Shown here: positions 1 through 64,000 of the stretch, one piece after another
How positions within the stretch are numbered: the stretch's first letter is position 1
Layout of the letters: each line of letters begins with the position of its first letter
IMG/VR virus record: IMGVR_UViG_3300031760_000017
Strand: one strand, 5' to 3'
Source of the DNA: a virus
Length of the DNA: 64,000 nucleotides
Position numbers and translations under genes: made by a program
Notes under the pieces: model-generated
Databases searched by the model: none
What the model saw: only the letters and a program-made list of their open reading frames with translations
What the model was told of the DNA's origin: nothing

Positions 1-8912: not shown

Positions 8913-10181
8913 TTACTCACCTAAGATTGTGCCATCGACATACTCAAGACGTTTTACAACAAAATCACGTATCTGCAAAATGTTGTTGTCCGTCTTTCCG
9001 GGGATCGTAATAAAAGCCCCGTCTGCTGTTGTCTCTGCATAATCCTCGGCATAAAGATATGGCGGAATCTGGCTTATGAACTTGTCGAACTCTCCGAGAA
9101 TATTTCCGGCAGAAAGTACGGTTTCTCTAAGTTCCTGATACCTTGCTATTACATCGCTCTGGAAAAGATTCCAAATACGATAATGCAGGTAGTTGTCCTC
9201 TTGAAACTGCGTATATCCGTTATAATTCTCTTGGAAGATTGTGTTATAAGGACGCCATGTTACTTCTTCCTGTCGCACAAGTCCGGTCATTCCCCACGTA
9301 GAATCCAAATCGTACAAACCTGTGTACCACTGTTCTGCATCATACGTAAAAAATGTCTGATTCTTTGCGATCAGGTCAATGGCACATATAGCCCTTACGA
9401 ATATATGCATATCAATGAGCGATTGCAGGTCAATCTTTGAATCTATCCCGGCTATAAACTGCGCATCTGTTGAATTACATATAAACGCCAGTACGGAAGT
9501 CCAACTATCGGCAATGACTGTTGGCATTTCATCGTGAAGTTCATCAGACCATTTTCCATTCATTGTCGGCTGTCTGAAAAACATCGTGTTATCATCAGCA
9601 AGCCCATCTGTCTGAATAATGCAGTTTGTTTCCTCGTCAGAATCCACACCGTACATACCGTCTTTCGGTAAATTCCATGTATAAAGACCATAGTATACAC
9701 CGTTGTGGTAGACCTTGACCGGGAATCCATCAATCGCAAGATTGCTCTTTCTCAGCGTAGCAGGTAGGGATGCAAAATTACTCCTTGACCTGACTGCCTG
9801 TGACCAAAGACGGGCATTAACAATATTTCTTGCATGGCTGTGGTCTATCCAGTTTGCTTTAAGGACAAACTTATTTCTAGGTTTATCCCAATCTCTGAAA
9901 AGACGTTTGCTCTTTGATTTTCTTGCGCTGTCTGTAAAAAGATTTATCGTGTAATTTTTCTTTGGATAGTAGGCAGATGAATCTCCTTGTACTTTAGCTG
10001 TAGCGTAATCCGTGAATGATTCCGTTGCGCTCTTGTATGTTATCTTAATGTTGCTCTTGCCTTCTGTCTTTGTCGCATACAGTTCACCCTCGATGGACAC
10101 AACTGGAATATCACCGTCATTGGGTTCATATCCGCCTACGTTTACAATATTTCCATGATAATCATAAATATAAGCCATCAT
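8913..10181 (-). CDS. Tail-associated or receptor-binding protein, possibly CotH-like. Standard code and GC-rich
   Basis: Intact 422-aa ORF with no TAG. GC is about 45%, against about 28% in the flanks. SD-like AGGGGTGA upstream. Confidence 0.5.
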   Translation of the reverse strand: MMAYIYDYHGNIVNVGGYEPNDGDIPVVSIEGELYATKTEGKSNIKITYKSATESFTDYATAKVQGDSSAYYPKKNYTINLFTDSARKSKSKRLFRDWDKPRNKFVLKANWIDHSHARNIVNARLWSQAVRSRSNFASLPATLRKSNLAIDGFPVKVYHNGVYYGLYTWNLPKDGMYGVDSDEETNCIIQTDGLADDNTMFFRQPTMNGKWSDELHDEMPTVIADSWTSVLAFICNSTDAQFIAGIDSKIDLQSLIDMHIFVRAICAIDLIAKNQTFFTYDAEQWYTGLYDLDSTWGMTGLVRQEEVTWRPYNTIFQENYNGYTQFQEDNYLHYRIWNLFQSDVIARYQELRETVLSAGNILGEFDKFISQIPPYLYAEDYAETTADGAFITIPGKTDNNILQIRDFVVKRLEYVDGTILGE

Positions 10182-10189
10182 ATCACCCC

Positions 10190-11014
10190 TTAAACAGTAA
10201 TATTCGTTCCGACAAGTTCATTGATTTCCTGATTGGATAATGCAACTTTATAGATTTTATAGAAATCTATTGTGCCTGACCACGGTTTAACTGTGCCACT
10301 TTCAACTATGCCAATCTTATAATTACCTACAGCGTCAGCGGTACTCGTTATAATGTCCTCTAAAGAGTAAACAAGGTCATCATCAACATAACTATGTATC
10401 AATAAGTGCTTTGAAAAGTTTCTTACTACGATAATTATATCGTGCGCAACATCCATACTAAAAGGTGTAGAGTTACCTCCAAGGTTTTTAAATGTTGTCC
10501 GTGTCATAATTTGTTCATTAGATACGGTTGTTGCAATTCTCAAGCCTGTAACGACACTTCCATTTAATCTGGATTTTGCGCTTGCGTCCAGTAGGAATGA
10601 AGCCTCAGTGGTAGGCTCCCACGTCCCCTTTATCAGGATCGTAAAATCCTCGTTATCCATATCATTTCTTGCAGGTACTCCGGTATCGACTGTAAATGCA
10701 CTCATATCTGTTCCATACGGCAACTCATAAATAACCCGGCTGTCTACACTCATGCTGAACAATGCATCTTTCAGGGCTTTGCCGTACTTCTCACCGTCCT
10801 CGGTATCCCAATATACATGCTCAAAACAGTCTATAAGGGCTGTCTTTACATTATCCGGCATAATGCTATATGCGGGAATTACAAGACCGTCTGAGCCGAT
10901 AGCAAGCACCCTCCCGGCATTTATAGCTCCCTGCTGTTTGTCAACTTTCTGACCATTTGAAATAGCTTCAATAAGTGCGTCAACCTTTGCACCTTCCCAA
11001 ATATTAACTGCCAT
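10190..11014 (-). CDS. Tail protein with a LamG/concanavalin-like domain. Standard code and GC-rich
   Basis: 274 aa. The C-terminal FYKIYKVALSNQEINEL is typical of the last LamG strand. GGAGGTG SD. ATGA overlap with the upstream gene. Confidence 0.5.
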   Translation of the reverse strand: MAVNIWEGAKVDALIEAISNGQKVDKQQGAINAGRVLAIGSDGLVIPAYSIMPDNVKTALIDCFEHVYWDTEDGEKYGKALKDALFSMSVDSRVIYELPYGTDMSAFTVDTGVPARNDMDNEDFTILIKGTWEPTTEASFLLDASAKSRLNGSVVTGLRIATTVSNEQIMTRTTFKNLGGNSTPFSMDVAHDIIIVVRNFSKHLLIHSYVDDDLVYSLEDIITSTADAVGNYKIGIVESGTVKPWSGTIDFYKIYKVALSNQEINELVGTNITV

Positions 11015-12087
11015 TATACACCTCCGTTATATGTAACCGTTGTTTCGAGTGTTGTAAGATTGGTTACGATTGTCAGTGATTCTCCTGTGTTCAGCGTTCG
11101 GACTTCTGTTATTGTTCCAGTACCATAAGTAAAAGCGTCCGTTCTTATAGCTACCGAATTACGACTGTGAGTAACCTGAGAAACCTTCCCATCGGTGAAC
11201 GTATATGCCTGAGTTGTATCAGGAACATCATCACTAAGAAGCATTAACTTATGTGTTAAATCCCCGGTAGTGCTGACCCATGCATTCCATGTAGAAGTAA
11301 ATGCACTATATGTTCTAACCCATACTTCTATGCTTGTTCTTCCCGACTTGTAAGTATAGGTCAACCGCTGAAACGTCCTACCTACATTGTTTCCAAAAAC
11401 TTCATGCCAAACTTCCAAAATTCCATGCTCACTATCGGCAGTAGGTTTGTGAAGATATGAATTATCAGTGTGAAGCATATACACACCGGGAGTCAATACG
11501 GTATTCAAGTCCGTTCCGTCAGCAAGCCTTTGAGGTTCTGTTAATGCACCTAAATCAGCCTTTATTTCCGTAAACTCATCTCCAACAGCTTTCGCATCAG
11601 CTGCAGTTCCAGTTATAGAAAGCGTATCATCTACTTCAATTTGTTTAGCATCAATAGCAGCATTTACTTCGGCTTTCGTATAAGTATTTGATGCGTTTGC
11701 TTTCTTATTTAACTCTGTTTTAACTGCCAACGCATCTGCAGCGGCACCTTCAATAGTTAAAGTTTTATCAACAATAACCGCACTTCCTACAGGATTTACA
11801 TTATCATCTAACCAATCAGTAGTATCCGCACTAATTTGTTTTCTTAAAAAATCATTTAATCTTGAATTAAATTCATTAGTGCTAATTTTATCTCCATCCA
11901 ATTCATCAATCTGATGTTGGAGATTTCCTTTTCCAGAAGAAGAAATATCGACACTTCCTAAAGCATCTAATAAAGTATGATTATTTTCATCCCACTAAAC
12001 ATTTTGGACATTCACACTAATAGGAATTTCTCCAGTATAAGTGCCATTCTTTTGCTTTATTTTTATAGCCTTTATTTTATCAGCCAT
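11014..12087 (-). CDS. Chimeric tail fibre. The AT-rich, TAG-containing N-terminus of about 62 aa is fused to a GC-rich, TAG-free C-terminal domain of about 295 aa
   Basis: The track ORF 11014..11901 extends upstream through one in-frame TAG to the ATG at 12085-12087, which has an AAAGGAGG SD. The C-terminal part carries tail-fibre repeats such as TIEGAAADALAVKTEL and ITGTAADAKAVGDE. Confidence 0.6.
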
Positions 12088-12106
12088 AAAACTTCTTCCT
12101 CCTTTC

Positions 12107-12424
12107 TTAAACATAATTTTCTAATTTATTAAAAATTTTATTAGTCACATATATAATTTCATCTCTATAAGTTGAAATTAAATCCGCAACTAACTCCTAT
12201 TGTTCAATAGTAAGATTTACATTATAAGAAAACATTGCAGCATGTGTAATTTCATGACATAAAACTTTCCTTAATAGTTTACCAGTTAGCGTCTCATTTA
12301 TGTATATAGTTCTAGTCAAATTATCACATGCACCTATTGAAAAATCTCCAGACTTTCTTCTTAAAAGAGGAAAGTCTGGAGATACAAAAGCAAGTTTCCA
12401 ATATGTGTTATTTATTAAAAACAT
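12107..12424 (-). CDS. ImmA/IrrE-family (COG2856-like) zinc metallopeptidase with an HEITH motif. One in-frame TAG
   Basis: The HExxH motif (HEITH) is present. The ORF extends through a TAG to TAA 12107-12109. It lies directly upstream of the tail-fibre gene. Confidence 0.45.
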
Positions 12425-12449
12425 TAAGAAATTTTGTTTGCTAGCGTTG

Positions 12450-12611
12450 TCATTTTTTGACGTAAGGTTTATTACCCATATAATTATTATATGGGGTGTT
12501 GCTCAATAACATGTTATTGCTCCCATAAGGAAATTGTACTTGCGGTTGCCCCATCATTCCGCTCATAAGCTGAGGCTGTTGCAAATAGTTAGAATTATTG
12601 TAATTTGCCAT
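12450..12611 (-). CDS. Small Q/N-rich protein, 53 aa
   Basis: ATG with GGAGGAAAG SD. Ends in TGA. Confidence 0.4.
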   Translation of the reverse strand: MANYNNSNYLQQPQLMSGMMGQPQVQFPYGSNNMLLSNTPYNNYMGNKPYVKK

Positions 12612-12757
12612 TACTTTCCTCCAATCGAGATCTCTTTTTACTTTTTGAATTATTTAACAGTTACTAAATTTTCGCGAAAAAAGAAAGAGTTTTTTCTTTC
12701 CACATATATATAAAAATTTCTACTATTAAATTAATTACATTTGACCAAAAAATTGAG

Positions 12758-12786
12758 TTGACAAAAATAAAAATTTTTTGTATAAT
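12758..12786 (+). promoter_or_regulatory. Sigma70-like promoter: TTGACA, 17 bp, TATAAT
   Basis: Exact consensus hexamers with 17-bp spacing, upstream of the resolvase gene. Confidence 0.6.
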
Positions 12787-12810
12787 ACAGATAAGAAAGA
12801 GGTGTAATTT

Positions 12811-13299
12811 ATGAAAATATTATCATTAGATTTATCAACAAAATCTTCTGGTTGGTGTGTAGGAGAAGATGGAGTTATAAAATCTCACGGATGCATTACC
12901 GCATCATCAAAAGATGTGATTCAAAGAATTATAAAGATGCGGAGTTAGTTATCTGCAATTATATAGAAAAATAAAATAGATAAAATTGTTATGGAATAGG
13001 TACGACCTGACTTTAATTCACATACGAGTAAGGTATTAATGTGGCTTCAAGCAGCAATTGCAATTGCCGCACACTAGATTAATCCGAAGATTTAGTTTTA
13101 GTTCATCGGACCTAGTGAATGGCGTGCCGCATTAAAATTTAAGCAAGGTCGCGGAGTAAAAAGAGATAATTTAAAATCACAAGATATACAATATGTTAAA
13201 GATAAATATAGCACAGATGTAAATGATGACTAGGCAGACGCAATATGTCTTTTTGACGCTTATTCAGAAAAATTTGATAATGAAATAAATTGGGAATAA
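12811..13299 (+). CDS. RuvC-like Holliday junction resolvase, 162 aa, TAG-recoded
   Basis: The N-terminus MKILSLDLSTKSSGWCVGEDG is typical of phage RuvC-like resolvases. Five or more in-frame TAGs. Ends in TAA. Confidence 0.6.
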
Positions 13300-13603
13300 A
13301 AAAGACTAATCTTATTCAAGATTAGTCTTTTTTATTTTATTATTCTTCTTCTTTTTTATCCTATTCTTTTAAATCATCTAAAGGAATCTTATTAACCTTT
13401 CTAGATTTCATAGATTGAACAGTATAATCATTCTAAATCTTCTGTTTTTTTACTATTTTCCAAATCTATTGAAATAAAAAGAATTTAATTAAAAAAGGAA
13501 GCTATGATTTATTAAACTCCTAAATAATTTTCTATTGAAAATTATAACACATTAAATTATAATCATTTTCATTCATTTTTAATACCTCTTATCTATAATT
13601 ATA

Positions 13604-16600
13604 TCAATCTATATAACCAACCCATCCTCTATACGGACTACCATATGAATGTCCATCATACCATCTTCCAAGAGCATAACCCCATTCAAAATAAAGAATC
13701 CGAGGAGAACTTGAATCATTTGGATCTGCATGCTCGATCCATATATCTGTAACAATCTGTCCCCAAGAAACTTTTTGATTATCATAAGTAAAATAATCAG
13801 CTTCTAATTCTTCAGTTGAAAGATAATCTGATCTAATTTGTGAAGCAGTCAAATAATCTGATCTAATTTGTGAAGCAGTTAGATAATTTGCATTAAGAGT
13901 TTGAGTAGAAACATAATTTGCTTTAACTTGATTAAATTCTGCTTTATCAGCATATAATGTATCACATTTTATAATCATCTTATCAGTCAAACTTCCAGAA
14001 TAATAACTGTTGGTCATATCACTAGCCATAACAGTATTAGGATCTAACCAAGAGTCACCTGAGCCTCCTATAGTAAAACCATATCCATTTAAGGACTGTC
14101 CACTCATAACCTATCCATAAATTTTCCCAAAATAAGCATCTCCATTTGCGCTAATAGACCAAGAAGGACCAGATATACTACCCTCATAATCAAGAGAAAG
14201 ATTACCAGCTTTTAAATCATAAGTATTAATATTCCATCCGCCTATCTGTCCGGAGCTTGCATTTATCTCGCCTGATAAATTTACATTAGATGCTGTTAGA
14301 TTACCATTATTATCAACAGAAAATCTAGAACCAAGAGCAATTTCATCAGTTCCAATATAAACGCTTCTATTATTTCCTTTTGTTCCAAAAGAAATTGAAC
14401 TTAAATTAGCTGTAAAATCTCCTTTAATAGTCCAATGATTTCCAGATAAATACCCCATTTCTAAAGTCGCAGGTTTTATTGTTCCATTATCTGAATATCT
14501 ATTAGTAAATCTAAAAGAATTTCCTAAAGATAAGCCAAGAGGAGATAAATGAAAACCATCAGCTGTATTAGTTAATTCTGTTTTATTTCCACTATAAATA
14601 CGACTACGATCAGCTTCTAAAGTAATTTTTTGACTATTTAAAGAATTACTTTCAGTACCAATTAATTTAGTACCATTTATAGTCCAACCGCCAATTTGAC
14701 CAGATGTTGCGGTAATTTTCCCACTTAAATCTGTATTAGTAGCAACTAAATTTCCATTAGAATCTACTTTAAAACGTCCTGAACCATATCTTATTTCAGG
14801 TTTTGTTAAATCAATTAATAAACCTTGACCTTTTTCATTACTAGATGTATAATTAGATGGTAAGCCATTTTCATTATAATTTTTCCAAAAATTACCACTA
14901 TATAATAAAGCATGACTAGTACTTGGATCTATTACAATTTGCCCATTGTTAGCTTTTCCAAATAACGCAGAACCATTTTCACTATTTAAAAAGAAAGTTC
15001 TATCACCTTTATTATATCCTAATAATCCAATGTCAGGAGCAGTCTTATCTGGATTTTTAACTTCACCCATTAAAACTCCAGTAAAACTATTATCATTTTC
15101 TTTTTTACCTGCGCCCATTTGCGGAGCTAAGATATAACCACCCTTATCATCTAATTGAATACTGTTGCCATCCCAAGCGTTAATATGAGCTAATCCATAT
15201 TTATTTAATAAGAAATGAATAGGAATATGAATTCTAGCAATAACCTAATTATTATTAACACTTTTAACAGTACATACTAAAGCATTATTAACACACTAGC
15301 CGCTATACCTTGAAGCTGGTCGACATATGCATTGATTCTTTTGTAAATTTTTAGTATAATAACTCTAAGTTAATAACTCTAAATCATGAGAATCGTTATT
15401 ATAAGGAAACTAATCATACTAACCTACTTCAATCTAATGTGTCTGTATTATATTTATAACATCACCATTAACTGAATAACTAAAATTAACTGCATGACTT
15501 CCAGAAACTAATGATATATCTTCCCATTTATTATTTATTTTTTCTTTAATAATAAATTCAAAAGGTTTAGAATTGTCATATTGAGGAGATAAACCATCAG
15601 AACTATACATGACATATCTAAATCCAGTATAATCTTTTAATTCAATTCTATAATTATCATTTTTAACCCATGCAGTTGCAATAGGCAATGTACTATAATA
15701 TGAGTGCTGATTATAAGTTATTGTGCATTTTAGAATATCTGCTAATGTTTGCGTAAAAGTAGTGTCTATTGGATGTGCTGTTGTATTCACATATGAAATA
15801 AGTCCAGTATTAGCATTTACAATATTAAAAGAACTTTCATCAGTAAAATTTGTTTTATAAAAATTCTTTAACATGTTCCAAGTTACAGAACTAGGACTAG
15901 TTACACCATCTTTTGGATTTGCGGCAGTTGAAGTTCCTTCCCAAATCAAATCTCCACTTTGCCATAGCTGAGCTTTAAATAAGGTTTTTCCAACATTAAA
16001 TCCTGCAGTTTGCTACTATCCAGTTCCGCTTGCCGCAAAATTAATAATATAAGAATTAGAATCTCCTATTGCTGTTAAAGTAGGGTAAATAGGTAATATT
16101 TTTGCTGTACTATTTGGAACAATTTTCACAATATATTGGGTCCCATTTGTACCAGGTTCTCCCTATTTTACAAAAGTAAAGTTAGTTTTTGCAACTAAAT
16201 TAATCTACTTATAAGTTACAAATAATTCAATCTGATTATTTAATTTTTTTACATCATATTTTTGTGCAATATCATAAACTAAAGTATCTAAATTTGAATA
16301 ATATCTATAACCTTCCTATTCAACTGCCCATGTTTTATTGTTTTTGTCAACTAATAAAGTATTTTCAATAGGAATTTTCCAAGTAACTTGTCTTTTCTTT
16401 ATATCATCAGTAATATCATTCCCTAAATTATCATATACCTTAAAAGTTAAAGCTAAAATCTATTGCGGATCATCTAAACTTTTACTATTAGGCGCAATAC
16501 CATTCTAATTATATTTATATGATGCAGAGCCATTTTCAATAATTAGTGAATATATATTTTCCGCCTATAAAGAATTACTTAAAGTAATTGAAGCTGTTCC

Positions 16601-18295
16601 TATATAATTATGATTTAAATCTTCTACCGTACATTTAAATATAGCAAATCCATCTATTGCATTAACTTGTAAATCATAAATTTTATTTTTACTTACTCTT
16701 TGTGTATATTTAAAATTAGAAAGAGTAGTTTCATAATTATTTAGTTCTTGTTGTGCTTCATTTTTAAATCTAGTTCCAGCTTGAATACTATTTTTTAATG
16801 ACTGCAAAGCATTATAAGTAGTTGTATAGTTATTATTTAATTCAGTCGTTGTTTCTAAAGCTTCTAATCCACAGTTATTATTTTGCCAAGCCCAATAGTA
16901 ATTATAATTTTGTATATTTTCAACTCCATTTACTTTACAAGTTAATGTTGGATGTCCAATATCATAATAAAATTGAGTGCCACTATCTGACTATATTATA
17001 ATATCTGCCGCATTAGCTTGTAAATTTTGAATTGTGATTTCCTTAGAAATAACTGTATTATCATATAAAACCGCAACTTTTAATTTATTTTCTCTTGCAG
17101 TTGCATCTTCTCGATAAACTATATAAGTACTATCTCCAGGCACCCATTCTATTTGAGGAGCTTGAGTTGCAGTTCCAGGTGAAATAATATTTTTTTCATT
17201 TACACATTTCCAACCGCGTCCTAAATGTTGATTATAATACTAACTATTTGCAAAAATACCAACATTTTCTTTTCCCCAATAGAAAGATAAATTTTGAGAA
17301 TCTGATACTAATTTTCCTTTTATTCTTACCTGTGCGGTAACTATTAATTCTTCTTTTGGAGAAGGATTTGTAGCTTGTTTAAAGAAAATACCTTTTGGAG
17401 TATAAAATGAAATAGATATTCCATTATTTTCTTCATCGCTTTTTCTTATAGCACCTAAAATTTCAACAGAAGAAATAAAGATATTTACTCCATTATCTGT
17501 TGATCTTAAAGGATAATGCTAAGGTGTCCCGGATGCTGAATTAGGAAAATCCTAGCAAAAGATTTCAATAGAATCAATTCTAACAAAGTTTTCTCCATCT
17601 ATTTCAAAAATCTAATATTGTCTAGTATTATGTTCAAATCTATAAGGATTACCTGTCATATTATCTTCATCAAGCGTATAGCTTTTAATTATCTATTTAG
17701 AATTTCCATTAGATTCTAAATTAGAATTATCATTAAATACTAAATTAAAAGTTATACCATAATGACCTTGATATTGTTCCTATAATGGAATAGTATTTCT
17801 TATAGTCATTCCTGCAATTAAAGAAGATGCTTTTTTAATATATTGATTTAAAGCATCATTATCTAATTTTAGCGGTGATGAGCTAACTCCATATTTATAA
17901 ATAACATAACTATATTTCTTATATTTTGTAGCTAAATAATAAATGCCGCTTGTTGTAACGCAATTCTTACCTAATATATCATATGCCTACTATCCAACCG
18001 CTTCAGAAACATAGTTAATTCCAAGTTTCTAAGTTGTACCAAGAATAGTTTTATCTTTGCTCATATCATTTCCTGGAACTAAAATATAAACATATGCACC
18101 TTTAGAATAAGTAATATCTGCCGAACCCGCATACGCAAAAAAAGTTGTATCTTGATAACGACATTTATATTTTCCTATTGTCGCATCTTCACAAGAAATA
18201 ATTTGAGCTTGAATAGTTTTATCATATCCAGCTTTTTTTATTGAATTATTAGTTAATAATTCAATCGCGTCTAAAATTTTCTAATTAACGCCCAT
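13604..18295 (-). CDS. Giant tail-fibre or tail-associated protein, about 1,560 aa, TAG-recoded with about 40 in-frame TAGs
   Basis: The minus-strand ORFs 13604.., 14111.., 15434.. and 16565.. all share one frame and are separated only by TAG. The ATG at 18293-18295 has a GGAGATAAAAG SD. No TAA or TGA was found in the frame. Confidence 0.6.
13821..13940 (-). repeat. Tandem 30-nt coding repeat, about 4 copies, encoding an xYLTASQIRSD repeat
   Basis: Direct repeats of ataatctgatctaatttgtgaagcag. Confidence 0.7.
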
Positions 18296-18383
18296 CTTTT
18301 ATCTCCTTATATCTCTTGTCTTTTATATTATAACATAAATTTTTTATTTCTTCAAACCAGTTTAAAGAATATTATGTTAAATT

Positions 18384-18548
18384 TCATATTTTTCTTGTTT
18401 TTAGAACTCCATCATAATTATATCTAGTTATCTAAAAAAAATCTTGTTTTGAAATTTTTTCTTCTTTAACTAAATTTATCATATCTATGAGTTCATAAGC
18501 TCCACAATTCCATTTTTCTTGAATTTTAATTAAATTAAATTCTTTCAT
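18384..18548 (-). CDS. Small hypothetical protein, 54 aa, one TAG
   Basis: ATG with AAAGGAGA SD. Ends in TGA. Confidence 0.4.
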
Positions 18549-18575
18549 TTATTTCTCCTTTTAAACAATAAAATA

Positions 18576-18604
18576 AGGAAATAGTATTAAAATACTATTT
18601 CCTT
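18576..18604. terminator. Hairpin terminator downstream of the tape-measure gene
   Basis: AAGGAAATAGTATT-AAAA-TACTATTTCCTT. Confidence 0.6.
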
Positions 18605-18611
18605 ATTATTT

Positions 18612-21600
18612 TTATTTTCTTCTCATAGCACGTTGAGCCGCTAAATTAACTAAATCATTTAAAGCTTCTTCAATCTATTGTTTACTATTTACAGCAGGGA
18701 AAGATGCTGAAATCTGAACTTTTTGATCAATAACATCACTAAGAGTTGAAGCTGAATTTAAAGAAAATCTATCAGTAGAGATTTTCCCAATTTTATTTAA
18801 TAAAGATGTTCCTATATTTTTTGTAATAGATCTTAAAATAGAAACACTATTTAAAATATTTCTAGTATCTTCTGAATTTAAAACTAATTCTTTTTCATCC
18901 AATATTGCTAAACGACCTTGTTTTGAATTCCAACTTCCTGTATATCCACCTGTATCATATCTTTTTATTTTTCTATTATAAAGTCCAACAGGATCATTTA
19001 TATTCATATGAAGAACGTCATGATTATCTAAATGTCTAAGATCTCCAACTCTATTGCTATTATAATCATAGACTCCATTATCAGCTCCTCTTCCCCATCT
19101 ATAATGATTTTCTGAGCCATTAGGATAATATGTTTCAGATTCAGGCTCTTCATAAGAAACAGTATCTTGCATTCTGTTTAAAGCATCTTGATAGCGGTCA
19201 GCAGCAGACTACATTCTACTAGCATTAGCTTCTGCATTACTTGCTAAAGCATCTAAAGCCGCTTGAGCTTCATTACTATAATCCCAATCAGCATCCGCCA
19301 TTCGAATCCTCATATCTTCATAAGTCTGCGCAGTTGCCTAAGCTGATGCGGCAGCCTATTGCTAAGCTTGAACGAAATCATATAATTGAGTAACTGCATT
19401 TGCCGCAGCTGTATAAACAGAATCATAATCATAAACAAGAGCTTGAGCAGCATCTCTTAAATCTTGAATAGCAGATAATTCATCAGCCATTCTATTGATT
19501 AAATCATCATTAACTTCAATTAATCCAGTAAATTCATCTATTAAATTATCTACTCCATTTTGAACATCATTTAAATCTATACCAGCAGTATTAGCTAAAC
19601 TATCAAGTTCTTGCTAATAATTAAAAGTAGCCTCATGAATCTCTTCAAAAGCTTCTTGACAAGATGGTATAAAACCGCCCTATCCCGCAACTTTATCAGA
19701 CATCTATTGAATACCGCTATTCCATGCTGGAACTAAATCGCCCATTAGAATACCTTTTTCATCATCTGTCATCTTTTGATAATTTGCAACATCTATGTTA
19801 TAAATTGCGGCAATCTCATTAAAAGCAGATTCAGTTAGATTTTTTCTAATATCAGAATTTTGTTGAGCTTTATTATTAATATATTCTCCATATTGCTCTT
19901 TTAATAAAGCTAGCTATCTAACTCTTTCTTCTTCTGTTAAAGAAGTATCAGTAACTATATCTTTATATTTCTATTGGAAATCTCTCCAAGCAGAAAGCAT
20001 TTCCTATAAATTATTTTGATAACGCTATTTATCAAAATTATATAATTCATTTTGAGCACTAATTAATCCTTGTTCAGCATCAAAAATACCATTTTGATCA
20101 GCAACATATTGATAAGAATAGTTACCTTGTGAATCACGTTTTAATCTTAAAGAAGTTTTACTTGCTCTTATATCTTCTAAAGCAATTCGTGCTTGTTCAA
20201 TTTGAAGCATCTTCTACGCTCTATCTACATCATATTGAGTAATCTTCTATTTATTCTTTAAATTATCTAATTGCTCATCCATAACTTTCTTTAAAGCTTG
20301 TTGATGTTTCAATTGATTTGGATTATTTAATGATTTTTGGAACTTATTTTGTAAATCCTGAAGAGCAAAAGCAGCATTAATTGTATCTAAGTATTCATCC
20401 GCATTTTTATTCATTAAATCCCATTCATCACTTAAATAATCAGTACCTTTTCCGTCTGTAATTTTCTTATCTAGCTAATCAAAAATTTTATCAATAGCAT
20501 TACTGTATTTTTCACTGATTGTTTTTGCGGAAGTTTCTATTAAAGAATTGATTTCCTTAATAGCGTTTTTATAATTTTCTTCAAATTGTTTTGCCGCATT
20601 AGTATCTCCCGCTAATAAAGCTTGCTACCATTCTTGTTTCCAAAAAGCAATCTATTTTCTTAAAGCATCTATTTGATTATTTTGATTTTTTTCTAATTCA
20701 GCATAATAATTTTCCATAGCTTCATAATTTTCATCACCATAAAGCAATTTTAATAAATCCATATCATGCTAAATTAAATCATTAATAAAATCATAATCAT
20801 CTTGTTGTTTCTCAAATTGTTTAGAAATATCATCAATAGTATCTAAATAAGCTTTATCAATATCCGCAATTAAATCTTCAATATCCTACATTTGTTTCAT
20901 TAATTCGGATAAATCACTTTTTAAATCCGCCATAGCTTGTGCTTTATTATTACCATAAATTGCGGAAGTTCCTTTTTTATCTATATCTTCTATTTCTTTA
21001 CGAGTATTTAATAATTGCTATGTTAATTTTTGAACAGTACCTATTGAACCATTTATATTAAAGAAAGAATCTAAATCCATAACATTTTTAGTAGCATCTT
21101 TAAAAATCTTATCGAAATCAGTATCTTTCATAAAATCAGTTTTATTAATTACATTTCTTACAAACTAATTCCAATCTTTTGCAGCTTCGCCCATCTATAA
21201 TCGAATTTCAAGCTACATTCTAAATTTTTTAATATTAATTTCAATCTACTTTTGGGCAATCTATTCAATCTAATCTACTATATCTTCCATGCTATTTCTT
21301 AAAGAATCATAATCTTTAATTTTAGCTTGAGTATTTTTTAAATCTTCTTGAGCAGATTGCACAGCTTTATCATAAGCTGAAATTTGTTTATCTAATCCTT
21401 CTTTATAAGTTTTATCAGTAGAAGCATTATAAGATTCAATTAAACTATTCTATTCATTTATTAATCTATTAACCGCATCTTGTTTAGCTTGTAATATAGA
21501 CATATAATCATTTATATTTCCATATTCATCAAAAGTAACTCCTAATGAATTTAGAATTTGCTGTTGATTAGCTAAATCTTGTCTTTGAAGCTATTGCTTT

Positions 21601-24600
21601 TCTTTTAATTTTCTTTTTTGAGCTTCTAATATTGCGGTTTGTTTATTTAAATTATCAAGTAATTGTTTACCATATAATTTATCTTGAATTTTTTGAGTTC
21701 GCTCTAAATCACGATTAATTTTCTTTATTTCAATGTCAATATCGTGATATAAATCTTTCTCTTGCTCTATTGGCTTTTTAGTATTTTTAGTAGAAGTATT
21801 AGTATTATCTTTTGCAGTTTTATCTGCTGCTTTTTGAGCTTTTTCAGCCTCAGCTTTTCTCCTTGCTTGACCCTTTGCTCCAGCGCCATTAGCAGATTTT
21901 TTATATTTAAAACCACCACCAGAAGTTTTATGTGCGGAAACAACTTTTAAAGCAAATGCAGTATGCTATTTAGTTTCCGTATCATCCGCAGGAACTGTTT
22001 TATAACGAATAGTAGGCACTCTATATGTTACCTAACTTCCATCTATGGGGTTTACACCAGTAACTTCTCTATTTGTAACTTCAGCTTCTGCGCCAGTGTA
22101 CTGAACTGTATCTTGCGCAGTTGTTTTTTGCTAGATGATTTCAGCATCTACACCCATAGAAGCTAAATAATCTGTTGCTTGTTTTGCTGTCATATTGGCA
22201 GCATTTACCATATTACTTAATTCTTTTAAGAATCCTTCATTATCCAATGAAGCTCCGATTTTTAAATCCTATAAATTTTTACCCTAATAATATAATTCCA
22301 TTATATCATCAAAGTCTTTCTTAAAAGCTTCTGTATCTAAATGAATTTGGGTAGCAATATCTTGTCCAGCTAATTGCATTAATTGATCATAAGCTTCTAC
22401 ATTACCATCAATTGCCGCCTTCATTAATTTTAAATTCTCAACATTTGTTAAGAAATTATTAGATAATGACTAACCATCTAAATCAAGTAAATCAGCATAA
22501 GCATCTCTTAATCCAGAAATTGCCTATGATTGTTCTTGCCAAGAGCCACTTTGTAAAGCTCCTAGCCAAGTATCATAATTATCAACAACATCTTGAATAG
22601 CATTATCAAATCTTAAAATTGATTCAGCAAGTTCTTCCGCACCTTCACGATCCTATTTTAAAACTTTTGATAATTCTTCACTTTGCTATGATAAACTTTG
22701 AATATCTTTAGTAAGATTTGCATAAGCTGTCTCATCAACATCCGAATCTGTTGGAAACATAGCATCATGTAACTGATGAGCAAGTTTTTCTTCTTCCTAT
22801 TTTAACTAAGCAGTCCTATCACTTAAATCTTTAGTTTGATCACCTACTTTAGCAACAGCATCATAAATCTACTTTACTATACCTGGAAACTCCTAAAGCC
22901 ATTCTTTTGATTTTTGTTGCTTTTCAATAATAGCTGTCCATTCATTTATAATAGGCTAAGTGGCTCCATCTGTATCTTTTAAATATTCAATTTGTTTCTT
23001 TAATAAATCAAAATCAGCATGATTATTTTGAAGAGCTCTATTATCTAATTCATCATAATCATACTGTTTCTAAGATAATAATTGAACTCTATTTAATTCA
23101 GATTCAATCTAGAATAAAGTATTTTTAAATCCTTCTAATTTTAAATTATTAATAAGTGTATAGAACTATTCTGCATCTTCAGTCATTTTATATGACCCAT
23201 TAGCCATCATAGTAAAGAAAGATTGAATCTAAGGAGCTAAATCTCCAAATTCAGTTTTTGAAACGCTCTTTCCACTTCTAACTTGATCTTCAAGAGACTG
23301 ATAAAAAGCATAATTCTCTGCAGCGTCTCCCTGCATAGCAGAAATTTCTTTTATATTAGAAAAATCTGCATGTGAGATATTATCAACAACATTACCTAAA
23401 GTATCCCAGTTAGAAAATATTGATGGAGAAAGTTCAAAAGCTTTAAATAATTCCTCTAAATGTTGTTCATCTAATTCAGATAAATTTTTAATTATTTTAT
23501 CCGGAATTATTCCTGATGCTTTTTCTTGAATTTTATCAATAATTTTACCAATTTCATTATATTGATTATAAAGTTGAGACTATTCAGTAAGAAGATATGA
23601 ATCAGCTAATTCTTTTGCAGTTGTATCTCCTACAAATTCACCCTGCTATTCTAAAGCTGCTTGTAATTTTTGTCTTTGTTGTAAAAATTCTCCAGCATTT
23701 GTTACATTAGAAAAATCAAGGACGCCATGAGCTTCTTTTGATAATCCTATAAAAGCTGCTTGATTTTCATTAACATCTTTCGAAGCGTTGTCAAAAGCTT
23801 CCATCTATTCTGCTGAATCTGCAACCCATTGTGTTAAATCTTTATACCATTGAGATTGTCTCTATTGTTCGCTTAAAGTTTTGCTTAAATCTTCAACAGC
23901 TTTTTTAACTCTAGGATACATTATTAACAAGGACTATAAATTATAATCAACTTTATATTCAATAGTTCCATTATCTTGTTGGCGAAAACCATTTTCACTT
24001 AATATCTCTTTAGCTTCATCGCTCATTCTATTGCTACCAAAAGATAAAGCATAATCAATTTGATTGTCTTCACCAAGTGAACCTTTTACACCACGTTTTC
24101 CTTGAAGTTCAAAAGAGCTCCATAGGTTTTGTTTTGCTGCTTCATACTATTCTTTACTGGAATTATATTTTTTCTAAGCTTCTTCAGCTTTTAATTCTTT
24201 TAAAGTTTGAATTAAATTATCATAATTATTACGTAATCTATCTGCCGCATCGCCTTCAAGACCATATTGATTAATTAAATCTTCTATTCCTGATTTTAAA
24301 TCAGATCTTGTAATCTAGCCTTCTTTATATTTTTGATTTAGCTCTTCAATAGATTTATATAATTCTTGATTTCTACTTAATTGTTCTTGAAGTGTATTTG
24401 CTTCCTAAATAACTGATTCATTATGTTCAATTTGTGCTTTTCTAGCCTATTTACTTTTATTTATTAAAAAACCGAGTGCTGTTACAGCAGCTAATGCAGC
24501 TGTAATAAAAGCTCCTAATGGAGTAATTGTAATAACACTATTAAGAAATTGAATTTGAAAACCTGCTTCTGTTGCAGCAGCACCTATAGCACCAAATGAA

Positions 24601-27263
24601 ACGGCCTTAGCTCCATTAGAAGTAATAACAGCTGCCGCTTCTGCTGTACTCTTTCTAAATTGATAATTTAAAAGATTAGTTGCTTTTCCAACAGCCCCAA
24701 TTCCTTTAATTAACATTGGTAATGAAAAAGATAAATTTGTAACAATTTGAAGTATTCTTTGTCCAGTAGATAAATCCTGATTTTTCCAAACACTTCCTAA
24801 ATGTTGAATTTGTTGAATAGAAGACCCAATTCGAGCAAGACCTGCAGCAGCTTTTGCATATTCCTCAATTCTAACAGCTCTGTCTTTATTTGACATCTCC
24901 CCATTAAAATCGTTTTGTTTTGCATTCATTTGACCGCGCAATTTCTACAATTCAGGAACAATTTTTGGATCATTATAAACCTATTTAAAAATTTTTTCTA
25001 TTTTTGTTTTAATTTCATTACCACTAGTTTCTGTTATTTCTGCTAATTTATCAAAAAAATCTTTAAATTTTTGAAAAGTTTCTTCATTTACACTTTTAGA
25101 AAATCTTTTAGGTAAATCTTCATATAATTGACCAATCTCTTCAATAGCTTTTTGAGTTTCTTTAGAAAACTATTGATTACTAGTCATTTCATCAAAAACT
25201 TCTTTAAGATCTTTTGCTCCTAATCGTAAAGTAGTAAAAAAACTTCTTATGCCATCTTGCCCTACTTTATCAAATATATTTAAAAACTTTTCAGTTGATT
25301 GAGAAACAGACTCAGTTGATTCTTGAAATTCATCATATTCTTGCTAACATTTTTCTAGCATATTTAATATTTCATCAATTTTTTCAGGCTTTCCAACAAT
25401 ATTTTCTAATTTTGTCGTACCTAACTCTTGTCCTGAAATTCTATCTATTAACTATTCTAAAGGTTGTTTTTGTTTAACTAAAGTTTGAATCTAATTTCCA
25501 ATATTAGTAATATCATTTAATAATTTTTGTGCTCCTTGAAATTCTTCTGGAGACATCATTCTTGATAGTTCTAATAAATGTTCTCTATCTTTTAATAAGC
25601 TTTTACTTACTTCATCTAATTCAGGAATTCCTTGCCAATCTTTTGTTGCTTGTAAGGCATTATCAAATTCTCTAGCATTACTATTTGCAATCTCAAGGTT
25701 AGTAATAGTTGTATTTATTCCTTTAGCAATTTGTTCACTAAAAACAGCAACCCCAATAGCTCCAAGAGATTGTAATAATGCCTTACCTCCGCCTAAGCCA
25801 TCAATAAAGTTTGCAACAAAAACTGCAACACCCGATAATGCATCAGTTATACTCTTTATAGAATCAACATCAATTAAACTATCATATACATCTTCAACGG
25901 AAGCTTTTAATTGCTTTAAATGCGCGGCAGTTGAATCCATATATATATCTTGTTGCTTTTGTAAGGTACCTGCTGCATTTTGCGCTGTATTTAATGCTTC
26001 ATTATATTCTTCAAAATTATCAAATAAAGCAAGTAAATTATTATATTGTCTTTGACCAGCCATTGTTTGAGCTAAATAAATTTGCTGTTCACGAGTTAAA
26101 TCATCCCAACGACCGCCAATTTCTTCCATAACTTCGCCCATATCACGAAGATTTCCATTCATGTCAAGAACATTAAAACCAAGTTGTGCCATTTGACTAG
26201 AATATCTACCAAGAGTAACTCCATCTTCATCAATTCCAGCTTTAATATCACTAATACGAGCATAAACAGTTCTTAAAGCTGTACCAACACTCTAAGGAGC
26301 TTGTCTTGTTGCAGAAATAATAGTTGATAACTGTGCAGCTAATTGCTATTCACTAACACCCATTGTGGCGGCCGTACTTGCAACTTTACCCATACCTTTA
26401 CTTAATTCTTCAAGATCTGATGCGGTTGTTGCAGCAACAGCAGCTAATCTATCAATATATATCTAAGCCTAATCCGCATTAACCTTATAACCATTCCAAA
26501 CGGCAGTTAACTGTTCAGAAACGTCTGCTGTTGATTGATTTGTAACATTTGCTGTTTTTAATGTAATTGCGGTTCTAGCCTAAATTTCTTTATCTGATAA
26601 ACCCTGTTGAGCATAAATTAAAGCAGCATTAGTGTAATCTACTGTTGTAGTGCCTAGTTGTTTGGCTGCATTATTGGCTTGCTCTGCAAATCTTCCCATT
26701 TCATCAGCAGTCTTACTAGTAACGATTCTAATATCATTTAATGAAGTATCTAATGATTTAACATATCCAACTGCTTGTTGAATAGTACTAGTGAAACCAC
26801 GAAATACAGTATTAGCTAAATTATATTTTGCAACATTAACAAAAGTCTAAGCAAATTTATCAAGCACTTGATGAGTTTGCTTTAATTCTGCATTAACACT
26901 TAATACATGAGACGATAAATTTCTAAAAGCATTCTCACCAACAGCACCGCTCTTAGAAAAACTTTGATAGACTTTTTCTATTGAAGTTCCAGATTCATTT
27001 AATGACTTATTAAAACTTTCAACATTTGTAGTATTTAATTTTGCATTAAAAGCAGCTCTTAATGCTTTCTATACATTTCCAGCCTATTTCTGAATTGCTA
27101 TTAAATCGGTTTTAGCTGTATCAAAATCAGAATTATTTATTTTCATCATATCTTTTATAGTTAAATTTTGAATCTCTTTTAAAGATTTTTTTAACTAATT
27201 TAAACTCTGTTTTTGAATGTCAAAACCAATAGAATAGATAATATCTCCACCCTTTTTTGCCAT
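18612..27263 (-). CDS. Tape-measure protein, TP901-like core. Giant at about 2,883 aa, TAG-recoded with about 90 in-frame TAGs
   Basis: Track ORFs 18675.., 20025.., 24447.. and 25491.. are all in one frame. The ATG at 27261-27263 has a GGAGATAAAAGG SD. The TAA stop is at 18612-18614. The core motif is LGFNVLDMNGNLRDMGEVMEEIGGRWDDLTREQQIYLAQTMAGQRQ. Confidence 0.7.
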
Positions 27264-27463
27264 CCTTTTATCTCCTTTTTATATATTTAAAATCATGTGA
27301 TAAAAAATCTTCTTCTATATATAATATAAAAAAATGACATTTTTGATTATCATAACTCGACCATATACTTTTTTCTTGATGAATTATAAAAATTTTGATA
27401 TAATTTTAATATGAAATGTAAGAAAGAATATTTAAAGTTTATAAATAATATAAGGAGGAAGAT

Positions 27464-28210
27464 ATGAGTACATATGTATTTTCAGATTTACACGCTCAAT
27501 ATAATCTTTGGAAGCAAATAAAAGATTATATTAAACCAGACGACATTGTATTTTGTCTTGGTGACTGTGTAGATAGAGGTCCAGTAGGACTTGAAATTTT
27601 ATATGAAGTAATGGAAACTCCTAATATTACTTTACTACGCGGAAATCACGAAGATTTTATTGCCACTATTGGCGAAAAGATTTTAAAATGTAAATCAGAA
27701 GAAGATGTATATTGGGAGTATCCAGATGAAATATATATATGGAAAGCTAATGGCGCTTCAAATACTATTGAAGCTTTTCAAAATTTAAGTAGAAAAGAAA
27801 AAGAAGAGTTAATAAATAAAATTAAAAAATTGCCCACTTGGGCAATATATGAAAACAAAGATAATAAATTTTATCTTTGCCATGCGGGAAGACAGCCGCA
27901 AACAACAGAACATTTAATTGAAGGACGTAGCGCAATTATTCCAATGAACAATTATATTTGGGATAGAAGTCATATTTCGGATATAGTGTGGCGAGGAGAA
28001 AAAAATGAATTTTGTATTCATGGGCATACTCCAGTATTAGCCATAGACCATTATATAAATAGATATGAATTTTTACCTAAAAAAACAGATGAAATATATA
28101 TTTATTGTAATGGTCATAAAATAGATATAGACTTAGGTTCTTTTATCACTCATCGCGTATGTCTATTTAATCTTGATACTTTTAAACCAATTTATTTTGA
28201 AGATAAATAA
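27464..28210 (+). CDS. PPP-family Ser/Thr protein phosphatase or metallophosphoesterase
   Basis: Motifs DLHAQ, GDCVDRG and GNHED. No TAG. Confidence 0.7.
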   Translation: MSTYVFSDLHAQYNLWKQIKDYIKPDDIVFCLGDCVDRGPVGLEILYEVMETPNITLLRGNHEDFIATIGEKILKCKSEEDVYWEYPDEIYIWKANGASNTIEAFQNLSRKEKEELINKIKKLPTWAIYENKDNKFYLCHAGRQPQTTEHLIEGRSAIIPMNNYIWDRSHISDIVWRGEKNEFCIHGHTPVLAIDHYINRYEFLPKKTDEIYIYCNGHKIDIDLGSFITHRVCLFNLDTFKPIYFEDK

Positions 28211-28276
28211 TTAAAATTATTTATATAAGCACATTGAAAACTAAATATTATATTTTATTAAAAAAGGAGAAAAAAG

Positions 28277-29851
28277 ATGATTTAGAAAATTGTAACTACT
28301 GTAATTCCAATTTTAGTACCTATTGTAATAATCGCTCTCTTATGCCTTGCAATTACCTTAATTGGTAAAGCTATGTATAAGAAATCTCCGCCAAATATGG
28401 CAATGGTTGTAACTGGACCTTTTGGAAATAAAACAATTATTGGTAAAGGTTGTTTTGTAATTCCTATTCTTGAAAGAGTAGACTTCCTTTCTCTTGAAAA
28501 TATGCAATCAGACTTTACATCTAAAGATGACATTCCTACAAAAGATGCCATCAATATTTTAGTAGATGCAGTTGCTAACTTTGCAATTTCAACTGATCCG
28601 AAGACTCTTCCAAAGGCTGCTGCAAAATTCTTAGGTAAGAAACCAAAGCAAATTGAGGAAATTGTAAGACCGGTTCTTGAAGGTAATATCCGAGAAATTA
28701 TTTCTCAAACAACTTTAAAAGAACTTATTCAAGGTGATAAAAAGAAACTTGCAGAAAGAATTATTGAAAATGTTACTCCCAATCTTCAAGATATGGGTCT
28801 TGAATTAACAACTTTTAATATTCAGAATTTCAAAGATAAAAATGGAGTAATTGATAACTTAGGTCTTCAAAACACAGTCCAAATTAGTAAAGATGCTGCT
28901 ATTTCTAAAGCAAAAGCTGAACAGGAAATTGCAGTTGCGGAAGCTAATGCGCGAAAAGCTGCTAATGAAGCTCAAATTGCTGCGGAAACTGAAATTGCAG
29001 AAAGAGAAAATAAGCTTACAATTAAAAGATCTGAATTAAAAAAGCAGGAAGATATTAAGAAAGCAGAAGCTGATGCTGCTTATGAAATTCAGCAACAGGA
29101 ACAGCAAAAAATAATCGAAATTGCAACTGCCGATGCAAAACTTGCAAGACAAGAAAAAGAAATTGATTTGCAAGAACGTGAAGTTAGTATTAGAGAGCGT
29201 AAACTTGAAGCTGAAGTTAAGAAAACGGCAGAAGCTAGAAAATACGCTGCTCAACAGGAATCTGATGCAAATCTTTATGCAACTCAAAAGAGTTCTGAAG
29301 CTGATTTATTTGAAAGACAAAAGAAAGCTGAAGCTGAACAGTATGAAGCAGAACGACGTGCGGAGGCTCAAAAAGCTAAAGCTGAGGCTGAAAAATTTGC
29401 AAAAATTCAGGAAGCAGAAGCTATTAAAGAAACTGGTACTGCGGAAGCTGAAGCTATTAAAGCTAAAGGTACCGCAGAAGCTGAGGCTATTAGAGCTAAG
29501 GCGACCGCTGAAGCTGAAGGTTTGTTAAAGAAAGCTGAAGCTATGGAAAGATATGGTGAAGCAGCTCGTGAACAGCAAAAACTTGACGCGTTAAAGATTT
29601 ACTTTGAACAGCTACCCGCAATTGCTGAAGCTATCGGTTCAGGCTATGCAAATGTTGAAAAGATGGTTATGTTCGGAGATGATTCTTCAAAATTAAGTGG
29701 TAATATCATTAATAATATTACTCAAGTTTCTGAGGGTCTTAATGAATCACTTGGTATTGATTTAAAATCTTTAATGTCTGCTTTTATCGGTGGAAAGATT
29801 GTTGATGCAAATCATACTGAAGTAACTGAAGTAACTAAAGAAGAAGAATAA
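28277..29851 (+). CDS. Flotillin (FloT/YuaG-like SPFH protein). Codon 3 is a TAG
   Basis: The strong SD AAAAAGGAG precedes the ATG at 28277. The reading is MI*K, then a TM helix, then the SPFH domain, then EA-rich flotillin repeats. It is in frame with track ORF 28373..29851, whose own Met has no SD. Confidence 0.7.
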
Positions 29852-29860
29852 TAATTTATG

Positions 29861-29913
29861 ACAAGGAGAATATAAAAATTCTCCTTGTTTTTTTTATAAA
29901 TTTTTATTATAAT
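29861..29913 (+). terminator. Composite terminator and promoter cassette
   Basis: Hairpin ACAAGGAGAAT...ATTCTCCTTGT and T-run. TTGTTT at 29885-29890 is exactly 17 bp from TATAAT at 29908-29913. Confidence 0.6.
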
Positions 29914-29945
29914 ATATTTATAAAAATGAAAAGGAAATAAAAAAT

Positions 29946-30371
29946 ATGTTATCAGATAAAGCAATGTTAGAACTATGTCGATTGTACTATGATGAAGAGA
30001 CTTTCGAACATGTAAAAAGAGTCGCTGAATATGCTAAGGATATTTATAAACTTTATGATTATTATAAAGCAGGTGAGGAAAGATCTATTTATCATTTAGC
30101 CTTAGCTCACGACTTATATGAAGATACCGATATTTCACAAAATACTTGGTTTGATAATAATTTTGAAGCCAATCTTCAATTATTAACGAAAGACGAAGAT
30201 ATATCATACAACGATTATATTGCTAAAATTCGCAAAGAAGCAGTGATACCTACTTATAAACCTGCTTATATTGTAAAATTAGCAGACATGAAAGATCATC
30301 TTTCTCAAACTGAAACTTTAACAGAAGAACTTAAAAATAAATATATTTCTGCTATGAAATATTTACTTTAA
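29946..30371 (+). CDS. HD-domain phosphohydrolase
   Basis: H...HD motif (FEHVKRV...LAHDLYED). Confidence 0.6.
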   Translation: MLSDKAMLELCRLYYDEETFEHVKRVAEYAKDIYKLYDYYKAGEERSIYHLALAHDLYEDTDISQNTWFDNNFEANLQLLTKDEDISYNDYIAKIRKEAVIPTYKPAYIVKLADMKDHLSQTETLTEELKNKYISAMKYLL

Positions 30372-30386
30372 AAAAGGAAAATAAAA

Positions 30387-30527
30387 ATGGGAATACTTGA
30401 TGTTATTCTAATTATAAATATTGTACTTAAACTTTTAAATTTAATTACCTGGAGCTGGTGGGCAGTCCTCTGGCCGCTTTGGGTAATTTTAATAATTGCT
30501 TGTCTTCTTATTTTTGGAGATGATTAA
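30387..30527 (+). CDS. Small hydrophobic peptide, 46 aa, paralog 1
   Basis: Single predicted TM helix. Shares the ...NWSW..LWPLW... motif with the next ORF. Confidence 0.4.
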   Translation: MGILDVILIINIVLKLLNLITWSWWAVLWPLWVILIIACLLIFGDD

Positions 30528-30553
30528 TATTATAAATAAAGGAGAAATAAAAA

Positions 30554-30700
30554 ATGCTTGAAACGATTTTAATTGTAAATATTATACTTAAATTTTTTAA
30601 CTTAATTAATTGGAGTTGGAGCGCAACTCTTTGGCCGCTATGGGCGGAATTAATAATTATAGCTATTTTTTGGCTCAGTGGAAATCTTGATAAAATTTAA
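30554..30700 (+). CDS. Small hydrophobic peptide, 48 aa, paralog 2
   Basis: Tandem duplicate of the previous peptide. GGAGAAATAA SD. Confidence 0.4.
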   Translation: MLETILIVNIILKFFNLINWSWSATLWPLWAELIIIAIFWLSGNLDKI

Positions 30701-30773
30701 AATTAATTGATTTTTTATAAAATTTTTAATATAATTATAATATAAGTTATTAAAGAAAAAAGAGGTAAAAAAT

Positions 30774-32741
30774 ATGGGAAGATATGATAATGAAAATTGG
30801 GACACTTCGTCTCAGATGAATAGACAGCGAGACTTGGTTCTTTCCACAAATGAATTTTGTTTCTTGCAGTCTAAAACAAATGGTGCAATTAAAACATATA
30901 CTGGTCCTATTACCATGACAATTTCCGCTCAGGAATCTCTTGTTGTCTTTAATTCTAAGACAAAGAAATTTGAGGAAACTCAGGACTTTGAAAAGGCTAA
31001 ACAGCTCTTTATTTCTGCTCCTGAAGGATGGTATGTAGTTCTAAAGAATCCTGCGGTAGACAATTCTCATCCGGAAGCCGCAAAAGCTGTCAATAGTCCT
31101 AATCTTGAAATTGGTCGCAAGATTAATATTGGTGGACCTGTTTCCTTCTCACTGTTTCCTGGACAGATGACAAGAGTTATCAGAGGACATAGACTTCGTT
31201 CTAACCAGTATCTTCTTGCTAGAGTTTATGATGCGGACGCTGCACGTAAAGGTATTACAACAGCAACTATTGTTGATACAGAAGGCAAGGAAGTTACAGC
31301 AAAACCCGAGGAATATTTCGTTGGTCAAATGATTGTTATTAAAGGAACTGAAGTTTCTTTCTACATCCCGCCAACAGGAATCGAAGTTATTCCTATCGGA
31401 AATAGTAATGAATATGTCCGTGATGCAGTTACTCTTGAAAGACTTGAATATGCAATTCTGAAAGATGAAGATGGCGAAAAAAGATATATTCATGGTCCTG
31501 CGGTGGTGTTCCCGAAACCAACTGAAACATTTGTTTCAGCTCCTAAGGGTGGACTTATTTTCCGTGCTCTTGAACTTTCACCAATTAGCGGAATTTATGT
31601 AAAAGTAATTGCCGCATACGATGAAACAAAGAATGGTAAGAAAGTTCATCATCCAATTGGAGAAGAGCTTTTTATCACAGGAAAAGACCAGATGATTTAT
31701 TATCCACGTCCGGAACATGCTATGATTCAGTATGATGGTAAGTATATGCACCATGCTATCGCAATTCCAGAAGGCGAAGGTCGTTATATTCTTAATAGAC
31801 TTAGTGGAGAAATTAAGACTATTCGCGGTCCTCAGATGTATCTACCAGACCCGCGTTATGAAGTAGTTGTTAAAAGAAAACTTACTCCTAAAGAATGCGA
31901 TTTGATGTATCCTGGTAATATGGAAGTTCTGAAATATAATGGGAACCTTACAGAAAAAGCTGTTGAAAAGATGGCTAGTAGAGGTCTTACAGGTTCTGCC
32001 GTAACAGATGCGCTTAATAATGTATATTCAACTTCTAATCAGGAAGCAACTCTTGCTATTTTTGAAGCCAATGCAAACATTTCTCGCGGCGTAAGTTATA
32101 CAAAACCGCGCACAATTACACTTGATACTAAGTACGAAGGTGTTGTTGGAATTAACGTTTGGGGCGGATATGCTATTAATGTAGTATCTAAAGCTGGTAA
32201 GAGAGATGTTGTAGTTGGTCCAACTACTCGACTTCTTGATTATGATGAAACTCTTGAAGCAGTTGAACTTTCAGGGGGTACTCCAAAGAGTTCTAAGCCA
32301 ACTGTAAGAACAGCATTTTTACAGATTGAAAATAATAGAGTTTCTGATATTATTAATGTACAGACTTCAGACTCTGTTGCTGTTGAAATTCATCTTAGCT
32401 ATTGTGTAAGTTTCTTAAAAGAATATAAAGATTCTTGGTTTGCTATTAATAATTATGTAAAATATCTGTGTGATAATATGCGTTCTCTTGTTAAGAGAGA
32501 AGTAAGAAAATATTCTATTAAAGATTTTTATGCAAAATCTACTGAAATTATTAGAAATATTGTTCTTGATACTGAAACAGAAAAAGAACTTTTTGGTAGA
32601 TTCTTTTCTGCAAACGGCATGCTTGTAAATGATGTTGACATTATCAGAGTTACTGTTGAAAGAAACTATGAGCGTCTTCTTGAAAATCATCAGGCTGAGC
32701 TTATTCAGAAGAGTATTGATTTAGCTGATGCAGAAACATAG
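30774..32741 (+). CDS. Major vault protein (MVP)-like protein: repeat domains plus an SPFH-like shoulder. It ends in TAG directly abutting the next in-frame ATG
   Basis: 655 aa. Repeat and shoulder-like regions. The stop codon TAG at 32739-32741 is immediately followed in frame by ORF 32742.. with no SD. Confidence 0.45.
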   Translation: MGRYDNENWDTSSQMNRQRDLVLSTNEFCFLQSKTNGAIKTYTGPITMTISAQESLVVFNSKTKKFEETQDFEKAKQLFISAPEGWYVVLKNPAVDNSHPEAAKAVNSPNLEIGRKINIGGPVSFSLFPGQMTRVIRGHRLRSNQYLLARVYDADAARKGITTATIVDTEGKEVTAKPEEYFVGQMIVIKGTEVSFYIPPTGIEVIPIGNSNEYVRDAVTLERLEYAILKDEDGEKRYIHGPAVVFPKPTETFVSAPKGGLIFRALELSPISGIYVKVIAAYDETKNGKKVHHPIGEELFITGKDQMIYYPRPEHAMIQYDGKYMHHAIAIPEGEGRYILNRLSGEIKTIRGPQMYLPDPRYEVVVKRKLTPKECDLMYPGNMEVLKYNGNLTEKAVEKMASRGLTGSAVTDALNNVYSTSNQEATLAIFEANANISRGVSYTKPRTITLDTKYEGVVGINVWGGYAINVVSKAGKRDVVVGPTTRLLDYDETLEAVELSGGTPKSSKPTVRTAFLQIENNRVSDIINVQTSDSVAVEIHLSYCVSFLKEYKDSWFAINNYVKYLCDNMRSLVKREVRKYSIKDFYAKSTEIIRNIVLDTETEKELFGRFFSANGMLVNDVDIIRVTVERNYERLLENHQAELIQKSIDLADAET

Positions 32742-33263
32742 ATGAAAGCTGTAAAAGACCTTGCAGAAATGAAGCGACAGAAAGCTGATATTGAAAATCA
32801 GGCTGAGCTTTATAGAATTCAGCGTCAGAAAGAGGAAGCTGAAGCTGAAATGCAGTATAAAGAAGCTATTCAGGTTAAAAAGCGTGAAGCTGAAGCTGCA
32901 GCAGCCCAGGCTAAGAAAGACCTTCAGGAAGTTCTTAATGCAATCCAGACCGCTGAAGTTGCAAGAGAAAAAGAGAAGCATGCGGCAGAAGTTGCTCATG
33001 CAAAGGAACTTGCGGAAATTGAGAAAGCTAAGCAGGAAGCTTATGCTGCAACCGTAAAAGAAATTATGAGTTCTATCTCTCCTGACCTTGTTGCCGCAAT
33101 CAGCGCTAGCTCGAAAGCAGACCTTCTTAAAGAAGGTATGAAGAATATGTCTCCTTATGCAATCGCTAATGGAGAATCTGTTGCAGATACTGTTAACAAG
33201 CTTATGAGAGGAACTTCTCTTGAAGATGTCCTTGATAAAGCTTCTCCAAAAATTAATTTCTAA
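32742..33263 (+). CDS. MVP cap-helix-like coiled-coil domain. Probably the C-terminal part of an 829-aa read-through fusion with 30774..32741
   Basis: EA-rich coiled coil followed by ...SPDLVAAISASSKADLLKEGMKNMSPYAIANGESVADTVNKLMRG. Compare human MVP ...[46 protein letters not shown]. Confidence 0.45.
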   Translation: MKAVKDLAEMKRQKADIENQAELYRIQRQKEEAEAEMQYKEAIQVKKREAEAAAAQAKKDLQEVLNAIQTAEVAREKEKHAAEVAHAKELAEIEKAKQEAYAATVKEIMSSISPDLVAAISASSKADLLKEGMKNMSPYAIANGESVADTVNKLMRGTSLEDVLDKASPKINF

Positions 33264-33276
33264 TTTTTGACTTTTC

Positions 33277-33335
33277 CTTACAAGGAAGGAATTAAAAATT
33301 CCTTCCTTGTTTTTTTATAAAAATTATTATATAAT
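33277..33335 (+). terminator. Composite terminator and promoter cassette
   Basis: Hairpin ACAAGGAAGGAAT...ATTCCTTCCTTGT. TTGTTT is exactly 17 bp from TATAAT. Confidence 0.6.
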
Positions 33336-33368
33336 ATTTATGTAATAAAAAAGGAGAAAATAAAAAAT

Positions 33369-33539
33369 ATGGAAATAAAAGTTCAAGTTCATTATCCTTG
33401 GGCGGATGAGCCAGATTGGTGCAAGGTTCAAATTCCTGAAAATATAAGTGAAAGTGAAATTGATAAAATTGCTTATGAATTTGTTTTAGATTTGTTATTT
33501 GACCAAGGAATTAGTTGGGATTATGAAATAATTAATTAA
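33369..33539 (+). CDS. Small hypothetical protein, 56 aa
   Basis: ATG preceded by an AAAAGGAGAAAA SD. Confidence 0.4.
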   Translation: MEIKVQVHYPWADEPDWCKVQIPENISESEIDKIAYEFVLDLLFDQGISWDYEIIN

Positions 33540-33549
33540 GGAGAAAAAA

Positions 33550-33762
33550 ATGAGAGACCCAAATAGACTTTATAAATTTTATGAAAATTTAAGAGATATA
33601 CATATGACTTATTTTCCAGATTGGAGATTTGGACAACTTATACTTAATTTCTCTGGATGGTATTACAATAAATATAAAAAAGATATTTTTTATATTGAAG
33701 ACGATACAATGATAGAAGTATTTACAGAATATCTTAATTATATAAGAAATAGTATTTTTTAA
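33550..33762 (+). CDS. Hypothetical protein, 70 aa
   Basis: ORF with GGAGAAAAAA SD. Confidence 0.4.
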   Translation: MRDPNRLYKFYENLRDIHMTYFPDWRFGQLILNFSGWYYNKYKKDIFYIEDDTMIEVFTEYLNYIRNSIF

Positions 33763-33778
33763 AAGGAGATGATAAATA

Positions 33779-35017
33779 ATGCTTAATAAAAACAATGAAA
33801 GAGAACTTGCTTATGTGGTTATTGTTGATGCAGTAACTCCAATTAAAGGTTATGATAGAGTAGAGCTTGCTCATGTGGGCGGATGGACCGTTGTAGTTGG
33901 AAAAGGCGAGTTCCATGCGGGCGACCCCGCAATTTATTTTGAAATTGATTCTCAGCTTCCTGAGGTAGAGCCATTTACTAATATGGAATTTCTTGCTAAG
34001 AAACATTATAAAATTAAAACACAGAAAATGTGTAAATCTATTTCTCAGGGGCTTCTAATGTCTGCCGCAAATTTTGGATGGAAAAAATCTGCTGAAAATG
34101 CAGGTGACTTTCCATACATCAAGGATAATGAAGGTATTTGTCATTTTACAAATGATGAGTCTCGTTTCCTTACAAAGCAGCTTAATGTAACATACGCCGT
34201 TCCAGAAGATAATGCCCGCAAAGCAAATTCTGTTGATAAATATAAGAAAATGGCACAGCGCAATGGTAAGCTTTTCTCTCATCAGCCGTTTAAATGGCTT
34301 ATGAAAAAAGAGTGGGGAAGAAAACTTCTTTTCACATTCTTTGGTAGCAAAAAGGATAAGACAGGCTGGCCCGCATGGGTAAAAAAGACAGATGAGGAAA
34401 GAATCGAAAATCTTCCATATCTGTTTGAAGATAAGTCTCCTTGGATTGCTACTGAGAAAATTGATGGGACTAGCACAACTTTCACCCTGAAACGCGGAAA
34501 AGGACTCTTTAAGAAAGATGAATTTTATATTTGTTCCCGTAACGTATGTTTCGATAGACCTAATAAAAATTGTTTCTATGAAACAAATGTTTATATTGAA
34601 ATGGCTGAAAAATATAATATTTATAATAAGATGAAGCATCTTCTTGAAACAAAATATAAAGATTGTGAATGGATTACAATTCAGGGTGAGACTTATGGAA
34701 CTGGAATTCAGAAACGTGATTACCATATGACAGAACATAATTTTATGGCTTTTAACCTGATTTCCTCTAAAAATGGAAGAGAAAATTCACTTATTATGAA
34801 AGATATTCTTGAGAAGGAAAATGGTATTCCTTGTGTTCCTATTGTAGCTGACTCTTATACACTTCCGGGCACTCTTGAAGAGCTTCGTGAGTTTGTAGAT
34901 AGTGATACTTCCGTTATTGACGGAGAAATTAGAGAAGGAATTGTATTCCGTTCCACTGACGGTTCTCGTTCTTTTAAATGTGTTTCTCCAACATATCTTA
35001 TGAAATATCATCAGTAA
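33779..35017 (+). CDS. ATP-dependent RNA ligase (Rnl-family nucleotidyltransferase)
   Basis: KxDG adenylation motif (EKIDGTS). 412 aa. Sits in a cassette with the kinase and phosphatase genes. Confidence 0.6.
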   Translation: MLNKNNERELAYVVIVDAVTPIKGYDRVELAHVGGWTVVVGKGEFHAGDPAIYFEIDSQLPEVEPFTNMEFLAKKHYKIKTQKMCKSISQGLLMSAANFGWKKSAENAGDFPYIKDNEGICHFTNDESRFLTKQLNVTYAVPEDNARKANSVDKYKKMAQRNGKLFSHQPFKWLMKKEWGRKLLFTFFGSKKDKTGWPAWVKKTDEERIENLPYLFEDKSPWIATEKIDGTSTTFTLKRGKGLFKKDEFYICSRNVCFDRPNKNCFYETNVYIEMAEKYNIYNKMKHLLETKYKDCEWITIQGETYGTGIQKRDYHMTEHNFMAFNLISSKNGRENSLIMKDILEKENGIPCVPIVADSYTLPGTLEELREFVDSDTSVIDGEIREGIVFRSTDGSRSFKCVSPTYLMKYHQ

Positions 35018-35074
35018 ATTTTAAAGGTGAGATAAAAAATCTCACCTTGTTTTTTTTATTATTTTTTGTTATAA
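35018..35074 (+). terminator. Composite terminator and promoter cassette
   Basis: Hairpin AAGGTGAGAT...ATCTCACCTT. TTGTTT is exactly 17 bp from TGTTATAAT. Confidence 0.6.
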
Positions 35075-35110
35075 TATATATAATGAAAAATAAAGAAAGG
35101 ATATAAAAAT

Positions 35111-35365
35111 ATGACGCTTAAAGAATGGCTTAAAAAAATTGATTTAGTAATAGACGTAAAAATTTGGGGAAAAGATGATGAGATACCTCTCTTTGAAGGC
35201 GCAGCTTTTGATATTCCTTGGACTATTATTGATTTTTCAATAGGCAGAATGGAGAATAGCACAGAAGAACCTATTTATATTTGCACTTATAAAAATAAAA
35301 ATAATGTGGTACTTTCAATAATTGTTATTAATGTGATAGAAAAAGAGGAGGATTTTCCATTTTGA
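35111..35365 (+). CDS. Hypothetical protein, 84 aa
   Basis: ORF with AAAGGATATAAAAAT ahead of the ATG. Confidence 0.4.
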   Translation: MTLKEWLKKIDLVIDVKIWGKDDEIPLFEGAAFDIPWTIIDFSIGRMENSTEEPIYICTYKNKNNVVLSIIVINVIEKEEDFPF

Positions 35366-35646
35366 CAACACAAATTTCAGAAATGTATTGTACTTGCTGT
35401 GGTAAAAAAGGAATATCTATTCCTAGAAAAAATAGTAAATTTAGAAAATCTGGACATTTAAAAAAATTATATTGTATTTATTGCGGAGCTGAAAAAAATC
35501 ATGTTGAAATTCGTCCTATCTATGATGACTATACTTACAAAGATTTCGAACTTGAAATGAAATATAATAATTTTGATTCAGAAGGAAATAGAAAAGAATC
35601 TTATCGAATTTTTAGAGGAAATTTAAAGAAAGCAGGTGTTATATAA
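35362..35646 (+). CDS. Zinc-ribbon protein
   Basis: CxxC...CxxC motif. Probable TTG start after AAAAGAGGAGGA. Confidence 0.4.
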   Translation: MTTQISEMYCTCCGKKGISIPRKNSKFRKSGHLKKLYCIYCGAEKNHVEIRPIYDDYTYKDFELEMKYNNFDSEGNRKESYRIFRGNLKKAGVI

Positions 35647-36146
35647 TGGGTGATTTATATATAATGTGTGGCGTTCCTGGCTCTGGCAAATCAACCTTTC
35701 TTAAAAATAGAGTAAAATCAAATAAAGGTGTTATTATTTCTCGTGATAAAATTAGATTTTCTCTTGTCAAACCAGATGAACCTTATTTTTCAAAAGAAAG
35801 AGAAGTTACAAAAACTCTTTGGGATAAAATTAATAAAGAGTTAGCATCTGGAAATACTGTTTTTGTAGACCAAACTTCTCTTACTAGAAAATCTAGAAAA
35901 TGGCTTCTTGACCATATTATTACAAACAATTGTAACCATATTAATTTAATCTGGATAGATGAAAATCTTAAAACATGTTTAGAAAGAAATGAACAAAGAA
36001 AAGGAACTCGTGGTTATGTTCCTAAAGAATCTATTGTTAATATGTATAATAACTTTGAAGAGCCTTCATTAAATGAAGGATTCTATCGAATCTTTAAATA
36101 CAATAGCACAAATGATGAGATAACTTATAAAGGAGTGATTTTATAA
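35646..36146 (+). CDS. Polynucleotide 5'-kinase (P-loop, Pnk-like)
   Basis: Walker A motif CGVPGSGKST. 166 aa. ATGA overlap with the neighbouring genes. Confidence 0.6.
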   Translation: MGDLYIMCGVPGSGKSTFLKNRVKSNKGVIISRDKIRFSLVKPDEPYFSKEREVTKTLWDKINKELASGNTVFVDQTSLTRKSRKWLLDHIITNNCNHINLIWIDENLKTCLERNEQRKGTRGYVPKESIVNMYNNFEEPSLNEGFYRIFKYNSTNDEITYKGVIL

Positions 36147-36667
36147 TGTCAAATATTTGGCTTATTTCAGATACTCATTTTAATCATAATAAAAATTTTA
36201 TTTGGAAGGCTCGCGGCTTTAATTCAGTAGAAGAAATGAATGAAACCATTATTAAAAATTGGAACGATGTGATTCAACCAGATGATGTTGTATATCATCT
36301 TGGTGATGTTATTATGGGCGAGCTTGATGCGGGCATTCCCCTTATAAAAAGACTTAATGGCAAAATTAAACTAGCAATTGGAAATCATGACACAACAATG
36401 CGCCTTGCCGCATTTAAAGAACTTTTTGATGAAATTAATTTTGGATATAGACTTAAAAAAGGTAAAAAAACCTTTCTACTTACTCATTATCCAACTCTAG
36501 TTGATAACTATGATGACCCAGTAAAAGTATATTCTATACATGGTCATACTCATTCATCAAATGCTTTTTGTGACCATCCTTTTATGTATAATGTCAACTG
36601 TGATGCACATAATTGTAAACCAATTCTTTTTGAAGAGGTAATTGAAGACATATACAGTCATAAATAA
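36146..36667 (+). CDS. Calcineurin-like metallophosphoesterase, the candidate 2',3'-phosphatase of the RNA repair cassette
   Basis: Motifs DTHFNH, GDV and GNHD. Confidence 0.6.
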   Translation: MSNIWLISDTHFNHNKNFIWKARGFNSVEEMNETIIKNWNDVIQPDDVVYHLGDVIMGELDAGIPLIKRLNGKIKLAIGNHDTTMRLAAFKELFDEINFGYRLKKGKKTFLLTHYPTLVDNYDDPVKVYSIHGHTHSSNAFCDHPFMYNVNCDAHNCKPILFEEVIEDIYSHK

Positions 36668-36705
36668 AGCTTGGACAAAATTAAATAAATTATTATTTCA
36701 ATTTT

Positions 36706-36747
36706 TAATATTCTTTAAGAGGAAACTCTTAAAGAATATTTTTTTTA
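36706..36747 (+). terminator. Rho-independent terminator immediately upstream of the holin
   Basis: AATATTCTTTAAGAGG-AAAC-TCTTAAAGAATATT followed by T8. Confidence 0.7.
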
Positions 36748-36763
36748 TGGAGGTTAAAATTAA

Positions 36764-37015
36764 ATGAACCTGAAGGTTAGATTTAGAAATCCAATATTTA
36801 TTGCACAACTTATTTTATCAATTTTAACTCCAATTTTATCTTATGCAGGATTAACGCTCCAAGATTTAACAACTTGGGCTTCTCTTGGTAATCTCTTAAT
36901 CGGAGCACTAAGTAATCCATATGTTCTTGGTTTAATTATTGTTTCACTATGGGGCGCCCTAAATGATCCTACAACAGCAGGTATTACAGATAGTAAGCTA
37001 GCAATGACATACTAG
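36764..37015 (+). CDS. Holin (phi LC3/LL-H-like). It ends in TAG. Read-through would add 6 aa (QKPRKDN) up to TAA 37031-37033
   Basis: 83 aa with two TM segments. MNLKVRFRNPIFIAQLILSIL resembles holins of the LL-H family. GGAGG SD. Confidence 0.6.
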   Translation: MNLKVRFRNPIFIAQLILSILTPILSYAGLTLQDLTTWASLGNLLIGALSNPYVLGLIIVSLWGALNDPTTAGITDSKLAMTY

Positions 37016-37045
37016 AAACCTAGAAAAGATAATTAATTAATAAAA

Positions 37046-37080
37046 GGACAGAGAAATAAAATTCTCTGTCTTTTTATTTT
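37046..37080 (+). terminator. Rho-independent terminator
   Basis: GGACAGAGAA-ATAAAA-TTCTCTGTC followed by a T-run. Confidence 0.7.
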
Positions 37081-37097
37081 TCTAAAGGAGAATAAAA

Positions 37098-39383
37098 ATG
37101 ACATAGAAAGAATTTATTTAGAAAGTAAAAAATCCATGTATAAATGCAACAAATATAATCGGCGGTTATCTTCCCAGCGTATTAATTGGACAAATGTGTT
37201 TATAGACTGGTTACGGAACTGGATATAATTGCGAATTATTAATGCAATGGAATAATTTGCTTGGAATGAAAACTTAGTTATTAAATGACACTTGGAAATC
37301 TAAATATTGGAATGGCAAATCCGCAACTAAAAGAACTCCAGAGTATTATGGTTACCATACAACTATTACAGATTCATTCAGGGTTTATGATAATATTTAG
37401 CAATGTGCATGTGACTATTTACAATTTATGCGCGATGCTAAATATTCTAAAAACGGAAACTATAAATATAGAGATGTTTTAACAATAAAAGATCCAACTC
37501 AACTGATTACTCAAGTATCTAAACGAGGATATGCAACAGATCCAGCTTATATTACATCTGTCATGAGTATTATTAAAAAATATAACTTAACTCAATATGA
37601 TTCAAATGGAGGGAATAAACCTATGACATTAAAATAGGCATTATCAAAACTTGGTGTTAATTTAATTAATAGAATTAGTCAGAATAGAAGCCAAGTTCCT
37701 GCTCATAATGCAAATTCACACCAATATTTTGCTGTTCACTACCTTGGTGTAAATGGTTAGAATCCAGACCTATATGGCGGCGGATATGGTGGACATTTTT
37801 ACGTAAGTAAAGATGGTAAATGCTATCAAGCCGCGGAAGTAACTGATAAACTTTGGCATGTAGGTGCTTCTTCAGGATTCTCTTATATTCATTCTTATGC
37901 AAGAAATAATAATACAATAGGAGTTGAATGCGGAACTTACACAGCTTCTGGAAGAAATAATGATAATGAGACATGGTATTTTACAGAAGCCACTCAAGTA
38001 ACTGCCGCAAAATTAGCAGCAGCTGTACTTACTGTTTATAATTTACCTATGGATCATTTATTAAGACATGGGGATATTACAACTAAAAATTGTCCATCTC
38101 CATTAAAAAGAGACCAGGGTAAAGGTAGCAACTGGACTTGGGATAAATTTAAATCAGAAGTTTCTAAATATATGGCTCAATTAGGAAATGAATCCGCTCC
38201 AACTGTTACTATTCTAAAATTAGGAAGTAATGGAAAATAGGTTAAAGAATTACAAGAAAAATTATTACTTTTAGGATTTGTAGATTGTGCTTATTACAAT
38301 AAAAATAGAAATTTCGCAGATGGTGATTTTGGATAGAATACTTTAAAATCATTAAAATATTTCCAACAAGCAAAAGGATTATAGGTTGATGGTATTTATG
38401 GACCAAAAACCGCAGAAGCATTAGATAAAGCCGTTAAAGAAGCAAAAGCTTCAAAATTTGATGTTACAGTAGATGAATTTTTAAATAATGCAAAAATTAT
38501 TGCAAAAGAAAATAAAGAAAAAGGCTTTAAATATGGTAATGCTTGTTGCTTACCTTCAGTTTATCCTTTTGAAAAAATAACATCTTGTGATAGATTTGTC
38601 GATCAAGTTTTATATAAGAGTGGATTAAAAACTGTTGGTAATCGCGGTTTTACTGATTTATAGGATTGTTTAATTAATCTTAAAGCTCAAAAAATTTATC
38701 GAGAATCTTAGTTACAAAAAGGTGATATTGTATATACAATTGGACATGTATTCATTCTTGGAAACAAAATTTCTAATACTACTTATTAGAGATACGATGC
38801 AGGTTCTGTTGAAAGAATCCAATTAACTGGACCTTATGCTAGCTATAAATCTCAGCCTTTTGTTGAAGAAATTGACCTTTTCACTTTTGCTTATAGATTA
38901 CCTTTTAAAACAAAAGAAGAAAAGAAAGAAAAGACTTCAACATTTTTAAAACTTGGTGATAATAGTGCATCAGTTAAACAAATGCAAGAAAAATTAATTA
39001 AACTTGGATATTTTGTAGGCACAGCTGGTGCGGATGGCGATTTTGGTCAAAACACATTAAAAGCATTAAAATATTTTCAATCTAATCATGGATTAACCGC
39101 AGATGGATATTATGGTCCACTTGCTAAACAAAAATTAGAAAGTATCTATAATAAAATTAAAAATTATGATACACCTACTAAACATGATAATTTAATTAAA
39201 GAGAAAATTTTTACAACAACAGACAATTTAAATTTACGTAAAGGTTCTTCAATAGCACATGAAATTATACTTTAGATTCCAAAAGGAGCAAAAGTAAAGT
39301 GGTATGGTTATTATACCGGATCTTGGTATTATGTAGTTTATAATGGAAATATTGGATATGCATCTTCTCATTATTTAAAATAA
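37098..39383 (+). CDS. Multidomain endolysin, about 761 aa, TAG-recoded with about 17 in-frame TAGs. It has a glucosaminidase-like N-terminus and an amidase_2/PGRP domain. Two PG_binding_1 repeats and a CHAP/NlpC-like region follow. A C-terminal SH3 domain completes it
   Basis: A single frame joins track ORFs 37428.., 38049.. and 38982... Motifs HGDITTKNCP (amidase_2) and ADGDFG.NTLK.LKYFQ (PG_binding_1, two copies). SH3-like C-terminus. Ends in TAA. Confidence 0.7.
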
Positions 39384-39397
39384 TAATAAAACCTTTT

Positions 39398-39437
39398 AAG
39401 AGGGAAATTGCTTTGCAATTTCCCTCTTTTATTTTTT
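39398..39437 (+). terminator. Rho-independent terminator
   Basis: AAGAGGGAAATTGC-TTT-GCAATTTCCCTCTT followed by a T-run. Confidence 0.8.
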
Positions 39438-39490
39438 GAAAAATAAAAATATTTATATTATAATAATATATATTCATATAGGAGGTTTGT

Positions 39491-39994
39491 ATGTTATATA
39501 TTTATATAGATGGGTCCTGCCGTGGCAATGGATCTAAAAATTCTAAAGGCGGTTTTGGAATAGTAATATTTGATGATAACCGTAATTTAATTGACGCTTA
39601 TCAAGAACAGTTTGATAATGTGACAAATAATCAAATGGAATTAAAGGCATTTCTAAAGACATTTGAATTATTAAATACAAAATATAAAAATCAACAAGCA
39701 ACTATTTATTCTGATTCTGCATATTGTGTTAATATCCTTTCTTCTTGGATTCATAAATGGAGTAAAAACAATTGGAAAAATAGTAAAAATGAAACAATTA
39801 AAAATTTAGATATTATTTCATCTTTATATGAATATTATAATATAAATTTTTTTATTAATCAAATTTATATAGTTAAAGTTGATGGTCATAAAGGTGATAT
39901 AGGTAATGAATTAGCTGATGCTCTTGCACAATTTAATAAAGAAAAATTTAGTAATATTATATTACAAAATCATATAAACATTAGTCTTTTGTAA
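39491..39994 (+). CDS. rnhA: Ribonuclease H (RNase HI-like)
   Basis: DGSC...E...D...HKGDIGNELADALA catalytic motifs. Confidence 0.7.
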   Translation: MLYIYIDGSCRGNGSKNSKGGFGIVIFDDNRNLIDAYQEQFDNVTNNQMELKAFLKTFELLNTKYKNQQATIYSDSAYCVNILSSWIHKWSKNNWKNSKNETIKNLDIISSLYEYYNINFFINQIYIVKVDGHKGDIGNELADALAQFNKEKFSNIILQNHINISLL

Positions 39995-40058
39995 AAAAGT
40001 TGTTAAATTTAAAAAAATATTATATAATATAATTATAAAATAAAAAGAGGCAAAATAT

Positions 40059-40826
40059 ATGAAATATATATTAAAAAATGGTTAGTAGATAGAGTCCATT
40101 GATATTGGAAAGGCTAATATCAAAATAGGGCAAAGAAATAATCGACTTACTATTTGTGATAGAGCGCCTAATACAAAATCAAAAAAAGCACGTATAATTT
40201 GTTTATGTGATTGTGGACAATACACAGTTATAAATCATCAAGATTTTAAAAATGGACAAGTTAAAAGTTGTGGATGCTATGCAAAAGAAATACATGCTGA
40301 AATAGGAAGAAAAACTGCTATAGATTTCACTCAATCATAGTACAATAATAATCCATTTTATGAATATATTGAACCTACAGATGTTAGATTTAATTGGAGT
40401 AAACAAGTAGTATGGAAGGTTAAATGTAGAAAATGTAATAAAGAATATTTAGCAATTCCTAAAGAATTAATTTCTATAAATAATAATAAGCGTATGAATC
40501 CTTGTAATTGTTGGAAAACTTATAGTATTGGAGTTCAACGTATTATTGCAATATTAGAAAAAAATAATATTTCTTATGAATTAGAAAAAAAATTTGATAC
40601 ATGTATTTCACCAAAAGGAAATTGTTTACCTTTTGATTTCTATCTTCCTGATTATAAGATTTTAATAGAATATGATGGACAACAACATTTTAATATAGCA
40701 TTTGGTCAAAATGAAAATAAATTGATTCAACAAAAAAAATATGATAAAATAAAAAATGAATGGTGTAAAAATAATAATATTCATTTAATTAGGATACCTT
40801 ATTATCAAAAAGAAATTACAATTTAG
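40059..40826 (+). CDS. Putative homing endonuclease-like protein, with a Zn-ribbon and a PD-(D/E)XK-like EYDG region. TAG-recoded with 3 TAGs
   Basis: Continuous frame from the ATG at 40059 through track ORF 40494... Consecutive TAG TAG at codons 9-10. Confidence 0.35.
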
Positions 40827-40848
40827 AATTTAATAGGAGAAAAAATTA

Positions 40849-42562
40849 ATGGGTAAATTATATACAGAAGACTCGATAGAAAGCTTATCTCCTCTCGAAT
40901 TTACACGACTTAGACCTGGTGTATATTGTGGAGACACTAATTACTCTACTCAATTATTAATTGAAATATTTTCAAATGCAGTAGATGAATACCGTAATGG
41001 ATTTGGAAATAGAATTGATGTAACTATTCTCCCTGACATGATTTCGGTTAGAGATTATGGGCAAGGATTTATTCCAAATTCATATCGGGACGATGGAAAA
41101 ACAATTCTTGAAGCGGCATTTAGTGTTTTAAATACATCTGGAAAATATCGAGATGATGGAACCTATGAAGGAACTTCTTTAGGTTCTTTTGGTATCGGTT
41201 CAAAAATTACGACTTTCCTTTCTCATTGGTTAAGAGTTAAAACTATGAGAGATTCAGAGTGGGAAGAAATATATTTTAAAGAGGGCGTATTTCAATACCG
41301 AACAAGCGGTGCTGGAGGAGTTACTGGAACTCTTGTTGAATGGCAACCTTCAGAAGAATTTTTTACTCATCCAGAAGTAGAAATTAAAAAGGTCGTAGAT
41401 TTATTTAAAACTATTACATGTCTTTGCCCTGGTCTAACAATTAATCTATATGACCATGGAAAACATACTGTTTTTGTTTCTGATAATGGAATTAATGATT
41501 TAATTGATGAAGCTGTAAAAGACACAGAGCTTATTAATAATCGTTTTTCAATGAACTTTTCAGAAGGCAAAAATAAATTTGATATGGTTCTTACTTATGC
41601 AGGCAATTATTCTTTAACAATGGTCCCATATGTAAACACTGGACTTACAGAATCTGGACCTCATATTACTCAAATCAAAACCGTTATCACAAGAGAATTT
41701 AATAAATTCTTTAAAGAAAAAAAATGGTTAAAAGATAAAGATTCTAACTTAACTGGTGATGATATTCAAGAGGGTATGTATGTAATATTTAATCTTACTG
41801 CTCCCAATGTTGGTTATGACGCTCAAGTCAAGAGTAGAATCACAAAGATTGACATGAGTCCTTTTACTTCTGCATTAAGTACAAATTTAAACATTTGGCT
41901 TAATAATAATGAAAAAGAAATAAAAATTATTTTTGAAAAAGCAACAGCCGCCCGTAAGGCAAGAGATGCCGCAAAGAAAGCAAGAGATAAAGCAAGAGAG
42001 CAAAATAAAAAGAAACAGAAAGCTCTTAAATTCGATAGTAAACTTGCAGATTGTAATTCAAAAGATAGAAGTAAATGTGAAATTTATATTACTGAGGGAG
42101 ATAGTGCATCTGGTAATTTAAAGCTTGCTCGTGATAATGAAACACAGGCGGTTATGCCAGTTAGAGGTAAAATTTTAAATACTCAAAAAGCTACTTTTGC
42201 ACAGATTCAAAAAAATGCAGAAATTATGACAATGTGTGATGCCTTCTTTGGACCTGGAGACTGGTCTATTGACCCTAAGACTCTTAAAGTAACTTATAGT
42301 CAAGTAAGATATGGCAAAATAATCATTATGTCAGATGCTGATTGTGATGGAGCGCATATTAAAAATCTTTTTTACACCTTTATATGGAATTTCTGTCCTG
42401 ATCTAGTTCAAAAAGGGTATGTTTATGCTGGGGTTCCCCCGCTTTATAAAATTACTCTTCCTGCAAATAAAGGATATAAATATTTAAAAAATGATGAAGC
42501 ATTAAATGAATTTAAAAGCAAGAATAAAGATAAAAAATATCAGATCGGACGCATGAAAGGGT
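40849..42562 (+). CDS. gyrB: DNA topoisomerase II / gyrase B-like subunit, exon 1
   Basis: GHKL ATPase, TOPRIM motifs (EGDSA, PVRGKILN, IMSDADCDGAHI). Exon 1 ends ...RMKG plus one nt (U). Confidence 0.7.
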
Positions 42563-43595
42563 ACGAGTTAGTCTGGCCCTTAGCTACTTTTCCGCGGATC
42601 GGCGGGGTTGCCTAAAATAGGCAGCTAACGAGGTAGTCTTCTATTTAAAATTTTGGACATTTTAGGATAATCTGAAATGTGAAATTTTTATAATATATAG
42701 AAGATAATCTCGTGGGAAAAAATTACGATATTATCTCCAAAAAAATTAAAGGAGATAAAATAATGATAGGAATTTATAAAATTACAAATTTACTAAATGG
42801 TCATAGTTATATTGGATTATCTACTCATATTGAAGATAGATGGGAATATCATAAAAATCCATATAACTGGAATAGAGAAAAGAATAAATCTTTATACAAA
42901 GCAATTTTAAAATATGGTATCGAAAATTTTTCTTTTGAAATACTTGAATAGTGCTTACCAGAACAGTTAAGTGAAAAAGAAAAATACTATATTGAAAAAT
43001 ATAATACATATCATGCTGGTTATAATATGACTGCCGGCGGTGAAGATAATCAAGGTGAAAGTCATCCAAGACACAAATTAACAAAAGAAGATGTGATAGA
43101 TATTAGAACTAGATATGACAATCTTGAAAGAAAAAAAGATGTGTATTAGTTATATAAAGATAGAATTGGAGAAAGTGGTTTTTCTAAAATTTGGAAGGGC
43201 AACACTTGGACTTCTATAATGATGGAAGTTTACACTCCTTAGAATAAAAAATATCATTTACATGATACGGCAAATAAAGGCTCTCAAAATGGAAGAGCTA
43301 GATTAACTGAATAGGATGTAAGAGCTATTCGATTAAGAAGAAAGAACGGCGAAAAATTATCTGATGTATATGCAAATTATAAACATCTTTTAACCAAAGG
43401 GTCTTTTACGAATATTTGGTCGTATCAAAATTGGAAAAATATCGTAGTTTAAACCTGTATCGACTATCCCCTTTGTCGGGGAGTACATCTCTTATTGATA
43501 CAGAGATGGAAACAGTAGCGCCCTATGACTACAGTAAATGCGTTAGTACGAGGGCAAGAAATAGTCAGTGCCATTGGTAACAATGGATTAACACG
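42563..43595 (+). mobile_element. Group I intron in the gyrB-like gene. It carries a GIY-YIG homing endonuclease ORF
   Basis: The 5' exon end AAGGGU pairs with the internal guide sequence GCCCUU (42576-42581). The pairing has a G.U wobble at the splice site. The intron ends in omega-G at 43595. Splicing restores KGLGEM...NPNNRIIKQITVEDVAAADKLFNDLMGN, a canonical GyrB C-terminus. The intron ends are GC-rich and structured. Confidence 0.65.
42712..43452 (+). CDS. GIY-YIG homing endonuclease inside the intron, TAG-recoded. The start is at 42712 or 42763
   Basis: GIYKITNLLNGHSYIGLS motif. The frame continues through 4 TAGs to TAA 43450-43452. Confidence 0.6.
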
Positions 43596-43786
43596 TAGGT
43601 GAAATGAGCATCGAAGAGACAGAAGAAACTTTAACTAATCCAAATAATAGAATCATTAAACAAATTACTGTTGAAGATGTTGCGGCGGCTGATAAACTTT
43701 TTAATGATTTAATGGGAAATACAGTTATTCCTAGAAAAAGGTATATTAAAGAGCATAGTGCGGAGGCTACTTACAATGCAGAATAA
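43596..43786 (+). CDS. gyrB: gyrB-like exon 2, the conserved C-terminal tail
   Basis: Overlaps track ORF 43604..43786. The reading VEDVAAADKLFNDLMGNTVIPRKRYIKEH matches the GyrB C-terminal consensus. Confidence 0.65.
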
Positions 43787-44003
43787 TGAATGTGAATGTT
43801 TATATGGAATATATGATTGGGAACTATTTTTAAATAGTAAAAAACAATTTTTAAATAAAAGGTTATGTATCGTTCATATTCCAAAAGATAATTTTCATAA
43901 AGATAAATATTGTCTTTATTACGTCTGTAAAGAGAATCCTTTTGAAGAGGGAGTTAAAGCATATATTAATTTTTGTCCGTATTGTGGAAGAAAACTTTTA
44001 TAA
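43758..44003 (+). CDS. Small Zn-ribbon protein
   Basis: CxC...CPYCG motifs. The start is uncertain. Confidence 0.3.
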   Translation: MRRLLTMQNNECECLYGIYDWELFLNSKKQFLNKRLCIVHIPKDNFHKDKYCLYYVCKENPFEEGVKAYINFCPYCGRKLL

Positions 44004-44020
44004 TAAGGAGACTACATATA

Positions 44021-44272
44021 ATGCAAAATAAAGAAAAAATTATACAAATTTTAACAAATGATTTAAATTATTGTTATTGTGATAATTGTAAATATGGTGA
44101 TTATGAAACATATGAAGATAGATTTTGTGAAGGATGTTATAGAAAATATTCAAATTGGGCATTATCATCAATAACAGCAAAGGAAATAGCTGATAAAATA
44201 ATTCAATTAGGTGAAATTTTTCCTATATCAAAAGAAGAACTAGAAGGGGCTATGAATAAAAATGCAAAATGA
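44021..44272 (+). CDS. Small Cys-rich hypothetical protein
   Basis: AAGGAG SD ahead of the ATG at 44021. Confidence 0.4.
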   Translation: MQNKEKIIQILTNDLNYCYCDNCKYGDYETYEDRFCEGCYRKYSNWALSSITAKEIADKIIQLGEIFPISKEELEGAMNKNAK

Positions 44273-46604
44273 TTTAACAAAAGAATTAGGAACAAATTTT
44301 ATAGAATATGCGGTTGCAGTGAATACTGACCGTGCCATACCTAATGCTAAAGATGGTCTTAAACCTGTTGCTAAACGTATCCTTTGGGGAGCTGAAGATA
44401 AAACTAAATGTGTATCTAGTAAACCACATATAAAAGCCGCAAAACTTGTGGGTGATATTATGGGTACATATCATCCACATGGTGATAGCTCTATTTATGG
44501 CGCTCTTGTACGTCTTTCTCAAAATTGGGTTATGCGTTATCCATTAATTGATTTTCATGGTAATAATGGTAATATTATTGGTGACGGTCCCGCACATATG
44601 CGCTATACTGAATGTCGACTAAGTAAATTAGCAGAAGATGGCTTACTTCAAGGAATAAAGAAAAATAATGTTGATTTTATTGACAACTACGATGAAACAA
44701 CAGAAGAGCCAGTATCTCTTCCAAGCATTTTTCCAAATCTTCTTTGTAATCCTAATAGCGGGATTGGTGTTGCTATGGCTTGCTCTTGGGCACCACACAA
44801 TTTTAGTGAAGTAGCTACGGCAATTAACCAATATTTATCTGGAGAAGAACCAATGTTACCTGGTCCAGATTTCCCAACAGGTGGAATTATTATTAACTCA
44901 AAAGATATTCCAAATATTATGAGAACTGGTCACGGTAGTGTTAAAGTTCGCGGAAGATATGAAATTGATAATCAAAAAATTATTTTTACTGAAATTCCAT
45001 ATGGCACTTCTGTAGAAGGTTTAGTAGCGGAAATTGGGAAAGCTTCAGATGAAAAAGAGATTGAAGGTATTGATAACATTCGTGATGAATCTAATAAGAA
45101 AGGAATTAGAATTGTTATTGAATGTGACAAAGGAATTAATCCTACAAGTATTGTAAAAAAATTATTTTCAAAAACAAATCTTCAAAGCTCTTTTAGTTAT
45201 AATCAAGTTGCTCTTATTGACAAAGTTCCAACAGAGTTAAATCTAAAAGATTGTATTAAGATTTATGTTGATCATAATATTGATTGTCTTATAAGAGAAA
45301 CTAAATTTGATTTAGATAAAGCAACTAATAGACTTGAAATTGTTAATGGTTTATTGCGGGCACTAGAAGATATTGACAATATCATAGCGCTGATTAAAGG
45401 TTCTGAAAATGCAACCGCCGCAAAAGAATCATTAATTAAAAAATATCAATTTACAGAAAATCAAGCTAAAGCAATTTTAGCTATGAGACTTTCTTCTCTT
45501 GCAAAACTTGAAAAAGTAGAACTTAATAAAGAAGCAGAAGATTTAGAAAATAAAATTTTTATGTTAAATCAAATTTTAGATAGTCGAGATAATCAAATTG
45601 ATATTTTAAAAGTTCGATTAAATGGATTAGTTAAAAAATATGGGGATGCCCGTCGTACAGAACTTACTAATATTGAAATAAAACCTGAAGAGAAAATCAT
45701 TGAGGAAGTTGTCCCAGAAGATTGTGTTGTAATTTTATCTCAATCTGGAAATATTAAAAGAATCGCTCAGAAGTCTTTTAAAGTTCAACGTAGAAATGGT
45801 AAAGGTGTAAAAACAAAAGATGATGTTATAATGTCTACCATCTCAACAAATACGATTGATAATTTACTTCTATTTACTAAAGAAGGTAAAATGTTTAAGA
45901 TTATTGTAGATGAAATACCAGTCGGTACTAATGCATCAAAAGGCGTACATGTTGGAAATTTAATTAACATGGGAATTAATGATGAAGTAATTGCAATTAC
46001 TTCTCTTGCTAGAAGTAATACTGCAAAATATGTTGTTTTCTTTACTAAGAAAGGTTTAATAAAAAAGACTTATTTAGAAGAATATACAAAAGTAAAACGT
46101 AGTACCGGAATTGCGGCAATTAAAATTAATGAGGGAGATTCTATTGCTAATGTAGAATTCATTAATGAGGAAGATATTCTTGTAATTACTAAGAATGGAA
46201 TGTCAATTCATTTTGAAAGCAAAAATATTAATCCTATAGGTAGAATCGCCGCAGGTGTTAAAACAATTAAGCTAGATGAAAATGATGAAGTTGTTGTAGG
46301 ACTACCAATTCATTCAGAGAAAGATATAATTGCTATCTTTTCAACAAAAGGATATGGTAAAAAGACTTCTATCAAAGAATTTAATTTACAAGGTAGAGGC
46401 GGCAAGGGTCTTGTAATTTATAGACCAAGCGCAATATATGGAGAGATTGCGGGAGCTGTAGTTGTGTCAGATAAAGACACGATTTTACTTACCGGTCAGC
46501 CAAATTCTATATGTATTGCCGCAACTGATTTGCCTTTGTTAACTAGAACAAGCTTTGGTAATATTATGATAAAATCAAACATTTCATCTATTGTAAAATT
46601 TTAA
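44262..46604 (+). CDS. gyrA: DNA topoisomerase II / gyrase A (ParC)-like subunit
   Basis: KDGLKPVAKRILW and HPHGD motifs. 780 aa with no TAG. Confidence 0.75.
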   Translation: MQNDLTKELGTNFIEYAVAVNTDRAIPNAKDGLKPVAKRILWGAEDKTKCVSSKPHIKAAKLVGDIMGTYHPHGDSSIYGALVRLSQNWVMRYPLIDFHGNNGNIIGDGPAHMRYTECRLSKLAEDGLLQGIKKNNVDFIDNYDETTEEPVSLPSIFPNLLCNPNSGIGVAMACSWAPHNFSEVATAINQYLSGEEPMLPGPDFPTGGIIINSKDIPNIMRTGHGSVKVRGRYEIDNQKIIFTEIPYGTSVEGLVAEIGKASDEKEIEGIDNIRDESNKKGIRIVIECDKGINPTSIVKKLFSKTNLQSSFSYNQVALIDKVPTELNLKDCIKIYVDHNIDCLIRETKFDLDKATNRLEIVNGLLRALEDIDNIIALIKGSENATAAKESLIKKYQFTENQAKAILAMRLSSLAKLEKVELNKEAEDLENKIFMLNQILDSRDNQIDILKVRLNGLVKKYGDARRTELTNIEIKPEEKIIEEVVPEDCVVILSQSGNIKRIAQKSFKVQRRNGKGVKTKDDVIMSTISTNTIDNLLLFTKEGKMFKIIVDEIPVGTNASKGVHVGNLINMGINDEVIAITSLARSNTAKYVVFFTKKGLIKKTYLEEYTKVKRSTGIAAIKINEGDSIANVEFINEEDILVITKNGMSIHFESKNINPIGRIAAGVKTIKLDENDEVVVGLPIHSEKDIIAIFSTKGYGKKTSIKEFNLQGRGGKGLVIYRPSAIYGEIAGAVVVSDKDTILLTGQPNSICIAATDLPLLTRTSFGNIMIKSNISSIVKF

Positions 46605-46655
46605 GTGAAGAATATTTATTCTTCACTTGTTTTTTATAAAAAATTATATTATAAT
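46603..46655 (+). terminator. Composite terminator and promoter cassette
   Basis: Hairpin AAGTGAAGAATA...ATTCTTCACTT. TTGTTT is exactly 17 bp from TATAAT. Confidence 0.6.
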
Positions 46656-46684
46656 ATTATTATAATATAAAAAGGATTAAAAAT

Positions 46685-48691
46685 ATGAAAAGCAAAATAG
46701 ATATTGGTATTTTAATTAAAAAACTTAATAAAGCTACTAAAGCCTATGATGCAGGGCATCCTATTATGACAGATAGAGAATGGGATGACCTTTATTTTGA
46801 GCTAGTCGAATGGGAAAGACAAACTGGTATTATTTTTGCAGATTCTCCAACCCAAAAAATTCATTTTGAAAAAGTTTCTGAATTAAAAAAAGTGAAACAT
46901 AATCATCTTATGCTTTCTCTTAATAAAACAAAAGATATTAAAGAAGTGTTAGATTTTGTAAAAAATAATCCTTGGATTGCTATGGCAAAAATGGATGGTT
47001 TAACATGTTCGCTTAGATACCTTCATGGAGAACTTGTTTCTGCAGAAACTCGCGGGGATGGTCTTATTGGTGAAGATGTCACCCATAATGCAAAGGTTAT
47101 TTCATCTATCCCTCAAAAAATTAATTACACTGATGAATTAATTGTTGATGGAGAAATCATTTGTACTTATGAAGATTTTAAACCATTTGAAAGAACTTAT
47201 AAAAATCCTAGAAATTTTGCAAGTGGAAGTATTAGATTATTAGATTCAAAAGAATGTCAAAAAAGACATCTTACTTTTGTTGCCTGGGATTCTTTTTGTG
47301 ATAATAAAATTTATGATGAGTATTTAAATATTCCTTATAATATTCAGATTACATTGTCTTTAAAATTACAAGTTCTTCAAGATTTAGGTTTTACAGTGGT
47401 TCCTCATTTGGTTGATGTAGAGGAATGGTCTGTTGAAGACGCTATATCAATAATTAGAGACAAATATCATACTATCTATCCTATTGATGGCGTTGTAATT
47501 AAATACAATGATATAGATGATTATAATGCGGCTGGCCGCACAGAACACCATTTTAAAGGCGGTTTAGCATATAAGTTTTATGATGAACTTTATGATACTC
47601 GTTTAAAATATATTCAGTGGACAATGGGAAGAACAGGCGTCCTTACTCCAGTGGCAGTTTTTGACCCCATTGATATTGATGGTTCAACAGTAGAAAGAGC
47701 GTCACTTCATAATGTTAGTGTTATGAGAGAGATTCTCGGTGATTGTGCTTATCGCGGTGAACCGTTAAAAATTGCTAAAATGAATCAAATTATTCCACAG
47801 GTCATAGAAGCTGGTCCAAAATATGATTATGGATATGTAATAAGTCATGGTGGAGTTTCCGCAAATGATGTTATTGAAAGATGTCCAATTTGTTATGGAG
47901 AGGTTGAATATAAAGAAAGTTCGGAAGGGGTCATAAATGCATACTGCACAAATCCAAAGTGTGAAGGAAAACTAGTTAATAGACTTGATCACTTTTGTGG
48001 GAAAAAAGGATTAGACATTAAAGGGATTTCAAAAGCAACTCTTGGAAAATTTATTGAATGGGGCTGGGTAGAAAACATAGAAGATTTATATTACATTTCC
48101 GAAAAATTTAGGTCGGACTTCTTACTTAAACCTGGCTTCGGAGTTAAATCAGTTATTAAAATTTTAAATGCAATAGAAGAAAGTAAACATACAACACTTG
48201 ATGCTTTTATTTCTGCTATTGGTATCCCTCTTATTGGACGAGCAGTTGCTAAAGATTTAACTAATTATTTTGAAACTTATGAAGATTTCCGTGATGCTGT
48301 AAAAGATAATTCATATCATTTCTATGATTTAGATAACTTTGGTATAGAAATGGAAAATAGTATTAAGAATTTTGATTACGCGGAAGCTGATAGACTTTCT
48401 AAAATTTTATATATTGAAGCCCCAGTTGTAAGCAACAATCAAATAAATAATAGTCTTTCAGGAAAAACTATAGTCATTACGGGAAAACTTACAAAATTTA
48501 AGAATAGAGCTGAATTGAAATCAGTTATTGAAAAACATGGCGGGAAAGTTACAGACTCAATTTCCGCAAAAACAGATATGTTAATAAACAACGATATAAA
48601 TAGCACATCATCTAAAAATAAAGCCGCAAAAGCACGCAATATACCAATTATAACAGAAACTGATTTTATACAGCTTTATATTGAAAATTAA
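46685..48691 (+). CDS. ligA: NAD-dependent DNA ligase
   Basis: KMDG adenylation motif, Zn-finger CPICYGEV...C, HhH and a C-terminal BRCT domain. 668 aa. Confidence 0.8.
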   Translation: MKSKIDIGILIKKLNKATKAYDAGHPIMTDREWDDLYFELVEWERQTGIIFADSPTQKIHFEKVSELKKVKHNHLMLSLNKTKDIKEVLDFVKNNPWIAMAKMDGLTCSLRYLHGELVSAETRGDGLIGEDVTHNAKVISSIPQKINYTDELIVDGEIICTYEDFKPFERTYKNPRNFASGSIRLLDSKECQKRHLTFVAWDSFCDNKIYDEYLNIPYNIQITLSLKLQVLQDLGFTVVPHLVDVEEWSVEDAISIIRDKYHTIYPIDGVVIKYNDIDDYNAAGRTEHHFKGGLAYKFYDELYDTRLKYIQWTMGRTGVLTPVAVFDPIDIDGSTVERASLHNVSVMREILGDCAYRGEPLKIAKMNQIIPQVIEAGPKYDYGYVISHGGVSANDVIERCPICYGEVEYKESSEGVINAYCTNPKCEGKLVNRLDHFCGKKGLDIKGISKATLGKFIEWGWVENIEDLYYISEKFRSDFLLKPGFGVKSVIKILNAIEESKHTTLDAFISAIGIPLIGRAVAKDLTNYFETYEDFRDAVKDNSYHFYDLDNFGIEMENSIKNFDYAEADRLSKILYIEAPVVSNNQINNSLSGKTIVITGKLTKFKNRAELKSVIEKHGGKVTDSISAKTDMLINNDINSTSSKNKAAKARNIPIITETDFIQLYIEN

Positions 48692-48791
48692 AAAAATTTT
48701 TAATATAATAAGAATAGATGATAAATGAAATAAAATTTATCTTTTATATAAATACATTATAATAAATACATAATTTAAAGGAGAAAAAAAT

Positions 48792-49079
48792 ATGTTAAAG
48801 GACAATAGTAAACTTGTTTTCAATTTTGTTAAGTAGCACGATGGAGAAGATTTTACAGCACAGGATATTGCTGATGCAACTGGTCTTGGAGTAAGACAGG
48901 TCAATGGTATTATTACATCAGCTTTCCAGCGTTATAAGGATAAAGATAAGAATGAAATTCCGCTAATGCAACGTGTTGTAGCTGAAATTGTAGATCCTGA
49001 GACAGGACTTCATAAACCGGTTAAATTCATTCAGCTTACTGATGAAGGTAGAGAATTCGATCCAGATGCAGAGGATTGA
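48792..49079 (+). CDS. Hypothetical protein, 95 aa, one TAG. GC-richer than its neighbours
   Basis: AAAGGAGAAAAAAAT SD. Ends in TGA. Confidence 0.4.
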
Positions 49080-49095
49080 TAATTAAGAAAATTGG

Positions 49096-49133
49096 GAGAG
49101 CTAGATATAAAAATATCTAGCTCTTTTATTTTA
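49096..49133 (+). terminator. Rho-independent terminator
   Basis: GAGAGCTAGATAT-AAAA-ATATCTAGCTCT followed by a T-run. Confidence 0.8.
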
Positions 49134-49146
49134 TCAGGAGATAAAA

Positions 49147-50091
49147 ATGGTTGTATTAACAATAATAGATATTATTATTTTTTGTGTTGCGATAGTATTA
49201 ATTCATAAAGCTGATTTAAAAAAAGTTAATATCGCTAAATAGCAATAGAAGAAACAACAGTTAATCAATTAGATTAAATAGTTATCTGATACATACAATG
49301 ATTATAATTTAAAAATACAAAACATCCTTCAAGAAACTCAAATTGTTAAAGCTAGAGCTGAAGAAACAACAGCTAATTATATTGCTAATCAAAAACAAAT
49401 AGCACTCGATTATATTAATAATCAATAGCAATTAGCAGAACAAAAAATTAAAGAAATAAATGCTAATACTTAGCAAGAAATTGCGGCAATTCATGAAGAT
49501 CTTCAAAATATTAGGTGTTCTGCCGCACAATAGAAAGAACAAATTCAAAACGAGCTTAATAAACTAAAAGCCTCTTTGAGTGCGGGCGTAGAAGCCCGCC
49601 TTCGCGAACAATAGAAAAAAGATAAAATTAATTTTTATAAACTTTCTATTAGTGATGCGGATTTAGCTGATGTTAAAATGCTAGAAAATTTAAAAGCATC
49701 TTTCCATAAACCTGTTGTTTTAAGTAAACTTATTTGGACTCAATATTTTCAAAAGCAAATGACTGAATTGTGTGATAGAGTACTTGGTAAAAAAACTGTT
49801 TGCGGCATTTATAAAATTACCAATTTATTAACAGAACAATGTTATATTGGTCAAAGTGTTAATATTAGTGATAGATGGAAACAACATTGTAAATGCGGCC
49901 TTGGTATAGAAGCATCAGCTACCAATATTTTATATAATTCAATGCAAAAAGATAAAGTTTGGAATTTTACTTTTGAATTATTATAGGAGTGCCCGCGTAA
50001 TTTACTAAATGAAAAGGAAGCTTTTTGGATTGATACTTATAGTAGTAATATATATGGATTAAATACTATGAAAGGAATTAATAAAAAATGA
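49147..50091 (+). CDS. TM plus Q-rich coiled-coil protein fused to, or followed by, a GIY-YIG nuclease domain. TAG-recoded with about 9 TAGs
   Basis: The frame is continuous from the ATG at 49147 through track ORF 49678... Motif GIYKITNLLTEQCYIGQS. The TAGs sit in Q-rich contexts (Q*Q, NNQ*QLAEQ, AAQ*KEQIQ). Confidence 0.45.
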
Positions 50092-50942
50092 AATTTTAGA
50101 ATACAGATGTCTGGGGATTTTAGCATGCAATCAGGGGTATGAGAAATCCTAAAAATAGCTGGAATAAAAGTGATAGTCTTTTTGAAATTGCTTATATCGA
50201 ACAAATGGAGGCTGATTGGGAAGTCGCTTCAAGTTATGTCGATGCAAATGAAAAATATGATTTTTAGAGTGAATATGATAAATATTATGAAGCACAAGAA
50301 AAATATGCGGATTGGCTTCTTAAAAATGGTGTTTTAAAAGATCAAAATGAATGTTTTAGTTATGCTTTTATTGGACCAAATGATATGAAACTGGCTCAAA
50401 CTCTTATTAAAGCTGGTCCTGAACACCGAAAATTTCTACGCCAAATCTTTGTATCTGTTGATATTACTGCACCACTTTATTGGTGGAAATAGATGGATCA
50501 ATATAAAATTGGGACAGTCACAGATAGCACATCAACTATGCATAAACTAACGAGTAAACCTATTACTCTTGAAAGTTTTGAAATTGATGATTTTAATCCA
50601 GAAATTGTATATTACGAAATTCTTGATGCTCAAAATGATATTGGTATGCTTGCGGATTTTATAATTGAACAACTTGAATTTCTTCGTCAAAAATATCTTG
50701 AAACAAAAGACAAAAGATATTGGAAAGAATTAGTACGATGGTTGCCTGAAAGCTGGTTACAAAAAAGAACATGGACTGCAAATTATGAAGTTCTTTATTC
50801 TATAGTTTTACAAAGAGGGCATCATAAATTAGAAACAGAATGGGATAAAGGTTTTATACATTGGTGCGCCTCATTGCCATATGCAAAGGATTTGATTTTT
50901 TATGGAGAAGAACGAGAAAAAATATATAATTTATATGCATAA
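50088..50942 (+). CDS. Hypothetical protein, 284 aa, 3 TAGs
   Basis: The frame is continuous with track ORF 50493... ATGA overlap with the upstream gene. Confidence 0.4.
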
Positions 50943-51528
50943 AAATAAAATTAATAATAAAATGTATATAGGACAAACTTGCCAAAATCCACCATCAAAA
51001 AGATGGAAACCTTGTAATTATAAAGGATCTTCAAGATTTTATAATGCTATTTTAAAATATGGTTGGATTAATTTTGAACATATTATTTTAAAAAAATGTT
51101 CTTCACTATAGGAAGCAAATTAGTAGGAAAGAAATTTTATTAGTCAATATCAAACTACAAATCCAGAATTTGGATATAATATTATGCCGGGTGGCTCTAA
51201 TAAAGAAATTCCTTTATAGGTTCGAGAAAAAATGTCTAAAAATCATAGAGATGTTAAGGGGAAAAATAATTATTTTTACGGAAAACATTTTAAAGGTAAA
51301 GAACATCCATTTTATGGACAACATCATTCGGATGAAACTAAACAAAAATTAAAAAAATCTTTATTAAATAAAAATGGAAAAGCAGTAAAATGCATTGAAG
51401 AAAATAAAAATTTTCCTTCCGCAAGAGAAGCTGCAAGATATTATAATATGAAAACTTCTAGTCACATTTCTGCATGTTGCAATGGCAAAAGACAAACTGC
51501 TAATAAATTTCATTGGGAATATATTTAA
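50902..51528 (+). CDS. GIY-YIG homing endonuclease with NUMOD-like C-terminal modules, TAG-recoded
   Basis: KMYIGQT...ILKYG GIY-YIG region. The frame joins track ORFs 50902.. and 51232.. through 4 TAGs. Confidence 0.5.
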
Positions 51529-51800
51529 TTTTTGATGATGATGAATTTATTTTTAATTGAAAAATAAAAAATAAAATGTTATAATATAATTATAAAATGA
51601 AAATTATATTATAAGGGAGACCAAAAATGAAGCTTGAAGGAAATAGAAAAGAAAAGTTTATACAAATGCTTGAAAAAGAAATCTTCAATGATGAGAGTGC
51701 TTTTATAGAAAACTATGAAGAAGATTGGTATGATTTAGTAATTTTTTTTGAAGATTTAAAAAATGGTCAAATTGTAATTGCATATTAAGAGGAATAAGAA

Positions 51801-52181
51801 ATGACTAAAAAAGAAAGATTTATTGAATTTGTTAATGAACTCATGGAAATGGTAGATATAAACGAATGGGATGAGGATGAAAAAAAAGATTGGAAAGATG
51901 CTTTTGATTTTTTTGAAGAACTTAAAAATAATAAAGTAAAAACCGCAAAAGAAATGACTGAAAACGGTACCAAACTTCTTTCTTGGATGCAAGAGAATAA
52001 AGAAAAAATGTCAAATGTCTTTACATCTAAGGAAGCTGCGGAAGGACTTTTCACAAGCGGCCGCTCTATTGCAGGAACCATGAGAAAGTTAGTAAATGAT
52101 GGTTATGTAAAGAAAACTGGTAAAGACCCTGTTCAGTATTCTTTAACTGAAGCTGGAGAAAATTATCAGTTTGACAATTAA
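51801..52181 (+). CDS. Hypothetical acidic protein
   Basis: Intact ORF with an SD. Confidence 0.4.
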   Translation: MTKKERFIEFVNELMEMVDINEWDEDEKKDWKDAFDFFEELKNNKVKTAKEMTENGTKLLSWMQENKEKMSNVFTSKEAAEGLFTSGRSIAGTMRKLVNDGYVKKTGKDPVQYSLTEAGENYQFDN

Positions 52182-52236
52182 AAAATTTTTTGTTATAATA
52201 TAAAAGTAAAGTTGATTTAATTTAAGGAGAAAATTA

Positions 52237-53238
52237 ATGAAAAAGAACGCAAGATTTATTAACACAGAACGAATTGAAGGATATGTTTATAGTACAGGTA
52301 GTAATTTTAATCAGCTTTCTGAAAGAACGACAGGAGAGAATTCTAAACATCCTGGAACAAAGTATATTGCAGGAGACCTCGATATTGCTGTAGATGAAGA
52401 GGGTCTAAATGTAATTACTATTCATTATACATATGCAACACCGACATATGGTAGTGGTCAAGTAAATAATACATATACAGCTCTTAAAAGAATTATTGAT
52501 AATCCAGATAGAACTTGGATTAATGGCGGTAAAGAAAATGCCTTTAAGGTTCAGTGTACTGGAGTTTCTATTGCAATCAATGATTTTATTGGAGCAGATG
52601 GAAAATTCGTTGCCGCAATTAGAAATGAAGGTGGATTTTGTTCTATCGTAAATGAACTTGGTCCAGAAGCAAATAGAAATACTTTCTCTGCTGATATGCT
52701 TATTACAAAAGTTACTCATATTGATGCAGATCCAGATAAGAATATTGAAAATGATTTCACAACAGTTAGTGGAGCAATCTTTGGATATGGAAAAACAATT
52801 CCTGTTCTTCTTCCTGCTTCATTTACAGTTCGTAGCGAAGGTGGTATGAAGTACTTTGAAAATCTTGATGCTACACCTTCAGACCCCATTTTTACAAAAG
52901 TTTGGGGACGTATTAATTGTATGACTATTAAGGTAAAGAAAACTGAAGAATCAGCTTTTGGTGGTGATTATGTTCAGGAGTCTGAGCGTAAAAGCCGTGA
53001 GTACCTTATTACAGGAACAGCAAAAGTACCATATGATTTTGGTGATGAGGAAGTTCTTACTGCTAATGATGTAAGTACAATGAATCAGAATCGTCAGATT
53101 ATGCTTGCAGAAGTTGAAAGCAGACATAAGGAGCGCCAGGCAGAAAAGGCTGCAAATGGAGTAAGCTTTGAAGCTACTACAAAAGCTCCTTCCGCAACAA
53201 AAGCGGCAGGCGTACCTGAGGGTGGATTTGTATTTTAA
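52237..53238 (+). CDS. Hypothetical protein, possibly an ssDNA-binding or annealing partner of the downstream ATPase
   Basis: 333 aa. AAGGAG SD. Function inferred only from position. Confidence 0.3.
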   Translation: MKKNARFINTERIEGYVYSTGSNFNQLSERTTGENSKHPGTKYIAGDLDIAVDEEGLNVITIHYTYATPTYGSGQVNNTYTALKRIIDNPDRTWINGGKENAFKVQCTGVSIAINDFIGADGKFVAAIRNEGGFCSIVNELGPEANRNTFSADMLITKVTHIDADPDKNIENDFTTVSGAIFGYGKTIPVLLPASFTVRSEGGMKYFENLDATPSDPIFTKVWGRINCMTIKVKKTEESAFGGDYVQESERKSREYLITGTAKVPYDFGDEEVLTANDVSTMNQNRQIMLAEVESRHKERQAEKAANGVSFEATTKAPSATKAAGVPEGGFVF

Positions 53239-53254
53239 TGAGAGGTAATAAATA

Positions 53255-64000: not shown

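What the first reader, a model, noticed from the sequence alone, without database searches (positions are those of the whole stretch)
8913..12087. Mosaic tail-fibre block: GC-rich, TAG-free receptor-binding domains grafted onto a native recoded N-terminal anchor
Three consecutive minus-strand genes at 8913-11901 have about 45% GC and no TAG codons at all. They sit inside a module that is otherwise 28% GC and TAG-rich. The first fibre gene is chimeric. Its first 62 codons (12087 down to about 11902) are AT-rich and contain a TAG. The remaining 295 codons are GC-rich and carry tail-fibre repeats. This looks like a recent horizontal swap of host-range determinants from a standard-code phage, with the conserved virion-attachment N-terminus retained.
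Basis: seen in the sequence. Interest (0 to 1): 0.65.

Follow-up and report, generated by a model that had tools for sequence, protein, structure and literature searches.

The report
Swapped host-range cassette in recoded phage
A gut phage that reads the stop codon TAG as glutamine has replaced the tip of its tail fibre and two accessory genes with a cassette taken from ordinary-code phages, and the swap ends exactly at a short conserved DNA element that many Clostridia phages share.

Summary
The composition step is real. Window 8913-11547 is 40-42% GC, with GC3 of 0.32-0.41 against 0.165±0.048 for the other genes. It has no TAG among 934 codons where about 20 are expected. It sits inside a TAG→Gln recoded late module of about 27% GC.

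It only marks the first start codon after the in-frame TAG at codon 31. Sister phages are 96% identical up to 11731 (codon 119), and one strain variant is 99.9% identical up to 11547 (codon 180). GC3 jumps there, at a conserved 'KADL' hinge.

The imported block is the fibre tip, a LamG-like protein and a CotH-family protein. The same three-gene unit occurs in standard-code phages, at 88% and 92.5% nucleotide identity. That is closer than the homologous cassette in a sister recoded phage (76-81%). In that sister cassette, two TAGs align with CAG codons here.

The 3' crossover lies in a 22-nt element, AGTNAACTAAACGCCCATTTAG (8896-8917). This element ends fibre cassettes in both recoded and standard-code phages. 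It also lies upstream of every sampled relative of the adjacent tyrosine recombinase.

Verdict: a genuine exchange of a host-range cassette across genetic codes. This is a new variant of a known kind.

The parts
11014..12087 (-). Tail-fibre gene, 357 codons. ATG at 12087, GGAGG ribosome-binding site at 12098-12102, in-frame TAG (read as Gln) at codon 31 (11995-11997), stop TAA.
11731..12087 (-). Native N-terminal anchor, codons 1-119. Composition matches the backbone.
   Evidence: 96% nt identity to sisters L001, L003, L015, contiguous with the upstream M78-like gene; identity ends at 11731. GC 0.32, GC3 0.16. More distant relative L013 is 53% aa identical over residues 1-119.
11548..11730 (-). 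Stalk segment, codons 120-180, with 'GAAADA / GTAADAKAVGDE' repeats and ending in the 'KADL' hinge. Still backbone-like at synonymous sites. A second, nested breakpoint.
   Evidence: 99.9% identical to L011 and 96% to L014 up to 11547, then abrupt divergence. GC3 0.05-0.25 up to codon 180. P0009-P0012 are 88-97% aa identical over residues 1-187 and have different C-termini.
11014..11547 (-). Imported fibre tip: two beta-rich domains, the last about 80 aa being a widely shared C-terminal domain.
   Evidence: GC3 jumps to 0.3-0.5 at codon 181. 88% nt identity to standard-code L006 over 11554-10914. 79-92% aa identity (alignment A3) to P0004-P0008, whose N-termini are unrelated; P0004's contig L006 has a BppU_N protein in the gene just upstream.
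10190..11014 (-). LamG/ConA-like lectin-type accessory protein, 274 aa. TAG-free, GC3 0.36.
   Evidence: Pfam Laminin_G_3 E=0.002, below the cut-off. A syntenic LamG gene sits between fibre and CotH in L003, L006, L015, L016. 40% aa identity to L006 and 32% to L003. Its 3' end is 92.5% nt identical to L019.
8913..10181 (-). CotH-family protein, 422 aa. TAG-free, GC3 0.41, CAG 12 / CAA 4.
   Evidence: Pfam PF08757 E=5.9e-28, 98.7 bits against a cut-off of 23.8. P0121 is 98% aa identical; its contig L019 is 92.5% nt identical and standard-code. 83% aa to recoded sister L015, 75% to standard-code siphophage L016.
8896..8917 (-). Conserved junction element AGTAAACTAAACGCCCATTTAG (general form AGTNAACTAAACGCCCATTTAG: arms CTAAA/TTTAG around the 6-nt spacer CGCCCA). 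It overlaps the CotH stop codon and is the 3' crossover point of the cassette.
   Evidence: Single copy in the window. Donor-like homology (L019) ends at 8896 and backbone homology (L001, L014) starts at 8917. Present after the last cassette gene in L001-L006, L014, L015, L019. About 22 of 34 IMG/VR 16-mer hits share the extended context. Left and right flanks reassort around it. No Rfam or literature match.
8722..8783 (-). Terminator-like hairpin (GGAGGACTATAT...ATATAGTCCTCC followed by a T-run) that closes the fibre operon. Part of the backbone.
   Evidence: Inverted repeat I4. The sequence is conserved in L001.
7690..8703 (-). Tyrosine recombinase (SAM-like N-domain plus catalytic domain) with 10 in-frame TAG codons and backbone composition. 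Starts about 190 nt downstream of the junction element.
   Evidence: Pfam Phage_integrase E=2.8e-37. 53-59% aa identical to recombinases that follow the same element in L050 (31% GC backbone) and L051 (55% GC backbone). Among 16 IMG/VR relatives, 11 have the element with at most 3 mismatches 95-750 nt upstream; the other 5 have diverged versions at the same place. Deleted in sisters L001, L003, L015, leaving a remnant of its start.
12107..12424 (-). M78/ImmA-like metallopeptidase gene (1 TAG). This is the backbone gene directly upstream of the fibre gene and marks the native 5' flank.
   Evidence: Pfam Peptidase_M78 E=1e-4. 96% nt identity to sisters, contiguous with fibre codons 1-119.

Best explanation
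Window about 8896-11547 is a horizontally exchanged host-range cassette. It comprises the distal tail-fibre tip, a LamG-like lectin-type protein and a CotH-family protein.

The cassette replaced an earlier one in a TAG→Gln recoded phage of about 27% GC. That phage is a distant relative of Phass-1 in the 'Caudoviricetes code 15 clade' and probably infects Clostridia.

The virion-attachment part of the fibre (codons 1-119) and its repeat stalk (to codon 180) stayed native and still carry the lineage's TAG at codon 31.

The replacement was a double crossover. The 5' crossover was at the conserved 'KADL' hinge of the fibre (about 11547). The 3' crossover was inside a 22-nt junction element that directly follows the last cassette gene (8896-8917).

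The source pool is standard-code phages of about 45-50% GC. That explains why the block has no TAG, prefers CAG for Gln and has a high GC3. All three genes end in TAA, so they terminate correctly in the recoded phage.

Once resident, such cassettes start to convert CAG to TAG, which is a synonymous transition under this code.

Shown: the composition, the breakpoints, synteny with standard-code phages, identity ranks, flank reassortment around the element, and the link between recombinase and element.

Inferred: the direction and timing of transfer, the receptor-binding role, and the possibility that the element is a recombination site used by the adjacent tyrosine recombinase. I put that last step at about 0.35. 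The alternative is ordinary short-homology recombination at a conserved regulatory sequence.
For: Composition and codon usage:
- GC and GC3 step.
- 0 TAG observed against 19.7 expected; Gln usage CAG 19 / CAA 7 in the cassette against 34 / 316 in late genes.

Recoding:
- Long ORFs are open only with TAG read as sense.
- TAG-to-other substitutions between sister backbones are 6 of 13 CAA/CAG.
- The published relative Phass-1 uses tRNA-Sup(CTA)/Gln.

Breakpoints:
- 96% nt identity to L001, L003, L015 up to 11731, resuming at 8917.
- 99.9% to L011 up to 11547. L014 shares both flanks but carries a different cassette.

Standard-code counterparts:
- L006 has fibre, LamG and CotH downstream of Prophage_tail and BppU_N genes, and is 88% nt identical over 644 nt. 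Its cassette is 0.41-0.49 GC (per-gene) in a backbone of about 0.49-0.55.
- L016 is a 52-kb siphophage contig with LamG and CotH.
- L019 has CotH at 92.5% nt identity, followed by a holin.
- The sister recoded cassette in L015 is only 76-81% nt identical, and its two TAGs align with CAG in the window.

Junction element. Recombinase link.

Host: the endolysin has glucosaminidase/amidase, PG-binding and SH3 parts. Tip-domain relatives occur only in Clostridia/Ruminococcaceae MAGs.
Against: - No donor above 92.5% nt identity was found, and none covers the whole cassette. The block itself looks mosaic: tip 88% to L006, LamG only 40% aa to L006.
- The window's exact two junctions were not seen in an independent assembly. 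Look-ups of its own proteins failed.
- No suppressor tRNA lies in the window.
- Against the recombinase-site idea: there is only one copy of the element per genome. Only about 6 of about 20 element-bearing loci with enough downstream DNA have a tyrosine recombinase within 1 kb. Sister phages that lost the recombinase still vary at the locus.
Confidence: 0.8

Rival explanations
1. Metagenomic assembly chimera. The assembler joined the recoded phage to a co-occurring standard-code phage through short shared sequences and then returned to the backbone.
For: Several strain variants with different cassettes exist on near-identical flanks (L011, L014). The 3' junction is a 22-nt sequence shared with standard-code phages. 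The window's exact junctions were not recovered independently.
Against: - Two coordinated in-frame joins that return to the same backbone would be required.
- Homology overlap at the 5' junction is under 10 nt, too short for a k-mer join.
- The same architecture (recoded anchor, tip, LamG, CotH, junction element, backbone) appears in four independent assemblies from different pipelines: L003, L004, L005, L015.
Confidence: 0.03
2. The genes are native, and their composition is shaped by selection. They would be kept TAG-free and GC-richer so that they can be translated before the code switch, or for high expression.
For: Other TAG-free genes with raised GC3 and CAG-only Gln usage exist in the window: 1491-3014, 30741-33263 and 33776-35017. 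Cassettes in all relatives are TAG-poor. Phass-1 shows the same pattern after its baseplate genes.
Against: - The fibre ORF is gated by the conserved TAG at codon 31, so a TAG-free tip gives no early-translation benefit.
- The block shows 88-92.5% nt identity to standard-code phages, against 76-81% to the sister cassette, while the backbones are 95% identical.
- Sister cassettes do carry TAGs, at positions that are CAG here.
- In high-GC phages the same cassette is less GC-rich than its backbone.
Confidence: 0.07
3. Transfer ran the other way. The cassette type originated in the recoded lineage and was exported to standard-code phages.
For: The cassette's GC of about 0.41 is discordant with both kinds of backbone: lower than in L006, L016 and L051, higher than in the window. 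Neither kind is therefore an obvious home.
Against: - With TAG making up 32% of Gln codons in the lineage's late genes, any long residence would leave TAGs. Those would be lethal on export.
- The window's copy has none, and its CAG:CAA ratio is 19:7 against 34:316.
- L019/L035-type phages, at 0.43-0.48 GC, match the cassette's composition.
Confidence: 0.05
4. Programmed variation within one genome: an invertible or shufflon-type fibre segment driven by the neighbouring recombinase, or a diversity-generating retroelement.
For: A tyrosine recombinase gene lies directly next to the fibre cassette. Rci-type shufflons use tyrosine recombinases (from my own knowledge).
Against: - No inverted or direct repeat pairs flank or lie within the block. 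The best inverted repeat is 30 nt at 77%.
- The junction element is single-copy in 64 kb even when 3 mismatches are allowed.
- There are no alternative promoterless tips and no template/variable repeat pair.
Confidence: 0.02

Closest known systems
Modular exchange of tail-fibre / receptor-binding genes between unrelated phages (classic P2/Mu/lambda-type fibre mosaicism, from my own knowledge; a recent example is Alteromonas phages sharing fibre plus chaperone modules, PMC10579305)
   Same: A conserved N-terminal anchor is kept. The C-terminal tip and downstream accessory genes are swapped as a unit. The crossover sits at a conserved hinge inside the fibre gene.
   Different: Here donor and recipient use different genetic codes, which leaves a codon-level signature: no TAG, CAG-rich, and early CAG→TAG conversion in sister cassettes. 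The 3' boundary is a defined 22-nt element shared across many phages.
TAG→Gln (code 15) recoded gut phages: Phass-1 / 'Caudoviricetes code 15 clade' (PMC10607447) and the survey of recoded phages (bioRxiv 10.1101/2021.08.26.457843)
   Same: Low GC. TAG is enriched in structural and lysis genes and absent from many others. Genome size class of about 107-136 kb. Predicted Clostridia host. A baseplate protein is 30% aa identical to Phass-1.
   Different: Term searches of those two papers found no mention of horizontal transfer or recombination. Babkin et al. do note that the receptor-binding fibre differs between Phassvirus genomes; neither paper links this to TAG content or composition. Their recoded prophages have TAG-free integrases, whereas this recombinase has 10 TAGs. 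No suppressor tRNA lies in this window.
Conserved junction sequences that mediate module shuffling: PeSL elements of T4-type phages and 'linker' sequences of lambdoid phages (from my own knowledge)
   Same: A short conserved intergenic sequence lies at a module boundary, and unrelated left and right modules reassort around it.
   Different: The sequence is different and has a palindromic arm-spacer-arm layout. It is consistently linked to one tyrosine-recombinase family.
Site-specific recombination hot spots next to their recombinase gene: P1 Cre/loxP, phage Int/attP, integron IntI/attI-attC (from my own knowledge)
   Same: The recombinase gene lies 95-750 nt from a short site with inverted arms around a 6-nt spacer. 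Spacer variants exist (CGCCCA / CGGGCA). One possible hybrid site was seen (L064). The content on one side is variable and cassette-like.
   Different: There is only one site per genome and no cassette-borne second site. Many element-bearing phages show no recombinase nearby. No biochemical evidence exists and no attB was identified.

Membership tests
TAG→Gln (code 15) recoded phage | Essential late genes are interrupted by in-frame TAG and become long ORFs when TAG is read as sense | tested here: met
   The total length of ORFs of at least 100 aa rises from 15,245 to 22,946 aa. ORFs of 2888 aa (71 TAG) and 1564 aa (26 TAG) appear. The endolysin has 14 TAG.
TAG→Gln (code 15) recoded phage | TAG positions correspond to Gln codons in homologues | tested here: met
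   Both cassette TAGs in L015 align with CAG in the window, and L006 also has CAG at one of them. 6 of 13 TAG-to-other substitutions between sister backbones are CAA/CAG although CAG is rare. Integrase TAGs align with E/D/Q/K/N. The sample is small.
TAG→Gln (code 15) recoded phage | Phage-encoded suppressor tRNA (anticodon CTA) | tested here: inconclusive
   ARAGORN finds only Gln(TTG), Gly, Arg and Cys tRNAs in the 64-kb window. A 100%-identical protein cluster (P0002) lists a longest contig of 107 kb, so part of the genome may lie outside the window.
Horizontally acquired island | Synonymous-site composition and codon choice differ from the resident genome | tested here: met
   GC3 of 0.32-0.41 against 0.165±0.048. 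CAG:CAA of 19:7 against 34:316. 0 TAG against 19.7 expected.
Horizontally acquired island | Closest relatives lie outside the lineage, and sister genomes differ at the same locus | tested here: met
   92.5% nt to standard-code L019 and 88% to L006, against 76-81% to sister L015. The backbones are 93-96% identical, while L001, L011 and L014 carry other cassettes.
Phage tail fibre / receptor-binding protein | Encoded in the tail module, with a conserved N-terminal attachment region and variable C-terminal domains | tested here: met
   The gene lies near the tape-measure-like (PhageMin_Tail) and tail genes. Residues 1-119/187 are conserved, with at least 6 different C-termini.
Phage tail fibre / receptor-binding protein | Fold similar to solved receptor-binding proteins | tested here: inconclusive
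CotH family (PF08757) | Pfam model match above the gathering score | tested here: met
   E=5.9e-28, 98.7 bits against a cut-off of 23.8, covering profile positions 2-322 of 322.
CotH family (PF08757) | Atypical-kinase active-site residues and activity | not tested
   No PDB sequence match was available to align against, and residues were not inspected. The role in the virion is unknown.
Tyrosine recombinase | Catalytic domain with the R..K..HxxR..H..Y residues | tested here: met
   Pfam Phage_integrase E=2.8e-37 plus SAM-like N-domain. SSGIR, GKGGKWR, HRFR, GHS and HYAH are conserved with L050 and L051 in the alignment (read by eye).
Site-specific recombination site of that recombinase (attP/lox-like) | Inverted arms around a short spacer, placed next to the recombinase gene across relatives | tested here: met
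   CTAAA-CGCCCA-TTTAG. 11 of 16 relatives have it with at most 3 mismatches 95-750 nt upstream on the same strand, and 5 have diverged versions at the same place. More distant tyrosine recombinases (23-27% identity) do not have it.
Site-specific recombination site of that recombinase (attP/lox-like) | Partner site (attB or a second lox-like site) and hybrid products; recombinase-dependent exchange | not testable with these tools
There is one possible hybrid (L064: TTTAAGGCGCCCATTTAG with the L050-type right flank). The forward association is only about 6 of 20.
Shufflon / invertible fibre segment | Two or more inverted copies of the crossover site bracketing alternative fibre ends | tested here: not met
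   The junction element is single-copy with up to 3 mismatches allowed. No convincing inverted repeats lie in 7000-14000.

The most novel reading that the evidence does not exclude
The 22-nt element AGTNAACTAAA-CGCCCA-TTTAG, together with its tyrosine-recombinase family, forms a shared docking site for receptor-binding cassettes across many Clostridia phages.

Site-specific crossover at this element would fix the 3' end of every exchange, and a homologous crossover at the 'KADL' hinge would complete it. Host-range modules could then move between phages of unrelated backbone, base composition and even genetic code.

In the recoded phage the recombinase carries 10 TAG codons. It could therefore act only after the code switch, that is, late in infection when genomes are replicating and co-infecting genomes are present.
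Probability: 0.3. Interest if true: 0.8.

Novelty: new variant of a known kind. Interest (0 to 1): 0.55.

Why it matters
This is a clean natural case of genes crossing a genetic-code boundary between phages that presumably share hosts. It suggests that recoding does not isolate a phage from the common pool of host-range genes. Import works as long as the incoming genes lack TAG stop codons.

It also offers a codon-level clock for residence time, because CAG converts to TAG after arrival.

For gene callers and host predictors, such islands explain the 'mixed-code' blocks seen in recoded phage genomes.

The conserved junction element and its recombinase family, if functional, would give a testable mechanism for rapid host-range turnover in gut Clostridia phages. 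They would also offer a handle for engineering fibre swaps.

Tried and rejected
- GenBank phages: blastn of the block found nothing. tblastn of the fibre found nothing. CotH matched at 32% aa or less. A backbone segment gave only short hits.
- Shufflon, inversion or DGR: no repeat pairs and a single-copy element.
- IMG/VR scan with the fibre anchor found no relatives.
- First genome-contig scan with the tip domain found nothing. The second, with a C-terminal-domain alignment, found only hits of 44-49% identity in Clostridia/Ruminococcaceae MAGs. No named host followed from this.
- Exact-protein look-ups failed for P0006, P0017, the window's CotH and P0002. The window's source sample and an independent copy of its junctions therefore remain unverified.
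- NCBI cluster members carried no names.
- PDB sequence searches of all three cassette proteins found nothing.
- Rfam and a full-text search for the element found nothing.
- tRNA genes next to hybrid or variant sites: none.
- A scan for the L050-type right flank gave only the two known contigs.
- The five genes missing from the window relative to its sisters have no Pfam match.
- The IMG/VR 16-mer scan returned 34 hits. About 12 of them lack the extended context and may be chance. That is my own judgement, not a tool statistic.


Full report
**The observation**

The composition step exists. In 300-nt windows, GC is 0.39-0.45 from about 8900 to 11700 and 0.17-0.29 on both sides. A two-change-point likelihood fit places the edges at 11751 and 8901.

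Three minus-strand ORFs fill the block:
- a fibre-like gene;
- a 274-aa gene with a weak Laminin_G_3 match;
- a 422-aa CotH-family gene (PF08757, E=5.9e-28).

The window belongs to a phage that reads TAG as a sense codon. Treating TAG as sense raises the summed length of ORFs of at least 100 aa from 15,245 to 22,946 aa. It also opens ORFs of 2888 aa (71 TAG) and 1564 aa (26 TAG).

In eight late genes TAG makes up 2.1% of codons. That predicts 19.7 TAGs in the 934 cassette codons, and none is present (P about 2e-9). Gln codons are CAA 316 / CAG 34 / TAG 164 in late genes, but CAA 7 / CAG 19 / TAG 0 in the cassette.

Across 46 ORFs and ORF segments, the cassette GC3 values (0.41, 0.36, 0.32) lie 3.2-5.1 SD above the rest (0.165±0.048).

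The fibre gene starts at ATG 12087, behind a GGAGG site, and has a TAG at codon 31.

The proposed junction at codon 62 (about 11902) is only the first start codon after the TAG in a standard-code reading. Codons 61-100 are the most AT-rich part of the gene, and GC3 stays at 0.05-0.25 up to codon 180. It then jumps to 0.3-0.5.

Total GC rises earlier, near codon 100, because of Ala/Gly/Asp-rich repeats.

**Relatives and breakpoints**

Protein searches show a strongly modular fibre. Residues 1-119 or 1-187 are 88-97% identical in proteins with at least six unrelated C-termini. The tip (residues about 181-357) is 79-92% identical, in the alignment, to proteins whose N-termini are entirely different; P0004's contig has a BppU_N protein in the gene just upstream.

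Contigs encoding these proteins include syntenic sister phages: L001 (131 kb), L003 (68 kb) and L015. Their backbones are 93-96% nt identical to the window on both sides of the block.

Identity to these sisters runs through the upstream M78-like gene and fibre codons 1-119 to 11731, stops there, and resumes at 8917.

Two short JGI contigs map a second, nested breakpoint.
- L011 is 99.9% identical to 11547 and then continues into an SGNH-esterase fusion.
- L014 shares 11784-11547 and 8917-8451 (99.6%, including the start of the recombinase gene). Between these it carries a different tip/LamG protein and a GH16+Big_2 gene.

An alignment shows the 5' switch falls directly after ...AAGGCTGATTTAG, which encodes the 'KADL' hinge. 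The same hinge precedes tip domains in many unrelated fibres.

**Origin of the cassette**

The same gene order (fibre tip, LamG, CotH) occurs in standard-code phages.
- L006 has the three genes downstream of Prophage_tail and BppU_N genes. It is 88% nt identical to the window over 11554-10914.
- L016 is a 52-kb siphophage contig with capsid, tape-measure, Prophage_tail, LamG and CotH genes followed by a holin.
- L019 holds the closest relative of the window's CotH, at 98% aa and 92.5% nt over 10438-8896. There CotH is followed by a Phage_holin_4_1 gene.

By contrast, the homologous cassette in sister phage L015 is only 76-81% nt identical, although the backbones are about 95% identical. The three cassette lineages (window, L003, L006) are 57-65% aa identical in CotH and do not follow the backbones.

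So the cassette was replaced after the sister backbones diverged, and its nearest sampled relatives use the standard code.

In the high-GC phages the cassette is less GC-rich than its backbone:
- L006: 0.41-0.49 per gene against about 0.49-0.55 for the upstream tail genes;
- L051: 0.37-0.41 against 0.50-0.60.

In AT-rich phages it is more GC-rich:
- the window;
- L050: 0.47 against 0.31.

This fits a module that keeps moving and never equilibrates.

The two TAGs inside L015's cassette align with CAG in the window, and one of them also with CAG in L006. Among sister backbones, 6 of 13 TAG-to-other substitutions are CAA/CAG. CAG→TAG is therefore the likely conversion path, and the window's copy shows none of it.

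All three cassette genes end in TAA, so they carry no termination problem in the recoded phage.

**The 3' boundary**

Homology to L019 ends at 8896 and homology to the sister backbones starts at 8917. The overlap is AGTAAACTAAACGCCCATTTAG. It occurs once in the window even when three mismatches are allowed.

The same element follows the last cassette gene in all the recoded relatives sampled here, whether that gene is CotH, a GDSL esterase or GH16. It also does so in the standard-code contigs L006 and L019.

A 16-mer scan of IMG/VR gave 34 hits. About 22 share the extended context of a stop codon plus GTNA.
- Upstream genes are fibre-type proteins or enzymes that probably act on wall glycopolymers: GDSL esterases, a metallophosphoesterase, an NAGPA phosphodiester glycosidase.
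- Downstream genes are holins, a small HTH protein, or a tyrosine recombinase.

Clustering of the flanks shows reassortment. One holin-type right flank pairs with seven different left flanks. The recoded backbone's right flank pairs with four cassette types. The window-type CotH left flank pairs with either the recoded backbone or a holin.

The element matches no Rfam family and was not found in the literature library.

**The recombinase**

Directly downstream of the element, by about 190 nt, lies a tyrosine recombinase gene (7690-8703; Pfam E=2.8e-37). It has backbone composition and 10 in-frame TAGs.

Sisters L001, L003 and L015 have a clean deletion of about 1 kb that leaves a degenerate remnant of its start, so the gene is ancestral here.

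Recombinases 53-59% identical to it follow the same element in a 31%-GC phage (L050) and a 55%-GC phage (L051). In each case the recombinase has its own backbone's composition, while the upstream cassette does not.

I then ran the reverse test on 16 IMG/VR relatives of the recombinase (53-66% identity).
- Eleven have the element with at most three mismatches 95-750 nt upstream on the same strand.
- The other five have recognisably diverged versions at the same place.
- Variants include the spacer change CGCCCA/CGGGCA and the palindromic CTAAACACCTGTTTAG.
- One site, in L064, keeps the right half and right flank of L050 but has a different left half. It may be a hybrid site.

The forward association is weaker. 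Only about 6 of about 20 element-bearing loci with enough downstream DNA have a tyrosine recombinase within 1 kb.

I therefore treat 'recombination site of this recombinase family' as a hypothesis at about 0.35. The alternative is that the element is a conserved regulatory sequence at the end of the tail operon, and that it merely provides the only homology available for crossover.

**The phage and its host**

There is no DNA match to GenBank phages. A baseplate-like protein is 30% aa identical to Phage Phass-1 (OQ749652, 'Caudoviricetes code 15 clade') and 36% to an unannotated 176-kb faecal phage contig.

Phass-1 uses TAG→Gln with three tRNA-Sup(CTA) genes and is predicted to infect Clostridia (PMC10607447). 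In Phass-1, too, TAG-free genes of 48-50% GC directly follow TAG-rich baseplate genes of 33-35% GC. The paper notes that receptor-binding fibre proteins differ between Phassvirus genomes, but it does not connect this with code or composition.

The survey preprint on recoded phages contains no occurrence of 'tail fiber', 'horizontal' or 'recombination', and it reports TAG-free integrases in recoded prophages.

In the window, a 761-aa endolysin with 14 TAGs carries amidase, PG-binding and SH3-type parts. Distant relatives of the tip's C-terminal domain occur in Clostridia and Ruminococcaceae MAGs. Both point to a Gram-positive Clostridia host, but no host was named.

**Function of the cassette proteins**

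The LamG-like and CotH proteins have no solved relatives by sequence. They travel with the tip in both kinds of phage. In other variants they are replaced by esterase, glycosidase or phosphoesterase genes. This suggests they bind or modify cell-surface glycopolymers during adsorption.

**Rivals**

An assembly chimera is unlikely. The joins are in frame and return to the same backbone. Homology overlap at the 5' join is under 10 nt. Four independent assemblies show the same architecture.

Selection for a TAG-free native gene does not explain the identity ranks. Nor does it explain the TAG at codon 31, which already gates the fibre.

Export from the recoded lineage is unlikely given the absence of TAG and the CAG bias.

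Inversion or DGR mechanisms lack the required repeats.

**Verdict**

The finding is real, and its interpretation is essentially right once the boundaries are corrected. Tail-fibre mosaicism is well known and code-15 phages are known.

Three things are new here:
- a documented exchange across genetic codes, with precise junctions;
- a codon-level signature of arrival and early CAG→TAG conversion;
- a conserved junction element tied to one recombinase family.

Noticed in passing
window 7690-8703 (-): The tyrosine recombinase carries 10 in-frame TAG codons (3% of codons), so it can only be made after the code switch. Recoded prophages described in the literature have TAG-free integrases. Sister phages L001, L003 and L015 have deleted it cleanly, leaving a remnant of its start.
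   Followed up: partly
L064 about 520-540 (IMGVR_UViG_3300037249_001145, near the contig end): A possible hybrid site, TTTAAGGCGCCCATTTAG. The right half and right flank are identical to the L050-type site, but the left half and left flank differ: a ribbon-helix-helix-like gene (my own reading of the sequence) in DNA of higher GC. It could be an integration or exchange product of the junction element.
   Followed up: partly
window 12450-12611 and junction 12465-12468: The window lacks 2.4 kb that sisters L001, L003, L015 and the more distant L013 all carry between the RuvC and M78-like genes. The missing stretch holds five genes of 160, 78, 258, 151 and 193 aa; my reading of the sequences is that they are Q/N-rich and Gly/Cys-rich, and they have no Pfam match. 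A 53-aa remnant ORF remains in the window.
   Followed up: partly
window 1491-3014, 30741-33263, 33776-35017 (+): Three TAG-poor genes (0-1 TAG) use CAG almost exclusively for Gln (CAA/CAG of 0/8, 1/26 and 0/9) and have raised GC3 (0.33, 0.23, 0.26), unlike the rest of the genome. They are a DUF2828/DUF7788 protein (phrog_850, 'RNA-binding protein'), an 840-aa protein with no PHROG hit, and an RNA ligase. They could be early genes or an RNA-repair set with separate codon constraints, or older imports.
   Followed up: no
window 396-1395 (+): A tRNA cluster: Gln(TTG), Gly(TCC), Arg(TCT), Cys(GCA). It accounts for the GC-rich start of the window. No suppressor tRNA(CTA) was found in these 64 kb.
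   Followed up: no
L018 = Phass-1 OQ749652 35.5-39.1 kb: The published code-15 phage Phass-1 shows the same pattern. TAG-free genes of 48-50% GC (637, 206 and 350 aa) directly follow TAG-rich baseplate genes of 33-35% GC (1885 aa with 25 TAG; 746 aa with 8 TAG).
   Followed up: partly
L003 6120-6857 and L015 4008-4745: A 245-aa gene with a weak GIY-YIG match sits next to RuvC in two sister phages. It is absent from the window and from L001, so it is probably a homing endonuclease that comes and goes.
   Followed up: no
window 11995-11997 and fibre codon 72 (11872-11874): TAG at fibre codon 31 is conserved in all four sister genomes. Codon 72 is TAG in L001, L003 and L015 but GAA (Glu) in the window.
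   Followed up: yes
window 37086-39383 (+): A 761-aa multi-domain endolysin (glucosaminidase/amidase, PG-binding repeats, SH3-like end) with 14 TAG codons. This fits the reported enrichment of recoded stops in lysis genes and points to a Gram-positive host.
   Followed up: no

What the first reader, a model, noticed from the sequence alone, without database searches (positions are those of the whole stretch)
18612..27263. Extraordinarily long tape-measure gene and a 1,560-aa fibre gene hidden as fragments
With TAG read as sense, four same-frame track ORFs and all intervening sequence form one 8.65-kb gene. That is about 2,883 aa with a TP901-type core, and about 90 TAGs but no TAA or TGA. This implies a very long tail or a jumbo-phage-like virion. 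The downstream gene at 13604..18295 merges four annotated fragments in the same way. The chance of 2,800 codons without TAA or TGA in 28% GC DNA is negligible, so these are real genes.
Basis: partly seen in the sequence, partly recalled or inferred. Interest (0 to 1): 0.5.

Follow-up and report, generated by a model that had tools for sequence, protein, structure and literature searches.

The report
Giant phage tape measure, TAG=glutamate
The 8.65-kb stretch is one real 2,883-residue tail tape-measure gene of an uncultured gut phage (relatives' contigs are about 135 kb); that length is normal for its group, but its 71 in-frame TAG codons appear to mean glutamate, not the glutamine assumed for all TAG-recoded phages.

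Summary
On the minus strand, 27263..18612 is one frame of 2,883 codons with 71 TAG (not about 90), no internal TAA or TGA, and a TAA stop. Chance probability is about 1e-90. It has a Shine-Dalgarno site and a TP901 tape-measure core (TIGR01760 E=1e-35, PF10145 E=1e-28). It is collinear end to end with single-ORF 2,673-aa tape measures of cultured standard-code Enterococcus phages.

Gene 13604..18295 (minus) is also real: 1,563 aa, 26 TAG. It is the conserved large tail protein that follows the tape measure. "Fibre" is unproven.

The length is ordinary for this lineage. More than 100 homologues are 2,600-3,500 aa on contigs up to about 140 kb, and the published phAss-1 group has 3,149-3,209 aa. 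The phage is not jumbo.

The unexpected result is that TAG behaves as Glu, not Gln:
- A TAG sits on the catalytic Glu of the GH73 endolysin domain and is conserved as TAG in relatives.
- Homologue columns favour E over Q by 42 nats.
- TAG exchanges with GAA/GAG between relatives.
- The phage's tRNA(CUA) has a Bacillota tRNA-Glu body.
- The same test on phAss-1 returns Gln.

If confirmed by proteomics, this would be a new phage genetic code.

The parts
18612..27263 (-). Tail tape-measure protein gene: 2,883 codons, 71 in-frame TAG, TAA stop. TP901-type core at aa 155-466. One strongly hydrophobic segment at aa 906-937. About 324 kDa.
   Evidence: frame and stops; PF10145, PHROG 4211/34405, TIGR01760; 100% identical P0001 and >100 full-length homologues; collinear with the 2,673-aa single ORF of Enterococcus phage VRE9_4; chance, hydrophobic segment, mass.
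27272..27277 (-). Shine-Dalgarno AAGGAG, 8 nt upstream of the ATG at 27263. The gene opens a leftward transcription unit, divergent from the + strand genes that start at 27464.
   Evidence: sequence read directly; gene map.
18572..18607 (-). 16-bp AT-rich hairpin immediately after the tape-measure stop codon (terminator-like or attenuating; function not tested).
18384..18548 (-). Conserved 54-aa ORF with 1 TAG, between the tape measure and the large tail gene. Present at the same place in relatives (54-60 aa).
   Evidence: called genes in relatives; translation.
13604..18295 (-). Large distal-tail / host-recognition protein: 1,563 aa, 26 TAG, TGA stop. No Pfam or NCBIfam family. The N-terminus and aa 1030-1134 are conserved with the gene that follows the tape measure in phAss-1.
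   Evidence: frame; orthologues of 1,307-1,577 aa in L001, L004, L008, L009, all TAG-containing; no family; weak phrog_9413 'tail protein and host specificity'; phAss-1 match; weak Ig-like match only.
13340..13576 (-). 78-aa ORF with 6 TAG, last gene of this leftward block. Conserved in relatives (69-84 aa).
37098..39383 (+). Endolysin (GH73 glucosaminidase + Amidase_2 + 2x PG_binding_1 + SH3) with 14 TAG. Codon 36 (37203-37205, TAG) lies on the catalytic general-acid Glu of GH73. This is the key evidence for the meaning of TAG.
   Evidence: domains; alignment to FlgJ 2zyc AQAALETGWG and 7qfu AQAIVESGWG; 3k3t has Ala at that position, AQAALATGWG; E in 111 of 120 homologues; log-odds E +18.1, Q -24.3; TAG conserved at this codon in L137 and L138.
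58423..60204 (+). RecJ-like DHH exonuclease with 8 TAG. Used as an independent test of the TAG meaning.
   Evidence: Two homologues whose genes contain no TAG have E at 4/8 and 5/8 of the TAG positions, and Q at 1/8 and 0/8.
396..1395 (+). Last four tRNA genes (Gln-UUG, Gly, Arg, Cys) of a 24-gene phage tRNA array. The array's tRNA(CUA) suppressor lies about 4.9 kb before window position 1, on the same contig (L011 3536-3609).

Best explanation
The window comes from an uncultured siphovirus-type phage of the SPbeta / phAss-1 / Enterococcus-EF1 supergroup. The host is probably an uncultured low-GC Bacilli bacterium, and relatives' contigs are about 131-139 kb.

Gene 27263..18612 (minus) is its single tail tape-measure protein of 2,883 aa. 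By the usual rule of about 0.15 nm per residue (my own knowledge) this would set a flexible tail of roughly 430 nm. It is followed by a 54-aa ORF and a 1,563-aa distal-tail / host-recognition protein.

These and other mostly late genes (endolysin, tail proteins, RuvC, a tyrosine recombinase, homing endonucleases) contain in-frame TAG. They can be made only once the phage's own tRNA(CUA), encoded in its 24-gene tRNA array, is expressed. Most replication genes have none, although the RecJ-like exonuclease gene has 8. All genes stop with TAA or TGA.

Shown:
- Gene continuity, family membership, conservation and the phage-encoded suppressor.
- TAG positions correspond to glutamate in homologues.

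Inferred:
- The suppressor is a tRNA-Glu derivative charged with Glu by the host glutamyl-tRNA synthetase.
- It is not converted to Gln, because it lacks the tRNA-Gln features (U1-A72, short D loop) that the GatCAB amidotransferase uses.
- UAG therefore means Glu in this clade, whereas it means Gln in the related phAss-1.
- Restriction of TAG to mostly late genes works as a timing or host-exclusion device, as proposed for other recoded phages.
For: One tape-measure gene:
- 71 TAG, 0 internal TAA/TGA, P about 1e-90.
- SD plus ATG.
- TIGR01760 1.2e-35, PF10145 1.2e-28, PHROG tape-measure families.
- An identical 2,883-aa protein and >100 homologues of 2,600-3,500 aa.
- The five relatives examined at DNA level have 69-75 TAG and no TAA/TGA.
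- Collinear over aa 37-2876 with a standard-code 2,673-aa ORF annotated as tape measure in cultured Enterococcus phages.

TAG = Glu:
- (a) Endolysin codon 36 is TAG at the GH73 catalytic Glu. Homologues have E in 111 of 120 and Q in 8. The 8 sequences above 60% identity, excluded, are probably those 8. In the two checked at DNA level the codon is TAG.
- (b) Over the 14 TAG columns, 112 homologues below 60% identity give summed log-odds E +18.1, K -9.7, D -10.6, Q -24.3. The query's true Q and true E columns recover Q and E.
- (c) Tape-measure codon alignments: TAG aligns with GAA/GAG 19-21 times and with CAA/CAG 6 times. E is favoured over the runner-up by 15-31 nats and over Q by 17-38 nats in six within-clade comparisons. 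The alignment was built with Q at TAG, which biases against E. The closest relative (L001, 95% DNA identity) differs at TAG sites only by TAG<->GAA.
- (d) RecJ: TAG-free homologues have E at 4/8 and 5/8 sites.
- (e) Reciprocal control against phAss-1: window TAG gives E (8.9 nats over Q), and phAss-1 TAG gives Q (11.2 nats over E), matching the published assignment (PMC10607447).
- (f) tRNA(CUA): a pattern built from its acceptor stem, T loop and A73 hit 120 sampled cellular tRNAs, of which 111 are tRNA-Glu, nearly all in Bacillota. Its nearest neighbours among 774 tRNAs from the same, mostly Bacillota, genome loci are tRNA-Glu with an almost identical D arm. phAss-1's suppressors are different; one is Gln-like (UGGGG..., G73).
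- (g) The same suppressor, and variants with compensatory stem changes, occur in five IMG/VR viral contigs.
Against: - TAG also exchanges with CAG/CAA between close relatives: gene-2 positions 951, 985, 1350, 1395 and several endolysin columns.
- Two tape-measure columns that are about 85% Q in homologues carry TAG here (positions 2006 and 2204). Mixed Glu/Gln decoding, or simple Q-to-E replacement, cannot be told apart.
- Q counts in database proteins are contaminated by TAG translated as Q.
- Bacterial GluRS normally reads the anticodon (my own knowledge), so charging of a CUA anticodon with Glu is unproven.
- No peptide evidence exists.
- The suppressor gene lies outside the 64-kb window.
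- No tail tube or chaperone genes flank the tape measure, and no virion has been seen, so tail length is an extrapolation.
Confidence: 0.78

Rival explanations
1. Standard 'code 15': TAG is read as glutamine, as assumed by the first reader, by the databases that translated this gene, and by all published work on TAG-recoded phages. The Glu-like signal would reflect frequent E/Q exchange at tolerant sites.
For: - Precedent: crAss-like phages validated by proteomics (PMC9523058), and phAss-1 (PMC10607447).
- Single-transition TAG<->CAG exchanges among 95%-identical relatives.
- Two conserved-Q columns of the tape measure carry TAG.
- One PG_binding_1 repeat has TAG where its paralogous repeat has Q (sequence, read directly).
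Against: - It would require a Gln at the catalytic Glu of GH73, kept as TAG across relatives 68-73% identical.
- The homologue columns reject Q by 42 nats, while true Q columns of the same protein recover Q.
- TAG<->GAA (two nucleotide changes) is the only difference at TAG sites from the closest relative, L001.
- The suppressor has a tRNA-Glu body, not a tRNA-Gln body.
- The same method gives Q for phAss-1.
Confidence: 0.1
2. Ambiguous decoding: UAG is read as a mixture of Glu and Gln. This could happen if part of the Glu-tRNA(CUA) is amidated by GatCAB, or if a second suppressor exists elsewhere in the genome. TAG would then sit where either residue is tolerated, or where Glu is needed.
For: Both TAG<->GAA/GAG and TAG<->CAA/CAG exchanges are seen, at about 3:1. 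Only about 84 kb of a genome that is probably about 135 kb (by relatives' contigs) was inspected for tRNAs.
Against: - The suppressor has C1-G72 and a long Glu-type D loop. In my own knowledge of GatCAB recognition these are anti-determinants for amidation.
- The strongly conserved TAG columns are Glu columns.
- Only one tRNA(CUA) was found in the 24-gene array.
Confidence: 0.1
3. The region is not one gene. It would be a decayed or fragmented locus, or several discrete proteins, with TAG as a true stop.
For: Standard-code annotation (JGI/IMG) calls fragments of 46-160 aa.
Against: - P about 1e-90 for the TAA/TGA-free frame.
- 69-75 TAG but no TAA/TGA in five diverged relatives.
- Collinear with a single ORF in cultured standard-code phages.
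- 90% coding density when only TAA and TGA are read as stops.
Confidence: 0.01

Closest known systems
phAss-1 group ('Phassvirus', OQ749652; Babkin et al. 2023, PMC10607447; NCBI 'Caudoviricetes code 15 clade')
   Same: - Uncultured gut phage of about 136 kb with in-frame TAG in 41 ORFs, including the tape measure (3,149 aa), and with phage-encoded tRNA(CUA).
- Shared orthologues at 22-44% identity: tape measure, the gene after it, tail proteins, gyrase subunits, RecJ, YorF-like, AAA_24 and helicase.
- The tape measure opens a rightward block next to oppositely oriented lysis genes.
   Different: - No nucleotide-level similarity.
- Its suppressors are Gln-like and long-arm types, not Glu-like.
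- Its TAG aligns with Gln, whereas the window's aligns with Glu.
- Part of the tail block (3833-7672) is inverted relative to phAss-1.
Enterococcus phages EF1/EF5, VRE9_1-4, H1 (134-142 kb, cultured, standard code)
   Same: A single 2,673-aa tape measure (PHROG 34405) collinear with aa 37-2876 of the window protein. Genome size is similar.
   Different: Only 27% identity and no TAG recoding. Their tape measure sits inside a conventional head-tail block, with different downstream tail genes (no gene-2 match).
Bacillus phage SPbeta / phi3T group
   Same: About 127-134 kb siphoviruses. There is a tape-measure core match (aa 81-644, 24% identity), and the window's replication module has SPbeta-type YorF and YorH domains.
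   Different: Distant relationship, standard code. Some records annotate the SPbeta/phi3T feature under the match as a lytic transglycosylase; no such domain was found in the window protein.
Code-15 crAss-like and other TAG-recoded phages (Borges et al. preprint 10.1101/2021.08.26.457843; Peters et al. PMC9523058)
   Same: TAG is concentrated in structural and lysis genes, the suppressor tRNA is phage-encoded, and the host presumably uses the standard code.
   Different: - Those phages read TAG as Gln (shown by proteomics for two crAss-like phages).
- They infect different hosts and belong to different lineages.
- Here a tyrosine recombinase carries 10 TAG, whereas Garnet and Topaz integrases avoid them.
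Peritrich ciliate nuclear code (NCBI table 30; my own knowledge)
   Same: UAG encodes glutamate.
   Different: It is eukaryotic, UAA is reassigned as well, and it is genome-wide rather than confined to a set of mostly late genes. It is unrelated in origin.

Membership tests
Phage tail tape-measure protein, TP901 family (TIGR01760 / PF10145) | Core domain scores above the curated cut-offs | tested here: met
   TIGR01760: 123.2 bits against a cut-off of 28.8. PF10145: 100.8 bits against 33.2. Top PHROGs are all tape measure.
Phage tail tape-measure protein, TP901 family (TIGR01760 / PF10145) | One long, mostly helical polypeptide, collinear with bona fide tape measures over its whole length | tested here: met
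   aa 37-2876 align with the 2,673-aa tape measure of cultured Enterococcus phages. More than 100 full-length homologues exist. Helical content was not predicted.
Phage tail tape-measure protein, TP901 family (TIGR01760 / PF10145) | Sits in a tail module: chaperones and tube upstream, distal-tail proteins downstream | tested here: inconclusive
   Downstream is a conserved 54-aa ORF and a 1,563-aa tail-like protein. Upstream is a divergent promoter region and non-structural genes, as in phAss-1. Tube and chaperone genes were not seen in the window.
Phage tail tape-measure protein, TP901 family (TIGR01760 / PF10145) | Protein length sets tail length | not testable with these tools
   No virion images. 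2,883 aa x 0.15 nm = about 430 nm is an extrapolation.
Genetic code 15 phage (TAG = Gln) | In-frame TAG in real genes, with TAA/TGA as the only stops | tested here: met
   204 in-frame TAG in 24 of 54 genes. Stops are 46 TAA and 8 TGA.
Genetic code 15 phage (TAG = Gln) | Phage-encoded tRNA with CUA anticodon | tested here: met
   L011 3536-3609, on the same contig 4.9 kb before the window.
Genetic code 15 phage (TAG = Gln) | TAG positions correspond to Gln in homologues | tested here: not met
   They correspond to Glu in the endolysin, tape measure, gene 2, RecJ and the comparison with phAss-1. The control, phAss-1 TAG, gives Gln.
Genetic code 15 phage (TAG = Gln) | Suppressor resembles tRNA-Gln | tested here: not met
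   It has C1-G72, G2-U71, A73 and an 11-nt D loop. 111 of 120 pattern matches in bacterial genomes are tRNA-Glu, and its nearest neighbours are tRNA-Glu.
Jumbo phage (>200 kb) | Genome larger than 200 kb | tested here: not met
   The longest contigs carrying near-identical or related tape measures are 131-141 kb. phAss-1 is 136 kb and the Enterococcus relatives are 134-142 kb.
Tail fibre / receptor-binding protein (for gene 13604..18295) | Recognisable fibre or receptor-binding fold or domain | tested here: inconclusive
   No Pfam or NCBIfam hit. Only a weak phrog_9413 match (E=1.3e-5, 35 aa) and weak Ig-like and gpJ matches in the PDB. The AlphaFold model of aa 1019-1395 has pLDDT 33. The assignment rests on position and on the phAss-1 homologue, probably the ORF(s) its authors call putative tail fibre (PMC10607447).
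phAss-1-like / SPbeta-like phage supergroup | Shared gene content and genome size | tested here: met
   16 window proteins match phAss-1 at 22-44% identity. YorF and YorH domains are present. Related contigs are about 135 kb.

The most novel reading that the evidence does not exclude
A widespread clade of gut phages, with contigs up to about 140 kb and probable Bacilli hosts, uses a previously undescribed genetic code in which UAG encodes glutamate. The code is implemented by a phage-borne tRNA-Glu derivative with a CUA anticodon. Its sister group, phAss-1, reached UAG = Gln with a tRNA-Gln derivative. This would mean two independent amino-acid assignments of the same stop codon within one phage supergroup. 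Current 'code 15' translations of these phages (including the 2,883-aa tape measure, which carries 71 wrong residues) would be systematically wrong.
Probability: 0.72. Interest if true: 0.82.

Novelty: new variant of a known kind. Interest (0 to 1): 0.7.

Why it matters
The tape-measure and tail genes are ordinary members of a known, if little-studied, phage lineage. They add nothing new beyond correct annotation.

The meaning of TAG is the point. In everything I could find, TAG recoding in phages is treated as Gln, and gene callers apply table 15 automatically. If this clade reads UAG as Glu:
- Every TAG-containing protein of these abundant phages is mistranslated in public databases. About 2.5% of tape-measure residues are affected, and so is a catalytic residue of the lysin.
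- Phages have reassigned the same stop codon to different amino acids within one supergroup. This bears on how codon reassignment evolves.
- The suppressor's tRNA-Glu body suggests a route open in hosts that lack GlnRS.
- The pair could be a natural starting point for orthogonal amber suppression with an acidic residue.

The claim is directly testable by metaproteomics on existing samples.

Tried and rejected
- Megablast of 13000-37000 against INPHARED phages found nothing.
- An IMG/VR scan with tape-measure peptides found no relatives.
- PDB sequence search of gene 2 gave only weak Ig-like and gpJ matches.
- The AlphaFold2 single-sequence model of gene 2 aa 1019-1395 had mean pLDDT 33, so no fold search was run.
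- The comparison with Enterococcus phage VRE9_4 (27% identity) was too distant to say what TAG encodes.
- Integrase TAG positions aligned to PDB Xer recombinases fall in variable columns (E, D, N, S, R, K; never Q) and are uninformative.
- RuvC and AAA_24 TAG positions, read by eye, are compatible with E but not decisive.
- The promoter scan found no more sites than shuffles do.
- Literature searches for natural UAG = Glu in phages found nothing. All hits treat TAG as Gln or leave it unassigned. The library is incomplete, so prior description cannot be excluded.
- A search for EM data on the Enterococcus relatives found nothing usable.
- I considered and rejected: the Borges 'gemstone' clades (wrong genome sizes and hosts), a crAss-like podovirus, and a jumbo phage.

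Full report
**1. Observation**

The window is 30.2% GC. On the minus strand, the frame covering 18612..27278 contains 71 TAG, no TGA and one TAA, which is the stop at 18612-18614. The first ATG is at 27263, with AAGGAG 8 nt upstream. The product is 2,883 aa.

From the strand's base composition, 200 TAA/TGA codons are expected in that many codons, so P(none) is about 1e-90. In 100 shuffles of the window, the longest TAA/TGA-free run was 212 codons.

Under the standard code the largest TAG-free pieces are 266, 177, 165, 124 and 116 aa.

Gene 13604..18295 (minus) behaves the same way: 1,563 aa, 26 TAG, TGA stop. With only TAA and TGA as stops, the window holds 54 genes at 90% coding density. There are 204 in-frame TAG in 24 genes, and no gene needs TAG as a stop.

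**2. What the long gene is**

It is a tape-measure protein.
- TIGR01760 (TP901 core) matches aa 155-466 at E=1.2e-35.
- PF10145 matches at E=1.2e-28.
- The best PHROGs are all tape measures, two of them with profiles longer than 2,600 positions.

A 100% identical 2,883-aa protein is already in the public protein collection, next to more than 100 homologues of 2,600-3,500 aa on contigs of up to about 140 kb. JGI/IMG holds 46-160-aa fragments of the same gene.

Five relatives examined at DNA level (50-99% protein identity) each have 69-75 in-frame TAG and no TAA/TGA.

By tblastn the protein is collinear from aa 37 to 2876 with a single standard-code ORF of 2,673 aa, annotated as tape measure in cultured Enterococcus phages of 134-142 kb. 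It also matches the fragmented tape-measure region of phage phAss-1. 'Several discrete proteins' is therefore excluded.

There is one strongly hydrophobic segment (aa 906-937). No lysin domain was found.

**3. Context and what is already known**

The window is part of ENA contig ERZ27256908:k141_3321089 (84 kb). The published relative is phAss-1 (135,976 bp). Babkin et al. reported TAG in 41 ORFs, suppressor tRNAs and a 3,149-aa tape measure, described as typical for siphovirus morphology. They placed Enterococcus phage EF1 in the same putative family (PMC10607447).

The replication module carries SPbeta-type YorF and YorH domains.

So the gene length is the norm for the lineage, and the phage is not a jumbo phage. 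By the 0.15 nm per residue rule (my own knowledge) the tail would be about 430 nm. That is long, but well short of the nearly 1 um tail of Thermus phage P74-26 (PMC10034513 abstract).

**4. The second gene**

Orthologues of 1,307-1,577 aa follow the tape measure and a conserved 54-60-aa ORF in every relative examined. Those checked at DNA level all contain TAG.

Its N-terminus and aa 1030-1134 match the gene that follows the tape measure in phAss-1. That gene is probably the ORF(s) its authors call a putative tail fibre.

No Pfam or NCBIfam family matches. There is only a weak PHROG 'tail protein and host specificity' hit, plus weak Ig-like and gpJ matches. A single-sequence structure model was useless, with pLDDT 33.

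It is a large distal-tail or host-recognition protein. 'Fibre' is plausible but untested.

**5. What TAG encodes**

I aligned the tape measure with its relatives codon by codon. Where the window has TAG and a relative has a sense codon, that codon is mostly GAA/GAG (19 of 59 and 21 of 50) and rarely CAA/CAG (6 each).

I built empirical substitution tables from the same alignments and compared amino acids by likelihood. In six within-clade comparisons E beat the runner-up by 15-31 nats and beat Q by 17-38 nats. The alignment had been built with Q at TAG, which biases against E.

The closest relative, L001 (95% DNA identity over this region), differs at TAG sites only by TAG<->GAA. Gene 2 shows the same E:Q ratio of about 3:1.

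**6. Independent test on an enzyme**

The endolysin (37098-39383) has GH73, Amidase_2, 2x PG_binding_1 and SH3 domains, and 14 TAG. Codon 36 (37203-37205, in LIGQMCL-TAG-TGYG) aligns with the catalytic general-acid Glu of GH73 structures. These include FlgJ 2zyc (AQAALETGWG) and 7qfu (AQAIVESGWG). Entry 3k3t has Ala at this position, AQAALATGWG.
- Among 120 homologues that column is E in 111 and Q in 8. The 8 sequences above 60% identity, set aside, are probably those 8.
- In the two of them checked at DNA level the codon is again TAG.
- Over all 14 TAG columns, the 112 homologues below 60% identity give summed log-odds of E +18.1, K -9.7, D -10.6 and Q -24.3. The protein's genuine Q and E columns recover Q and E.

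In the RecJ-like gene, two homologues whose genes have no TAG carry E at 4/8 and 5/8 of the window's TAG positions, and Q at 1/8 and 0/8.

**7. Control**

I aligned window proteins to phAss-1 by tblastn. The window's TAG codons face E 18, D 13, K 8, Q 4 (n=74; best E, 8.9 nats over Q). phAss-1's 68 in-frame TAG face Q 10, D 7, N 6, E 5 (best Q, 11.2 nats over E).

The method therefore reproduces the published Gln for phAss-1 and gives Glu for this phage.

**8. The suppressor**

The contig carries 24 tRNA genes, four of them inside the window at 396-1395. One tRNA(CUA) lies 4.9 kb before window position 1.

It has C1-G72, G2-U71, A73, a 3-bp D stem and an 11-nt D loop. The phage's own tRNA-Gln is different: U1-A72, G73 and a 9-nt D loop.

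I took a pattern from only its acceptor positions 2-6 and 67-71, its T loop and A73, and scanned one genome per prokaryotic species.
- 111 are tRNA-Glu (99 UUC, 12 CUC), 5 are tRNA-Gln(CUG) and 4 are others. Almost all are in Bacillota.
- Among 774 tRNAs on those loci, the nearest are tRNA-Glu (57 of 74 identical).
- Their D arm (GTG-AAGYGGCTTAA-CAC) is nearly that of the suppressor, and they come mostly from uncultured Bacilli MAGs.

phAss-1's suppressors are of other types; one is Gln-like.

The same suppressor occurs in three IMG/VR contigs of 94-144 kb. Two more contigs have variants with compensatory stem changes, and at least two of the five loci (L142, L143) show much longer ORFs when TAG is read as sense.

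**9. Mechanism (inference)**

Most Bacillota lack GlnRS. They make Gln-tRNA(Gln) with a non-discriminating GluRS followed by GatCAB. GatCAB recognises U1-A72 and rejects the longer tRNA-Glu D loop. In E. coli, by contrast, amber suppressors built on tRNA-Glu are largely mischarged by GlnRS. All of this is my own knowledge and was not checked with tools.

A Glu-bodied tRNA(CUA) in such a host would be charged with Glu and stay Glu. A Gln-bodied one, as in phAss-1, would end up as Gln.

The host hint is weak. One RecJ homologue sits on a 12-kb contig binned as Candidatus Onthovivens (Bacilli). The phage has a Phage_holin_1 holin. Its lysin is a GH73 glucosaminidase/amidase with PG_binding and SH3 domains, and one relative has a CHAP/lysozyme-type lysin instead.

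TAG is confined to tail, lysis, recombination, homing-endonuclease and a few replication genes. This fits the proposal that recoding delays or protects late expression (preprint 10.1101/2021.08.26.457843). Timing was not tested.

**10. Caveats**

- TAG<->CAG/CAA exchanges also occur between close relatives, and two conserved-Q tape-measure columns carry TAG. Mixed Glu/Gln decoding is not excluded.
- Database 'Q' residues include TAG translated as Q.
- The tRNA reference set was chosen by the pattern itself.
- There is no peptide evidence.
- I found no report of natural UAG = Glu in phages in the searchable literature, but that library is incomplete.

**11. Verdict**

The gene lengths and recoding are already known for this phage group.

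The assumption that TAG = Gln (table 15) is probably wrong here. Glutamate is the best-supported reading, at about 0.75-0.8. That is the part worth following up.

Noticed in passing
window 28277-29851 and 30774-33263 (+): Next to the tape measure lie a Band_7/flotillin-like protein (524 aa) and an 829-aa protein with a major-vault-protein shoulder domain (PF11978, weak Vault_3). Both are conserved in relatives. Vault-shoulder/flotillin pairs are unusual phage cargo; their function is unknown.
   Followed up: no
window 33779-36667 (+): An RNA ligase (PF09414), a polynucleotide-kinase-like AAA_33 protein and a Metallophos_2 phosphatase lie just before the holin and endolysin. This looks like a tRNA-repair set. 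One relative (L004) adds a Thg1-like tRNA-His guanylyltransferase. It may be relevant to a phage that depends on its own 24 tRNAs.
   Followed up: no
window 7690-8703 (-): A Xer-like tyrosine recombinase carries 10 in-frame TAG. This is the opposite of the TAG avoidance reported for integrases of recoded Garnet and Topaz prophages. It sits between convergent tail-gene blocks. The block 3833-7672 is inverted relative to phAss-1.
   Followed up: partly
window about 12465-12468: Relative to four related contigs (L001, L002, L004, L009), the window lacks a 2.4-kb segment that contains about five small genes (160, 78, 258, 151 and 193 aa). This is either a natural deletion or an assembly artefact.
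   Followed up: partly
P0009, P0010, P0011, P0032, P0042 (tape-measure homologues): Some homologous tape measures carry Hint/intein and homing-endonuclease domains (PF07591, PF14890, PF05203). These would be inteins inside a tape-measure protein.
   Followed up: no
window 42763-43452, 49147-50091, 50902-51528 (+); L012 17324-18079: Several GIY-YIG homing endonuclease genes are present, each with TAG codons. Just past the window end, one of them splits the DNA polymerase III alpha gene into two ORFs; that gene starts at about window 63358.
   Followed up: no
window 8913-10181 (-): A CotH-family (atypical kinase) protein without TAG lies in the tail-gene block, beside proteins of unknown function.
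   Followed up: no
L011 1-523 (about 8.5 kb before the window): The phage encodes a sigma-70 family factor upstream of the tRNA array. It is a candidate regulator for the switch to TAG-containing late genes.
   Followed up: no
L016 42445-42532 (phAss-1 62445-62532; ARAGORN calls it as 91 nt): One of phAss-1's annotated tRNA-Sup-CTA genes has a long variable arm or insertion, A1-U72 and G73. Its identity is unclear, so phAss-1 itself may have more than one way of reading TAG.
   Followed up: partly
window 12811-13299 (+): A RuvC-like Holliday-junction resolvase with 7 TAG is embedded, on the opposite strand, inside the tail-gene block. It is followed by a 20-bp perfect hairpin at 13293-13338.
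   Followed up: no

Follow-up and report, generated by a model that had tools for sequence, protein, structure and literature searches.

Coding TAG codons near the 5′ ends of a flotillin and a Sak4-like ATPase gene in a TAG-recoded phage

We analysed a 64-kb stretch of the IMG/VR record IMGVR_UViG_3300031760_000017 (the window), which probably comes from a tailed phage of ~140 kb with a Bacillota host. Part of it carries a flotillin gene and its neighbours, as follows.

27376..27404, plus strand: predicted sigma-70-like promoter, TTGATG-17-TG-TATAAT, before the phosphatase-flotillin pair (consensus scan)
27464..28210, plus strand: NinI-like Ser/Thr phosphatase gene, TAG-free (Metallophos 3.8e-14; phrog_246 4.7e-32)
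28264..28269, plus strand: Shine-Dalgarno (SD) sequence AAGGAG, 7-nt spacer to the flotillin ATG (read from the sequence)
28277..29851, plus strand: flotillin (FloT-like) gene, 524 codons, single TAG (Band_7, Flot, NCBIfam FloT, PDB)
28283..28285, plus strand: in-frame TAG, flotillin codon 3, 5′ of the only membrane helix (read from the sequence)
29860..29899, plus strand: terminator-like hairpin of intrinsic type, 12-bp stem and T-run, 3′ of the flotillin gene
30774..33263, plus strand: MVP-like gene (Vault_3 / MVP_shoulder, Pfam), one 829-codon ORF

The SPFH domain of the flotillin was matched by Pfam Band_7 (PF01145, 1.1e-21, residues 37-215) and its C-terminal domain by Flot (PF15975, 1.6e-5, 25.4 bits, slightly below the 27-bit cut-off). 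EA-rich repeats were visible in the translation, and flotillin-1/2 structures in the PDB were matched at 1e-45 (human flotillin-1: 9bq2, 9l3g). Like bacterial FloT and flotillin-1/2, the predicted protein has an N-terminal anchor, an SPFH/Band_7 domain and a long Ala/Glu-rich coiled-coil domain; unlike them, it is phage-encoded and needs TAG decoding for its translation. Further differences from bacterial FloT are that it scores below the NCBIfam FloT equivalog cut-off (3.5e-76, 257 bits, against 700 bits), matches no PHROG family, and adjoins both a second SPFH-superfamily gene, the MVP-like one, and the Ser/Thr phosphatase gene. These profile and PDB matches agree with the first-pass annotation, which had proposed a FloT-like flotillin adjoining a Ser/Thr phosphatase and an MVP-like gene. 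A megablast search of GenBank phages with the flotillin module gave no match, and the best GenBank phage matches, at ~40% amino-acid identity, were to Bacillus phages, none of them close.

The same annotation had placed the flotillin start at 28277 behind a strong ribosome-binding site and had read the gene as M-I-TAG-K with a single TAG in 524 codons. The sequence bears this out: the ATG (28277-28279) is followed by ATT and then TAG, there is no further TAG, and the AAGGAG is invariant in the related loci L001, L002 and L004. Between this ATG and the ATG at 28373 the frame holds no ATG, GTG or TTG; initiation at AUU 28289, 3′ of the TAG, was considered and rejected, that site lying 19 nt from the SD sequence and offering no canonical start. 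After codon 4 come 27 uncharged, mostly hydrophobic residues (KIVTTVIPILVPIVIIALLCLAITLIGK), a putative N-terminal membrane anchor. We found that a hydrophobic N-terminal helix upstream of a YKKxPPN motif is encoded in 28 of 28 phage flotillin loci, so homologues do not begin at 28373, as they would if the upstream region were leader.

The second gene examined, encoding a Sak4-like ATPase, lies in a replication/recombination module beside a DnaB-like helicase.

52171..52199, plus strand: predicted sigma-70 promoter for the 52237/Sak4 pair, TTGACA-17-TG-TATAAT (12/12 consensus plus TG, intergenic)
52237..53238, plus strand: gene of phrog_2367 (unknown function), TAG-free, before Sak4 in an apparent operon
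53255..54295, plus strand: Sak4-like ATPase gene, 346 codons, two TAGs (phrog_124 7.7e-51)
54305..54341, plus strand: terminator-like hairpin, 15-bp stem, 3′ of Sak4

Its only two TAGs are at 53282-53284 (codon 10) and 53336-53338 (codon 28), one before the Walker A motif and the other inside it (G-[TAG]-PKSGKT). The first-pass annotation had described them so, with codon 10 correct and codon 28 miscounted as 27. Like the Sak4-like RecA-like ATPases of phrog_124, the protein is covered by that profile (residues 6-329) and has the Walker A motif GxPKSGKT, which is conserved across the 72 homologues compared; unlike in other homologues, position 2 of this motif is TAG in the window clade, and nearly all the others have Glu there. 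All full-length homologues have the upstream PHQVSR...GxPKSGKT region, and none of them lacks the upstream Walker A, as would be expected of a start at 53429. A PDB sequence search matched no structure for this protein, and its ssDNA annealing or recombination activity is predicted by annotation only. Together, these observations indicate that all three TAGs, codon 3 of the flotillin gene and codons 10 and 28 of Sak4, genuinely belong to the coding sequence. Because the starts of both genes lie upstream of their TAGs, both need TAG to be decoded and are suppressor-dependent, as had been claimed.

Flotillin and Sak4 each come second in a two-gene unit bounded by promoter and terminator, after a gene without TAG, and the same layout recurs where a TAG-free gene at 58217 is followed by a RecJ-like gene at 58423 with a TAG at codon 4. 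The promoter of the flotillin pair has 10/12 consensus matches and an extended -10 TG, and is intergenic, 60 nt 5′ of the ATG at 27464. As markers of early or late expression the sigma-70-like promoters failed, since strong ones precede TAG-free and TAG-rich genes (RuvC-like, tail-fibre) alike. The description of these codons as early-gene TAGs was therefore not supported.

TAG is a sense codon in this phage. Reading it as sense raised ORF coverage from 45.9 kb under the standard code to 69.1 kb, in-frame TAGs restored full-length homologous ORFs, and the tape-measure ORF alone holds 71 TAGs within 2883 aa. All 56 of 56 curated window genes stop at TAA or TGA, and none needs TAG as a stop. The TAG load is uneven, many genes having none and others 2-8 per 100 codons. 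The MVP-like gene has one TAG, late in the gene (32739-32741, codon 656 of 829), and so is a counterexample to early placement within the flotillin module; since its orthologues have CAG or CGT at this codon and read through, this TAG too is sense. Previous studies have described code 15 phages (crAss-like, Lak, Garnet, Topaz), in which TAG is read as Gln, and have proposed recoding as a means of keeping early and late translation apart (Borges et al. preprint, 10.1101/2021.08.26.457843; Peters et al., PMC9523058; phAss-1, PMC10607447). As in those phages, a standard-code host is presumed here, in-frame TAGs concentrate in structural and lysis genes, and many replication genes are TAG-free. 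Borges et al. observed no reassignments other than TAG to Gln and TGA to Trp, found that integrases avoid TAG, and handled single terminal TAGs in integrases as start-calling errors (10.1101/2021.08.26.457843); unlike those integrases, the tyrosine recombinase of the window holds 10 TAGs.

Code 15 phages encode a tRNA(CUA); for the window phage this tRNA is known from the arrays of its relatives. The window begins at the end of a 24-tRNA array.

396..1395, plus strand: four tRNA genes (Gln-UUG, Gly, Arg, Cys), the end of the array (tRNA search)

Rfam gave these four tRNAs and nothing else, and no tRNA(CUA) was found within the 64-kb window. The syntenic array contains a tRNA(CUA) in 9 of the 9 closest relatives tested (for example L109:4904-4977 and L142:5049-5122), and by synteny the gene would precede the window by ~3.8 kb. 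We infer that the phage carries the suppressor tRNA in its own genome. An exact tRNA-Gln pattern, searched in viral contigs, gave 0 matches.

We then asked which amino acid TAG encodes. The decoding score of the window lineage was +217 for Glu and -155 for Gln. At conserved columns, TAG aligned with Glu 68 times versus Gln 8 times in loci outside sample 3300045988 (68 versus 16 in the pooled set), and 17 versus 2 times in the window clade alone. A sister lineage, that of sample 3300045988, scored +57 for Gln, with conserved columns 9 Gln versus 0 Glu. Alignment of TAG with conserved Gln, which defines code 15, was thus found in the sister lineage and not in the window lineage, where, unlike in code 15 phages, TAG aligns with Glu. 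A further case came from the endolysin.

37098..39383, plus strand: endolysin with GH73 glucosaminidase, Amidase_2, two PG_binding_1 and SH3_3 domains (Pfam)

Among its 14 TAGs, which include codons 3 and 8, the one at 37203-37205 (codon 36) aligns with the catalytic Glu of GH73, an assignment made from PDB alignments to FlgJ (2zyc, 3vwo, 7qfu, 3k3t) and from the relatives L189-L202. Among relatives TAG swaps freely with both GAA/GAG and CAA/CAG. We had first assumed Gln, because CAG is depleted in TAG-rich genes and the TAG at Sak4 codon 10 exchanges with CAA, and dropped this for the window lineage after the decoding tests. A conserved Gln of tyrosine recombinases proved to be an ordinary Gln codon in the window gene and not TAG, and a PDB sequence search for the ThyX-like protein gave no match. 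On these alignments TAG likely specifies Glu in the window lineage, and it appears to be decoded as Gln in the sister lineage.

UAG is read as Glu in two eukaryotic nuclear codes, those of peritrich ciliates (code 30) and Blastocrithidia (code 31), which are genome-wide and associated with altered eRF1. The codon and the inferred amino acid are the same here; unlike in those codes, a virus-encoded tRNA would impose the reading on a bacterium with the standard code, and the codon is read as Gln in a sister phage lineage.

Next, we examined the position of TAG within TAG-poor genes by within-gene permutation, as family-weighted observed/expected ratios for genes with 1-2 TAGs, in 188 related phage loci (2.98 Mb; genes called with a simple custom caller). 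In the window alone such genes gave p ~0.03-0.25 depending on the cut-off, mostly not significant; five genes with <0.7 TAG per 100 codons had 3 TAGs in their first 30 codons, where 0.5 would be expected (p ~0.01-0.02, post hoc). In the related loci TAG was enriched 2.8x in the first 10 codons, 2.3x in the first 30 (bootstrap CI 1.7-3.0) and 1.9x in the first 50, and the first TAG stood at a median of codon 46 versus 93-100 expected (p ~5e-5). The excess persisted when measured against Gln-codon or Glu-codon (GAA/GAG) positions and was also seen in 79 families that the window does not contain. TAG ranked first of 62 codons for N-terminal enrichment in TAG-poor genes, with CAA at 1.11 and CAG at 0.85. 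TAG-rich genes showed near-zero bias (1.0-1.2x), and their first TAG came no earlier than expected. The clustering claimed by the first-pass annotation is therefore only suggestive within the window and robust in the related phages, where the permutation check that it had called for shows a non-random distribution. At codons 2-5, TAG was not enriched outside the window in the 188 loci, and the codon-3 TAG of the flotillin is unusual even under the N-terminal rule.

Several controls bear on this result. TGA pseudo-readthrough gave 7/205 events in the first 50 codons versus 97/204 for TAG, and this, with inspection of 16 families, excludes over-extended starts as an artefact; by eye, the N-terminal TAGs lie within conserved N-termini. 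AT-richness was rejected, as CAG depletion in the first 30 codons is only 0.78-0.85 in all gene classes, compared with 2.3x for TAG. The base following TAG (+4 context) did not differ from that of other codons, and at equal divergence TAG codons were not obviously more conserved than CAA/CAG. Our results indicate that early TAG placement in this phage group is a real, modest bias. The papers on recoded phages that we consulted do not describe an N-terminal TAG bias in TAG-poor genes.

To explain the bias, we propose that TAG is read by a phage tRNA(CUA) from the array just upstream of the window, most likely inserting Glu. Full-length flotillin (M-I-E-K-...) and an intact Walker A (G-E-PKSGKT) would be made only if this tRNA outcompetes host RF1; without suppression, ribosomes would stop after 2 (flotillin) and 9 or 27 (Sak4) residues. 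If suppression is incomplete, either early in infection or throughout, TAG would be cheapest near the 5′ end, where it would cost short abortive peptides and little wasted translation and leave no truncated domains, and late TAGs may be purged from TAG-poor genes. TAG-rich late genes, expressed under efficient suppression, would show no bias. Flotillin and Sak4, each second in a sigma-70-type operon (phosphatase-flotillin and 52237-Sak4), would thus be under a passive throttle that depends on the suppressor. The cost argument requires partial suppression, or truncated products that are toxic or wasteful, because absent suppression would block the protein equally at any TAG position. We infer RF1 competition, timing and selection as the cause of the bias, and give the whole account (a phage-decoded TAG, likely Glu, with early TAGs arising through position-dependent selection under incomplete suppression) a probability of roughly 60%.

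The first-pass annotation had instead seen a deliberate gate, that is, 5′ TAGs selected to delay or limit flotillin, Sak4 and other proteins until the suppressor accumulates, uncoupling their translation from the TAG-free gene ahead on the same transcript. The operon layout of flotillin, Sak4 and the RecJ-like gene speaks for this, as does the restriction of the bias to TAG-poor genes. Every Sak4 at least 92% identical retains one or both of the TAGs at codons 10 and 28 and has no others, which could reflect maintenance, and N-terminal sites differ among members (Sak4 codons 10, 28 and 41; families 2116, 3067 and 1808). However, the TAGs are not conserved. That of the flotillin is confined to one shallow clade and absent from 24 other phage flotillins, and its retention in L001, L002 and L004 is uninformative because identity among the four sequences is 96% over the entire 5′ region. 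Two relatives that are clearly recoded and encode tRNA(CUA), L055/L117 and L064/L116, lack TAG in Sak4, and within the flotillin module the MVP-like gene has its TAG late. Such patchy occurrence points to tolerance and away from an essential gate, and position-dependent selection under incomplete suppression fits better. We regard a selected gate of this kind as rather unlikely, and evolved suppressor-dependent timers, taken alone, as doubtful.

Neutral drift, in which TAG is an ordinary synonymous codon whose positions mean nothing, seems improbable to us. It would account for the mostly non-significant window statistics, the free interchange with Glu and Gln codons and the patchy occurrence among orthologues. 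It does not account for a bias that replicates in families outside the window with confidence intervals excluding 1, that is strongest for TAG among the codons, is not shared by CAA or CAG, and holds against GAA/GAG positions; nor is TAG neutral when many genes lack it and others carry 2-8 per 100 codons.

In the literature, a single in-frame stop near the N-terminus is by default put down to a wrong start, and in-frame ATGs are present at 28373 and 53429, from which translation would leave the TAGs in a leader or as true stops. We consider this refuted for both genes and thus highly improbable: the flotillin helix and the Sak4 Walker A lie upstream of these codons and are conserved in every homologue, the phrog_124 match begins at residue 6, 28373 lacks a ribosome-binding site, and all that precedes 53429 is a weak AGGA at a distance of 3 nt. 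Least credible, with a negligible chance, is a minigene in which SD-AUG-AUU-UAG releases fMet-Ile-tRNA before suppression and perturbs host translation as a function of its own, since what speaks for it is sequence resemblance alone (a strong SD, then ATG ATT TAG; the lambda bar sites are two-codon minigenes, AUG-AUA-stop) and codon 2-5 TAGs are not enriched in related phages.

By default, annotation of recoded phages applies code 15 (TAG = Gln) and sets single terminal TAGs aside as start-calling errors; our results challenge both practices. The placement of coding TAGs early in TAG-poor genes would be a quantitative signature of incomplete or delayed suppression during the translation of those genes, and it gives the model of a code switch during infection a sequence-level prediction for any recoded phage clade. 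A stronger, joint reading, in which TAG is Glu through a tRNA-Glu-like suppressor charged by the host GluRS, the N-terminal TAGs are evolved timers and the sister lineage uses Gln, we hold to be unlikely; TAG = Glu, which taken alone we consider likely, would be a genetic code undescribed for phages. If Glu here and Gln in the sister are both true, phages of a single family have reassigned one stop codon in two ways, amber suppression with Glu occurs naturally, and current pipelines mistranslate every predicted protein of the lineage, including the GH73 catalytic Glu. The flotillin, MVP-like and phosphatase genes, a module without a PHROG family, form an unexplored putative membrane-scaffold set.

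Under the standard code, ORFs of 100 codons or more span 45.9 kb; when TAG is taken as a sense codon they span 69.1 kb, and a tape-measure gene of 2883 codons (71 TAGs) and a tail-fibre gene of 1563 codons (26 TAGs) emerge. In this window (30% G+C), 203 in-frame TAGs fall in 23 of 56 curated genes, all 56 of which stop at TAA or TGA. Tail and baseplate genes, the endolysin, a tyrosine recombinase, GIY-YIG homing endonucleases and RuvC-like, ThyX-like and RecJ-like genes are TAG-rich, and the majority of replication genes lack TAG. Shine-Dalgarno (SD) sites are present. The closest GenBank phages are those of Bacillus and other Bacillota (~40% amino-acid identity); megablast against GenBank phages gave no match. 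No CUA anticodon was found in the window, whose only four tRNA genes are the last ones of an array of 24. In the closest relatives, IMG/VR contigs of 140 kb and 144 kb that also bear flotillin and Sak4 orthologues, this array also encodes, some kilobases upstream, a tRNA(CUA). The features discussed here are as follows.

1491..3014: DUF2828/DUF7788 'RNA-binding protein' gene (phrog_850, 5e-124), immediately after the tRNA array (window 250-1400)
7690..8703 (-): tyrosine recombinase/integrase (PF00589, 3.1e-36), 10 in-frame TAGs
8913..10181 (-): CotH-kinase-like gene (PF08757, 5.9e-28), TAG-free, CAG-rich
40059..40856, 42763..43452, 49147..50091, 50902..51528: homing-endonuclease-like genes (GIY-YIG and others), 4-9 TAGs each
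27376 to 29860: promoter (27376), phosphatase gene (no TAG), flotillin gene, terminator (29860); consensus match only
52171 to 54305: promoter (52171, 12/12 plus TG), gene at 52237 (no TAG), Sak4-like gene, terminator (54305); consensus match only
12758-12786, 52171-52199, 54329-54357, 58154-58182: perfect 12/12 sigma-70 consensus promoters, three of four with extended -10 TG

Integrases of published recoded prophages avoid the recoded codon, whereas that of the window does the opposite. The homing-endonuclease-like genes sit amid TAG-free gyrase, ligase and replication genes and are themselves TAG-rich, indicating that mobile genes use the phage's code; gene 42763 spells the GIY-YIG 'iLEEC' motif ILE(TAG)C. 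The CotH-kinase-like gene, placed within an otherwise TAG-rich tail module, encodes Gln by CAG rather than CAA, as do the MVP-like, RNA ligase and DUF2828 genes, a sign that their origin or expression class may differ. Between the tRNA genes, 480-940 has no ORF and no Rfam match and could be the site of an unannotated structured RNA. In the arrays of related phage loci, ARAGORN reported tRNA-like genes whose anticodon has four bases (taaa), a tRNA(UUA) gene resembling an ochre suppressor, and a tmRNA gene (L119:4387-4460, L123:3502-3575, L124:3679-3752, L126:3764-3837, L127:4313-4386, L163:6139-6237; L116:6561-6635; L117:8425-8702).

The flotillin gene opens with AAGGAG (28264-28269), ATG (28277), ATT and TAG (28283-28285), followed by 27 uncharged, mostly hydrophobic residues; the next in-frame start, ATG 28373, has no ribosome-binding site. 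An N-terminal helix lies upstream of the YKKxPPN motif in 28 of 28 related phage loci, with the start Met 30-36 codons before the motif, so the start at 28277 proposed in the first-pass annotation stands and the TAG is coding; 28373 is not the homologues' start. Matches to Band_7 (1.1e-21), human flotillin-1/2 structures (1e-45) and NCBIfam FloT (3.5e-76, under the equivalog cut-off) establish the product as a genuine homologue of flotillins. No PHROG family covers it, and a search of 50,697 GenBank phage records gave just 10 matches. The gene belongs to a conserved module (27464..35017; loci L001-L006) of NinI-like phosphatase, flotillin, HD-domain protein, MVP-like protein (Vault_3/MVP_shoulder) and RNA ligase, and flotillin and MVP-like genes occur together in relatives down to ~68% identity.

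The Sak4-like product (phrog_124, 7.7e-51) begins MADINIFNI(TAG)PHQVSRNLRGYSIFFYG(TAG)PKSGKT. Its TAGs were correctly placed at codon 10 and inside the Walker A motif, the latter being codon 28 and not 27. The upstream region, including Walker A, is kept in 72 of 72 homologues, and neither gene can thus be reduced to a downstream start. In five loci (L078-L080, L091, L092) the Sak4 frame ends at about 99-127 codons and homology picks up downstream, suggesting that an inserted intron, intein or homing endonuclease splits the gene.

TAG was first assumed to mean Gln, but decoding tests favoured Glu in the window's lineage. A Codetta-like test with TAG masked covered 50 family alignments and 491 TAG columns; Glu scored +192 and Gln -112, and the same procedure got nine minor codons right. 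Where at least 80% of non-TAG orthologues share one residue, 68 columns had Glu and 16 had Gln (unanimous columns, 37 vs 3; window clade only, conserved columns, 17 vs 2). The TAG column pattern resembled the GAG control and not the CAG control, and each extra TAG within a family replaced 0.48 Glu and 0.18 Gln. Individual sites agree. Codon 36 (37203-37205) of the endolysin, in its GH73 domain (PF01832, 3.3e-23), is a TAG opposite the catalytic Glu of FlgJ structures (GQMCL(TAG)TGYG vs AQAALETGWG; the 3k3t chain has Ala there), and 13 relatives have either TAG (two lineages) or GAA/GAG at this position, never Gln. The endolysin N-terminus, MT(TAG)KEFI(TAG)KV, corresponds to MTEKEFIE in relatives, and Glu at Sak4 codon 28 gives back the family consensus GEPKSGKT.

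In a sister lineage, the loci of IMG/VR sample 3300045988 (for example L119, L123-L126 and L175; 53-66% protein identity), TAG decoded as Gln (+57; conserved columns, Gln 9, Glu 0), and in all other loci as Glu (+217 against -155). This clean split serves as an internal positive control, and two related phage lineages seem to read one stop codon differently. Suppressor tRNAs lend weak support: those of the Glu lineage have the longer D-loop common to phage tRNA-Glu genes and often adjoin them, and the one from the Gln lineage looks tRNA-Gln-like. However, TAG and CAA replace one another in some columns, and among sequences at least 90% identical TAG is paired with Gln more often than with Glu. 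These counter-signals are explicable because TAG and CAG are one transition apart, although they leave room for ambiguous decoding. We put the probability that TAG means Glu in the window's lineage at about 0.75. For phages with a code unlike that of their host, Borges et al. (10.1101/2021.08.26.457843) reported two reassignments only, TAG to Gln and TGA to Trp, and our incomplete literature search found no phage TAG-to-Glu case.

The first-pass annotation also held that TAGs cluster at N-termini. Pooling all TAG-bearing genes of the window, we found an excess in the first 5-20 codons (first 10 codons: 9 TAGs, where a uniform null predicts 3.9 and within-gene shuffling of Gln-codon labels 3.1). 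For its nine genes with 1-2 TAGs the test was weak (p 0.03-0.25), and the adjacent MVP-like gene, one 829-codon ORF, is a counterexample: its only TAG is codon 656, a sense codon that is CAG or CGT in orthologues. The clustering held when, for more power, 188 related loci (2.98 Mb) collected around flotillin, Sak4 and the DUF2828 gene were analysed, with TAA/TGA stops, the most upstream SD-supported starts, and clustered, family-weighted proteins. In genes with 1-2 TAGs, observed/expected was 2.8 (CI 1.6-4.3), 2.3 (1.7-3.0) and 1.9 for the first 10, 30 and 50 codons; it was 1.7-2.2 against Gln-codon and 2.3 against Glu-codon positions, and 2.2 (1.55-2.9; first 30 codons) in 79 families not in the window. 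The median first TAG was codon 46 vs 93-100 expected (p about 5e-5). TAG ranked top of 62 codons for N-terminal enrichment, with CAA (1.11) and CAG (0.85) not enriched, and genes with more than two TAGs showed a ratio of 1.0-1.2 and an unshifted first TAG. Codons 2-5 were not enriched in the 188 loci; that the window has several TAGs at codons 3-5 is a trait of its clade. The positional bias in TAG-poor genes is real.

The bias would be explained if incomplete or delayed suppression imposed position-dependent purifying selection, such that translation fails early and wastes little. This accounts for the bias better than conserved, purpose-built gates would; the suppressor dependence proposed earlier for both proteins is solid. 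TAG occurrence is sporadic across families, and N-terminal sites differ among members. For this clade, an adaptive gate is the less likely reading. All Sak4 genes at 92% identity or more have TAG at one or both of codons 10 and 28 and at no other codon. More distant homologues are mostly TAG-free, including those of two clearly recoded phages with tRNA(CUA) (contigs 3300021400_000126, L055 + L117, and 3300021399_000007, L064 + L116). Only three other sequences (85-91% nucleotide identity) share the window's flotillin TAG, and its conservation is uninformative since the whole 5' region is 96% identical among them. Both genes are second in a pair that is preceded by a sigma-70-like promoter and followed by a strong hairpin and T-run, but TAG-rich genes too have similar promoters, so promoters do not define timing; the four perfect ones lie 25-38 nt upstream of gene starts, several paired with strong terminators in short two-to-three-gene operons. 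Start over-extension was ruled out with TGA as a sham read-through codon, since 174 of 205 sham sites fell in the last two deciles and 7 of 205 in the first 50 codons, vs 97 of 204 for TAG; in other families, N-terminal TAGs lie in conserved N-terminal sequence.

Together, the TAGs noted earlier in the flotillin and Sak4-like genes are real, the earlier reading of them is borne out in part, and the window's features are a variant of known phage stop-codon recoding. Two aspects are new: where genes use the recoded codon sparingly, it is biased towards their N-termini, and its meaning is probably Glu. If TAG does encode Glu, then, relative to the incompletely covered literature searched, the window's lineage would use a phage genetic code not described before.

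What the first reader, a model, noticed from the sequence alone, without database searches (positions are those of the whole stretch)
29861..46655. Four near-identical terminator-promoter composite cassettes with fixed geometry
A strong hairpin of the form ...CCTTGT or ...CACTTGT is followed by T6-8 at four sites: 29861-29913, 33277-33335, 35018-35074 and 46603-46655. In each case the TTG of the hairpin's 3' arm plus the T-run forms a TTGTTT -35-like hexamer. That hexamer sits exactly 17 bp upstream of TATAAT in all four, and one has an extended TG. The terminator of one unit physically overlaps the promoter of the next. This conserved architecture implies coordinated early or middle transcription units.
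Basis: seen in the sequence. Interest (0 to 1): 0.5.

Follow-up and report, generated by a model that had tools for sequence, protein, structure and literature searches.

The report
Terminator fused to next promoter
Four gene junctions in this AT-rich, TAG-recoded phage carry an ordinary transcription terminator hairpin whose last bases and T-run double as the -35 box and spacer of the next promoter; the design is real and conserved in related phages, but both parts and their overlap are of known kinds.

Summary
At all four sites a 10-14 bp hairpin (-13 to -19 kcal/mol, z about -5.5) is followed by T6-8. TTGTTT lies exactly 17 nt upstream of TATAAT, and site 3 has TGTTATAAT. Chance expects 0.11 such matches; the window has 5.

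"Near-identical" and "four" need correcting. The stems differ, and only the promoter half is similar. The four are the TTGTTT subclass of nine terminator+promoter junctions that split the plus-strand replication block (27-64 kb) into short operons.

Fifty-eight related viral contigs show the same design:
- After the RNA ligase gene there are 19 different stems, all base-paired.
- The promoter half there is 85% identical, against 42% for the 3' arm.
- TTG sits exactly 17 nt from TATAAT in 64 of 82 terminator-plus-TATAAT sites.
- TTG at the stem/T-run junction occurs in 40/74 junctions with a promoter and 5/129 without.

Best reading: canonical intrinsic terminators fused to sigma-70/sigma-A-type promoters, which insulate compact operons. 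The U-tract costs -35 quality (3.3 versus 4.4-4.8 matches of 6). Terminator-promoter overlap is already described in bacteria. "Early or middle" timing is plausible (first gene TAG-free in 60/63) but untested.

A side finding may be more interesting: the TAG-rich holin-endolysin pair sits behind promoterless terminators.

The parts
29860..29889 (+). Site 1 terminator hairpin (12 bp stem, 6 nt loop). The T-run 29888-29895 follows. The hairpin starts 8 nt after the stop codon of the SPFH/flotillin-like gene (28373-29851).
   Evidence: MFE -15.9 kcal/mol, z -5.73.
29885..29913 (+). Site 1 promoter: -35 TTGTTT (29885-29890), 17 nt spacer, -10 TATAAT (29908-29913). It drives the gene starting at 29946.
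33280..33310 (+). Site 2 terminator hairpin (14 bp stem, 3 nt loop). The T-run is 33310-33316. It follows the gene ending at 33263.
   Evidence: MFE -18.7 kcal/mol, z -5.61.
33307..33335 (+). Site 2 promoter: TTGTTT, 17 nt, TATAAT. It drives the unit 33369-35017 (two small ORFs plus the RNA ligase).
35024..35048 (+). Site 3 terminator hairpin (10 bp stem, 5 nt loop). The T-run is 35050-35057. It starts 6 nt after the RNA ligase stop codon.
   Evidence: MFE -14.0 kcal/mol, z -5.30. At this position in relatives there are 19 distinct stems.
35047..35075 (+). Site 3 promoter: TTGTTT, 17 nt, TGTTATAAT (extended -10, TG at 35067-35068). It drives the unit 35111-36667, which includes the AAA_33 kinase-like and metallophosphatase genes.
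   Evidence: Among 23 orthologous junctions the promoter half is 85% identical.
46602..46629 (+). Site 4 terminator hairpin (12 bp stem, 4 nt loop). Its first three bases are the TAA stop codon of the GyrA-like gene. The T-run is 46630-46635.
   Evidence: MFE -13.1 kcal/mol, z -5.29.
46627..46655 (+). Site 4 promoter: TTGTTT, 17 nt, TATAAT. It drives the NAD-dependent DNA ligase gene (46685-48691).
39398..39464 (+). A further composite of the 'tandem' register: hairpin 39398-39428, T-run, then -35 TTGAAA (39436), 17 nt, TATAAT (39459). It drives the RNase H gene at 39491.
   Evidence: (MFE -20.4 kcal/mol).
54305..54357 (+). A further composite of the 'deep embedded' register: -35 TTGACA (54329) lies inside the 3' arm of hairpin 54305-54341. 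The T-run fills the spacer up to TGTTATAAT (-10 at 54352).
   Evidence: MFE -18.6 kcal/mol, z -7.84.
58141..58182 (+). A further composite: -35 TTGACA (58154) spans the loop and 3' arm of hairpin 58141-58168. The T-run runs into TGTTATAAT (-10 at 58177).
   Evidence: MFE -11.5 kcal/mol, z -3.86.
60235..60306 (+). A further composite: hairpin 60235-60276, then TTGATT (60278), 17 nt, TGTTATAAT (-10 at 60301).
   Evidence: MFE -18.2 kcal/mol, z -4.84.
63276..63324 (+). A further composite: -35 TTGACT (63296) is the end of the 3' arm of hairpin 63276-63301. The -10 TATAAT is at 63319.
   Evidence: MFE -18.1 kcal/mol, z -7.11.
36707..37074 (+). Contrast class: two terminators with no promoter after them (36707-36740 and 37043-37074). 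They bracket the holin gene (36764-37036) and precede the TAG-rich endolysin gene (37098-39383).
49096..49125 (+). Contrast class: a terminator followed directly by a ribosome-binding site and ATG, with no promoter. The gene after it (49147-50091) has 9 in-frame TAG codons.

Best explanation
Each site is a canonical rho-independent (intrinsic) terminator fused to a sigma-70/sigma-A-type promoter.

The upstream operon's RNA folds into the hairpin and is released in the T-run. On the DNA, the last bases of the hairpin's 3' arm (TTG) plus the first T's form the -35 hexamer TTGTTT. The rest of the T-run is the upstream part of a 17-nt spacer ending at TATAAT. A host-type RNA polymerase holoenzyme therefore starts the next operon about 30 nt downstream of where the previous transcript ends.

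Nine such junctions cut the plus-strand replication and repair module into short, separately promoted and mutually insulated operons, in only 80-105 nt of intergenic DNA each.

Shown here:
- the sequence anatomy and the strength of the hairpins;
- that the pattern is not chance;
- conservation of the structure with changing stem sequence;
- conservation of TTG-N17-TATAAT;
- position relative to stop codons, ribosome-binding sites and start codons.

Inferred, not shown:
- that transcripts end and start at these sites;
- the timing class of the operons.
For: Anatomy.

Not chance: (5 and 7 matches against 0.11 expected, no shuffle reaching the count). Terminator-like sites number 16 against 6.4 +/- 2.9 expected in 28-48 kb.

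Gene context:
- Every hairpin follows a stop codon on the coding strand.
- Every -10 is followed by a ribosome-binding site and a start codon.
- The block reads as promoter-genes-terminator units.

Comparative data from 58 related loci:
- Of 203 unique hairpin+T-run sites in the window plus those loci, 82 have TATAAT within 60 nt.
- In 64 of those 82, TTG sits exactly 17 nt upstream of the TATAAT.
- The distance from stem end to -10 peaks at 19-22 nt.
- After the RNA ligase gene, 19 distinct stems are all paired: 236 of 237 cells, against 174 +/- 4.5 (maximum 191) when the 5' partners are shuffled.
- Across 23 junctions there, the 36-nt promoter half is 85% identical, the 3' arm 42% and the adjacent coding sequence 53%.

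TTG belongs to the promoter, not the terminator: it sits at the stem/T-run junction in 40/74 junctions with a promoter and in 5/129 without (Fisher 1.3e-16).

Trade-off: embedded promoters have TTGTTT in 31/40 cases and 3.3/6 matches to the -35 consensus. Stand-alone and tandem promoters have 4.4-4.8/6.

Separability: hairpins occur without promoters (3 sites in the window) and promoters occur without hairpins (7 sites in the window).

Host type fits sigma-A:
- strong Shine-Dalgarno sites;
- a Phage_holin_1 holin;
- an endolysin with Amidase_2, SH3_3 and PG_binding_1 domains.
Against: - There are no RNA end data.
- TTGTTT matches only 3 of 6 positions of the -35 consensus, so the tool's own promoter scan does not list these sites. 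With an extended -10 (site 3) the -35 may contribute little.
- The pairing count was made on stems selected for pairing, so it leans towards the structure.
- The classification used requires a TTG at 16-18 nt from the -10, so that test is partly circular.
- The loci all surround one gene, so many sites are orthologous and are not independent events.
- The host and its sigma factor are inferred, not identified.
Confidence: 0.82

Rival explanations
1. The hairpins are terminators only. The TTG and TATAAT are by-products of AT-rich intergenic DNA and of a preferred CAAG...CTTG stem base. Downstream genes are expressed by read-through or from other promoters.
For: - The window is about 30% G+C and TATAAT is common: 138 occurrences on the plus strand.
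- A generic promoter scan finds no excess (118 against 107.6 expected).
- TTGTTT is a poor -35 box.
Against: - The exact 17-nt spacing holds in 4 of 4 sites here and in 64 of 82 family-wide.
- The pattern has 5 matches against 0.11 expected.
- Terminators with no downstream -10 almost never carry TTG at the stem base (5/129).
- The promoter half is more conserved than the neighbouring coding sequence.
- When the hairpin sits further upstream, the TTG moves with the -10 and not with the hairpin.
Confidence: 0.07
2. The inverted repeat is a DNA operator for a phage or host regulator that overlaps the -35 box and switches the promoter. It is not an RNA terminator.
For: The palindrome overlaps the -35 box, a common operator position (established knowledge). 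All four 5' arms are purine-rich and resemble AAGGnGA.
Against: - Stem sequences differ between sites and between orthologues, while pairing is kept: 19 stems at one orthologous position.
- Loop length and sequence vary.
- Every hairpin is followed by a T-run and lies just after a stop codon on the coding strand.
- The same kind of hairpin+T-run occurs without any promoter (36707, 37043, 49096).
- The purine-rich 5' arm is general to 191 stems (0.67 against 0.33 in the 3' arm), so it is not a specific motif.
Confidence: 0.03
3. The four sites are copies of a short dispersed or mobile repeat (like a MITE or a REP element) that happens to carry promoter-like and terminator-like sequence.
For: The T-run, ATAAAAA, TATAATAT and AAAAATATG segments align.
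Against: - The stems are unrelated in sequence.
- Identity is confined to functional, low-complexity parts.
- No Rfam family matches.
- Each site has a positional counterpart in related genomes with its own diverged stem. That indicates vertical inheritance at fixed gene junctions, not transposition.
Confidence: 0.02
4. The composite is read by a phage-encoded or phage-modified polymerase or sigma factor with sigma-70-like specificity, so it marks a phage-controlled (middle) class and not host-driven early transcription.
For: - The promoter includes conserved features beyond the hexamers: a T-rich spacer and ATAT(A/T)TA after the -10.
- The genes served are replication genes, which are typical middle genes.
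Against: - The hexamers and spacing equal the sigma-70/sigma-A consensus.
- No sigma or RNA polymerase domain appeared among the window proteins scanned. However, only part of one 64-kb window was scanned.
Confidence: 0.06

Closest known systems
[quoted passage not shown] 2019, PMC6735719)
   Same: The intrinsic terminator of one operon physically overlaps the sigma-70 promoter of the next, and the overlap is conserved across species.
   Different: - Here it is a repeated, genome-wide design: 9 junctions in 37 kb, and 62 of 166 promoters in the family have an adjacent or overlapping terminator.
- The host is a phage, not a bacterial chromosome.
- One register dominates, in which the stem base itself is the TTG of the -35 box.
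- No expression data exist here.
Canonical rho-independent terminators and sigma-A/sigma-70 promoters of AT-rich Gram-positive bacteria and their phages (established knowledge)
   Same: A G+C-containing stem of 10-14 bp with a 3-6 nt loop and a U-tract of 6-8. TTGnnn, 17 nt, TATAAT, with a TG extension in about half of the promoters.
   Different: There is nothing unusual in either part alone. Only their fusion is notable, together with the resulting degraded -35 box (TTGTTT).
Post-termination RNA polymerase recycling and re-initiation at nearby promoters (Kang et al. 2020, PMC6978380)
   Same: That work offers a possible reason for a minimal distance between terminator and promoter. After releasing the RNA, polymerase can stay on the DNA and re-initiate at a nearby promoter, with efficiency expected to depend on that distance.
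   Different: It was shown in vitro for E. coli polymerase on synthetic templates. Nothing here tests it.
phiX174 pA-TH promoter-terminator overlap (bioRxiv 10.1101/2020.03.05.979765)
   Same: Promoter and terminator are adjacent in a phage.
   Different: The order is reversed: the promoter is immediately followed by the terminator stem. It is a single site.
TAG-recoded (code 15) gut phages, for example phAss-1 and its relatives (PMC10607447), and the stop-codon recoding survey (bioRxiv 10.1101/2021.08.26.457843)
   Same: - Contig sizes of 130-170 kb.
- TAG is read as sense, mainly in structural and lysis genes.
- A tape-measure-sized ORF of about 2900-3200 aa.
- A host among the Bacillota or Clostridia is predicted or suggested.
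   Different: phAss-1 has 44% G+C and was not shown to be related to this window. The phAss-1 paper contains neither the word promoter nor the word terminator.

Membership tests
Rho-independent (intrinsic) terminator | A stable G+C-containing RNA stem-loop | tested here: met
   MFE -13.1 to -18.7 kcal/mol, z -5.3 to -5.7, and 0 of 200 shuffles fold as well. Stems are 10-14 bp with 3-5 G-C pairs.
Rho-independent (intrinsic) terminator | A U-rich tract immediately 3' of the stem | tested here: met
   Uninterrupted T-runs of 8, 7, 8 and 6 bases begin at or within 2 nt of the stem end.
Rho-independent (intrinsic) terminator | Lies downstream of a stop codon on the transcribed strand | tested here: met
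   The hairpins start 8, 16, 6 and 0 nt after the stop codons at 29851, 33263, 35017 and 46604. In the family nearly all such sites are on the coding strand.
Rho-independent (intrinsic) terminator | The structure is conserved through compensatory change | tested here: met
   There are 19 distinct stems at the orthologous junction, with 3-5 pair types per column. 236 of 237 cells are paired, against 174 +/- 4.5 when shuffled. Caveat: the stems were selected for pairing. A plain MAFFT/RNAalifold run was out of register and uninformative.
Rho-independent (intrinsic) terminator | RNA 3' ends map to the U-tract | not testable with these tools
   No transcriptome data exist for this uncultured phage.
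Sigma-70/sigma-A-type promoter | A -10 hexamer TATAAT | tested here: met
   A perfect TATAAT is present in all four sites, and it is conserved in orthologues.
Sigma-70/sigma-A-type promoter | A -35 hexamer close to TTGACA | tested here: inconclusive
   Only TTG matches (3 of 6), which is below the tool's threshold. The TTG is nevertheless fixed at 17 nt from the -10 in 64/82 sites and is tied to the presence of a -10.
Sigma-70/sigma-A-type promoter | A spacer of 17 +/- 1 nt | tested here: met
   Exactly 17 nt in all four sites.
Sigma-70/sigma-A-type promoter | Lies upstream of a gene with a 5' UTR, and a primary 5' end maps there | tested here: inconclusive
   The position is met: a ribosome-binding site and ATG lie 29-35 nt after the -10.
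Terminator-promoter overlap (operon concatenation) | [quoted passage not shown] | tested here: met
   The stem's 3' end overlaps the -35 box by 2-5 nt, and the U-tract fills -35 positions 4-6 plus the spacer.
Terminator-promoter overlap (operon concatenation) | The overlap affects expression of the downstream operon | not testable with these tools
   This needs reporter or transcript measurements.
Dispersed or mobile repeat (MITE or REP-like) | Copies similar over their whole length, with target duplications or variable presence | tested here: not met
   The stems are unrelated in sequence. The sites sit at fixed gene junctions in relatives.
Hairpin promoter of the N4 virion RNA polymerase type | Conserved stem and loop sequence recognised as a hairpin | tested here: not met
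   Stem and loop sequences vary freely. The conserved part is a duplex -35/-10 pattern.

The most novel reading that the evidence does not exclude
The overlap is not only compaction but a hand-over device. RNA polymerase releases its transcript in the T-run, which is the -35 box and spacer of the next promoter. The enzyme is therefore already on that promoter and can re-initiate without leaving the DNA, as in post-termination recycling (PMC6978380). This would couple the output of successive operons and concentrate host polymerase on phage DNA. A terminating or promoter-bound polymerase would in turn influence its neighbour. The strong preference for one register (stem end 0 to 5 nt into the -35 box in 36 of 62 junctions), kept despite its cost in -35 quality, would then be selected for geometry and not merely for saving bases.
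Probability: 0.12. Interest if true: 0.65.

Novelty: new member of a known kind. Interest (0 to 1): 0.3.

Why it matters
- It gives a clean, comparatively supported map of transcription units for an uncultured, TAG-recoded rumen-type phage lineage. It also gives a simple rule for finding that lineage's promoters and terminators: hairpin, TTG, T-run, 17 nt, TATAAT.
- It shows a measurable trade-off when two signals share bases. The U-tract overwrites -35 positions 4-6.
- The composites are compact natural insulator parts of about 55 nt (terminator plus promoter), of possible use in synthetic biology for AT-rich Gram-positive hosts.
- Terminators with promoters precede TAG-free genes, while promoterless terminators precede the holin and endolysin genes. 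This suggests that lysis timing in recoded phages may be controlled at transcription as well as at translation.

Tried and rejected
- A megablast of 28-48 kb against 50,697 phage records found nothing.
- tblastn with the vault-like protein hit only three unannotated huge-phage records at 42-44% identity.
- tblastn with the GyrA-like protein gave about 38-40% hits to mixed records and no useful host call.
- Rfam at gathering thresholds found only the four tRNAs.
- MAFFT plus RNAalifold on the orthologous hairpins put the arms out of register, because stem ends and loop lengths differ. It gave a meaningless 4-pair consensus. I replaced it with a structure-registered count with a shuffle control, which leans towards the structure.
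- Literature searches for phage terminator/promoter fusion found no description of this design in phages. The phage transcriptome papers I opened did not address it.
- I tested whether an extended -10 TG compensates for the weak embedded -35 box. It does not: TG is present in 0.55 of embedded promoters and 0.60 of stand-alone ones.
- I rejected the operator-palindrome, mobile-repeat and N4-type hairpin-promoter readings (see the rival explanations and membership tests).
This was fixed.

Full report
**Observation**

| Site | Hairpin | -35 TTGTTT starts | -10 TATAAT starts | T-run length | Start codon |
|---|---|---|---|---|---|
| 1 | 29860-29889 | 29885 | 29908 | 8 | 29946 |
| 2 | 33280-33310 | 33307 | 33330 | 7 | 33369 |
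| 3 | 35024-35048 | 35047 | 35070 | 8 | 35111 |
| 4 | 46602-46629 | 46627 | 46650 | 6 | 46685 |

- The spacer is 17 nt in every case, and site 3 reads TGTTATAAT.
- As RNA the hairpins fold at -13.1 to -18.7 kcal/mol, with z-scores of -5.3 to -5.7. None of 200 shuffles does as well.
- TTGTTT-N17-TATAAT occurs 5 times in the window against 0.11 expected, and no shuffle reaches 5. The fifth hit (21480) has no hairpin or T-run and is probably chance.
- All four sites are followed by a purine-rich ribosome-binding site and the same AAAAATATG start context.

**Corrections to the description**

- The cassettes are not near-identical. The alignment has 74% mean column identity, carried by the T-run, the -10 and the start context. 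The four stems are different sequences.
- They are not the only such junctions. My own scans find five more plus-strand terminators that abut or overlap a TTGnnn-N17-TATAAT promoter:
  - at 39398/39436 the T-run precedes TTGAAA;
  - at 54305/54329 and 58141/58154 TTGACA lies inside the 3' arm or the loop, and the T-run runs up to TGTTATAAT;
  - at 60235/60278 the -35 is TTGATT;
  - at 63276/63296 TTGACT is the end of the stem.
- Three terminators (36707-36740, 37043-37074, 49096-49125) have no promoter after them.
- Seven plus-strand promoters (12758, 27376, 30707, 40000, 51557, 52171, 63105) have no hairpin.

**What the window is**

- G+C is about 30%.
- Reading TAG as a sense codon turns fragmented regions into long ORFs: 1564 and 2888 codons on the minus strand at 13.6-27.3 kb, and several on the plus strand. 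This is a TAG-recoded (code 15-like) phage.
- Pfam assigns the plus-strand block at 27-64 kb to nucleic-acid metabolism:
  - metallophosphatases;
  - an SPFH/flotillin-like protein and a vault-like protein;
  - an RNA ligase and an AAA_33 kinase;
  - RNase H;
  - GyrB-like and GyrA-like topoisomerase subunits;
  - an NAD-dependent DNA ligase;
  - AAA_24, DnaB and a superfamily-1 helicase.
- The holin (Phage_holin_1) and a 761-aa endolysin with glucosaminidase, Amidase_2, PG_binding_1 and SH3_3 domains, together with strong Shine-Dalgarno sites, point to a Gram-positive (Bacillota) host. That is an inference.
- Relatives are IMG/VR contigs of up to 167 kb.

**Transcription-unit map**

With TAG read as sense, the plus-strand block reads as a chain of short operons of one to eight genes. 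Each begins at a TTGnnn-N17-TATAAT promoter and most end at a hairpin+T-run. At nine junctions the terminator of one unit is fused to the promoter of the next. At the four sites the whole distance from stop codon to next start codon is 80-105 nt. At site 4 the TAA stop codon is the first three bases of the hairpin.

**Comparative evidence**

The RNA ligase gene lies between sites 2 and 3. It retrieved 58 loci at 33-97% amino-acid identity.

- *The junction after the RNA ligase gene.* Most relatives above about 65% identity carry the same composite directly after its stop codon. The hairpin sequence differs, then comes TTG, T6-8, and (TG)TTATAATATAT at the same spacing.
  - At that position there are 19 distinct stems, with 3-5 base-pair types per stem column.
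  - 236 of 237 cells are paired, against 174 +/- 4.5 (maximum 191) when the 5' partners are shuffled. These stems were picked for pairing, so the count leans towards structure.
  - Across 23 unique junctions the 36-nt promoter half is 85% identical on average, the 12 nt of 3' arm 42%, and the last 120 nt of the coding sequence 53%.
  - The promoter half is therefore conserved in sequence, and the hairpin only in structure.
- *All terminators.* Over the window and the loci there are 203 unique hairpin+T-run sites.
  - 82 have TATAAT within 60 nt.
  - In 64 of those 82, TTG sits exactly 17 nt upstream of it.
  - The distance from stem end to -10 peaks at 19-22 nt. A second group lies at 29-38 nt (T-run first, then TTGAAA or TTGACA) and a few lie at 8-12 nt.
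- *All promoters.* Of 166 unique promoters, 62 have a terminator stem ending between 45 nt upstream and 16 nt downstream of the first base of the -35 box. The most common position is 3 nt downstream.
- *Beyond the family.* A capped scan of IMG/VR for CTTGTTTTTT-N14-TATAATAT returned at least 120 stretches. Of 100 unique ones, 39 have a strong hairpin ending in CTTG. These include contigs of 40-50% G+C, so the design is not confined to this family.

**Is the TTG a -35 element or just a stem base?**

Three results tie it to the promoter.

1. Where the hairpin lies further upstream or downstream, the TTG stays 17 nt from the -10 and does not follow the hairpin.
2. TTG at the stem/T-run junction is found in 40 of 74 junctions with a promoter, but in only 5 of 129 terminators without one (Fisher 1.3e-16). 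This test is partly circular, because the class definition requires a TTG near the -35 position.
3. Sharing bases has a visible cost. Embedded promoters have TTGTTT in 31 of 40 cases and match the TTGACA consensus at 3.3 of 6 positions. Stand-alone promoters match at 4.4 and tandem ones at 4.8. An extended -10 TG does not compensate (0.55 against 0.60).

**Mechanism**

The best-supported reading is an intrinsic terminator fused to a sigma-70/sigma-A-type promoter. The upstream RNA ends in the T-run, roughly 11-15 nt upstream of the -10. The next RNA starts about 7 nt after the -10. Neighbouring units are thus insulated from each other's read-through, and each keeps its own promoter, in very little DNA.

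The timing claim ('early or middle') fits the gene content. It also fits the fact that the first gene after a composite promoter is TAG-free in 60 of 63 cases, against 84 of 107 for stand-alone promoters. However, the same promoter type without a hairpin also precedes a 1563-aa gene with 26 TAG codons (-35 at 18355, minus strand) and other TAG-containing genes.

**Rivals**

- Chance promoter-like sequence next to real terminators is contradicted by the spacing statistics and by conservation.
- An operator palindrome is contradicted by freely varying stem and loop sequences, by the T-runs and by the positions after stop codons.
- A mobile repeat is contradicted by unrelated stems and by fixed orthologous positions.
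- A phage-specific sigma factor or polymerase with the same specificity cannot be excluded. No such protein appeared among the window proteins scanned.

**Comparison with what is known**

- Both parts are canonical.
- Their overlap has been described for conserved operon pairs in Salmonella and relatives as 'operon concatenation', with a regulatory role (PMC6735719).
- In vitro work shows that polymerase can stay on DNA after intrinsic termination and re-initiate at nearby promoters (PMC6978380). This offers a speculative functional reason for a minimal distance.
- I found no paper describing this design as a recurrent feature of a phage family. The library is incomplete, however, and close juxtaposition of terminators and promoters in lytic phages is, to my knowledge, commonplace.
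- I therefore file it as a new member of a known kind, of modest interest.

**Side observations**

- The holin gene (36764-37036, 1 TAG) and the endolysin gene (37098-39383, 14 TAG codons) sit inside the replication block behind two terminators that have no promoter. The pair is closed by a terminator+promoter junction.
- This terminator-holin-terminator-endolysin arrangement recurs in many relatives.
- Over all unique sites, the first gene after a terminator+promoter junction is TAG-free in 67 of 70 cases. After a promoterless terminator it contains TAG in 23 of 53 cases. Many of these are orthologous sites.
- This suggests, but does not show, that lysis needs terminator read-through as well as TAG suppression.

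Noticed in passing
window 13604-27278 (-), 3779-7672 (+), 37098-39383 (+), 49147-51528 (+), 58423-60204 (+): TAG is used as a sense codon (code 15-like). Reading TAG as sense merges fragments into ORFs of 1564 and 2888 codons on the minus strand and several on the plus strand. With assigned start codons these two genes hold 26 and 71 in-frame TAG codons. Most replication genes have none.
   Followed up: partly
window 36707-39428: The lysis cassette sits inside the replication block. The order is promoterless terminator (36707-36740), Phage_holin_1 gene (36764-37036), promoterless terminator (37043-37074), then a 761-aa endolysin with 14 in-frame TAG codons (37098-39383), then a terminator+promoter junction (39398/39436). 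The arrangement recurs in L001, L002, L009, L015, L030, L042 and others. It may mean that lysis needs terminator read-through as well as TAG suppression.
   Followed up: partly
window 32739-32744: The vault-like gene (30774-32741; MVP_shoulder and Vault_3 domains) ends in TAG and continues in frame into 32742-33263. With TAG read as sense this gives one 829-aa product, so both a short and a read-through form are possible.
   Followed up: no
window 40059-40856, 42763-43452, 49147-50091, 50902-51528: Four TAG-containing ORFs lie between or beside replication genes. Pfam finds a GIY-YIG domain in 49147-50091. GIY-YIG-like N-terminal motifs are visible by eye in 42763-43452 and 50902-51528. The first of these lies in the 1.6-kb gap between the GyrB-like (40849-42615) and GyrA-like (44262-46604) genes. 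They are probably homing endonucleases. Rfam found no group I intron at gathering score.
   Followed up: partly
window 1324-1428: A promoter of the same T-rich type (TTGATTTTTTATAAAATTTTTAGTATAAT, -35 at 1398) begins 3 nt after the 3' end of tRNA-Cys. That tRNA is the last of four (Gln-UUG, Gly-UCC, Arg-UCU, Cys-GCA, at 396-1395). No tRNA with anticodon CUA lies in this window.
   Followed up: no
window 39398-39428 versus L001 15617; L012 13382 versus L018 15280 and L023 6433: Some orthologous terminators on the same strand have identical arms but reverse-complemented loops (GC-TTT-GC against GC-AAA-GC; GGCTTTAGCC against GGCTAAAGCC). This looks like small hairpin-mediated loop inversions.
   Followed up: partly
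window and L001-L058, all terminator stems: Across 191 unique stems the 5' arm is purine-rich (0.67) and the 3' arm pyrimidine-rich (0.33). The 3' arm plus the T-run therefore forms one long pyrimidine tract. Many 5' arms resemble a Shine-Dalgarno sequence (AAGGAG, AAGGTG).
   Followed up: partly
window 30387-30527 and 30554-30700: Two paralogous ORFs for small hydrophobic proteins (46 and 48 aa, each containing the motif NLI(T/N)WSW) lie between the HD-like gene and the promoter at 30707.
   Followed up: no
window 7690-8703 (-): A 337-aa ORF with 10 in-frame TAG codons ends in a tyrosine-recombinase-like motif (HRFRYTMAT...LGHSQLETTLHYAHV, seen by eye). It is a possible integrase in an otherwise lytic-looking genome.
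   Followed up: no

Follow-up and report, generated by a model that had tools for sequence, protein, structure and literature searches.

Within the window, by which we mean the whole 64,000-nt stretch of viral DNA analyzed here (IMG/VR record IMGVR_UViG_3300031760_000017), an ATG at position 30774 starts an open reading frame (ORF) of 655 codons that is terminated by a TAG. The codon right after this TAG is an ATG (32742-32744), which starts, in the same frame, a second ORF of 173 codons ending with a TAA at 33261-33263. Joined, the two ORFs form a frame of 829 codons containing a single TAG, at codon 656. A GAGG motif (30762-30765) lies 8 nt 5' of the first ATG, and the 15 nt preceding the second ATG (GCTGATGCAGAAACA) are devoid of any GGAG/GAGG-type site. 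This is in agreement with the preliminary description of the locus, in which the adjoining stop and start codons and the lack of a ribosome-binding site for the 173-codon ORF had been noted. We estimate that, at 30% G+C, the chance of finding an open frame of 173 codons after a stop is approximately 0.92^173, or about 5e-7. Furthermore, the joined frame is flanked by a promoter-like site and a Shine-Dalgarno sequence at one end and by a terminator-like hairpin at the other, and no terminator-like site was found between the two ORFs. The coordinates of all features are given in Table 1.

Table 1. Features of the MVP locus and of its surroundings in the window
Feature	Position	Strand	Basis
Last four genes (Gln-UUG, Gly, Arg, Cys) of a 24-gene tRNA array	396..1395	+	Array includes tRNA(CUA) upstream of the window
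Ro60/TROVE-vWA-like RNA-binding protein gene, Pfam DUF2828 and DUF7788	1491..3014	+	Pfam, fold comparison
Flotillin/SPFH gene, 524 aa, N-terminal membrane helix, TAG at codon 3	28277..29851	+	0.9 kb upstream of the MVP gene
Promoter-like site, sigma-70-type, TTGATT-17 nt-TATAAT, 5' of the MVP gene	30707..30735	+	Consensus match; function putative
Ribosome-binding site AAGAGGT	30760..30766	+	Direct reading; GAGG 8 nt before the ATG
MVP homologue gene, 829 aa, TAG codon 656 as sense	30774..33263	+	Pfam, PDB sequence searches, fold comparison, homologues
N-terminal beta-rich repeat region, about aa 18-520	30825..32333	+	Vault_3, strand-rich model, Foldseek match to R1-R7
MVP shoulder (SPFH-like), aa 521-627	32334..32654	+	PF11978, model, Foldseek
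Cap-helix, one continuous predicted alpha-helix, aa 630-766, codon 656 within	32661..33071	+	Model; PDB alignments
In-frame TAG, codon 656, decoded as sense, most likely Gln	32739..32741	+	Codons in relatives; TAG/sense exchanges
C-terminal short helices, aa 770-823, positional equivalent of the MVP cap-ring region	33081..33242	+	Model, low to moderate confidence; profile alignment to MVP residue 823
Intrinsic-terminator-like hairpin, 14-bp stem followed by a T run, 17 nt past the TAA	33280..33310	+	

By sequence and predicted fold, the joined 829-aa product is a full-length homologue of MVP, the major vault protein. Pfam recognized the MVP shoulder (PF11978) with an E value of 5.3e-23 (81.7 bits, cut-off 25) and one vault repeat (Vault_3, 31.7 bits, cut-off 28.8) at residues 476 to 517 (nt 32199-32324). 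The other repeats were not recognized by Pfam, and the second repeat match in the profile search was weak. Searching the PDB by sequence returned MVP chains only, with E values of 1e-13 (phmmer, single sequence) and 4e-33 (profile). These alignments span codon 656, match the cap-helix of rat and human MVP and reach MVP residues 810 to 823. No PHROGs family was found for the protein.

Fold comparison relied on the AlphaFold model of a relative that is 98% identical (P0001), not of the window protein itself, and this model was only moderately confident (mean pLDDT 68, pTM 0.45). The best 12 Foldseek matches of this model were all full-length MVP chains of vault structures (E 6e-25 to 7e-21), and the full-length alignments to MVP comprised 850 to 967 columns. 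The TM-scores against MVP chains were low (0.21 to 0.29), owing to the elongated shape of the chain and the flexible arrangement of its domains. The crystal structures of murine MVP R1-R7 were matched as well (E 2.6e-8), while the shoulder and the start of the helix gave secondary matches to prohibitin, flotillin and HflK/C (E 1e-7 to 1e-4). The pLDDT of the shoulder was about 90; the model was poor at aa 207 to 269 and 416 to 450. It also contains a helical insert at about aa 372 to 432, and no membrane segment was predicted in it. The shoulder, the N-terminal repeats, and a collinear long cap-helix followed by a C-terminal region, all features of the MVP family, are thus predicted in the product. 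The MVP-like architecture put forward in the preliminary description therefore stands, being recovered by Pfam, by the PDB searches and by AlphaFold and Foldseek on P0001.

An uninterrupted orthologue was found in all related loci, as the search proposed in the preliminary description was meant to reveal. We recovered 120 full-length homologues of 811 to 835 aa (76 to 98% identity), which, together with the alignments crossing codon 656, agrees with the proposed 829-aa fusion under TAG decoding. In all seven nearest relatives (L001, L003 and L135-L139; about 98% protein identity), codon 656 is CAG and the gene contains no TAG. Similarly, all 56 related loci lack a stop at the junction, as well as any internal TAG in the gene. 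The codons found at this site across loci are CGT, AAG, AAA, CAA, CAG, AGA, CGC, TAT, CAT, AAT, AAC and GAA, so that more distant orthologues encode R, K, Q, H, Y, N or E, and a scan with a degenerate junction pattern added two loci, both with CAG. The following codon is ATG in 22 of 52 aligned sequences, and the Met after the TAG is an ordinary internal residue of the cap-helix.

Compared to the closest relatives, the 173 downstream codons have a dN/dS of 0.06 to 0.08 and harbor neither a frameshift nor an additional stop. Past the TAG, no more than two substitutions (V740 and D783) are peculiar to this genome, each of them conservative. An apparent excess of non-synonymous change after the TAG in a three-taxon count was rejected, since most of the differences are polymorphisms common to other relatives.

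The two ORFs are one gene. Indeed, this follows from the uninterrupted homologues, the lack of a stop in relatives, the low dN/dS, the continuity of the helix and of the alignments, and the expression signals bracketing the joined frame. A stop abutting an ATG is the classic layout of translational coupling, and no Shine-Dalgarno sequence precedes the second ORF, which would suit two cistrons, one for the 655-aa body of MVP and one for a helical protein of 173 aa, coupled by termination-reinitiation at TAGATG. However, all related loci code for one polypeptide, the predicted helix runs uninterrupted through codon 656, and the ATG is not conserved, and we consider the probability of two cistrons to be negligible.

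The TAG of the MVP gene has to be seen in the context of the whole genome, as sense decoding of TAG extends to many genes of this phage. Of the 41 genes in the window, 17 contain in-frame TAGs, from 1 to 71 each, including 71 in the tape-measure gene, 26 in a gene of 1563 aa, 14 in the lysin gene and 8 in the RecJ gene. Reading TAG as sense raised the ORF coverage from 63% to 90% with a nearly constant number of ORFs. The genes fall into two classes, in which TAG represents either 24 to 58% of the Gln-type codons or none of them. With one TAG against 27 CAA/CAG codons, the MVP gene belongs to the TAG-avoiding class, in which two genes have exactly one TAG each. An integrase-like gene and all four homing-endonuclease genes are TAG rich, which, like the two single-TAG genes, is unusual for a code 15 phage.

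A tRNA(CUA) was identified on the same contig. Locus L052 is identical to the window (100% over 13,014 nt) and carries this tRNA at positions 3536 to 3609 (L052:3536-3609), about 4.9 kb upstream of window position 1; it was called both by ARAGORN and by the Rfam tRNA model (62.8 bits). There is no tRNA(CUA) within the 64-kb window itself. Suppressor tRNAs adjoin the MVP gene in three other loci as well (L027, L048 and L051). At TAG/sense exchanges with the closest relative (L001), Gln was enriched 14-fold. Glu was enriched too, 3.5-fold in the same comparison and 5.8-fold in that with a more distant relative (L002). Because of the enrichment of Gln at these exchanges and of the CAG found at codon 656 in the seven relatives, TAG most likely encodes glutamine, which corresponds to genetic code 15. 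The genome is that of a tailed phage of about 140 kb, which probably comes from an animal gut or rumen and whose host probably belongs to the Clostridia.

Judging from the aligned loci, TAG 656 is an allele private to this genome and derived from CAG by a single C>T transition, a change that is silent if TAG encodes Gln. The allele is known from one metagenome assembly (ERZ27256908, contig k141_3321089). It could thus be asked whether the TAG is a recent nonsense mutation in a decaying or defective copy, or a sequencing or assembly error, with no significance for decoding. The single contig, the fact that this class of genes avoids TAG, and the single transition needed would all be compatible with this. 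However, the genome decodes many TAGs in essential genes and carries tRNA(CUA), and the TAG at codon 656 must therefore be read through whenever those genes are. The intact and conserved state of the 173 downstream codons described above likewise speaks against decay, and we regard a nonsense mutation or an error as very unlikely.

The preliminary description had instead suggested a programmed read-through giving early and late isoforms. Formulated for a recoded phage, the TAG would be a selected translational gate, with early termination by host RF1 at codon 656 yielding a truncated body and later suppression by the tRNA yielding the assembly-competent full-length MVP. According to the early-standard, late-recoded model, recoded phages are thought to delay late proteins by in-frame stops (bioRxiv 10.1101/2021.08.26.457843). 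In line with such a gate, the MVP gene has a host-type promoter-like site in an otherwise TAG-free block, and the TAG lies just past the shoulder, where truncation is predicted to leave a defined body without the oligomerizing helix. The TAG at codon 3 of the flotillin gene is conserved in four relatives, and gating by a single TAG may hence exist in this region. However, a selected device should recur in relatives, whereas this TAG is private, with CAG in the seven nearest genomes and no stop at or near the site in the 56 loci, and both the residue at the site and the ATG behind it vary. The gate is therefore disfavored, and we consider it quite unlikely. With uninterrupted orthologues everywhere and TAG decoded in many genes, read-through as a programmed event is not supported. 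No entry for the 655-aa truncated product was found in the gene-position index.

Overall, we are confident that the locus harbors one gene, encoding an MVP homologue of a phage of about 140 kb, in which TAG is read as sense (likely Gln) by tRNA(CUA) and codon 656 was formerly CAG. The single TAG appears to be an incidental private mutation. Because the gene belongs to the TAG-avoiding class and none of the 56 loci has an internal TAG, the codon is unusual here, and rather than being neutral it may be mildly deleterious.

In our reading, codon 656 was still CAG in the recent ancestor, became TAG by one C>T change and is now read by the phage tRNA(CUA). The MVP homologue would be expressed from a host-type promoter alongside the TAG-free early/middle genes. 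By analogy with MVP and SPFH proteins, it may then self-assemble in the infected cell, through its cap-helix and lateral contacts between repeats, into a large, hollow, dome- or cage-like homo-oligomer. If the TAG were met before suppression is effective, a 655-aa product ending 26 residues into the cap-helix would arise. Such a product would probably be incapable of assembly, and it would result incidentally from the private mutation rather than represent a conserved device.

The surroundings of the MVP gene point to a possible function. The best matches of the model of the protein encoded at 1491..3014 are to Ro60 (Rsr 2nvo, E 3.9e-7; human Ro60, E 2-7e-4; TM-score about 0.3). The match was obtained by fold comparison alone, as sequence and profile searches of the PDB returned none for this protein. 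The TROVE-vWA module, as found in Ro60, binds vault RNA in eukaryotic TEP1. Upstream of MVP, at a distance of no more than 10 kb, 12 related loci carry a homologue of the Ro60-like gene; in three of them the distance is about 0.4 kb, and Pfam confirmed this neighbor at L073. Furthermore, the 29-nt promoter-like motif upstream of the MVP gene recurs with one mismatch at 1398-1426, upstream of the Ro60-like gene. These two copies in 64 kb compare to none in 100 shuffles, and the promoter-like motif common to the MVP and Ro60-like genes is a new lead from the sequence. In 15 of 51 phage loci, a flotillin homologue is found no further than 10 kb from MVP. The conserved neighbors of MVP comprise an RNA ligase, a polynucleotide-kinase-like P-loop kinase, phosphoesterases, the Ro60-like protein, the tRNA array and flotillin, which suggests that the putative MVP assembly has a role in protecting or repairing RNA, or in compartmentation at membranes, in the course of infection. 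The only RNA families that Rfam found in the window and in the 10-kb region of the tRNA array were tRNAs; neither Y RNA nor vault RNA was among the matches. Among the sampled neighbors of five chromosomal bacterial MVP loci, there was no conserved partner.

A more far-reaching idea, which we put forward as a speculation that is unlikely as it stands, is that of a vault-like ribonucleoprotein compartment. MVP would form its shell, the Ro60-like protein would recruit tRNA-like or damaged RNAs, flotillin would provide a membrane anchor, and the ligase, kinase and phosphoesterase would repair tRNAs cut by host anticodon nucleases. If this were true, the particle would represent the prokaryotic-virus counterpart of the eukaryotic vault, or a relative of its ancestor, and the vault would gain a testable function in RNA protection or repair during conflict.

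The preliminary description regarded MVP as very rare outside eukaryotes, a view that does not hold. We found 233 MVP loci in bacterial and archaeal species genomes and 49 phage loci in IMG/VR, and MVP homologues formed 1220 clusters at 50% identity (E <= 0.001), possibly with eukaryotic MVPs among them. INPHARED, searched at the DNA and protein levels, returned three huge-phage records only (462 to 735 kb) and no close relative. Phage MVP homologues have already been reported in ctOa11 and ct2Ri15, and the contig of Clostridium sp. SUG910 discussed in the same study (bioRxiv 10.1101/2023.11.10.566534) was recovered here as L058 (55% identity). Both phage MVP and TAG recoding were thus described previously, and the present gene adds a further member. 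The present case strengthens the view that, rather than being a eukaryotic peculiarity, full-length MVP homologues occur commonly in huge phages and in the large gut and rumen phages associated with Firmicutes.

Under the standard code, annotation yields a truncated "MVP" next to a helical orphan ORF, and fragmentation of ORFs costs about one quarter of the window; translation table 15 should be used. A phage system with its short cycle offers a tractable place to study vault function, and what could matter most is that MVP is recurrently linked to genes for a Ro60-like RNA-binding protein, RNA-repair enzymes and flotillin and to a tRNA array.

Compared to the eukaryotic MVPs of the rat, human and rabbit vault shells (PDB 4V60, 7PKZ and 9BW5, among others), the phage protein is collinear and of similar length (829 versus 861 to 893 aa): beta repeats at the N terminus are followed by an SPFH-like shoulder, then by a helix spanning about 137 residues and finally by a short region at the C terminus. 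It differs in its fold-alignment identity of about 15-18%, in having one repeat recognized by Pfam and in its helical insert. Unlike the eukaryotic vault, a ribonucleoprotein of MVP, TEP1, PARP4 and vault RNA, it is encoded in a phage early/middle gene context, where cage formation, which in the MVP family takes the form of a 39-fold half-vault or a 78-mer, is proposed by homology; no orthologue of TEP1 was identified, and none of PARP4 was noticed. The SPFH cages (flotillin, prohibitin, HflK/C and stomatin) resemble it in the shoulder and the start of the helix. However, SPFH proteins are membrane anchored and lack the repeat region of roughly 500 aa of the MVP homologue.

The phages ctOa11 (BK048656) and ct2Ri15 (BK042946), compared here by description, are similar in being gut tailed phages with predicted hosts of the Firmicutes type and with MVP homologues of about 810 aa encoded outside the structural module (bioRxiv 10.1101/2023.11.10.566534). 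Of these, ctOa11 (147,880 bp) is TAG recoded and carries tRNA-SUP-CTA (PMC10607447). Santos et al. (2023) described two MVP phages and no TEP1 match (bioRxiv 10.1101/2023.11.10.566534), whereas the present data comprise the 49 IMG/VR loci, the three huge-phage records and the recurrent Ro60-like neighbor; an in-frame TAG within the MVP gene was not described there.

As in the programmed read-through of Q-beta A1 and retroviral gag-pol, a UAG divides a shorter from a C-terminally extended product. Unlike in these systems, the stop is kept in no related locus, and decoding is widespread in the genome and due to a dedicated suppressor tRNA rather than to context-dependent, near-cognate read-through. 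The closest parallel in decoding is offered by code 15 phages (crAss-like, Lak, the 'gemstone' clades and the phAss-1 group), from which there is no essential difference. In these phages, too, in-frame TAG is found mainly in tail and lysis genes and in some genes of DNA metabolism, the replication/early set is TAG free, the phage encodes a tRNA(CUA), and the predicted hosts use the standard code.

An in-frame TAG divides the major vault protein (MVP) gene at 30774..33263 into two open reading frames, and the layout given in the preliminary description was exact: 655 codons, the TAG, and then an ATG that begins, in the same frame, the remaining 173 codons up to a TAA. The upstream reading frame has a GAGG 8 nt 5' of ATG 30774. 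The downstream one had been described as having no ribosome-binding site of its own, and inspection of the sequence likewise found no Shine-Dalgarno-like sequence there. Scanning the junction of the two frames detected no terminator-like site, and the promoter-like and terminator-like signals flank the fused reading.

Features of the window and of the overlapping contig L052
Feature	Coordinates	Strand	Remarks
Upstream ORF, 655 codons	ATG 30774 to TAG 32739-32741	+	sequence reading
Downstream ORF, 173 codons	ATG directly after TAG, TAA at 33261-33263	+	same frame as upstream ORF
Sigma-70-type promoter-like site	30707-30735		5' of fused reading; consensus-like match
Strong terminator-like hairpin	33280-33310		3' of fused reading
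Block nearly TAG-free in frame	27464-36667		phosphoesterase, flotillin, HD-like protein, MVP, RNA ligase, KTI12/AAA_33-type kinase, second phosphoesterase
Flotillin/SPFH gene	28277-29851		TAG at 28283-28285 (codon 3)
Ro60-like gene	1491..3014	+	Pfam DUF2828 and DUF7788; PHROG 850 "RNA-binding protein"
Tape-measure protein, 2883 aa	18612..27263	-	71 in-frame TAGs, TAG as sense
1563-aa protein	13604..18295	-	26 in-frame TAGs, TAG as sense
Tyrosine-recombinase (integrase-like) gene	7690-8703	-	10 in-frame TAGs, half of Gln-type codons
CotH kinase-like gene	8913-10181	-	Pfam E 5.9e-28; TAG-free
Homing-endonuclease genes (one HNH, three GIY-YIG)	40059-40856, 42763-43452, 49147-50091, 50902-51528		4-9 TAGs each, 24-50% of Gln-type codons
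tRNA(CUA) amber suppressor	L052:3536-3609		~4.9 kb before window position 1; Rfam tRNA 62.8 bits

The MVP-like architecture proposed for the product was borne out by both sequence and structure comparisons. Pfam matched MVP_shoulder at aa 521-627 (E 5.3e-23) and, above cut-off, Vault_3 at aa 476-517. A phmmer search against all PDB sequences returned MVP chains only (E about 1e-13), aligning residues 322-776 with rat MVP 331-810 across codon 656, and with a 96-sequence profile the alignment reached as far as MVP residue 823 (E 4e-33). We modelled a 98% identical relative (P0001) with AlphaFold2 (mean pLDDT 68, about 90 across the last repeat and the shoulder); the model comprises strand-rich repeats in the N-terminal 520 residues, one helix at aa 630-766 and then short C-terminal helices. 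In a Foldseek comparison with the PDB, MVP chains of full length, taken from rat, human and rabbit vaults, filled the first 12 places (E 6e-25 to 7e-21); the murine MVP R1-R7 fragment came after them (E 2.6e-8), ahead of SPFH cages such as prohibitin, flotillin and HflK/C. The TM-scores of 0.21-0.29 are low, but such values are expected when an elongated chain of several domains is modelled as a monomer. Judged by its sequence and predicted fold, the 829-aa product is an MVP homologue. In vault structures, the cap-helix bundles the MVP chains at the cap; a product ending at the TAG would include just the first 26 residues of the predicted cap-helix.

In many of its genes, this phage reads TAG as sense. 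With TAG read as sense, the coverage of the window (30% G+C) by ORFs of at least 100 codons rose from 63% to 90%, the number of ORFs went from 70 to 75 and their summed length increased by half, while reading TGA as sense gave no comparable gain in the same test. Besides the two large proteins listed in the table, in-frame TAGs occur in the lysin (14), two tail-region proteins (11 and 15) and RecJ (8). Seventeen genes form a TAG-using class, in which 24-58% of Gln-type codons are TAG, and 21 genes have zero TAG, among them gyrase, ligases, helicase, primase, the RNA-repair genes and the Ro60-like gene. The MVP and flotillin genes belong to the avoiding class yet have one TAG each (versus 27 and 29 CAA/CAG, respectively). 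When TAG/sense exchanges were compared between the window and its closest relative, Gln was enriched 14-fold and Glu 3.5-fold, the others not notably. This usage corresponds to the published pattern of code-15 phages (bioRxiv 10.1101/2021.08.26.457843).

ARAGORN and Rfam identified four tRNAs and no suppressor tRNA inside the window. Locus L052 (ENA ERZ27256908, k141_3321089, 84,156 nt), which carries a protein identical to a 507-aa window protein and shares 13,014 nt with the window at 100% identity, reaches further upstream and there carries a 24-gene tRNA array (L052:1035-9905), of which window 396-1395 holds the last four genes; the amber suppressor lies in this extension. Three more distant relatives likewise have CUA tRNAs, downstream of the MVP gene and no more than 10 kb away from it. 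A sub-threshold tRNA-like match of 25.6 bits lies at L052:8836-8897 (window 326-387), and no Rfam family matched the 480 nt that separate tRNA-Gln from tRNA-Gly (window 469-948).

Several other genes of the window show unusual TAG contents. The integrase-like gene sits between tail-region genes and the CotH-like gene and, because of these flanks, may not be a lysogeny integrase; its richness in TAG is the opposite of the TAG-avoiding integrases reported for recoded Garnet/Topaz prophages. The CotH-like gene lies beside TAG-rich tail and integrase-like genes. All four homing-endonuclease genes are TAG-rich and inserted amid TAG-free gyrase and ligase genes, the HNH gene overlapping the gyrB start by 8 nt.

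The fusion proposed in the preliminary description is supported in so far as a single gene is translated across its TAG. A programmed read-through that yields designed early and late isoforms is not supported, since the stop is not conserved across related loci. When the fused product was used as a protein query, more than 6500 matches were returned, the best 120 of which were all uninterrupted (811-835 aa). The comparison was then extended to DNA from 56 related loci: IMG/VR supplied 49, and ENA, Logan, NCBI and JGI assemblies the others. All seven closest relatives (~98% protein identity) have CAG at codon 656 and an MVP gene without any TAG; two of them, L001 and L003, are ~91-92% identical to the window gene in nucleotides. 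In an alignment of the window with 51 loci (L001-L051), codon 656 was CGT, AAG, AAA, CAA, AGA, CAG, CGC, TAT, CAT, AAT, AAC or GAA, and only the window had a stop. Codon 657 was ATG in 22 of these 52 sequences and encoded Val, Ala, Leu or others in the rest. The 173 post-TAG codons have a dN/dS of 0.06-0.08 (versus L001 and L003) and just two substitutions unique to this genome, both conservative. Because of these codons and this conservation, the TAG, an allele supported by one assembly, is by sequence comparison a CAG>TAG transition private to this genome; it is silent if read as Gln, the presumed inserted residue, and the ATG after it is an internal methionine. Any truncation prior to the onset of suppression would follow physically from this private mutation. 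In L020, L028, L044 and L047, which apparently use the standard code, the MVP gene reaches TAG at codons 831-838, its normal C-terminal end; phages with this gene family thus differ in whether TAG ends the gene or is read as sense within it.

The genes around MVP recur in its relatives. Of 51 phage loci, 38 have the kinase no more than 10 kb from MVP; the corresponding counts are 39 for the second phosphoesterase, 30 for the RNA ligase and 15 for flotillin. The 29-nt promoter-like motif of the MVP gene has a single further copy in the 64 kb, at 1398-1426, 5' of the Ro60-like gene, which comes after the tRNA array. The best matches of the AlphaFold model of this second gene (pLDDT 76) were Deinococcus (D. 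radiodurans) Rsr (E 3.9e-7) and human Ro60 (E 2-7e-4), both over the full length with a TM-score of about 0.3, followed by vWA domains. Twelve related loci have a homologue of the Ro60-like gene upstream of MVP at a distance of up to 10 kb, which shrinks to ~0.4 kb in three of them (L072-L074), and L051 has the order tRNA array, Ro60-like gene, flotillin, MVP. Among the neighbours sampled at five chromosomal bacterial MVP loci, no such partners were seen. The MVP homologue would form a large homo-oligomeric shell, driven by the cap-helix, early or in mid-infection, and the shell's job would be tied to RNA protection/repair or to membrane-associated compartmentation. That MVP joins a Ro60/TROVE-like partner in a phage vault-like RNP we regard as improbable. 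The Ro60-like link is absent from the 2023 phage-MVP preprint (bioRxiv 10.1101/2023.11.10.566534).

The flotillin gene opens with ATG ATT TAG after a strong Shine-Dalgarno sequence (AAAGGAG), and its N-terminal membrane helix is encoded 3' of this TAG. The standard code predicts just a helix-less flotillin from ATG 28373, which has no Shine-Dalgarno sequence. The codon-3 TAG is kept in L001, L003, L004 and L036 and missing in more distant relatives. Compared with the MVP TAG, it is the better candidate for a conserved translational gate formed by one TAG.

When 1.84 billion cluster representatives (50% identity) were searched exhaustively, 1220 clusters matched at E <= 0.001, eukaryotic MVPs perhaps among them, and 597 at E <= 1e-30. 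Cultured Plesiocystis, Enhygromyxa and Saprospira, as well as many MAGs of Cytophagales and other bacteria, encode homologues of 41-45% identity. Those of 45-84% identity lie on 105-176-kb contigs, probably phage genomes, that were binned with Clostridia, Lachnospiraceae, Erysipelotrichaceae and rumen MAGs. The huge-phage records LR756501, LR756503 and LR756500 (462-735 kb) encode homologues ~42% identical to the window protein. In LR756501.1 (735,411 bp), the gene is an uninterrupted 809-aa ORF in the standard code (L053:6007-8436), whose closest database relatives are on contigs up to 736 kb. MVP is not bound to recoded genomes, as the standard code is apparently in use in several relatives. 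A 'prohibitin domain-containing' protein of Harvfovirus sp. (BFVD A0A3G5A4K1, 802 aa) aligned with the MVP model over its full length (E 2e-10) and may be an unrecognised MVP homologue of a eukaryotic giant virus.

"The first viral MVPs" were reported in the gut phages ctOa11 and ct2Ri15, for which TEP1 and vPARP gave no match (bioRxiv 10.1101/2023.11.10.566534). ctOa11 (147,880 bp) is TAG-recoded and has a tRNA-SUP-CTA, and Eubacteriales hosts are predicted for its relative phAss-1 (PMC10607447). "Major vault protein" is also an existing JGI label on members of the homologue family. In view of the preprint, the recoding study and these labels, both the phage MVP homologue and TAG recoding were already known, and the window adds a further member.

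What the first reader, a model, noticed from the sequence alone, without database searches (positions are those of the whole stretch)
33779..36667. Split Pnkp-like RNA repair cassette (RNA ligase, Zn-ribbon, 5'-kinase, metallophosphoesterase), all standard code
The gene order is Rnl-type ligase (KxDG), P-loop polynucleotide kinase, then calcineurin-like phosphoesterase. Together these reproduce the three activities of bacterial Pnkp and of T4 Pnk plus Rnl. Those enzymes heal tRNAs cut by host anticodon nucleases such as PrrC, RloC and colicin-like toxins. The cassette sits in the same genome as a tRNA array and possible Ro/Y-RNA genes, and it is TAG-free, so it can act early. Together these point to a coherent tRNA-protection strategy.
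Basis: partly seen in the sequence, partly recalled or inferred. Interest (0 to 1): 0.65.

Follow-up and report, generated by a model that had tools for sequence, protein, structure and literature searches.

The report
Phage RNA end-healing and sealing cassette
A stop-codon-recoded phage carries a conserved gene set (RNA ligase, RNA 5'-kinase with a small zinc-ribbon partner, phosphoesterase) that most likely mends broken RNA; this kind of system is known, but here it is built from unusual parts.

Summary
Five standard-code ORFs lie at the stated coordinates, in the stated order, with intact catalytic motifs. The "Pnkp-like" label holds only by analogy.

- **Ligase:** an Rnl5-type nick-sealing RNA ligase (N-terminal OB domain plus nucleotidyltransferase; nearest structure NgrRnl). 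It is not a Pnkp, T4 Rnl1, DNA-ligase or capping enzyme.
- **Kinase:** a Pnk-type 5'-OH polynucleotide kinase. Every residue essential in C. thermocellum Pnk is conserved.
- **Phosphoesterase:** it belongs to the uncharacterised aq_1665 clade, not the lambda-phosphatase clade of Pnkp.
- **Zn-ribbon ORF:** a dedicated kinase partner. It abuts the kinase in 34 related loci, is fused to it in at least two independent lineages, and folds like ribosomal protein bL33.
- **Related phages:** the kinase instead carries a fused HD phosphohydrolase. RlaP and Thg1-like tRNA-repair genes also join the cluster.

Best reading: an RNA end-healing and sealing module in two transcription units. The substrate is unproven. 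It could be host-nuclease-damaged tRNA or rRNA, or RNA/DNA nicks.

I found no Hen1, Y RNA or theta ribozyme. This is a new variant of a known kind, of moderate interest.

The parts
33280..33310 (+). Terminator-like hairpin (14 bp stem plus T-run) that closes the upstream MVP-like gene. A TATAAT-containing AT-rich stretch follows it.
33550..33762 (+). 70-aa ORF of unknown family, conserved immediately upstream of the ligase. It is probably co-transcribed with the ligase. The 56-aa ORF at 33369-33539 in the same unit is not conserved.
   Evidence: tblastn finds it directly upstream of the ligase in 24 related loci at 38-82% identity. No Pfam or PHROG family. Strong RBS.
33779..35017 (+). Rnl5-type ATP-dependent RNA ligase: N-terminal OB domain, a conserved insert of about 60-95 aa, and a C-terminal nucleotidyltransferase domain. 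The predicted adenylylation site is K227.
   Evidence: Pfam PF21189 (residues 11-94) plus PF09414 (221-402). phrog_968 RNA ligase, 1.5e-59. PDB NgrRnl 5cot, E=3e-24 over both domains. TIGR02306, 108 bits. At least 95% conserved in 52 homologues: K227, D229, G230, S253-R254-N255, Q302-G303-E304, E386-G387, F399-K400.
35024..35048 (+). Terminator-like hairpin after the ligase, followed by a TATAAT -10-like element at about 35071. It separates the ligase unit from the healing unit.
35111..35365 (+). 84-aa ORF in a variable slot between the ligase and the Zn-ribbon gene. Function unknown, and not a core part.
   Evidence: No family. Found only in 9 close relatives. In L005 the same slot also holds an RlaP nucleotidyltransferase.
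35362..35646 (+). 94-aa protein: bL33-like zinc ribbon (residues 1-55) plus a helical tail. It is a dedicated partner of the kinase.
35646..36146 (+). Stand-alone Pnk-type 5'-OH polynucleotide kinase. Its start overlaps the Zn-ribbon stop.
   Evidence: PF13671 2e-20, and phrog_505 polynucleotide kinase 7e-25. PDB: PSTK 2e-8, CthPnkp kinase domain 5e-7, Pnkp1 2e-4, T4 Pnk 8e-3. K15, S16, D34, R37, T77, R114 and R118 align with CthPnk K21, S22, D38, R41, T80, R116 and R120, whose roles are given in PMC3902929.
36146..36667 (+). aq_1665-clade binuclear metallophosphoesterase. It is the inferred 2',3'-cyclic-phosphate / 3'-phosphate end-healing enzyme. Its start overlaps the kinase stop.
36707..36740 (+). 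Terminator-like hairpin (15 bp stem plus T-run) that closes the healing unit. The holin gene follows at 36764.
   Evidence: Holin PF04531.
27464..28210 (+). Possibly associated, not shown: a second phosphoesterase of the lambda-phosphatase/PPP type, 6 kb upstream. It is an alternative 2',3'-phosphoesterase candidate.
   Evidence: PF00149 4e-14. PDB lambda phosphatase 1g5b, E=1.8e-6. PPP-type enzymes sit inside the ligase-kinase cluster in L047-L053 and L065.

Best explanation
The locus encodes an RNA end-healing and end-sealing pathway split over four proteins and two transcription units.

1. RNA cut by a metal-independent RNase carries a 2',3'-cyclic phosphate (or 3'-phosphate) on one side and a 5'-OH on the other. 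This is established chemistry.
2. The metallophosphoesterase (36146-36667) removes the 2',3'/3' phosphate to give a 3'-OH. This is inferred from gene context only.
3. The Pnk-type kinase (35646-36146) phosphorylates the 5'-OH. It works with its bL33-like zinc-ribbon partner (35362-35646), which probably supplies RNA binding or targeting. The kinase assignment rests on homology with conserved catalytic residues. The partnership is shown by gene fusions. The role of the ribbon is inferred.
4. The Rnl5-type ligase (33779-35017) is adenylylated on K227 and seals the resulting 3'-OH/5'-phosphate nick. Judging from characterised Rnl5 enzymes, the nick must be held in a duplex or a structured RNA. 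This is homology-level inference.

The most probable substrates are structured translation RNAs, that is host or phage tRNAs and possibly rRNA, cleaved by host defence or competitor ribonucleases. The phage carries about 24 tRNAs including an amber suppressor, so tRNA integrity matters to it.

The genes need no TAG decoding, so they can be translated before the code switch. The timing is inferred.
For: **Family assignments and intact active sites:**

**Operon anatomy:** two terminator-bounded units. The Zn-ribbon, kinase and phosphoesterase genes have overlapping stop and start codons.

**Conservation of order:** 34 of 58 loci down to 55% ligase identity. The kinase follows the ligase in 51 of 58. 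The same order appears in MAG contig L066.

**Rosetta-stone fusions:** Zn-ribbon fused to kinase in P0249, P0347 and P0348. In L062 the fusion is followed by a homologous phosphoesterase.

**Non-orthologous displacement:** in the clade with 41-44% ligase identity, the ligase is followed by a kinase fused to an HD phosphohydrolase, with no aq_1665-type enzyme nearby. Some phosphoesterase is therefore required next to this kinase and ligase.

**Guilt by association:**
- RlaP (PF10127) is an RNA 3'-end nucleotidyltransferase shown to act on RNA (PMC12776372). It lies beside or inside the cassette in L002, L005, L007, L019, L031, L036, L047 and L065.
- Thg1-like tRNA 5'-end repair polymerase lies beside it in L015, L019, L046-L053 and L065.

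**Other points:**
- The phage has its own NAD-dependent DNA ligase (46685-48691), so this ATP-dependent ligase is not needed for replication.
- One homologue carries two inteins at catalytic motifs. This fits a selectively important enzyme.
- The composition fits the published syntax of phage RNA repair: ligase, kinase and phosphoesterase, rarely calcineurin-like or HD (PMC7824862).
Against: - No biochemical data exist for any of the four proteins or for close homologues.
- Rnl5 ligases seal nicks in duplexes and are not known to repair anticodon-loop breaks. Their physiology is called uncharted, and the one genetic result (DraRnl) points to DNA repair after irradiation (PMC5397189).
- The phosphoesterase clade has no known activity. 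It occurs in 1542 cultured phage records, most of which have no match to this ligase (332 records) or this kinase (117 records) in the same searches. It therefore cannot be generally dedicated to this pathway.
- The ligase sits in a separate transcription unit from the healing genes.
- Four of the 53 loci with at least 2.5 kb of downstream sequence carry the ligase without a kinase within 3.5 kb.
- No Hen1, anticodon-nuclease inhibitor or other tRNA-specific factor was found in this window.
Confidence: 0.6

Rival explanations
1. This is a DNA or RNA/DNA-junction repair or replication module. The kinase and phosphoesterase clean 5'-OH/3'-phosphate nicks in phage DNA, made for example by host nucleases. 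The Rnl5 ligase then seals nicks whose 3'-OH strand ends in ribonucleotides, such as embedded ribonucleotides or primer remnants.
For: - DraRnl and NgrRnl require RNA only at the 3'-OH side and accept DNA in the 5'-phosphate and template strands.
- The DraRnl knockout is radiation-sensitive and delays genome reassembly (PMC5397189).
- CthPnk and T4 Pnk phosphorylate DNA as well as RNA (the Michaelis complex in PMC3902929 used a DNA oligonucleotide).
- RNase H, gyrase and NAD-dependent DNA ligase genes lie 3-12 kb downstream on the same strand.
Against: - The recurrent neighbours in relatives are RNA-specific or tRNA-specific: RlaP, and a Thg1-like enzyme.
- The cassette is not embedded in the replication module. 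It lies between MVP/SPFH-like genes and the lysis genes.
- The kinase's best matches are tRNA and RNA kinases: PSTK and Pnkp.
Confidence: 0.17
2. The cassette matures the phage's own RNAs rather than acting in counter-defence. It would heal, and perhaps join, ends left by self-cleaving ribozymes or other endonucleolytic processing in the large tRNA array of TAG-recoded phages. For example, it could remove the 2',3'-cyclic phosphate that an HDV-like theta ribozyme leaves on a tRNA 3' end before CCA addition.
For: - "RNA ligase, DRB0094 family" is 140-fold enriched and present in 54.5% of theta-ribozyme-containing phage genomes, most of them recoded (PMC10879173).
- The nearest relative has a 24-tRNA array with a CTA suppressor just upstream of the window start.
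- None of the four window tRNAs encodes CCA.
- A relative, L193, has a theta ribozyme abutting tRNA-Met.
- In L121 a kinase-phosphoesterase pair lies 2 kb from a suppressor tRNA, in an array that holds a theta ribozyme.
Against: - My descriptor scan recovers a published control. It finds no theta ribozyme in the window, in the 58 ligase loci, or in the 20-kb tRNA regions of the 10 contigs that carry both the ligase and the DUF2828 gene.
- Rfam finds no ribozyme in the window or in the relative's tRNA array.
- tRNA 3'-end maturation would need the phosphoesterase but has no obvious use for a kinase or a nick-sealing ligase.
Confidence: 0.1
3. The genes are neighbours without a common pathway. 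The phosphoesterase is a general-purpose phage enzyme acting on nucleotides, signalling molecules or phosphoproteins. The kinase is an NTP-dependent small-molecule or protein kinase. The ligase acts alone.
For: - The phosphoesterase family is very widespread and is usually found without a match to this ligase or kinase.
- AAA_33 is a broad kinase family.
- The ligase is in a separate transcription unit.
Against: - Tight translational coupling and conserved order persist across deep divergence.
- The kinase keeps the Asp-x-x-Arg acceptor-site signature specific to polynucleotide kinases.
- The HD-domain fusion substitutes for the phosphoesterase exactly where the latter is missing.
Confidence: 0.1

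Closest known systems
[quoted passage not shown]
   Same: - N-terminal OB domain followed by a C-terminal nucleotidyltransferase domain, with no extra C-terminal module.
- All nucleotidyltransferase motifs are present, including the KxDG lysine.
- Significant similarity over both domains.
   Different: - A conserved insert of about 60-95 residues lies between the OB and catalytic domains (query 100-197 against NgrRnl 103-139).
- It scores below the TIGR02306 equivalog cut-off (108 against 151 bits).
- It is only about 27-29% identical to the annotated ligases of cultured phages.
- It is embedded in an end-healing cassette, whereas DraRnl sits in a two-gene operon without one (PMC5397189).
Bacterial Pnkp-Hen1 RNA repair system (Clostridium thermocellum Pnkp; Capnocytophaga Pnkp1-Rnl-Hen1)
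   Same: - The same three chemical activities are predicted.
- The kinase domain is homologous (E=5e-7 to 4gp7, 2e-4 to Pnkp1 4xrp), with identical catalytic residues.
- The phosphatase belongs to the same binuclear metallophosphoesterase superfamily.
   Different: - The proteins are separate rather than one polypeptide, and the gene order is ligase first.
- The ligase is Rnl5-type, not Pnkp-type.
- No Hen1 methyltransferase was found.
- There is an extra zinc-ribbon subunit.
Bacteriophage T4 Pnkp plus Rnl1 (tRNA-Lys repair against PrrC) and T4 Rnl2
   Same: - A phage-encoded heal-and-seal logic.
- The kinase shares the P-loop and the Asp/Arg acceptor motif (T4 D35/R38).
- The ligase catalytic domain matches the Rnl2 model weakly (TIGR02307, 1.7e-8).
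   Different: - T4's 3'-phosphatase is a DxDxT (HAD) domain fused to the kinase. Here it is a separate metallophosphoesterase.
- T4 Rnl1 has a tRNA-specific C-terminal domain and seals anticodon loops. The ligase here is a duplex-nick sealer type.
Kinase-HD bifunctional end-healing enzymes (phage RM378 Pnk; Runella slithyformis HD-Pnk). These are recalled from the literature and were not retrieved here.
   Same: The distant clade of this same ligase family (L046-L055, L067) pairs the ligase with a kinase fused to an HD domain. This is functionally the same healing pair.
   Different: The window itself has no HD domain. The phosphoesterase role is taken by a separate aq_1665-type enzyme, and the kinase has a zinc-ribbon partner instead.
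Modular phage RNA-repair systems catalogued by Burroughs & Aravind 2016 and Iyer et al. 2021 (PMC7824862)
   Same: It fits the described syntax: ligase, polynucleotide kinase, phosphoesterase, RlaP nucleotidyltransferase and Thg1. Calcineurin-like and HD phosphatases are noted there as rare variants.
   Different: - That survey discusses Rnl1, Rnl2 and RtcB ligases in jumbo phages.
- In the text I could read it describes neither an Rnl5-type ligase with a bL33-like zinc-ribbon-kinase pair, nor this TAG-recoded phage group of about 130-160 kb.

Membership tests
Rnl5 RNA ligases | Signature N-terminal OB domain placed before the nucleotidyltransferase domain | tested here: met
   PF21189 at residues 11-94. 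Residues 8-100 align to NgrRnl 5-103.
Rnl5 RNA ligases | Covalent nucleotidyltransferase motifs I, Ia, III, IIIa, IV and V with the lysine nucleophile | tested here: met
   K227-x-D229-G230, S253-R254-N255, Q302-G303-E304, F325, E386-G387 and F399-K400 are at least 95% conserved in 52 homologues. They align to the NgrRnl motifs.
Rnl5 RNA ligases | Reaches the curated equivalog score of TIGR02306 (RNA_lig_DRB0094) | tested here: not met
   108.5 bits against a cut-off of 151.15. It is a divergent phage branch (phrog_968).
Rnl5 RNA ligases | Seals 3'-OH/5'-phosphate nicks in duplexes and requires ribonucleotides at the 3'-OH end | not testable with these tools
   This is a biochemical property (PMC5397189).
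Polynucleotide 5'-kinases (T4 Pnk / CthPnk clade) | P-loop Lys/Ser, general-base Asp with its orienting Arg, the Thr that anchors the first phosphodiester, and the lid arginines | tested here: met
   K15, S16, D34, R37, T77, R114 and R118 align with CthPnk K21, S22, D38, R41, T80, R116 and R120.
Polynucleotide 5'-kinases (T4 Pnk / CthPnk clade) | Phosphorylates 5'-OH RNA or DNA rather than nucleotides or Ser-tRNA | not testable with these tools
   The best PDB hit is PSTK (2e-8), only marginally ahead of CthPnk (5e-7). No dNMP-kinase hit appears.
Bacterial Pnkp-Hen1 system | Kinase, phosphatase and ligase in one polypeptide, in that order | tested here: not met
   Four separate ORFs with the ligase first.
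Bacterial Pnkp-Hen1 system | Phosphatase module of the lambda-phosphatase-like clade | tested here: not met
Bacterial Pnkp-Hen1 system | Hen1 2'-O-methyltransferase partner | tested here: inconclusive
   No methyltransferase appears among 28 window ORFs scanned with Pfam. Not every ORF of the window was scanned, and the rest of the genome was not examined.
Binuclear metallophosphoesterase superfamily | Five metal-binding motifs: DxH, GD, GNH[D/E], H, GHxH | tested here: met
   D9, H11, D54, N80, H81, H114, H134 and H136 are invariant in 29 sequences. The fold is confirmed.
Ribosomal protein bL33 (for the Zn-ribbon ORF) | Detectable sequence homology to bL33 (PF00471) | tested here: not met

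The most novel reading that the evidence does not exclude
The bL33-like zinc-ribbon protein is an obligate RNA-targeting or ribosome-targeting subunit of a phage polynucleotide kinase. Together with an Rnl5 ligase and an aq_1665-type phosphoesterase, it would form a previously undescribed four-component RNA repair machine.

If true, this would give:
- the first physiological role for Rnl5 ligases in viruses;
- the first activity (RNA 2',3'-end healing) for a phosphoesterase family present in more than 1500 sequenced phages;
- an explanation for why DRB0094-family ligases are strongly enriched in stop-codon-recoded gut phages, namely to safeguard the tRNA pool, including the suppressor tRNA, on which the code switch depends.
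Probability: 0.2. Interest if true: 0.65.

Novelty: new variant of a known kind. Interest (0 to 1): 0.42.

Why it matters
Phage RNA repair is understood mainly from T4 (Pnkp plus Rnl1 against the PrrC anticodon nuclease). It is otherwise known from genome surveys.

This locus shows the same logic built from different parts:
- a nick-sealing Rnl5 ligase whose biology is an acknowledged open question;
- a kinase that has acquired a ribosomal-protein-like zinc-ribbon partner;
- a phosphoesterase clade of unknown function that is common in phages.

The parts are exchanged with HD, PPP, RlaP and Thg1 modules across a large group of uncultured TAG-recoded phages of about 130-160 kb.

The locus offers testable candidates for the substrate of Rnl5 enzymes and for the function of the aq_1665 family. 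It also gives a rationale for the reported enrichment of DRB0094-type ligases in recoded phages. It does not reveal a new principle.

Tried and rejected
1. **Y RNA / Ro.** Rfam finds only tRNAs in the window, at gathering threshold and at E<=1. The ORF next to the tRNAs is DUF2828+DUF7788 and has no hit to solved structures. The Ro/Y-RNA claim is not supported.

2. **Theta (HDV-like) ribozymes as an endogenous source of 2',3'-cyclic-phosphate ends.**
   - My own descriptor was validated on a published sequence.
   - It found none in the window or the 58 ligase loci. It found none in the tRNA regions of the 10 contigs that carry both the ligase and the DUF2828 gene. It found hits in 8 of the 80 loci around DUF2828 homologues.
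   - A capped scan of the viral collection gave no overlap with ligase-bearing contigs, which is inconclusive.

3. **Hen1, RtcB, RlaP and Thg1 in the window.** No RlaP or Thg1 by tblastn. None of the four appeared among the ORFs scanned with Pfam.

4. **Kinase-phosphoesterase fusion P0425.** It proved to be a chimeric half-and-half sequence on an 848-bp contig, so I discarded it as an artefact.

5. **Sequence-level homology of the zinc ribbon to bL33.** Not significant. I kept it as a fold resemblance only.

6. **Phage Phass-1, a published code-15 phage.** It shares only the phosphoesterase, without a kinase-sized ORF beside it in the stretch viewed (14.5 kb around the match), and no ligase match in that record. 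It is not a close relative.

7. **Literature on aq_1665.** Nothing functional was found.

8. **Burroughs & Aravind 2016.** The paper could not be retrieved. What I say about SPFH/Band-7 scaffolds in that paper comes from memory.


Full report
**Observation**

The + strand between 33779 and 36667 holds five ORFs:
- a 412-aa ligase (33779-35017);
- an 84-aa ORF (35111-35365);
- a 94-aa four-cysteine protein (35362-35646);
- a 166-aa P-loop kinase (35646-36146);
- a 173-aa metallophosphoesterase (36146-36667).

Pfam, PHROGs and NCBIfam give these assignments:
- Ligase: PF21189 plus PF09414, phrog_968 "RNA ligase", and TIGR02306.
- Kinase: PF13671/KTI12 and phrog_505 "polynucleotide kinase". It also matches the PSTK, bacterial Pnkp and PNK-3'Pase models in part.
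- Phosphoesterase: PF12850/PF00149 and phrog_547.

The window comes from a TAG-recoded phage. Treating TAG as sense fuses fragmented ORFs into long genes, for example 18612-27278(-) with 71 in-frame TAGs and the lysin-like gene 37086-39383 with 14. The five cassette ORFs have no TAG and end in TAA or TGA. About half of the window's genes, including gyrase, helicase and NAD-dependent DNA ligase, are also TAG-free.

**Anatomy**

Terminator-like hairpins at 33280-33310, 35024-35048 and 36707-36740 bracket two units.
- Unit 1 holds two small ORFs and the ligase. The 70-aa ORF (33550-33762) is conserved next to the ligase in 24 loci.
- Unit 2 holds orf84, the Zn-ribbon gene, the kinase and the phosphoesterase. 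The last three have overlapping stop and start codons.
- A holin (PF04531) and a TAG-rich lysin follow.

**What each protein is**

*Ligase.* It matches NgrRnl (PDB 5cot) at E=3e-24 over both the N-terminal OB domain and the nucleotidyltransferase domain. DNA ligases appear only at E=0.23. Motifs I to V are at least 95% conserved in 52 homologues, including K227. It is therefore an Rnl5-type ligase. It differs from the characterised members in two ways. It has a conserved insert between the domains. It scores below the DRB0094 equivalog cut-off. Rnl5 enzymes seal duplex nicks whose 3'-OH strand is RNA. Their physiology is described as uncharted, and DraRnl is implicated in recovery from irradiation (PMC5397189).

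*Kinase.* It aligns with the CthPnkp kinase domain, Pnkp1 and T4 Pnk, and slightly better with PSTK. It conserves every residue shown to be essential or substrate-contacting in CthPnk: K21, S22, D38, R41, T80, R116 and R120 correspond to K15, S16, D34, R37, T77, R114 and R118 (PMC3902929).

*Zinc-ribbon protein.*
- It has no Pfam or NCBIfam family.
- A profile search finds 683 cluster representatives, nearly all small stand-alone proteins.
- Three of them (P0249, P0347, P0348) are N-terminal Zn-ribbon fusions to an AAA_33/KTI12-type kinase. In L062 the fusion is followed by a homologous phosphoesterase.
- Sequence-level support for bL33 is not significant.

**Comparative genomics**

The ligase recovers 58 viral loci, on contigs of up to 168 kb, the longest mostly 115-168 kb.
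- Order: ligase, Zn-ribbon, kinase, phosphoesterase is kept in 34 loci (ligase identity 55-97%). The median gaps are 5 nt and 15 nt.
- A kinase follows the ligase within 3.5 kb in 51 of 58.
- In the divergent clade (41-44% identity; L046-L055, and L067 from a MAG) the kinase is fused to a C-terminal HD domain, and no aq_1665-type enzyme is nearby. This non-orthologous displacement is the strongest argument that the phosphoesterase supplies the 3'-end-healing activity.
- Relatives also place RlaP (PF10127), a Thg1-like polymerase (PF04446) and a PPP-type phosphatase beside or inside the cluster. RlaP has been shown experimentally to extend RNA 3' ends in a tRNA-repair setting (PMC12776372).
- The window itself lacks RlaP and Thg1. 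In the 90%-identical relative L002, RlaP replaces window segment 29936-30552.
- Cultured phages show looser versions, for example Bacillus phages KLEB27-3 and Izhevsk. The ligase is under 30% identical to any cultured-phage protein.
- MAG contigs carrying the cassette are binned with Clostridia or Bacillales. That is only a weak hint about the host.

**Interpretation**

The evidence supports an RNA end-healing and sealing cassette. It fits the published modular syntax of phage RNA repair, in which calcineurin-like and HD phosphatases are rare alternatives to HAD and 2H enzymes (PMC7824862).

It is not a split Pnkp in the sense of homology. Only the kinase is related to Pnkp. The ligase and phosphatase belong to other clades, and no Hen1 was seen.

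The substrate remains inferred. tRNA is favoured for two reasons: the Thg1-like and RlaP neighbours, and the phage's investment in tRNAs. The nearest relative has a 24-tRNA array with a CTA suppressor just upstream of the window start. However, Rnl5 enzymes need a duplex nick, so the T4-style anticodon-loop model cannot simply be transferred.

**Alternatives**

- A DNA or RNA-DNA nick repair role cannot be excluded, given DraRnl genetics.
- A role in maturing ribozyme-processed phage tRNAs was suggested by the 140-fold enrichment of DRB0094-family ligases in theta-ribozyme phages (PMC10879173). Locus L121 also places a kinase-phosphoesterase pair 2 kb from a suppressor tRNA, in an array that holds a theta ribozyme. 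Against this, a validated descriptor scan found no theta ribozyme in the window or the ligase loci. It also found none in the tRNA regions of ten contigs carrying this ligase. Rfam found no ribozyme either.
- The phosphoesterase family occurs in 1542 cultured-phage records. This ligase and this kinase were matched in only 332 and 117 records. Its assignment here rests on local context alone.

**Verdict**

The cassette is a new variant of a known kind. Its most original element is the bL33-like zinc-ribbon partner of the kinase. Interest is moderate.

Noticed in passing
window 30774-33263 (+): The MVP-like gene (Vault_3 plus MVP shoulder/SPFH) ends in TAG at 32739-32741. It is followed in frame, with no gap, by a 173-aa ORF. 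It is probably one protein of about 829 aa read through a recoded TAG. MVP-like genes lie upstream of the ligase in 9 related loci.
   Followed up: partly
window 28373-29851 (+); L034:7399-8301: A flotillin/Band-7 (SPFH) protein lies in the same + strand block. Another SPFH protein directly follows the ligase in L034. SPFH/MVP-type proteins recur beside this ligase. From memory, such proteins have been proposed as RNA-repair scaffolds.
   Followed up: partly
window 27464-28210 (+): A second phosphoesterase, lambda-phosphatase/PPP-like (PDB 1g5b, E=1.8e-6). This is the clade to which the Pnkp phosphatase belongs. PPP-type enzymes sit inside the ligase-kinase cluster in L047-L053 and L065.
   Followed up: partly
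window 29936-30552 versus L002:2123-2945: A variable gene slot. The window has a 141-aa ORF with no family hit (29946-30371). The 90%-identical relatives L002 and L041 have an RlaP nucleotidyltransferase at the same place.
   Followed up: yes
L058:5992-9351: A homologue of the ligase is 1119 aa long because it carries two inteins with LAGLIDADG-type endonuclease domains. One follows the KTDEER motif. The other lies inside motif I (KLDG|C...).
   Followed up: no
window 1-1460; L191:1-10000: The window's four tRNAs are the tail of a 24-tRNA array seen in the nearest relative, which includes tRNA(CTA) at L191:4931-5004. None of the four tRNAs encodes CCA. The window has GC-rich, structured-looking spacers (469-948 and 1021-1161) and a sub-threshold tRNA-like element at 326-387 (Rfam 25.6 bits). 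The adjacent ORF 1464-3014 is DUF2828+DUF7788.
   Followed up: partly
L193:2146-2202: A canonical theta (HDV-like) ribozyme match starts exactly at the 3' end of tRNA-Met (2073-2146). The contig's DUF2828 protein is 81% identical to the window's. Seven other related loci also have matches.
   Followed up: partly
L121:2588-5872 (-): In another recoded phage, a kinase (3362-3847) and an aq_1665-type phosphoesterase (2588-3268) lie 2 kb from a suppressor tRNA(CTA). The tRNA array there holds a theta ribozyme (10502-10532). No Zn-ribbon or ligase was detected in the 14.5 kb held.
   Followed up: partly
window 29872-29935, about 35020-35100, and 60278-60322: A repeated intergenic element, about 82% identical to the post-ligase spacer of L002. 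It occurs at three or more gene boundaries and may be a phage terminator/promoter module.
   Followed up: no
window 36764-39383 (+): The holin gene ends in TAG, and the following lysin-like gene has 14 in-frame TAGs. The lysis genes therefore depend on the code switch, while the adjacent repair cassette does not.
   Followed up: partly
window 8913-10181 (-); 60337-60789 (+): A CotH-family kinase homologue and a T4 gp30.3-family protein (PF08010) are encoded elsewhere in the window.
   Followed up: no
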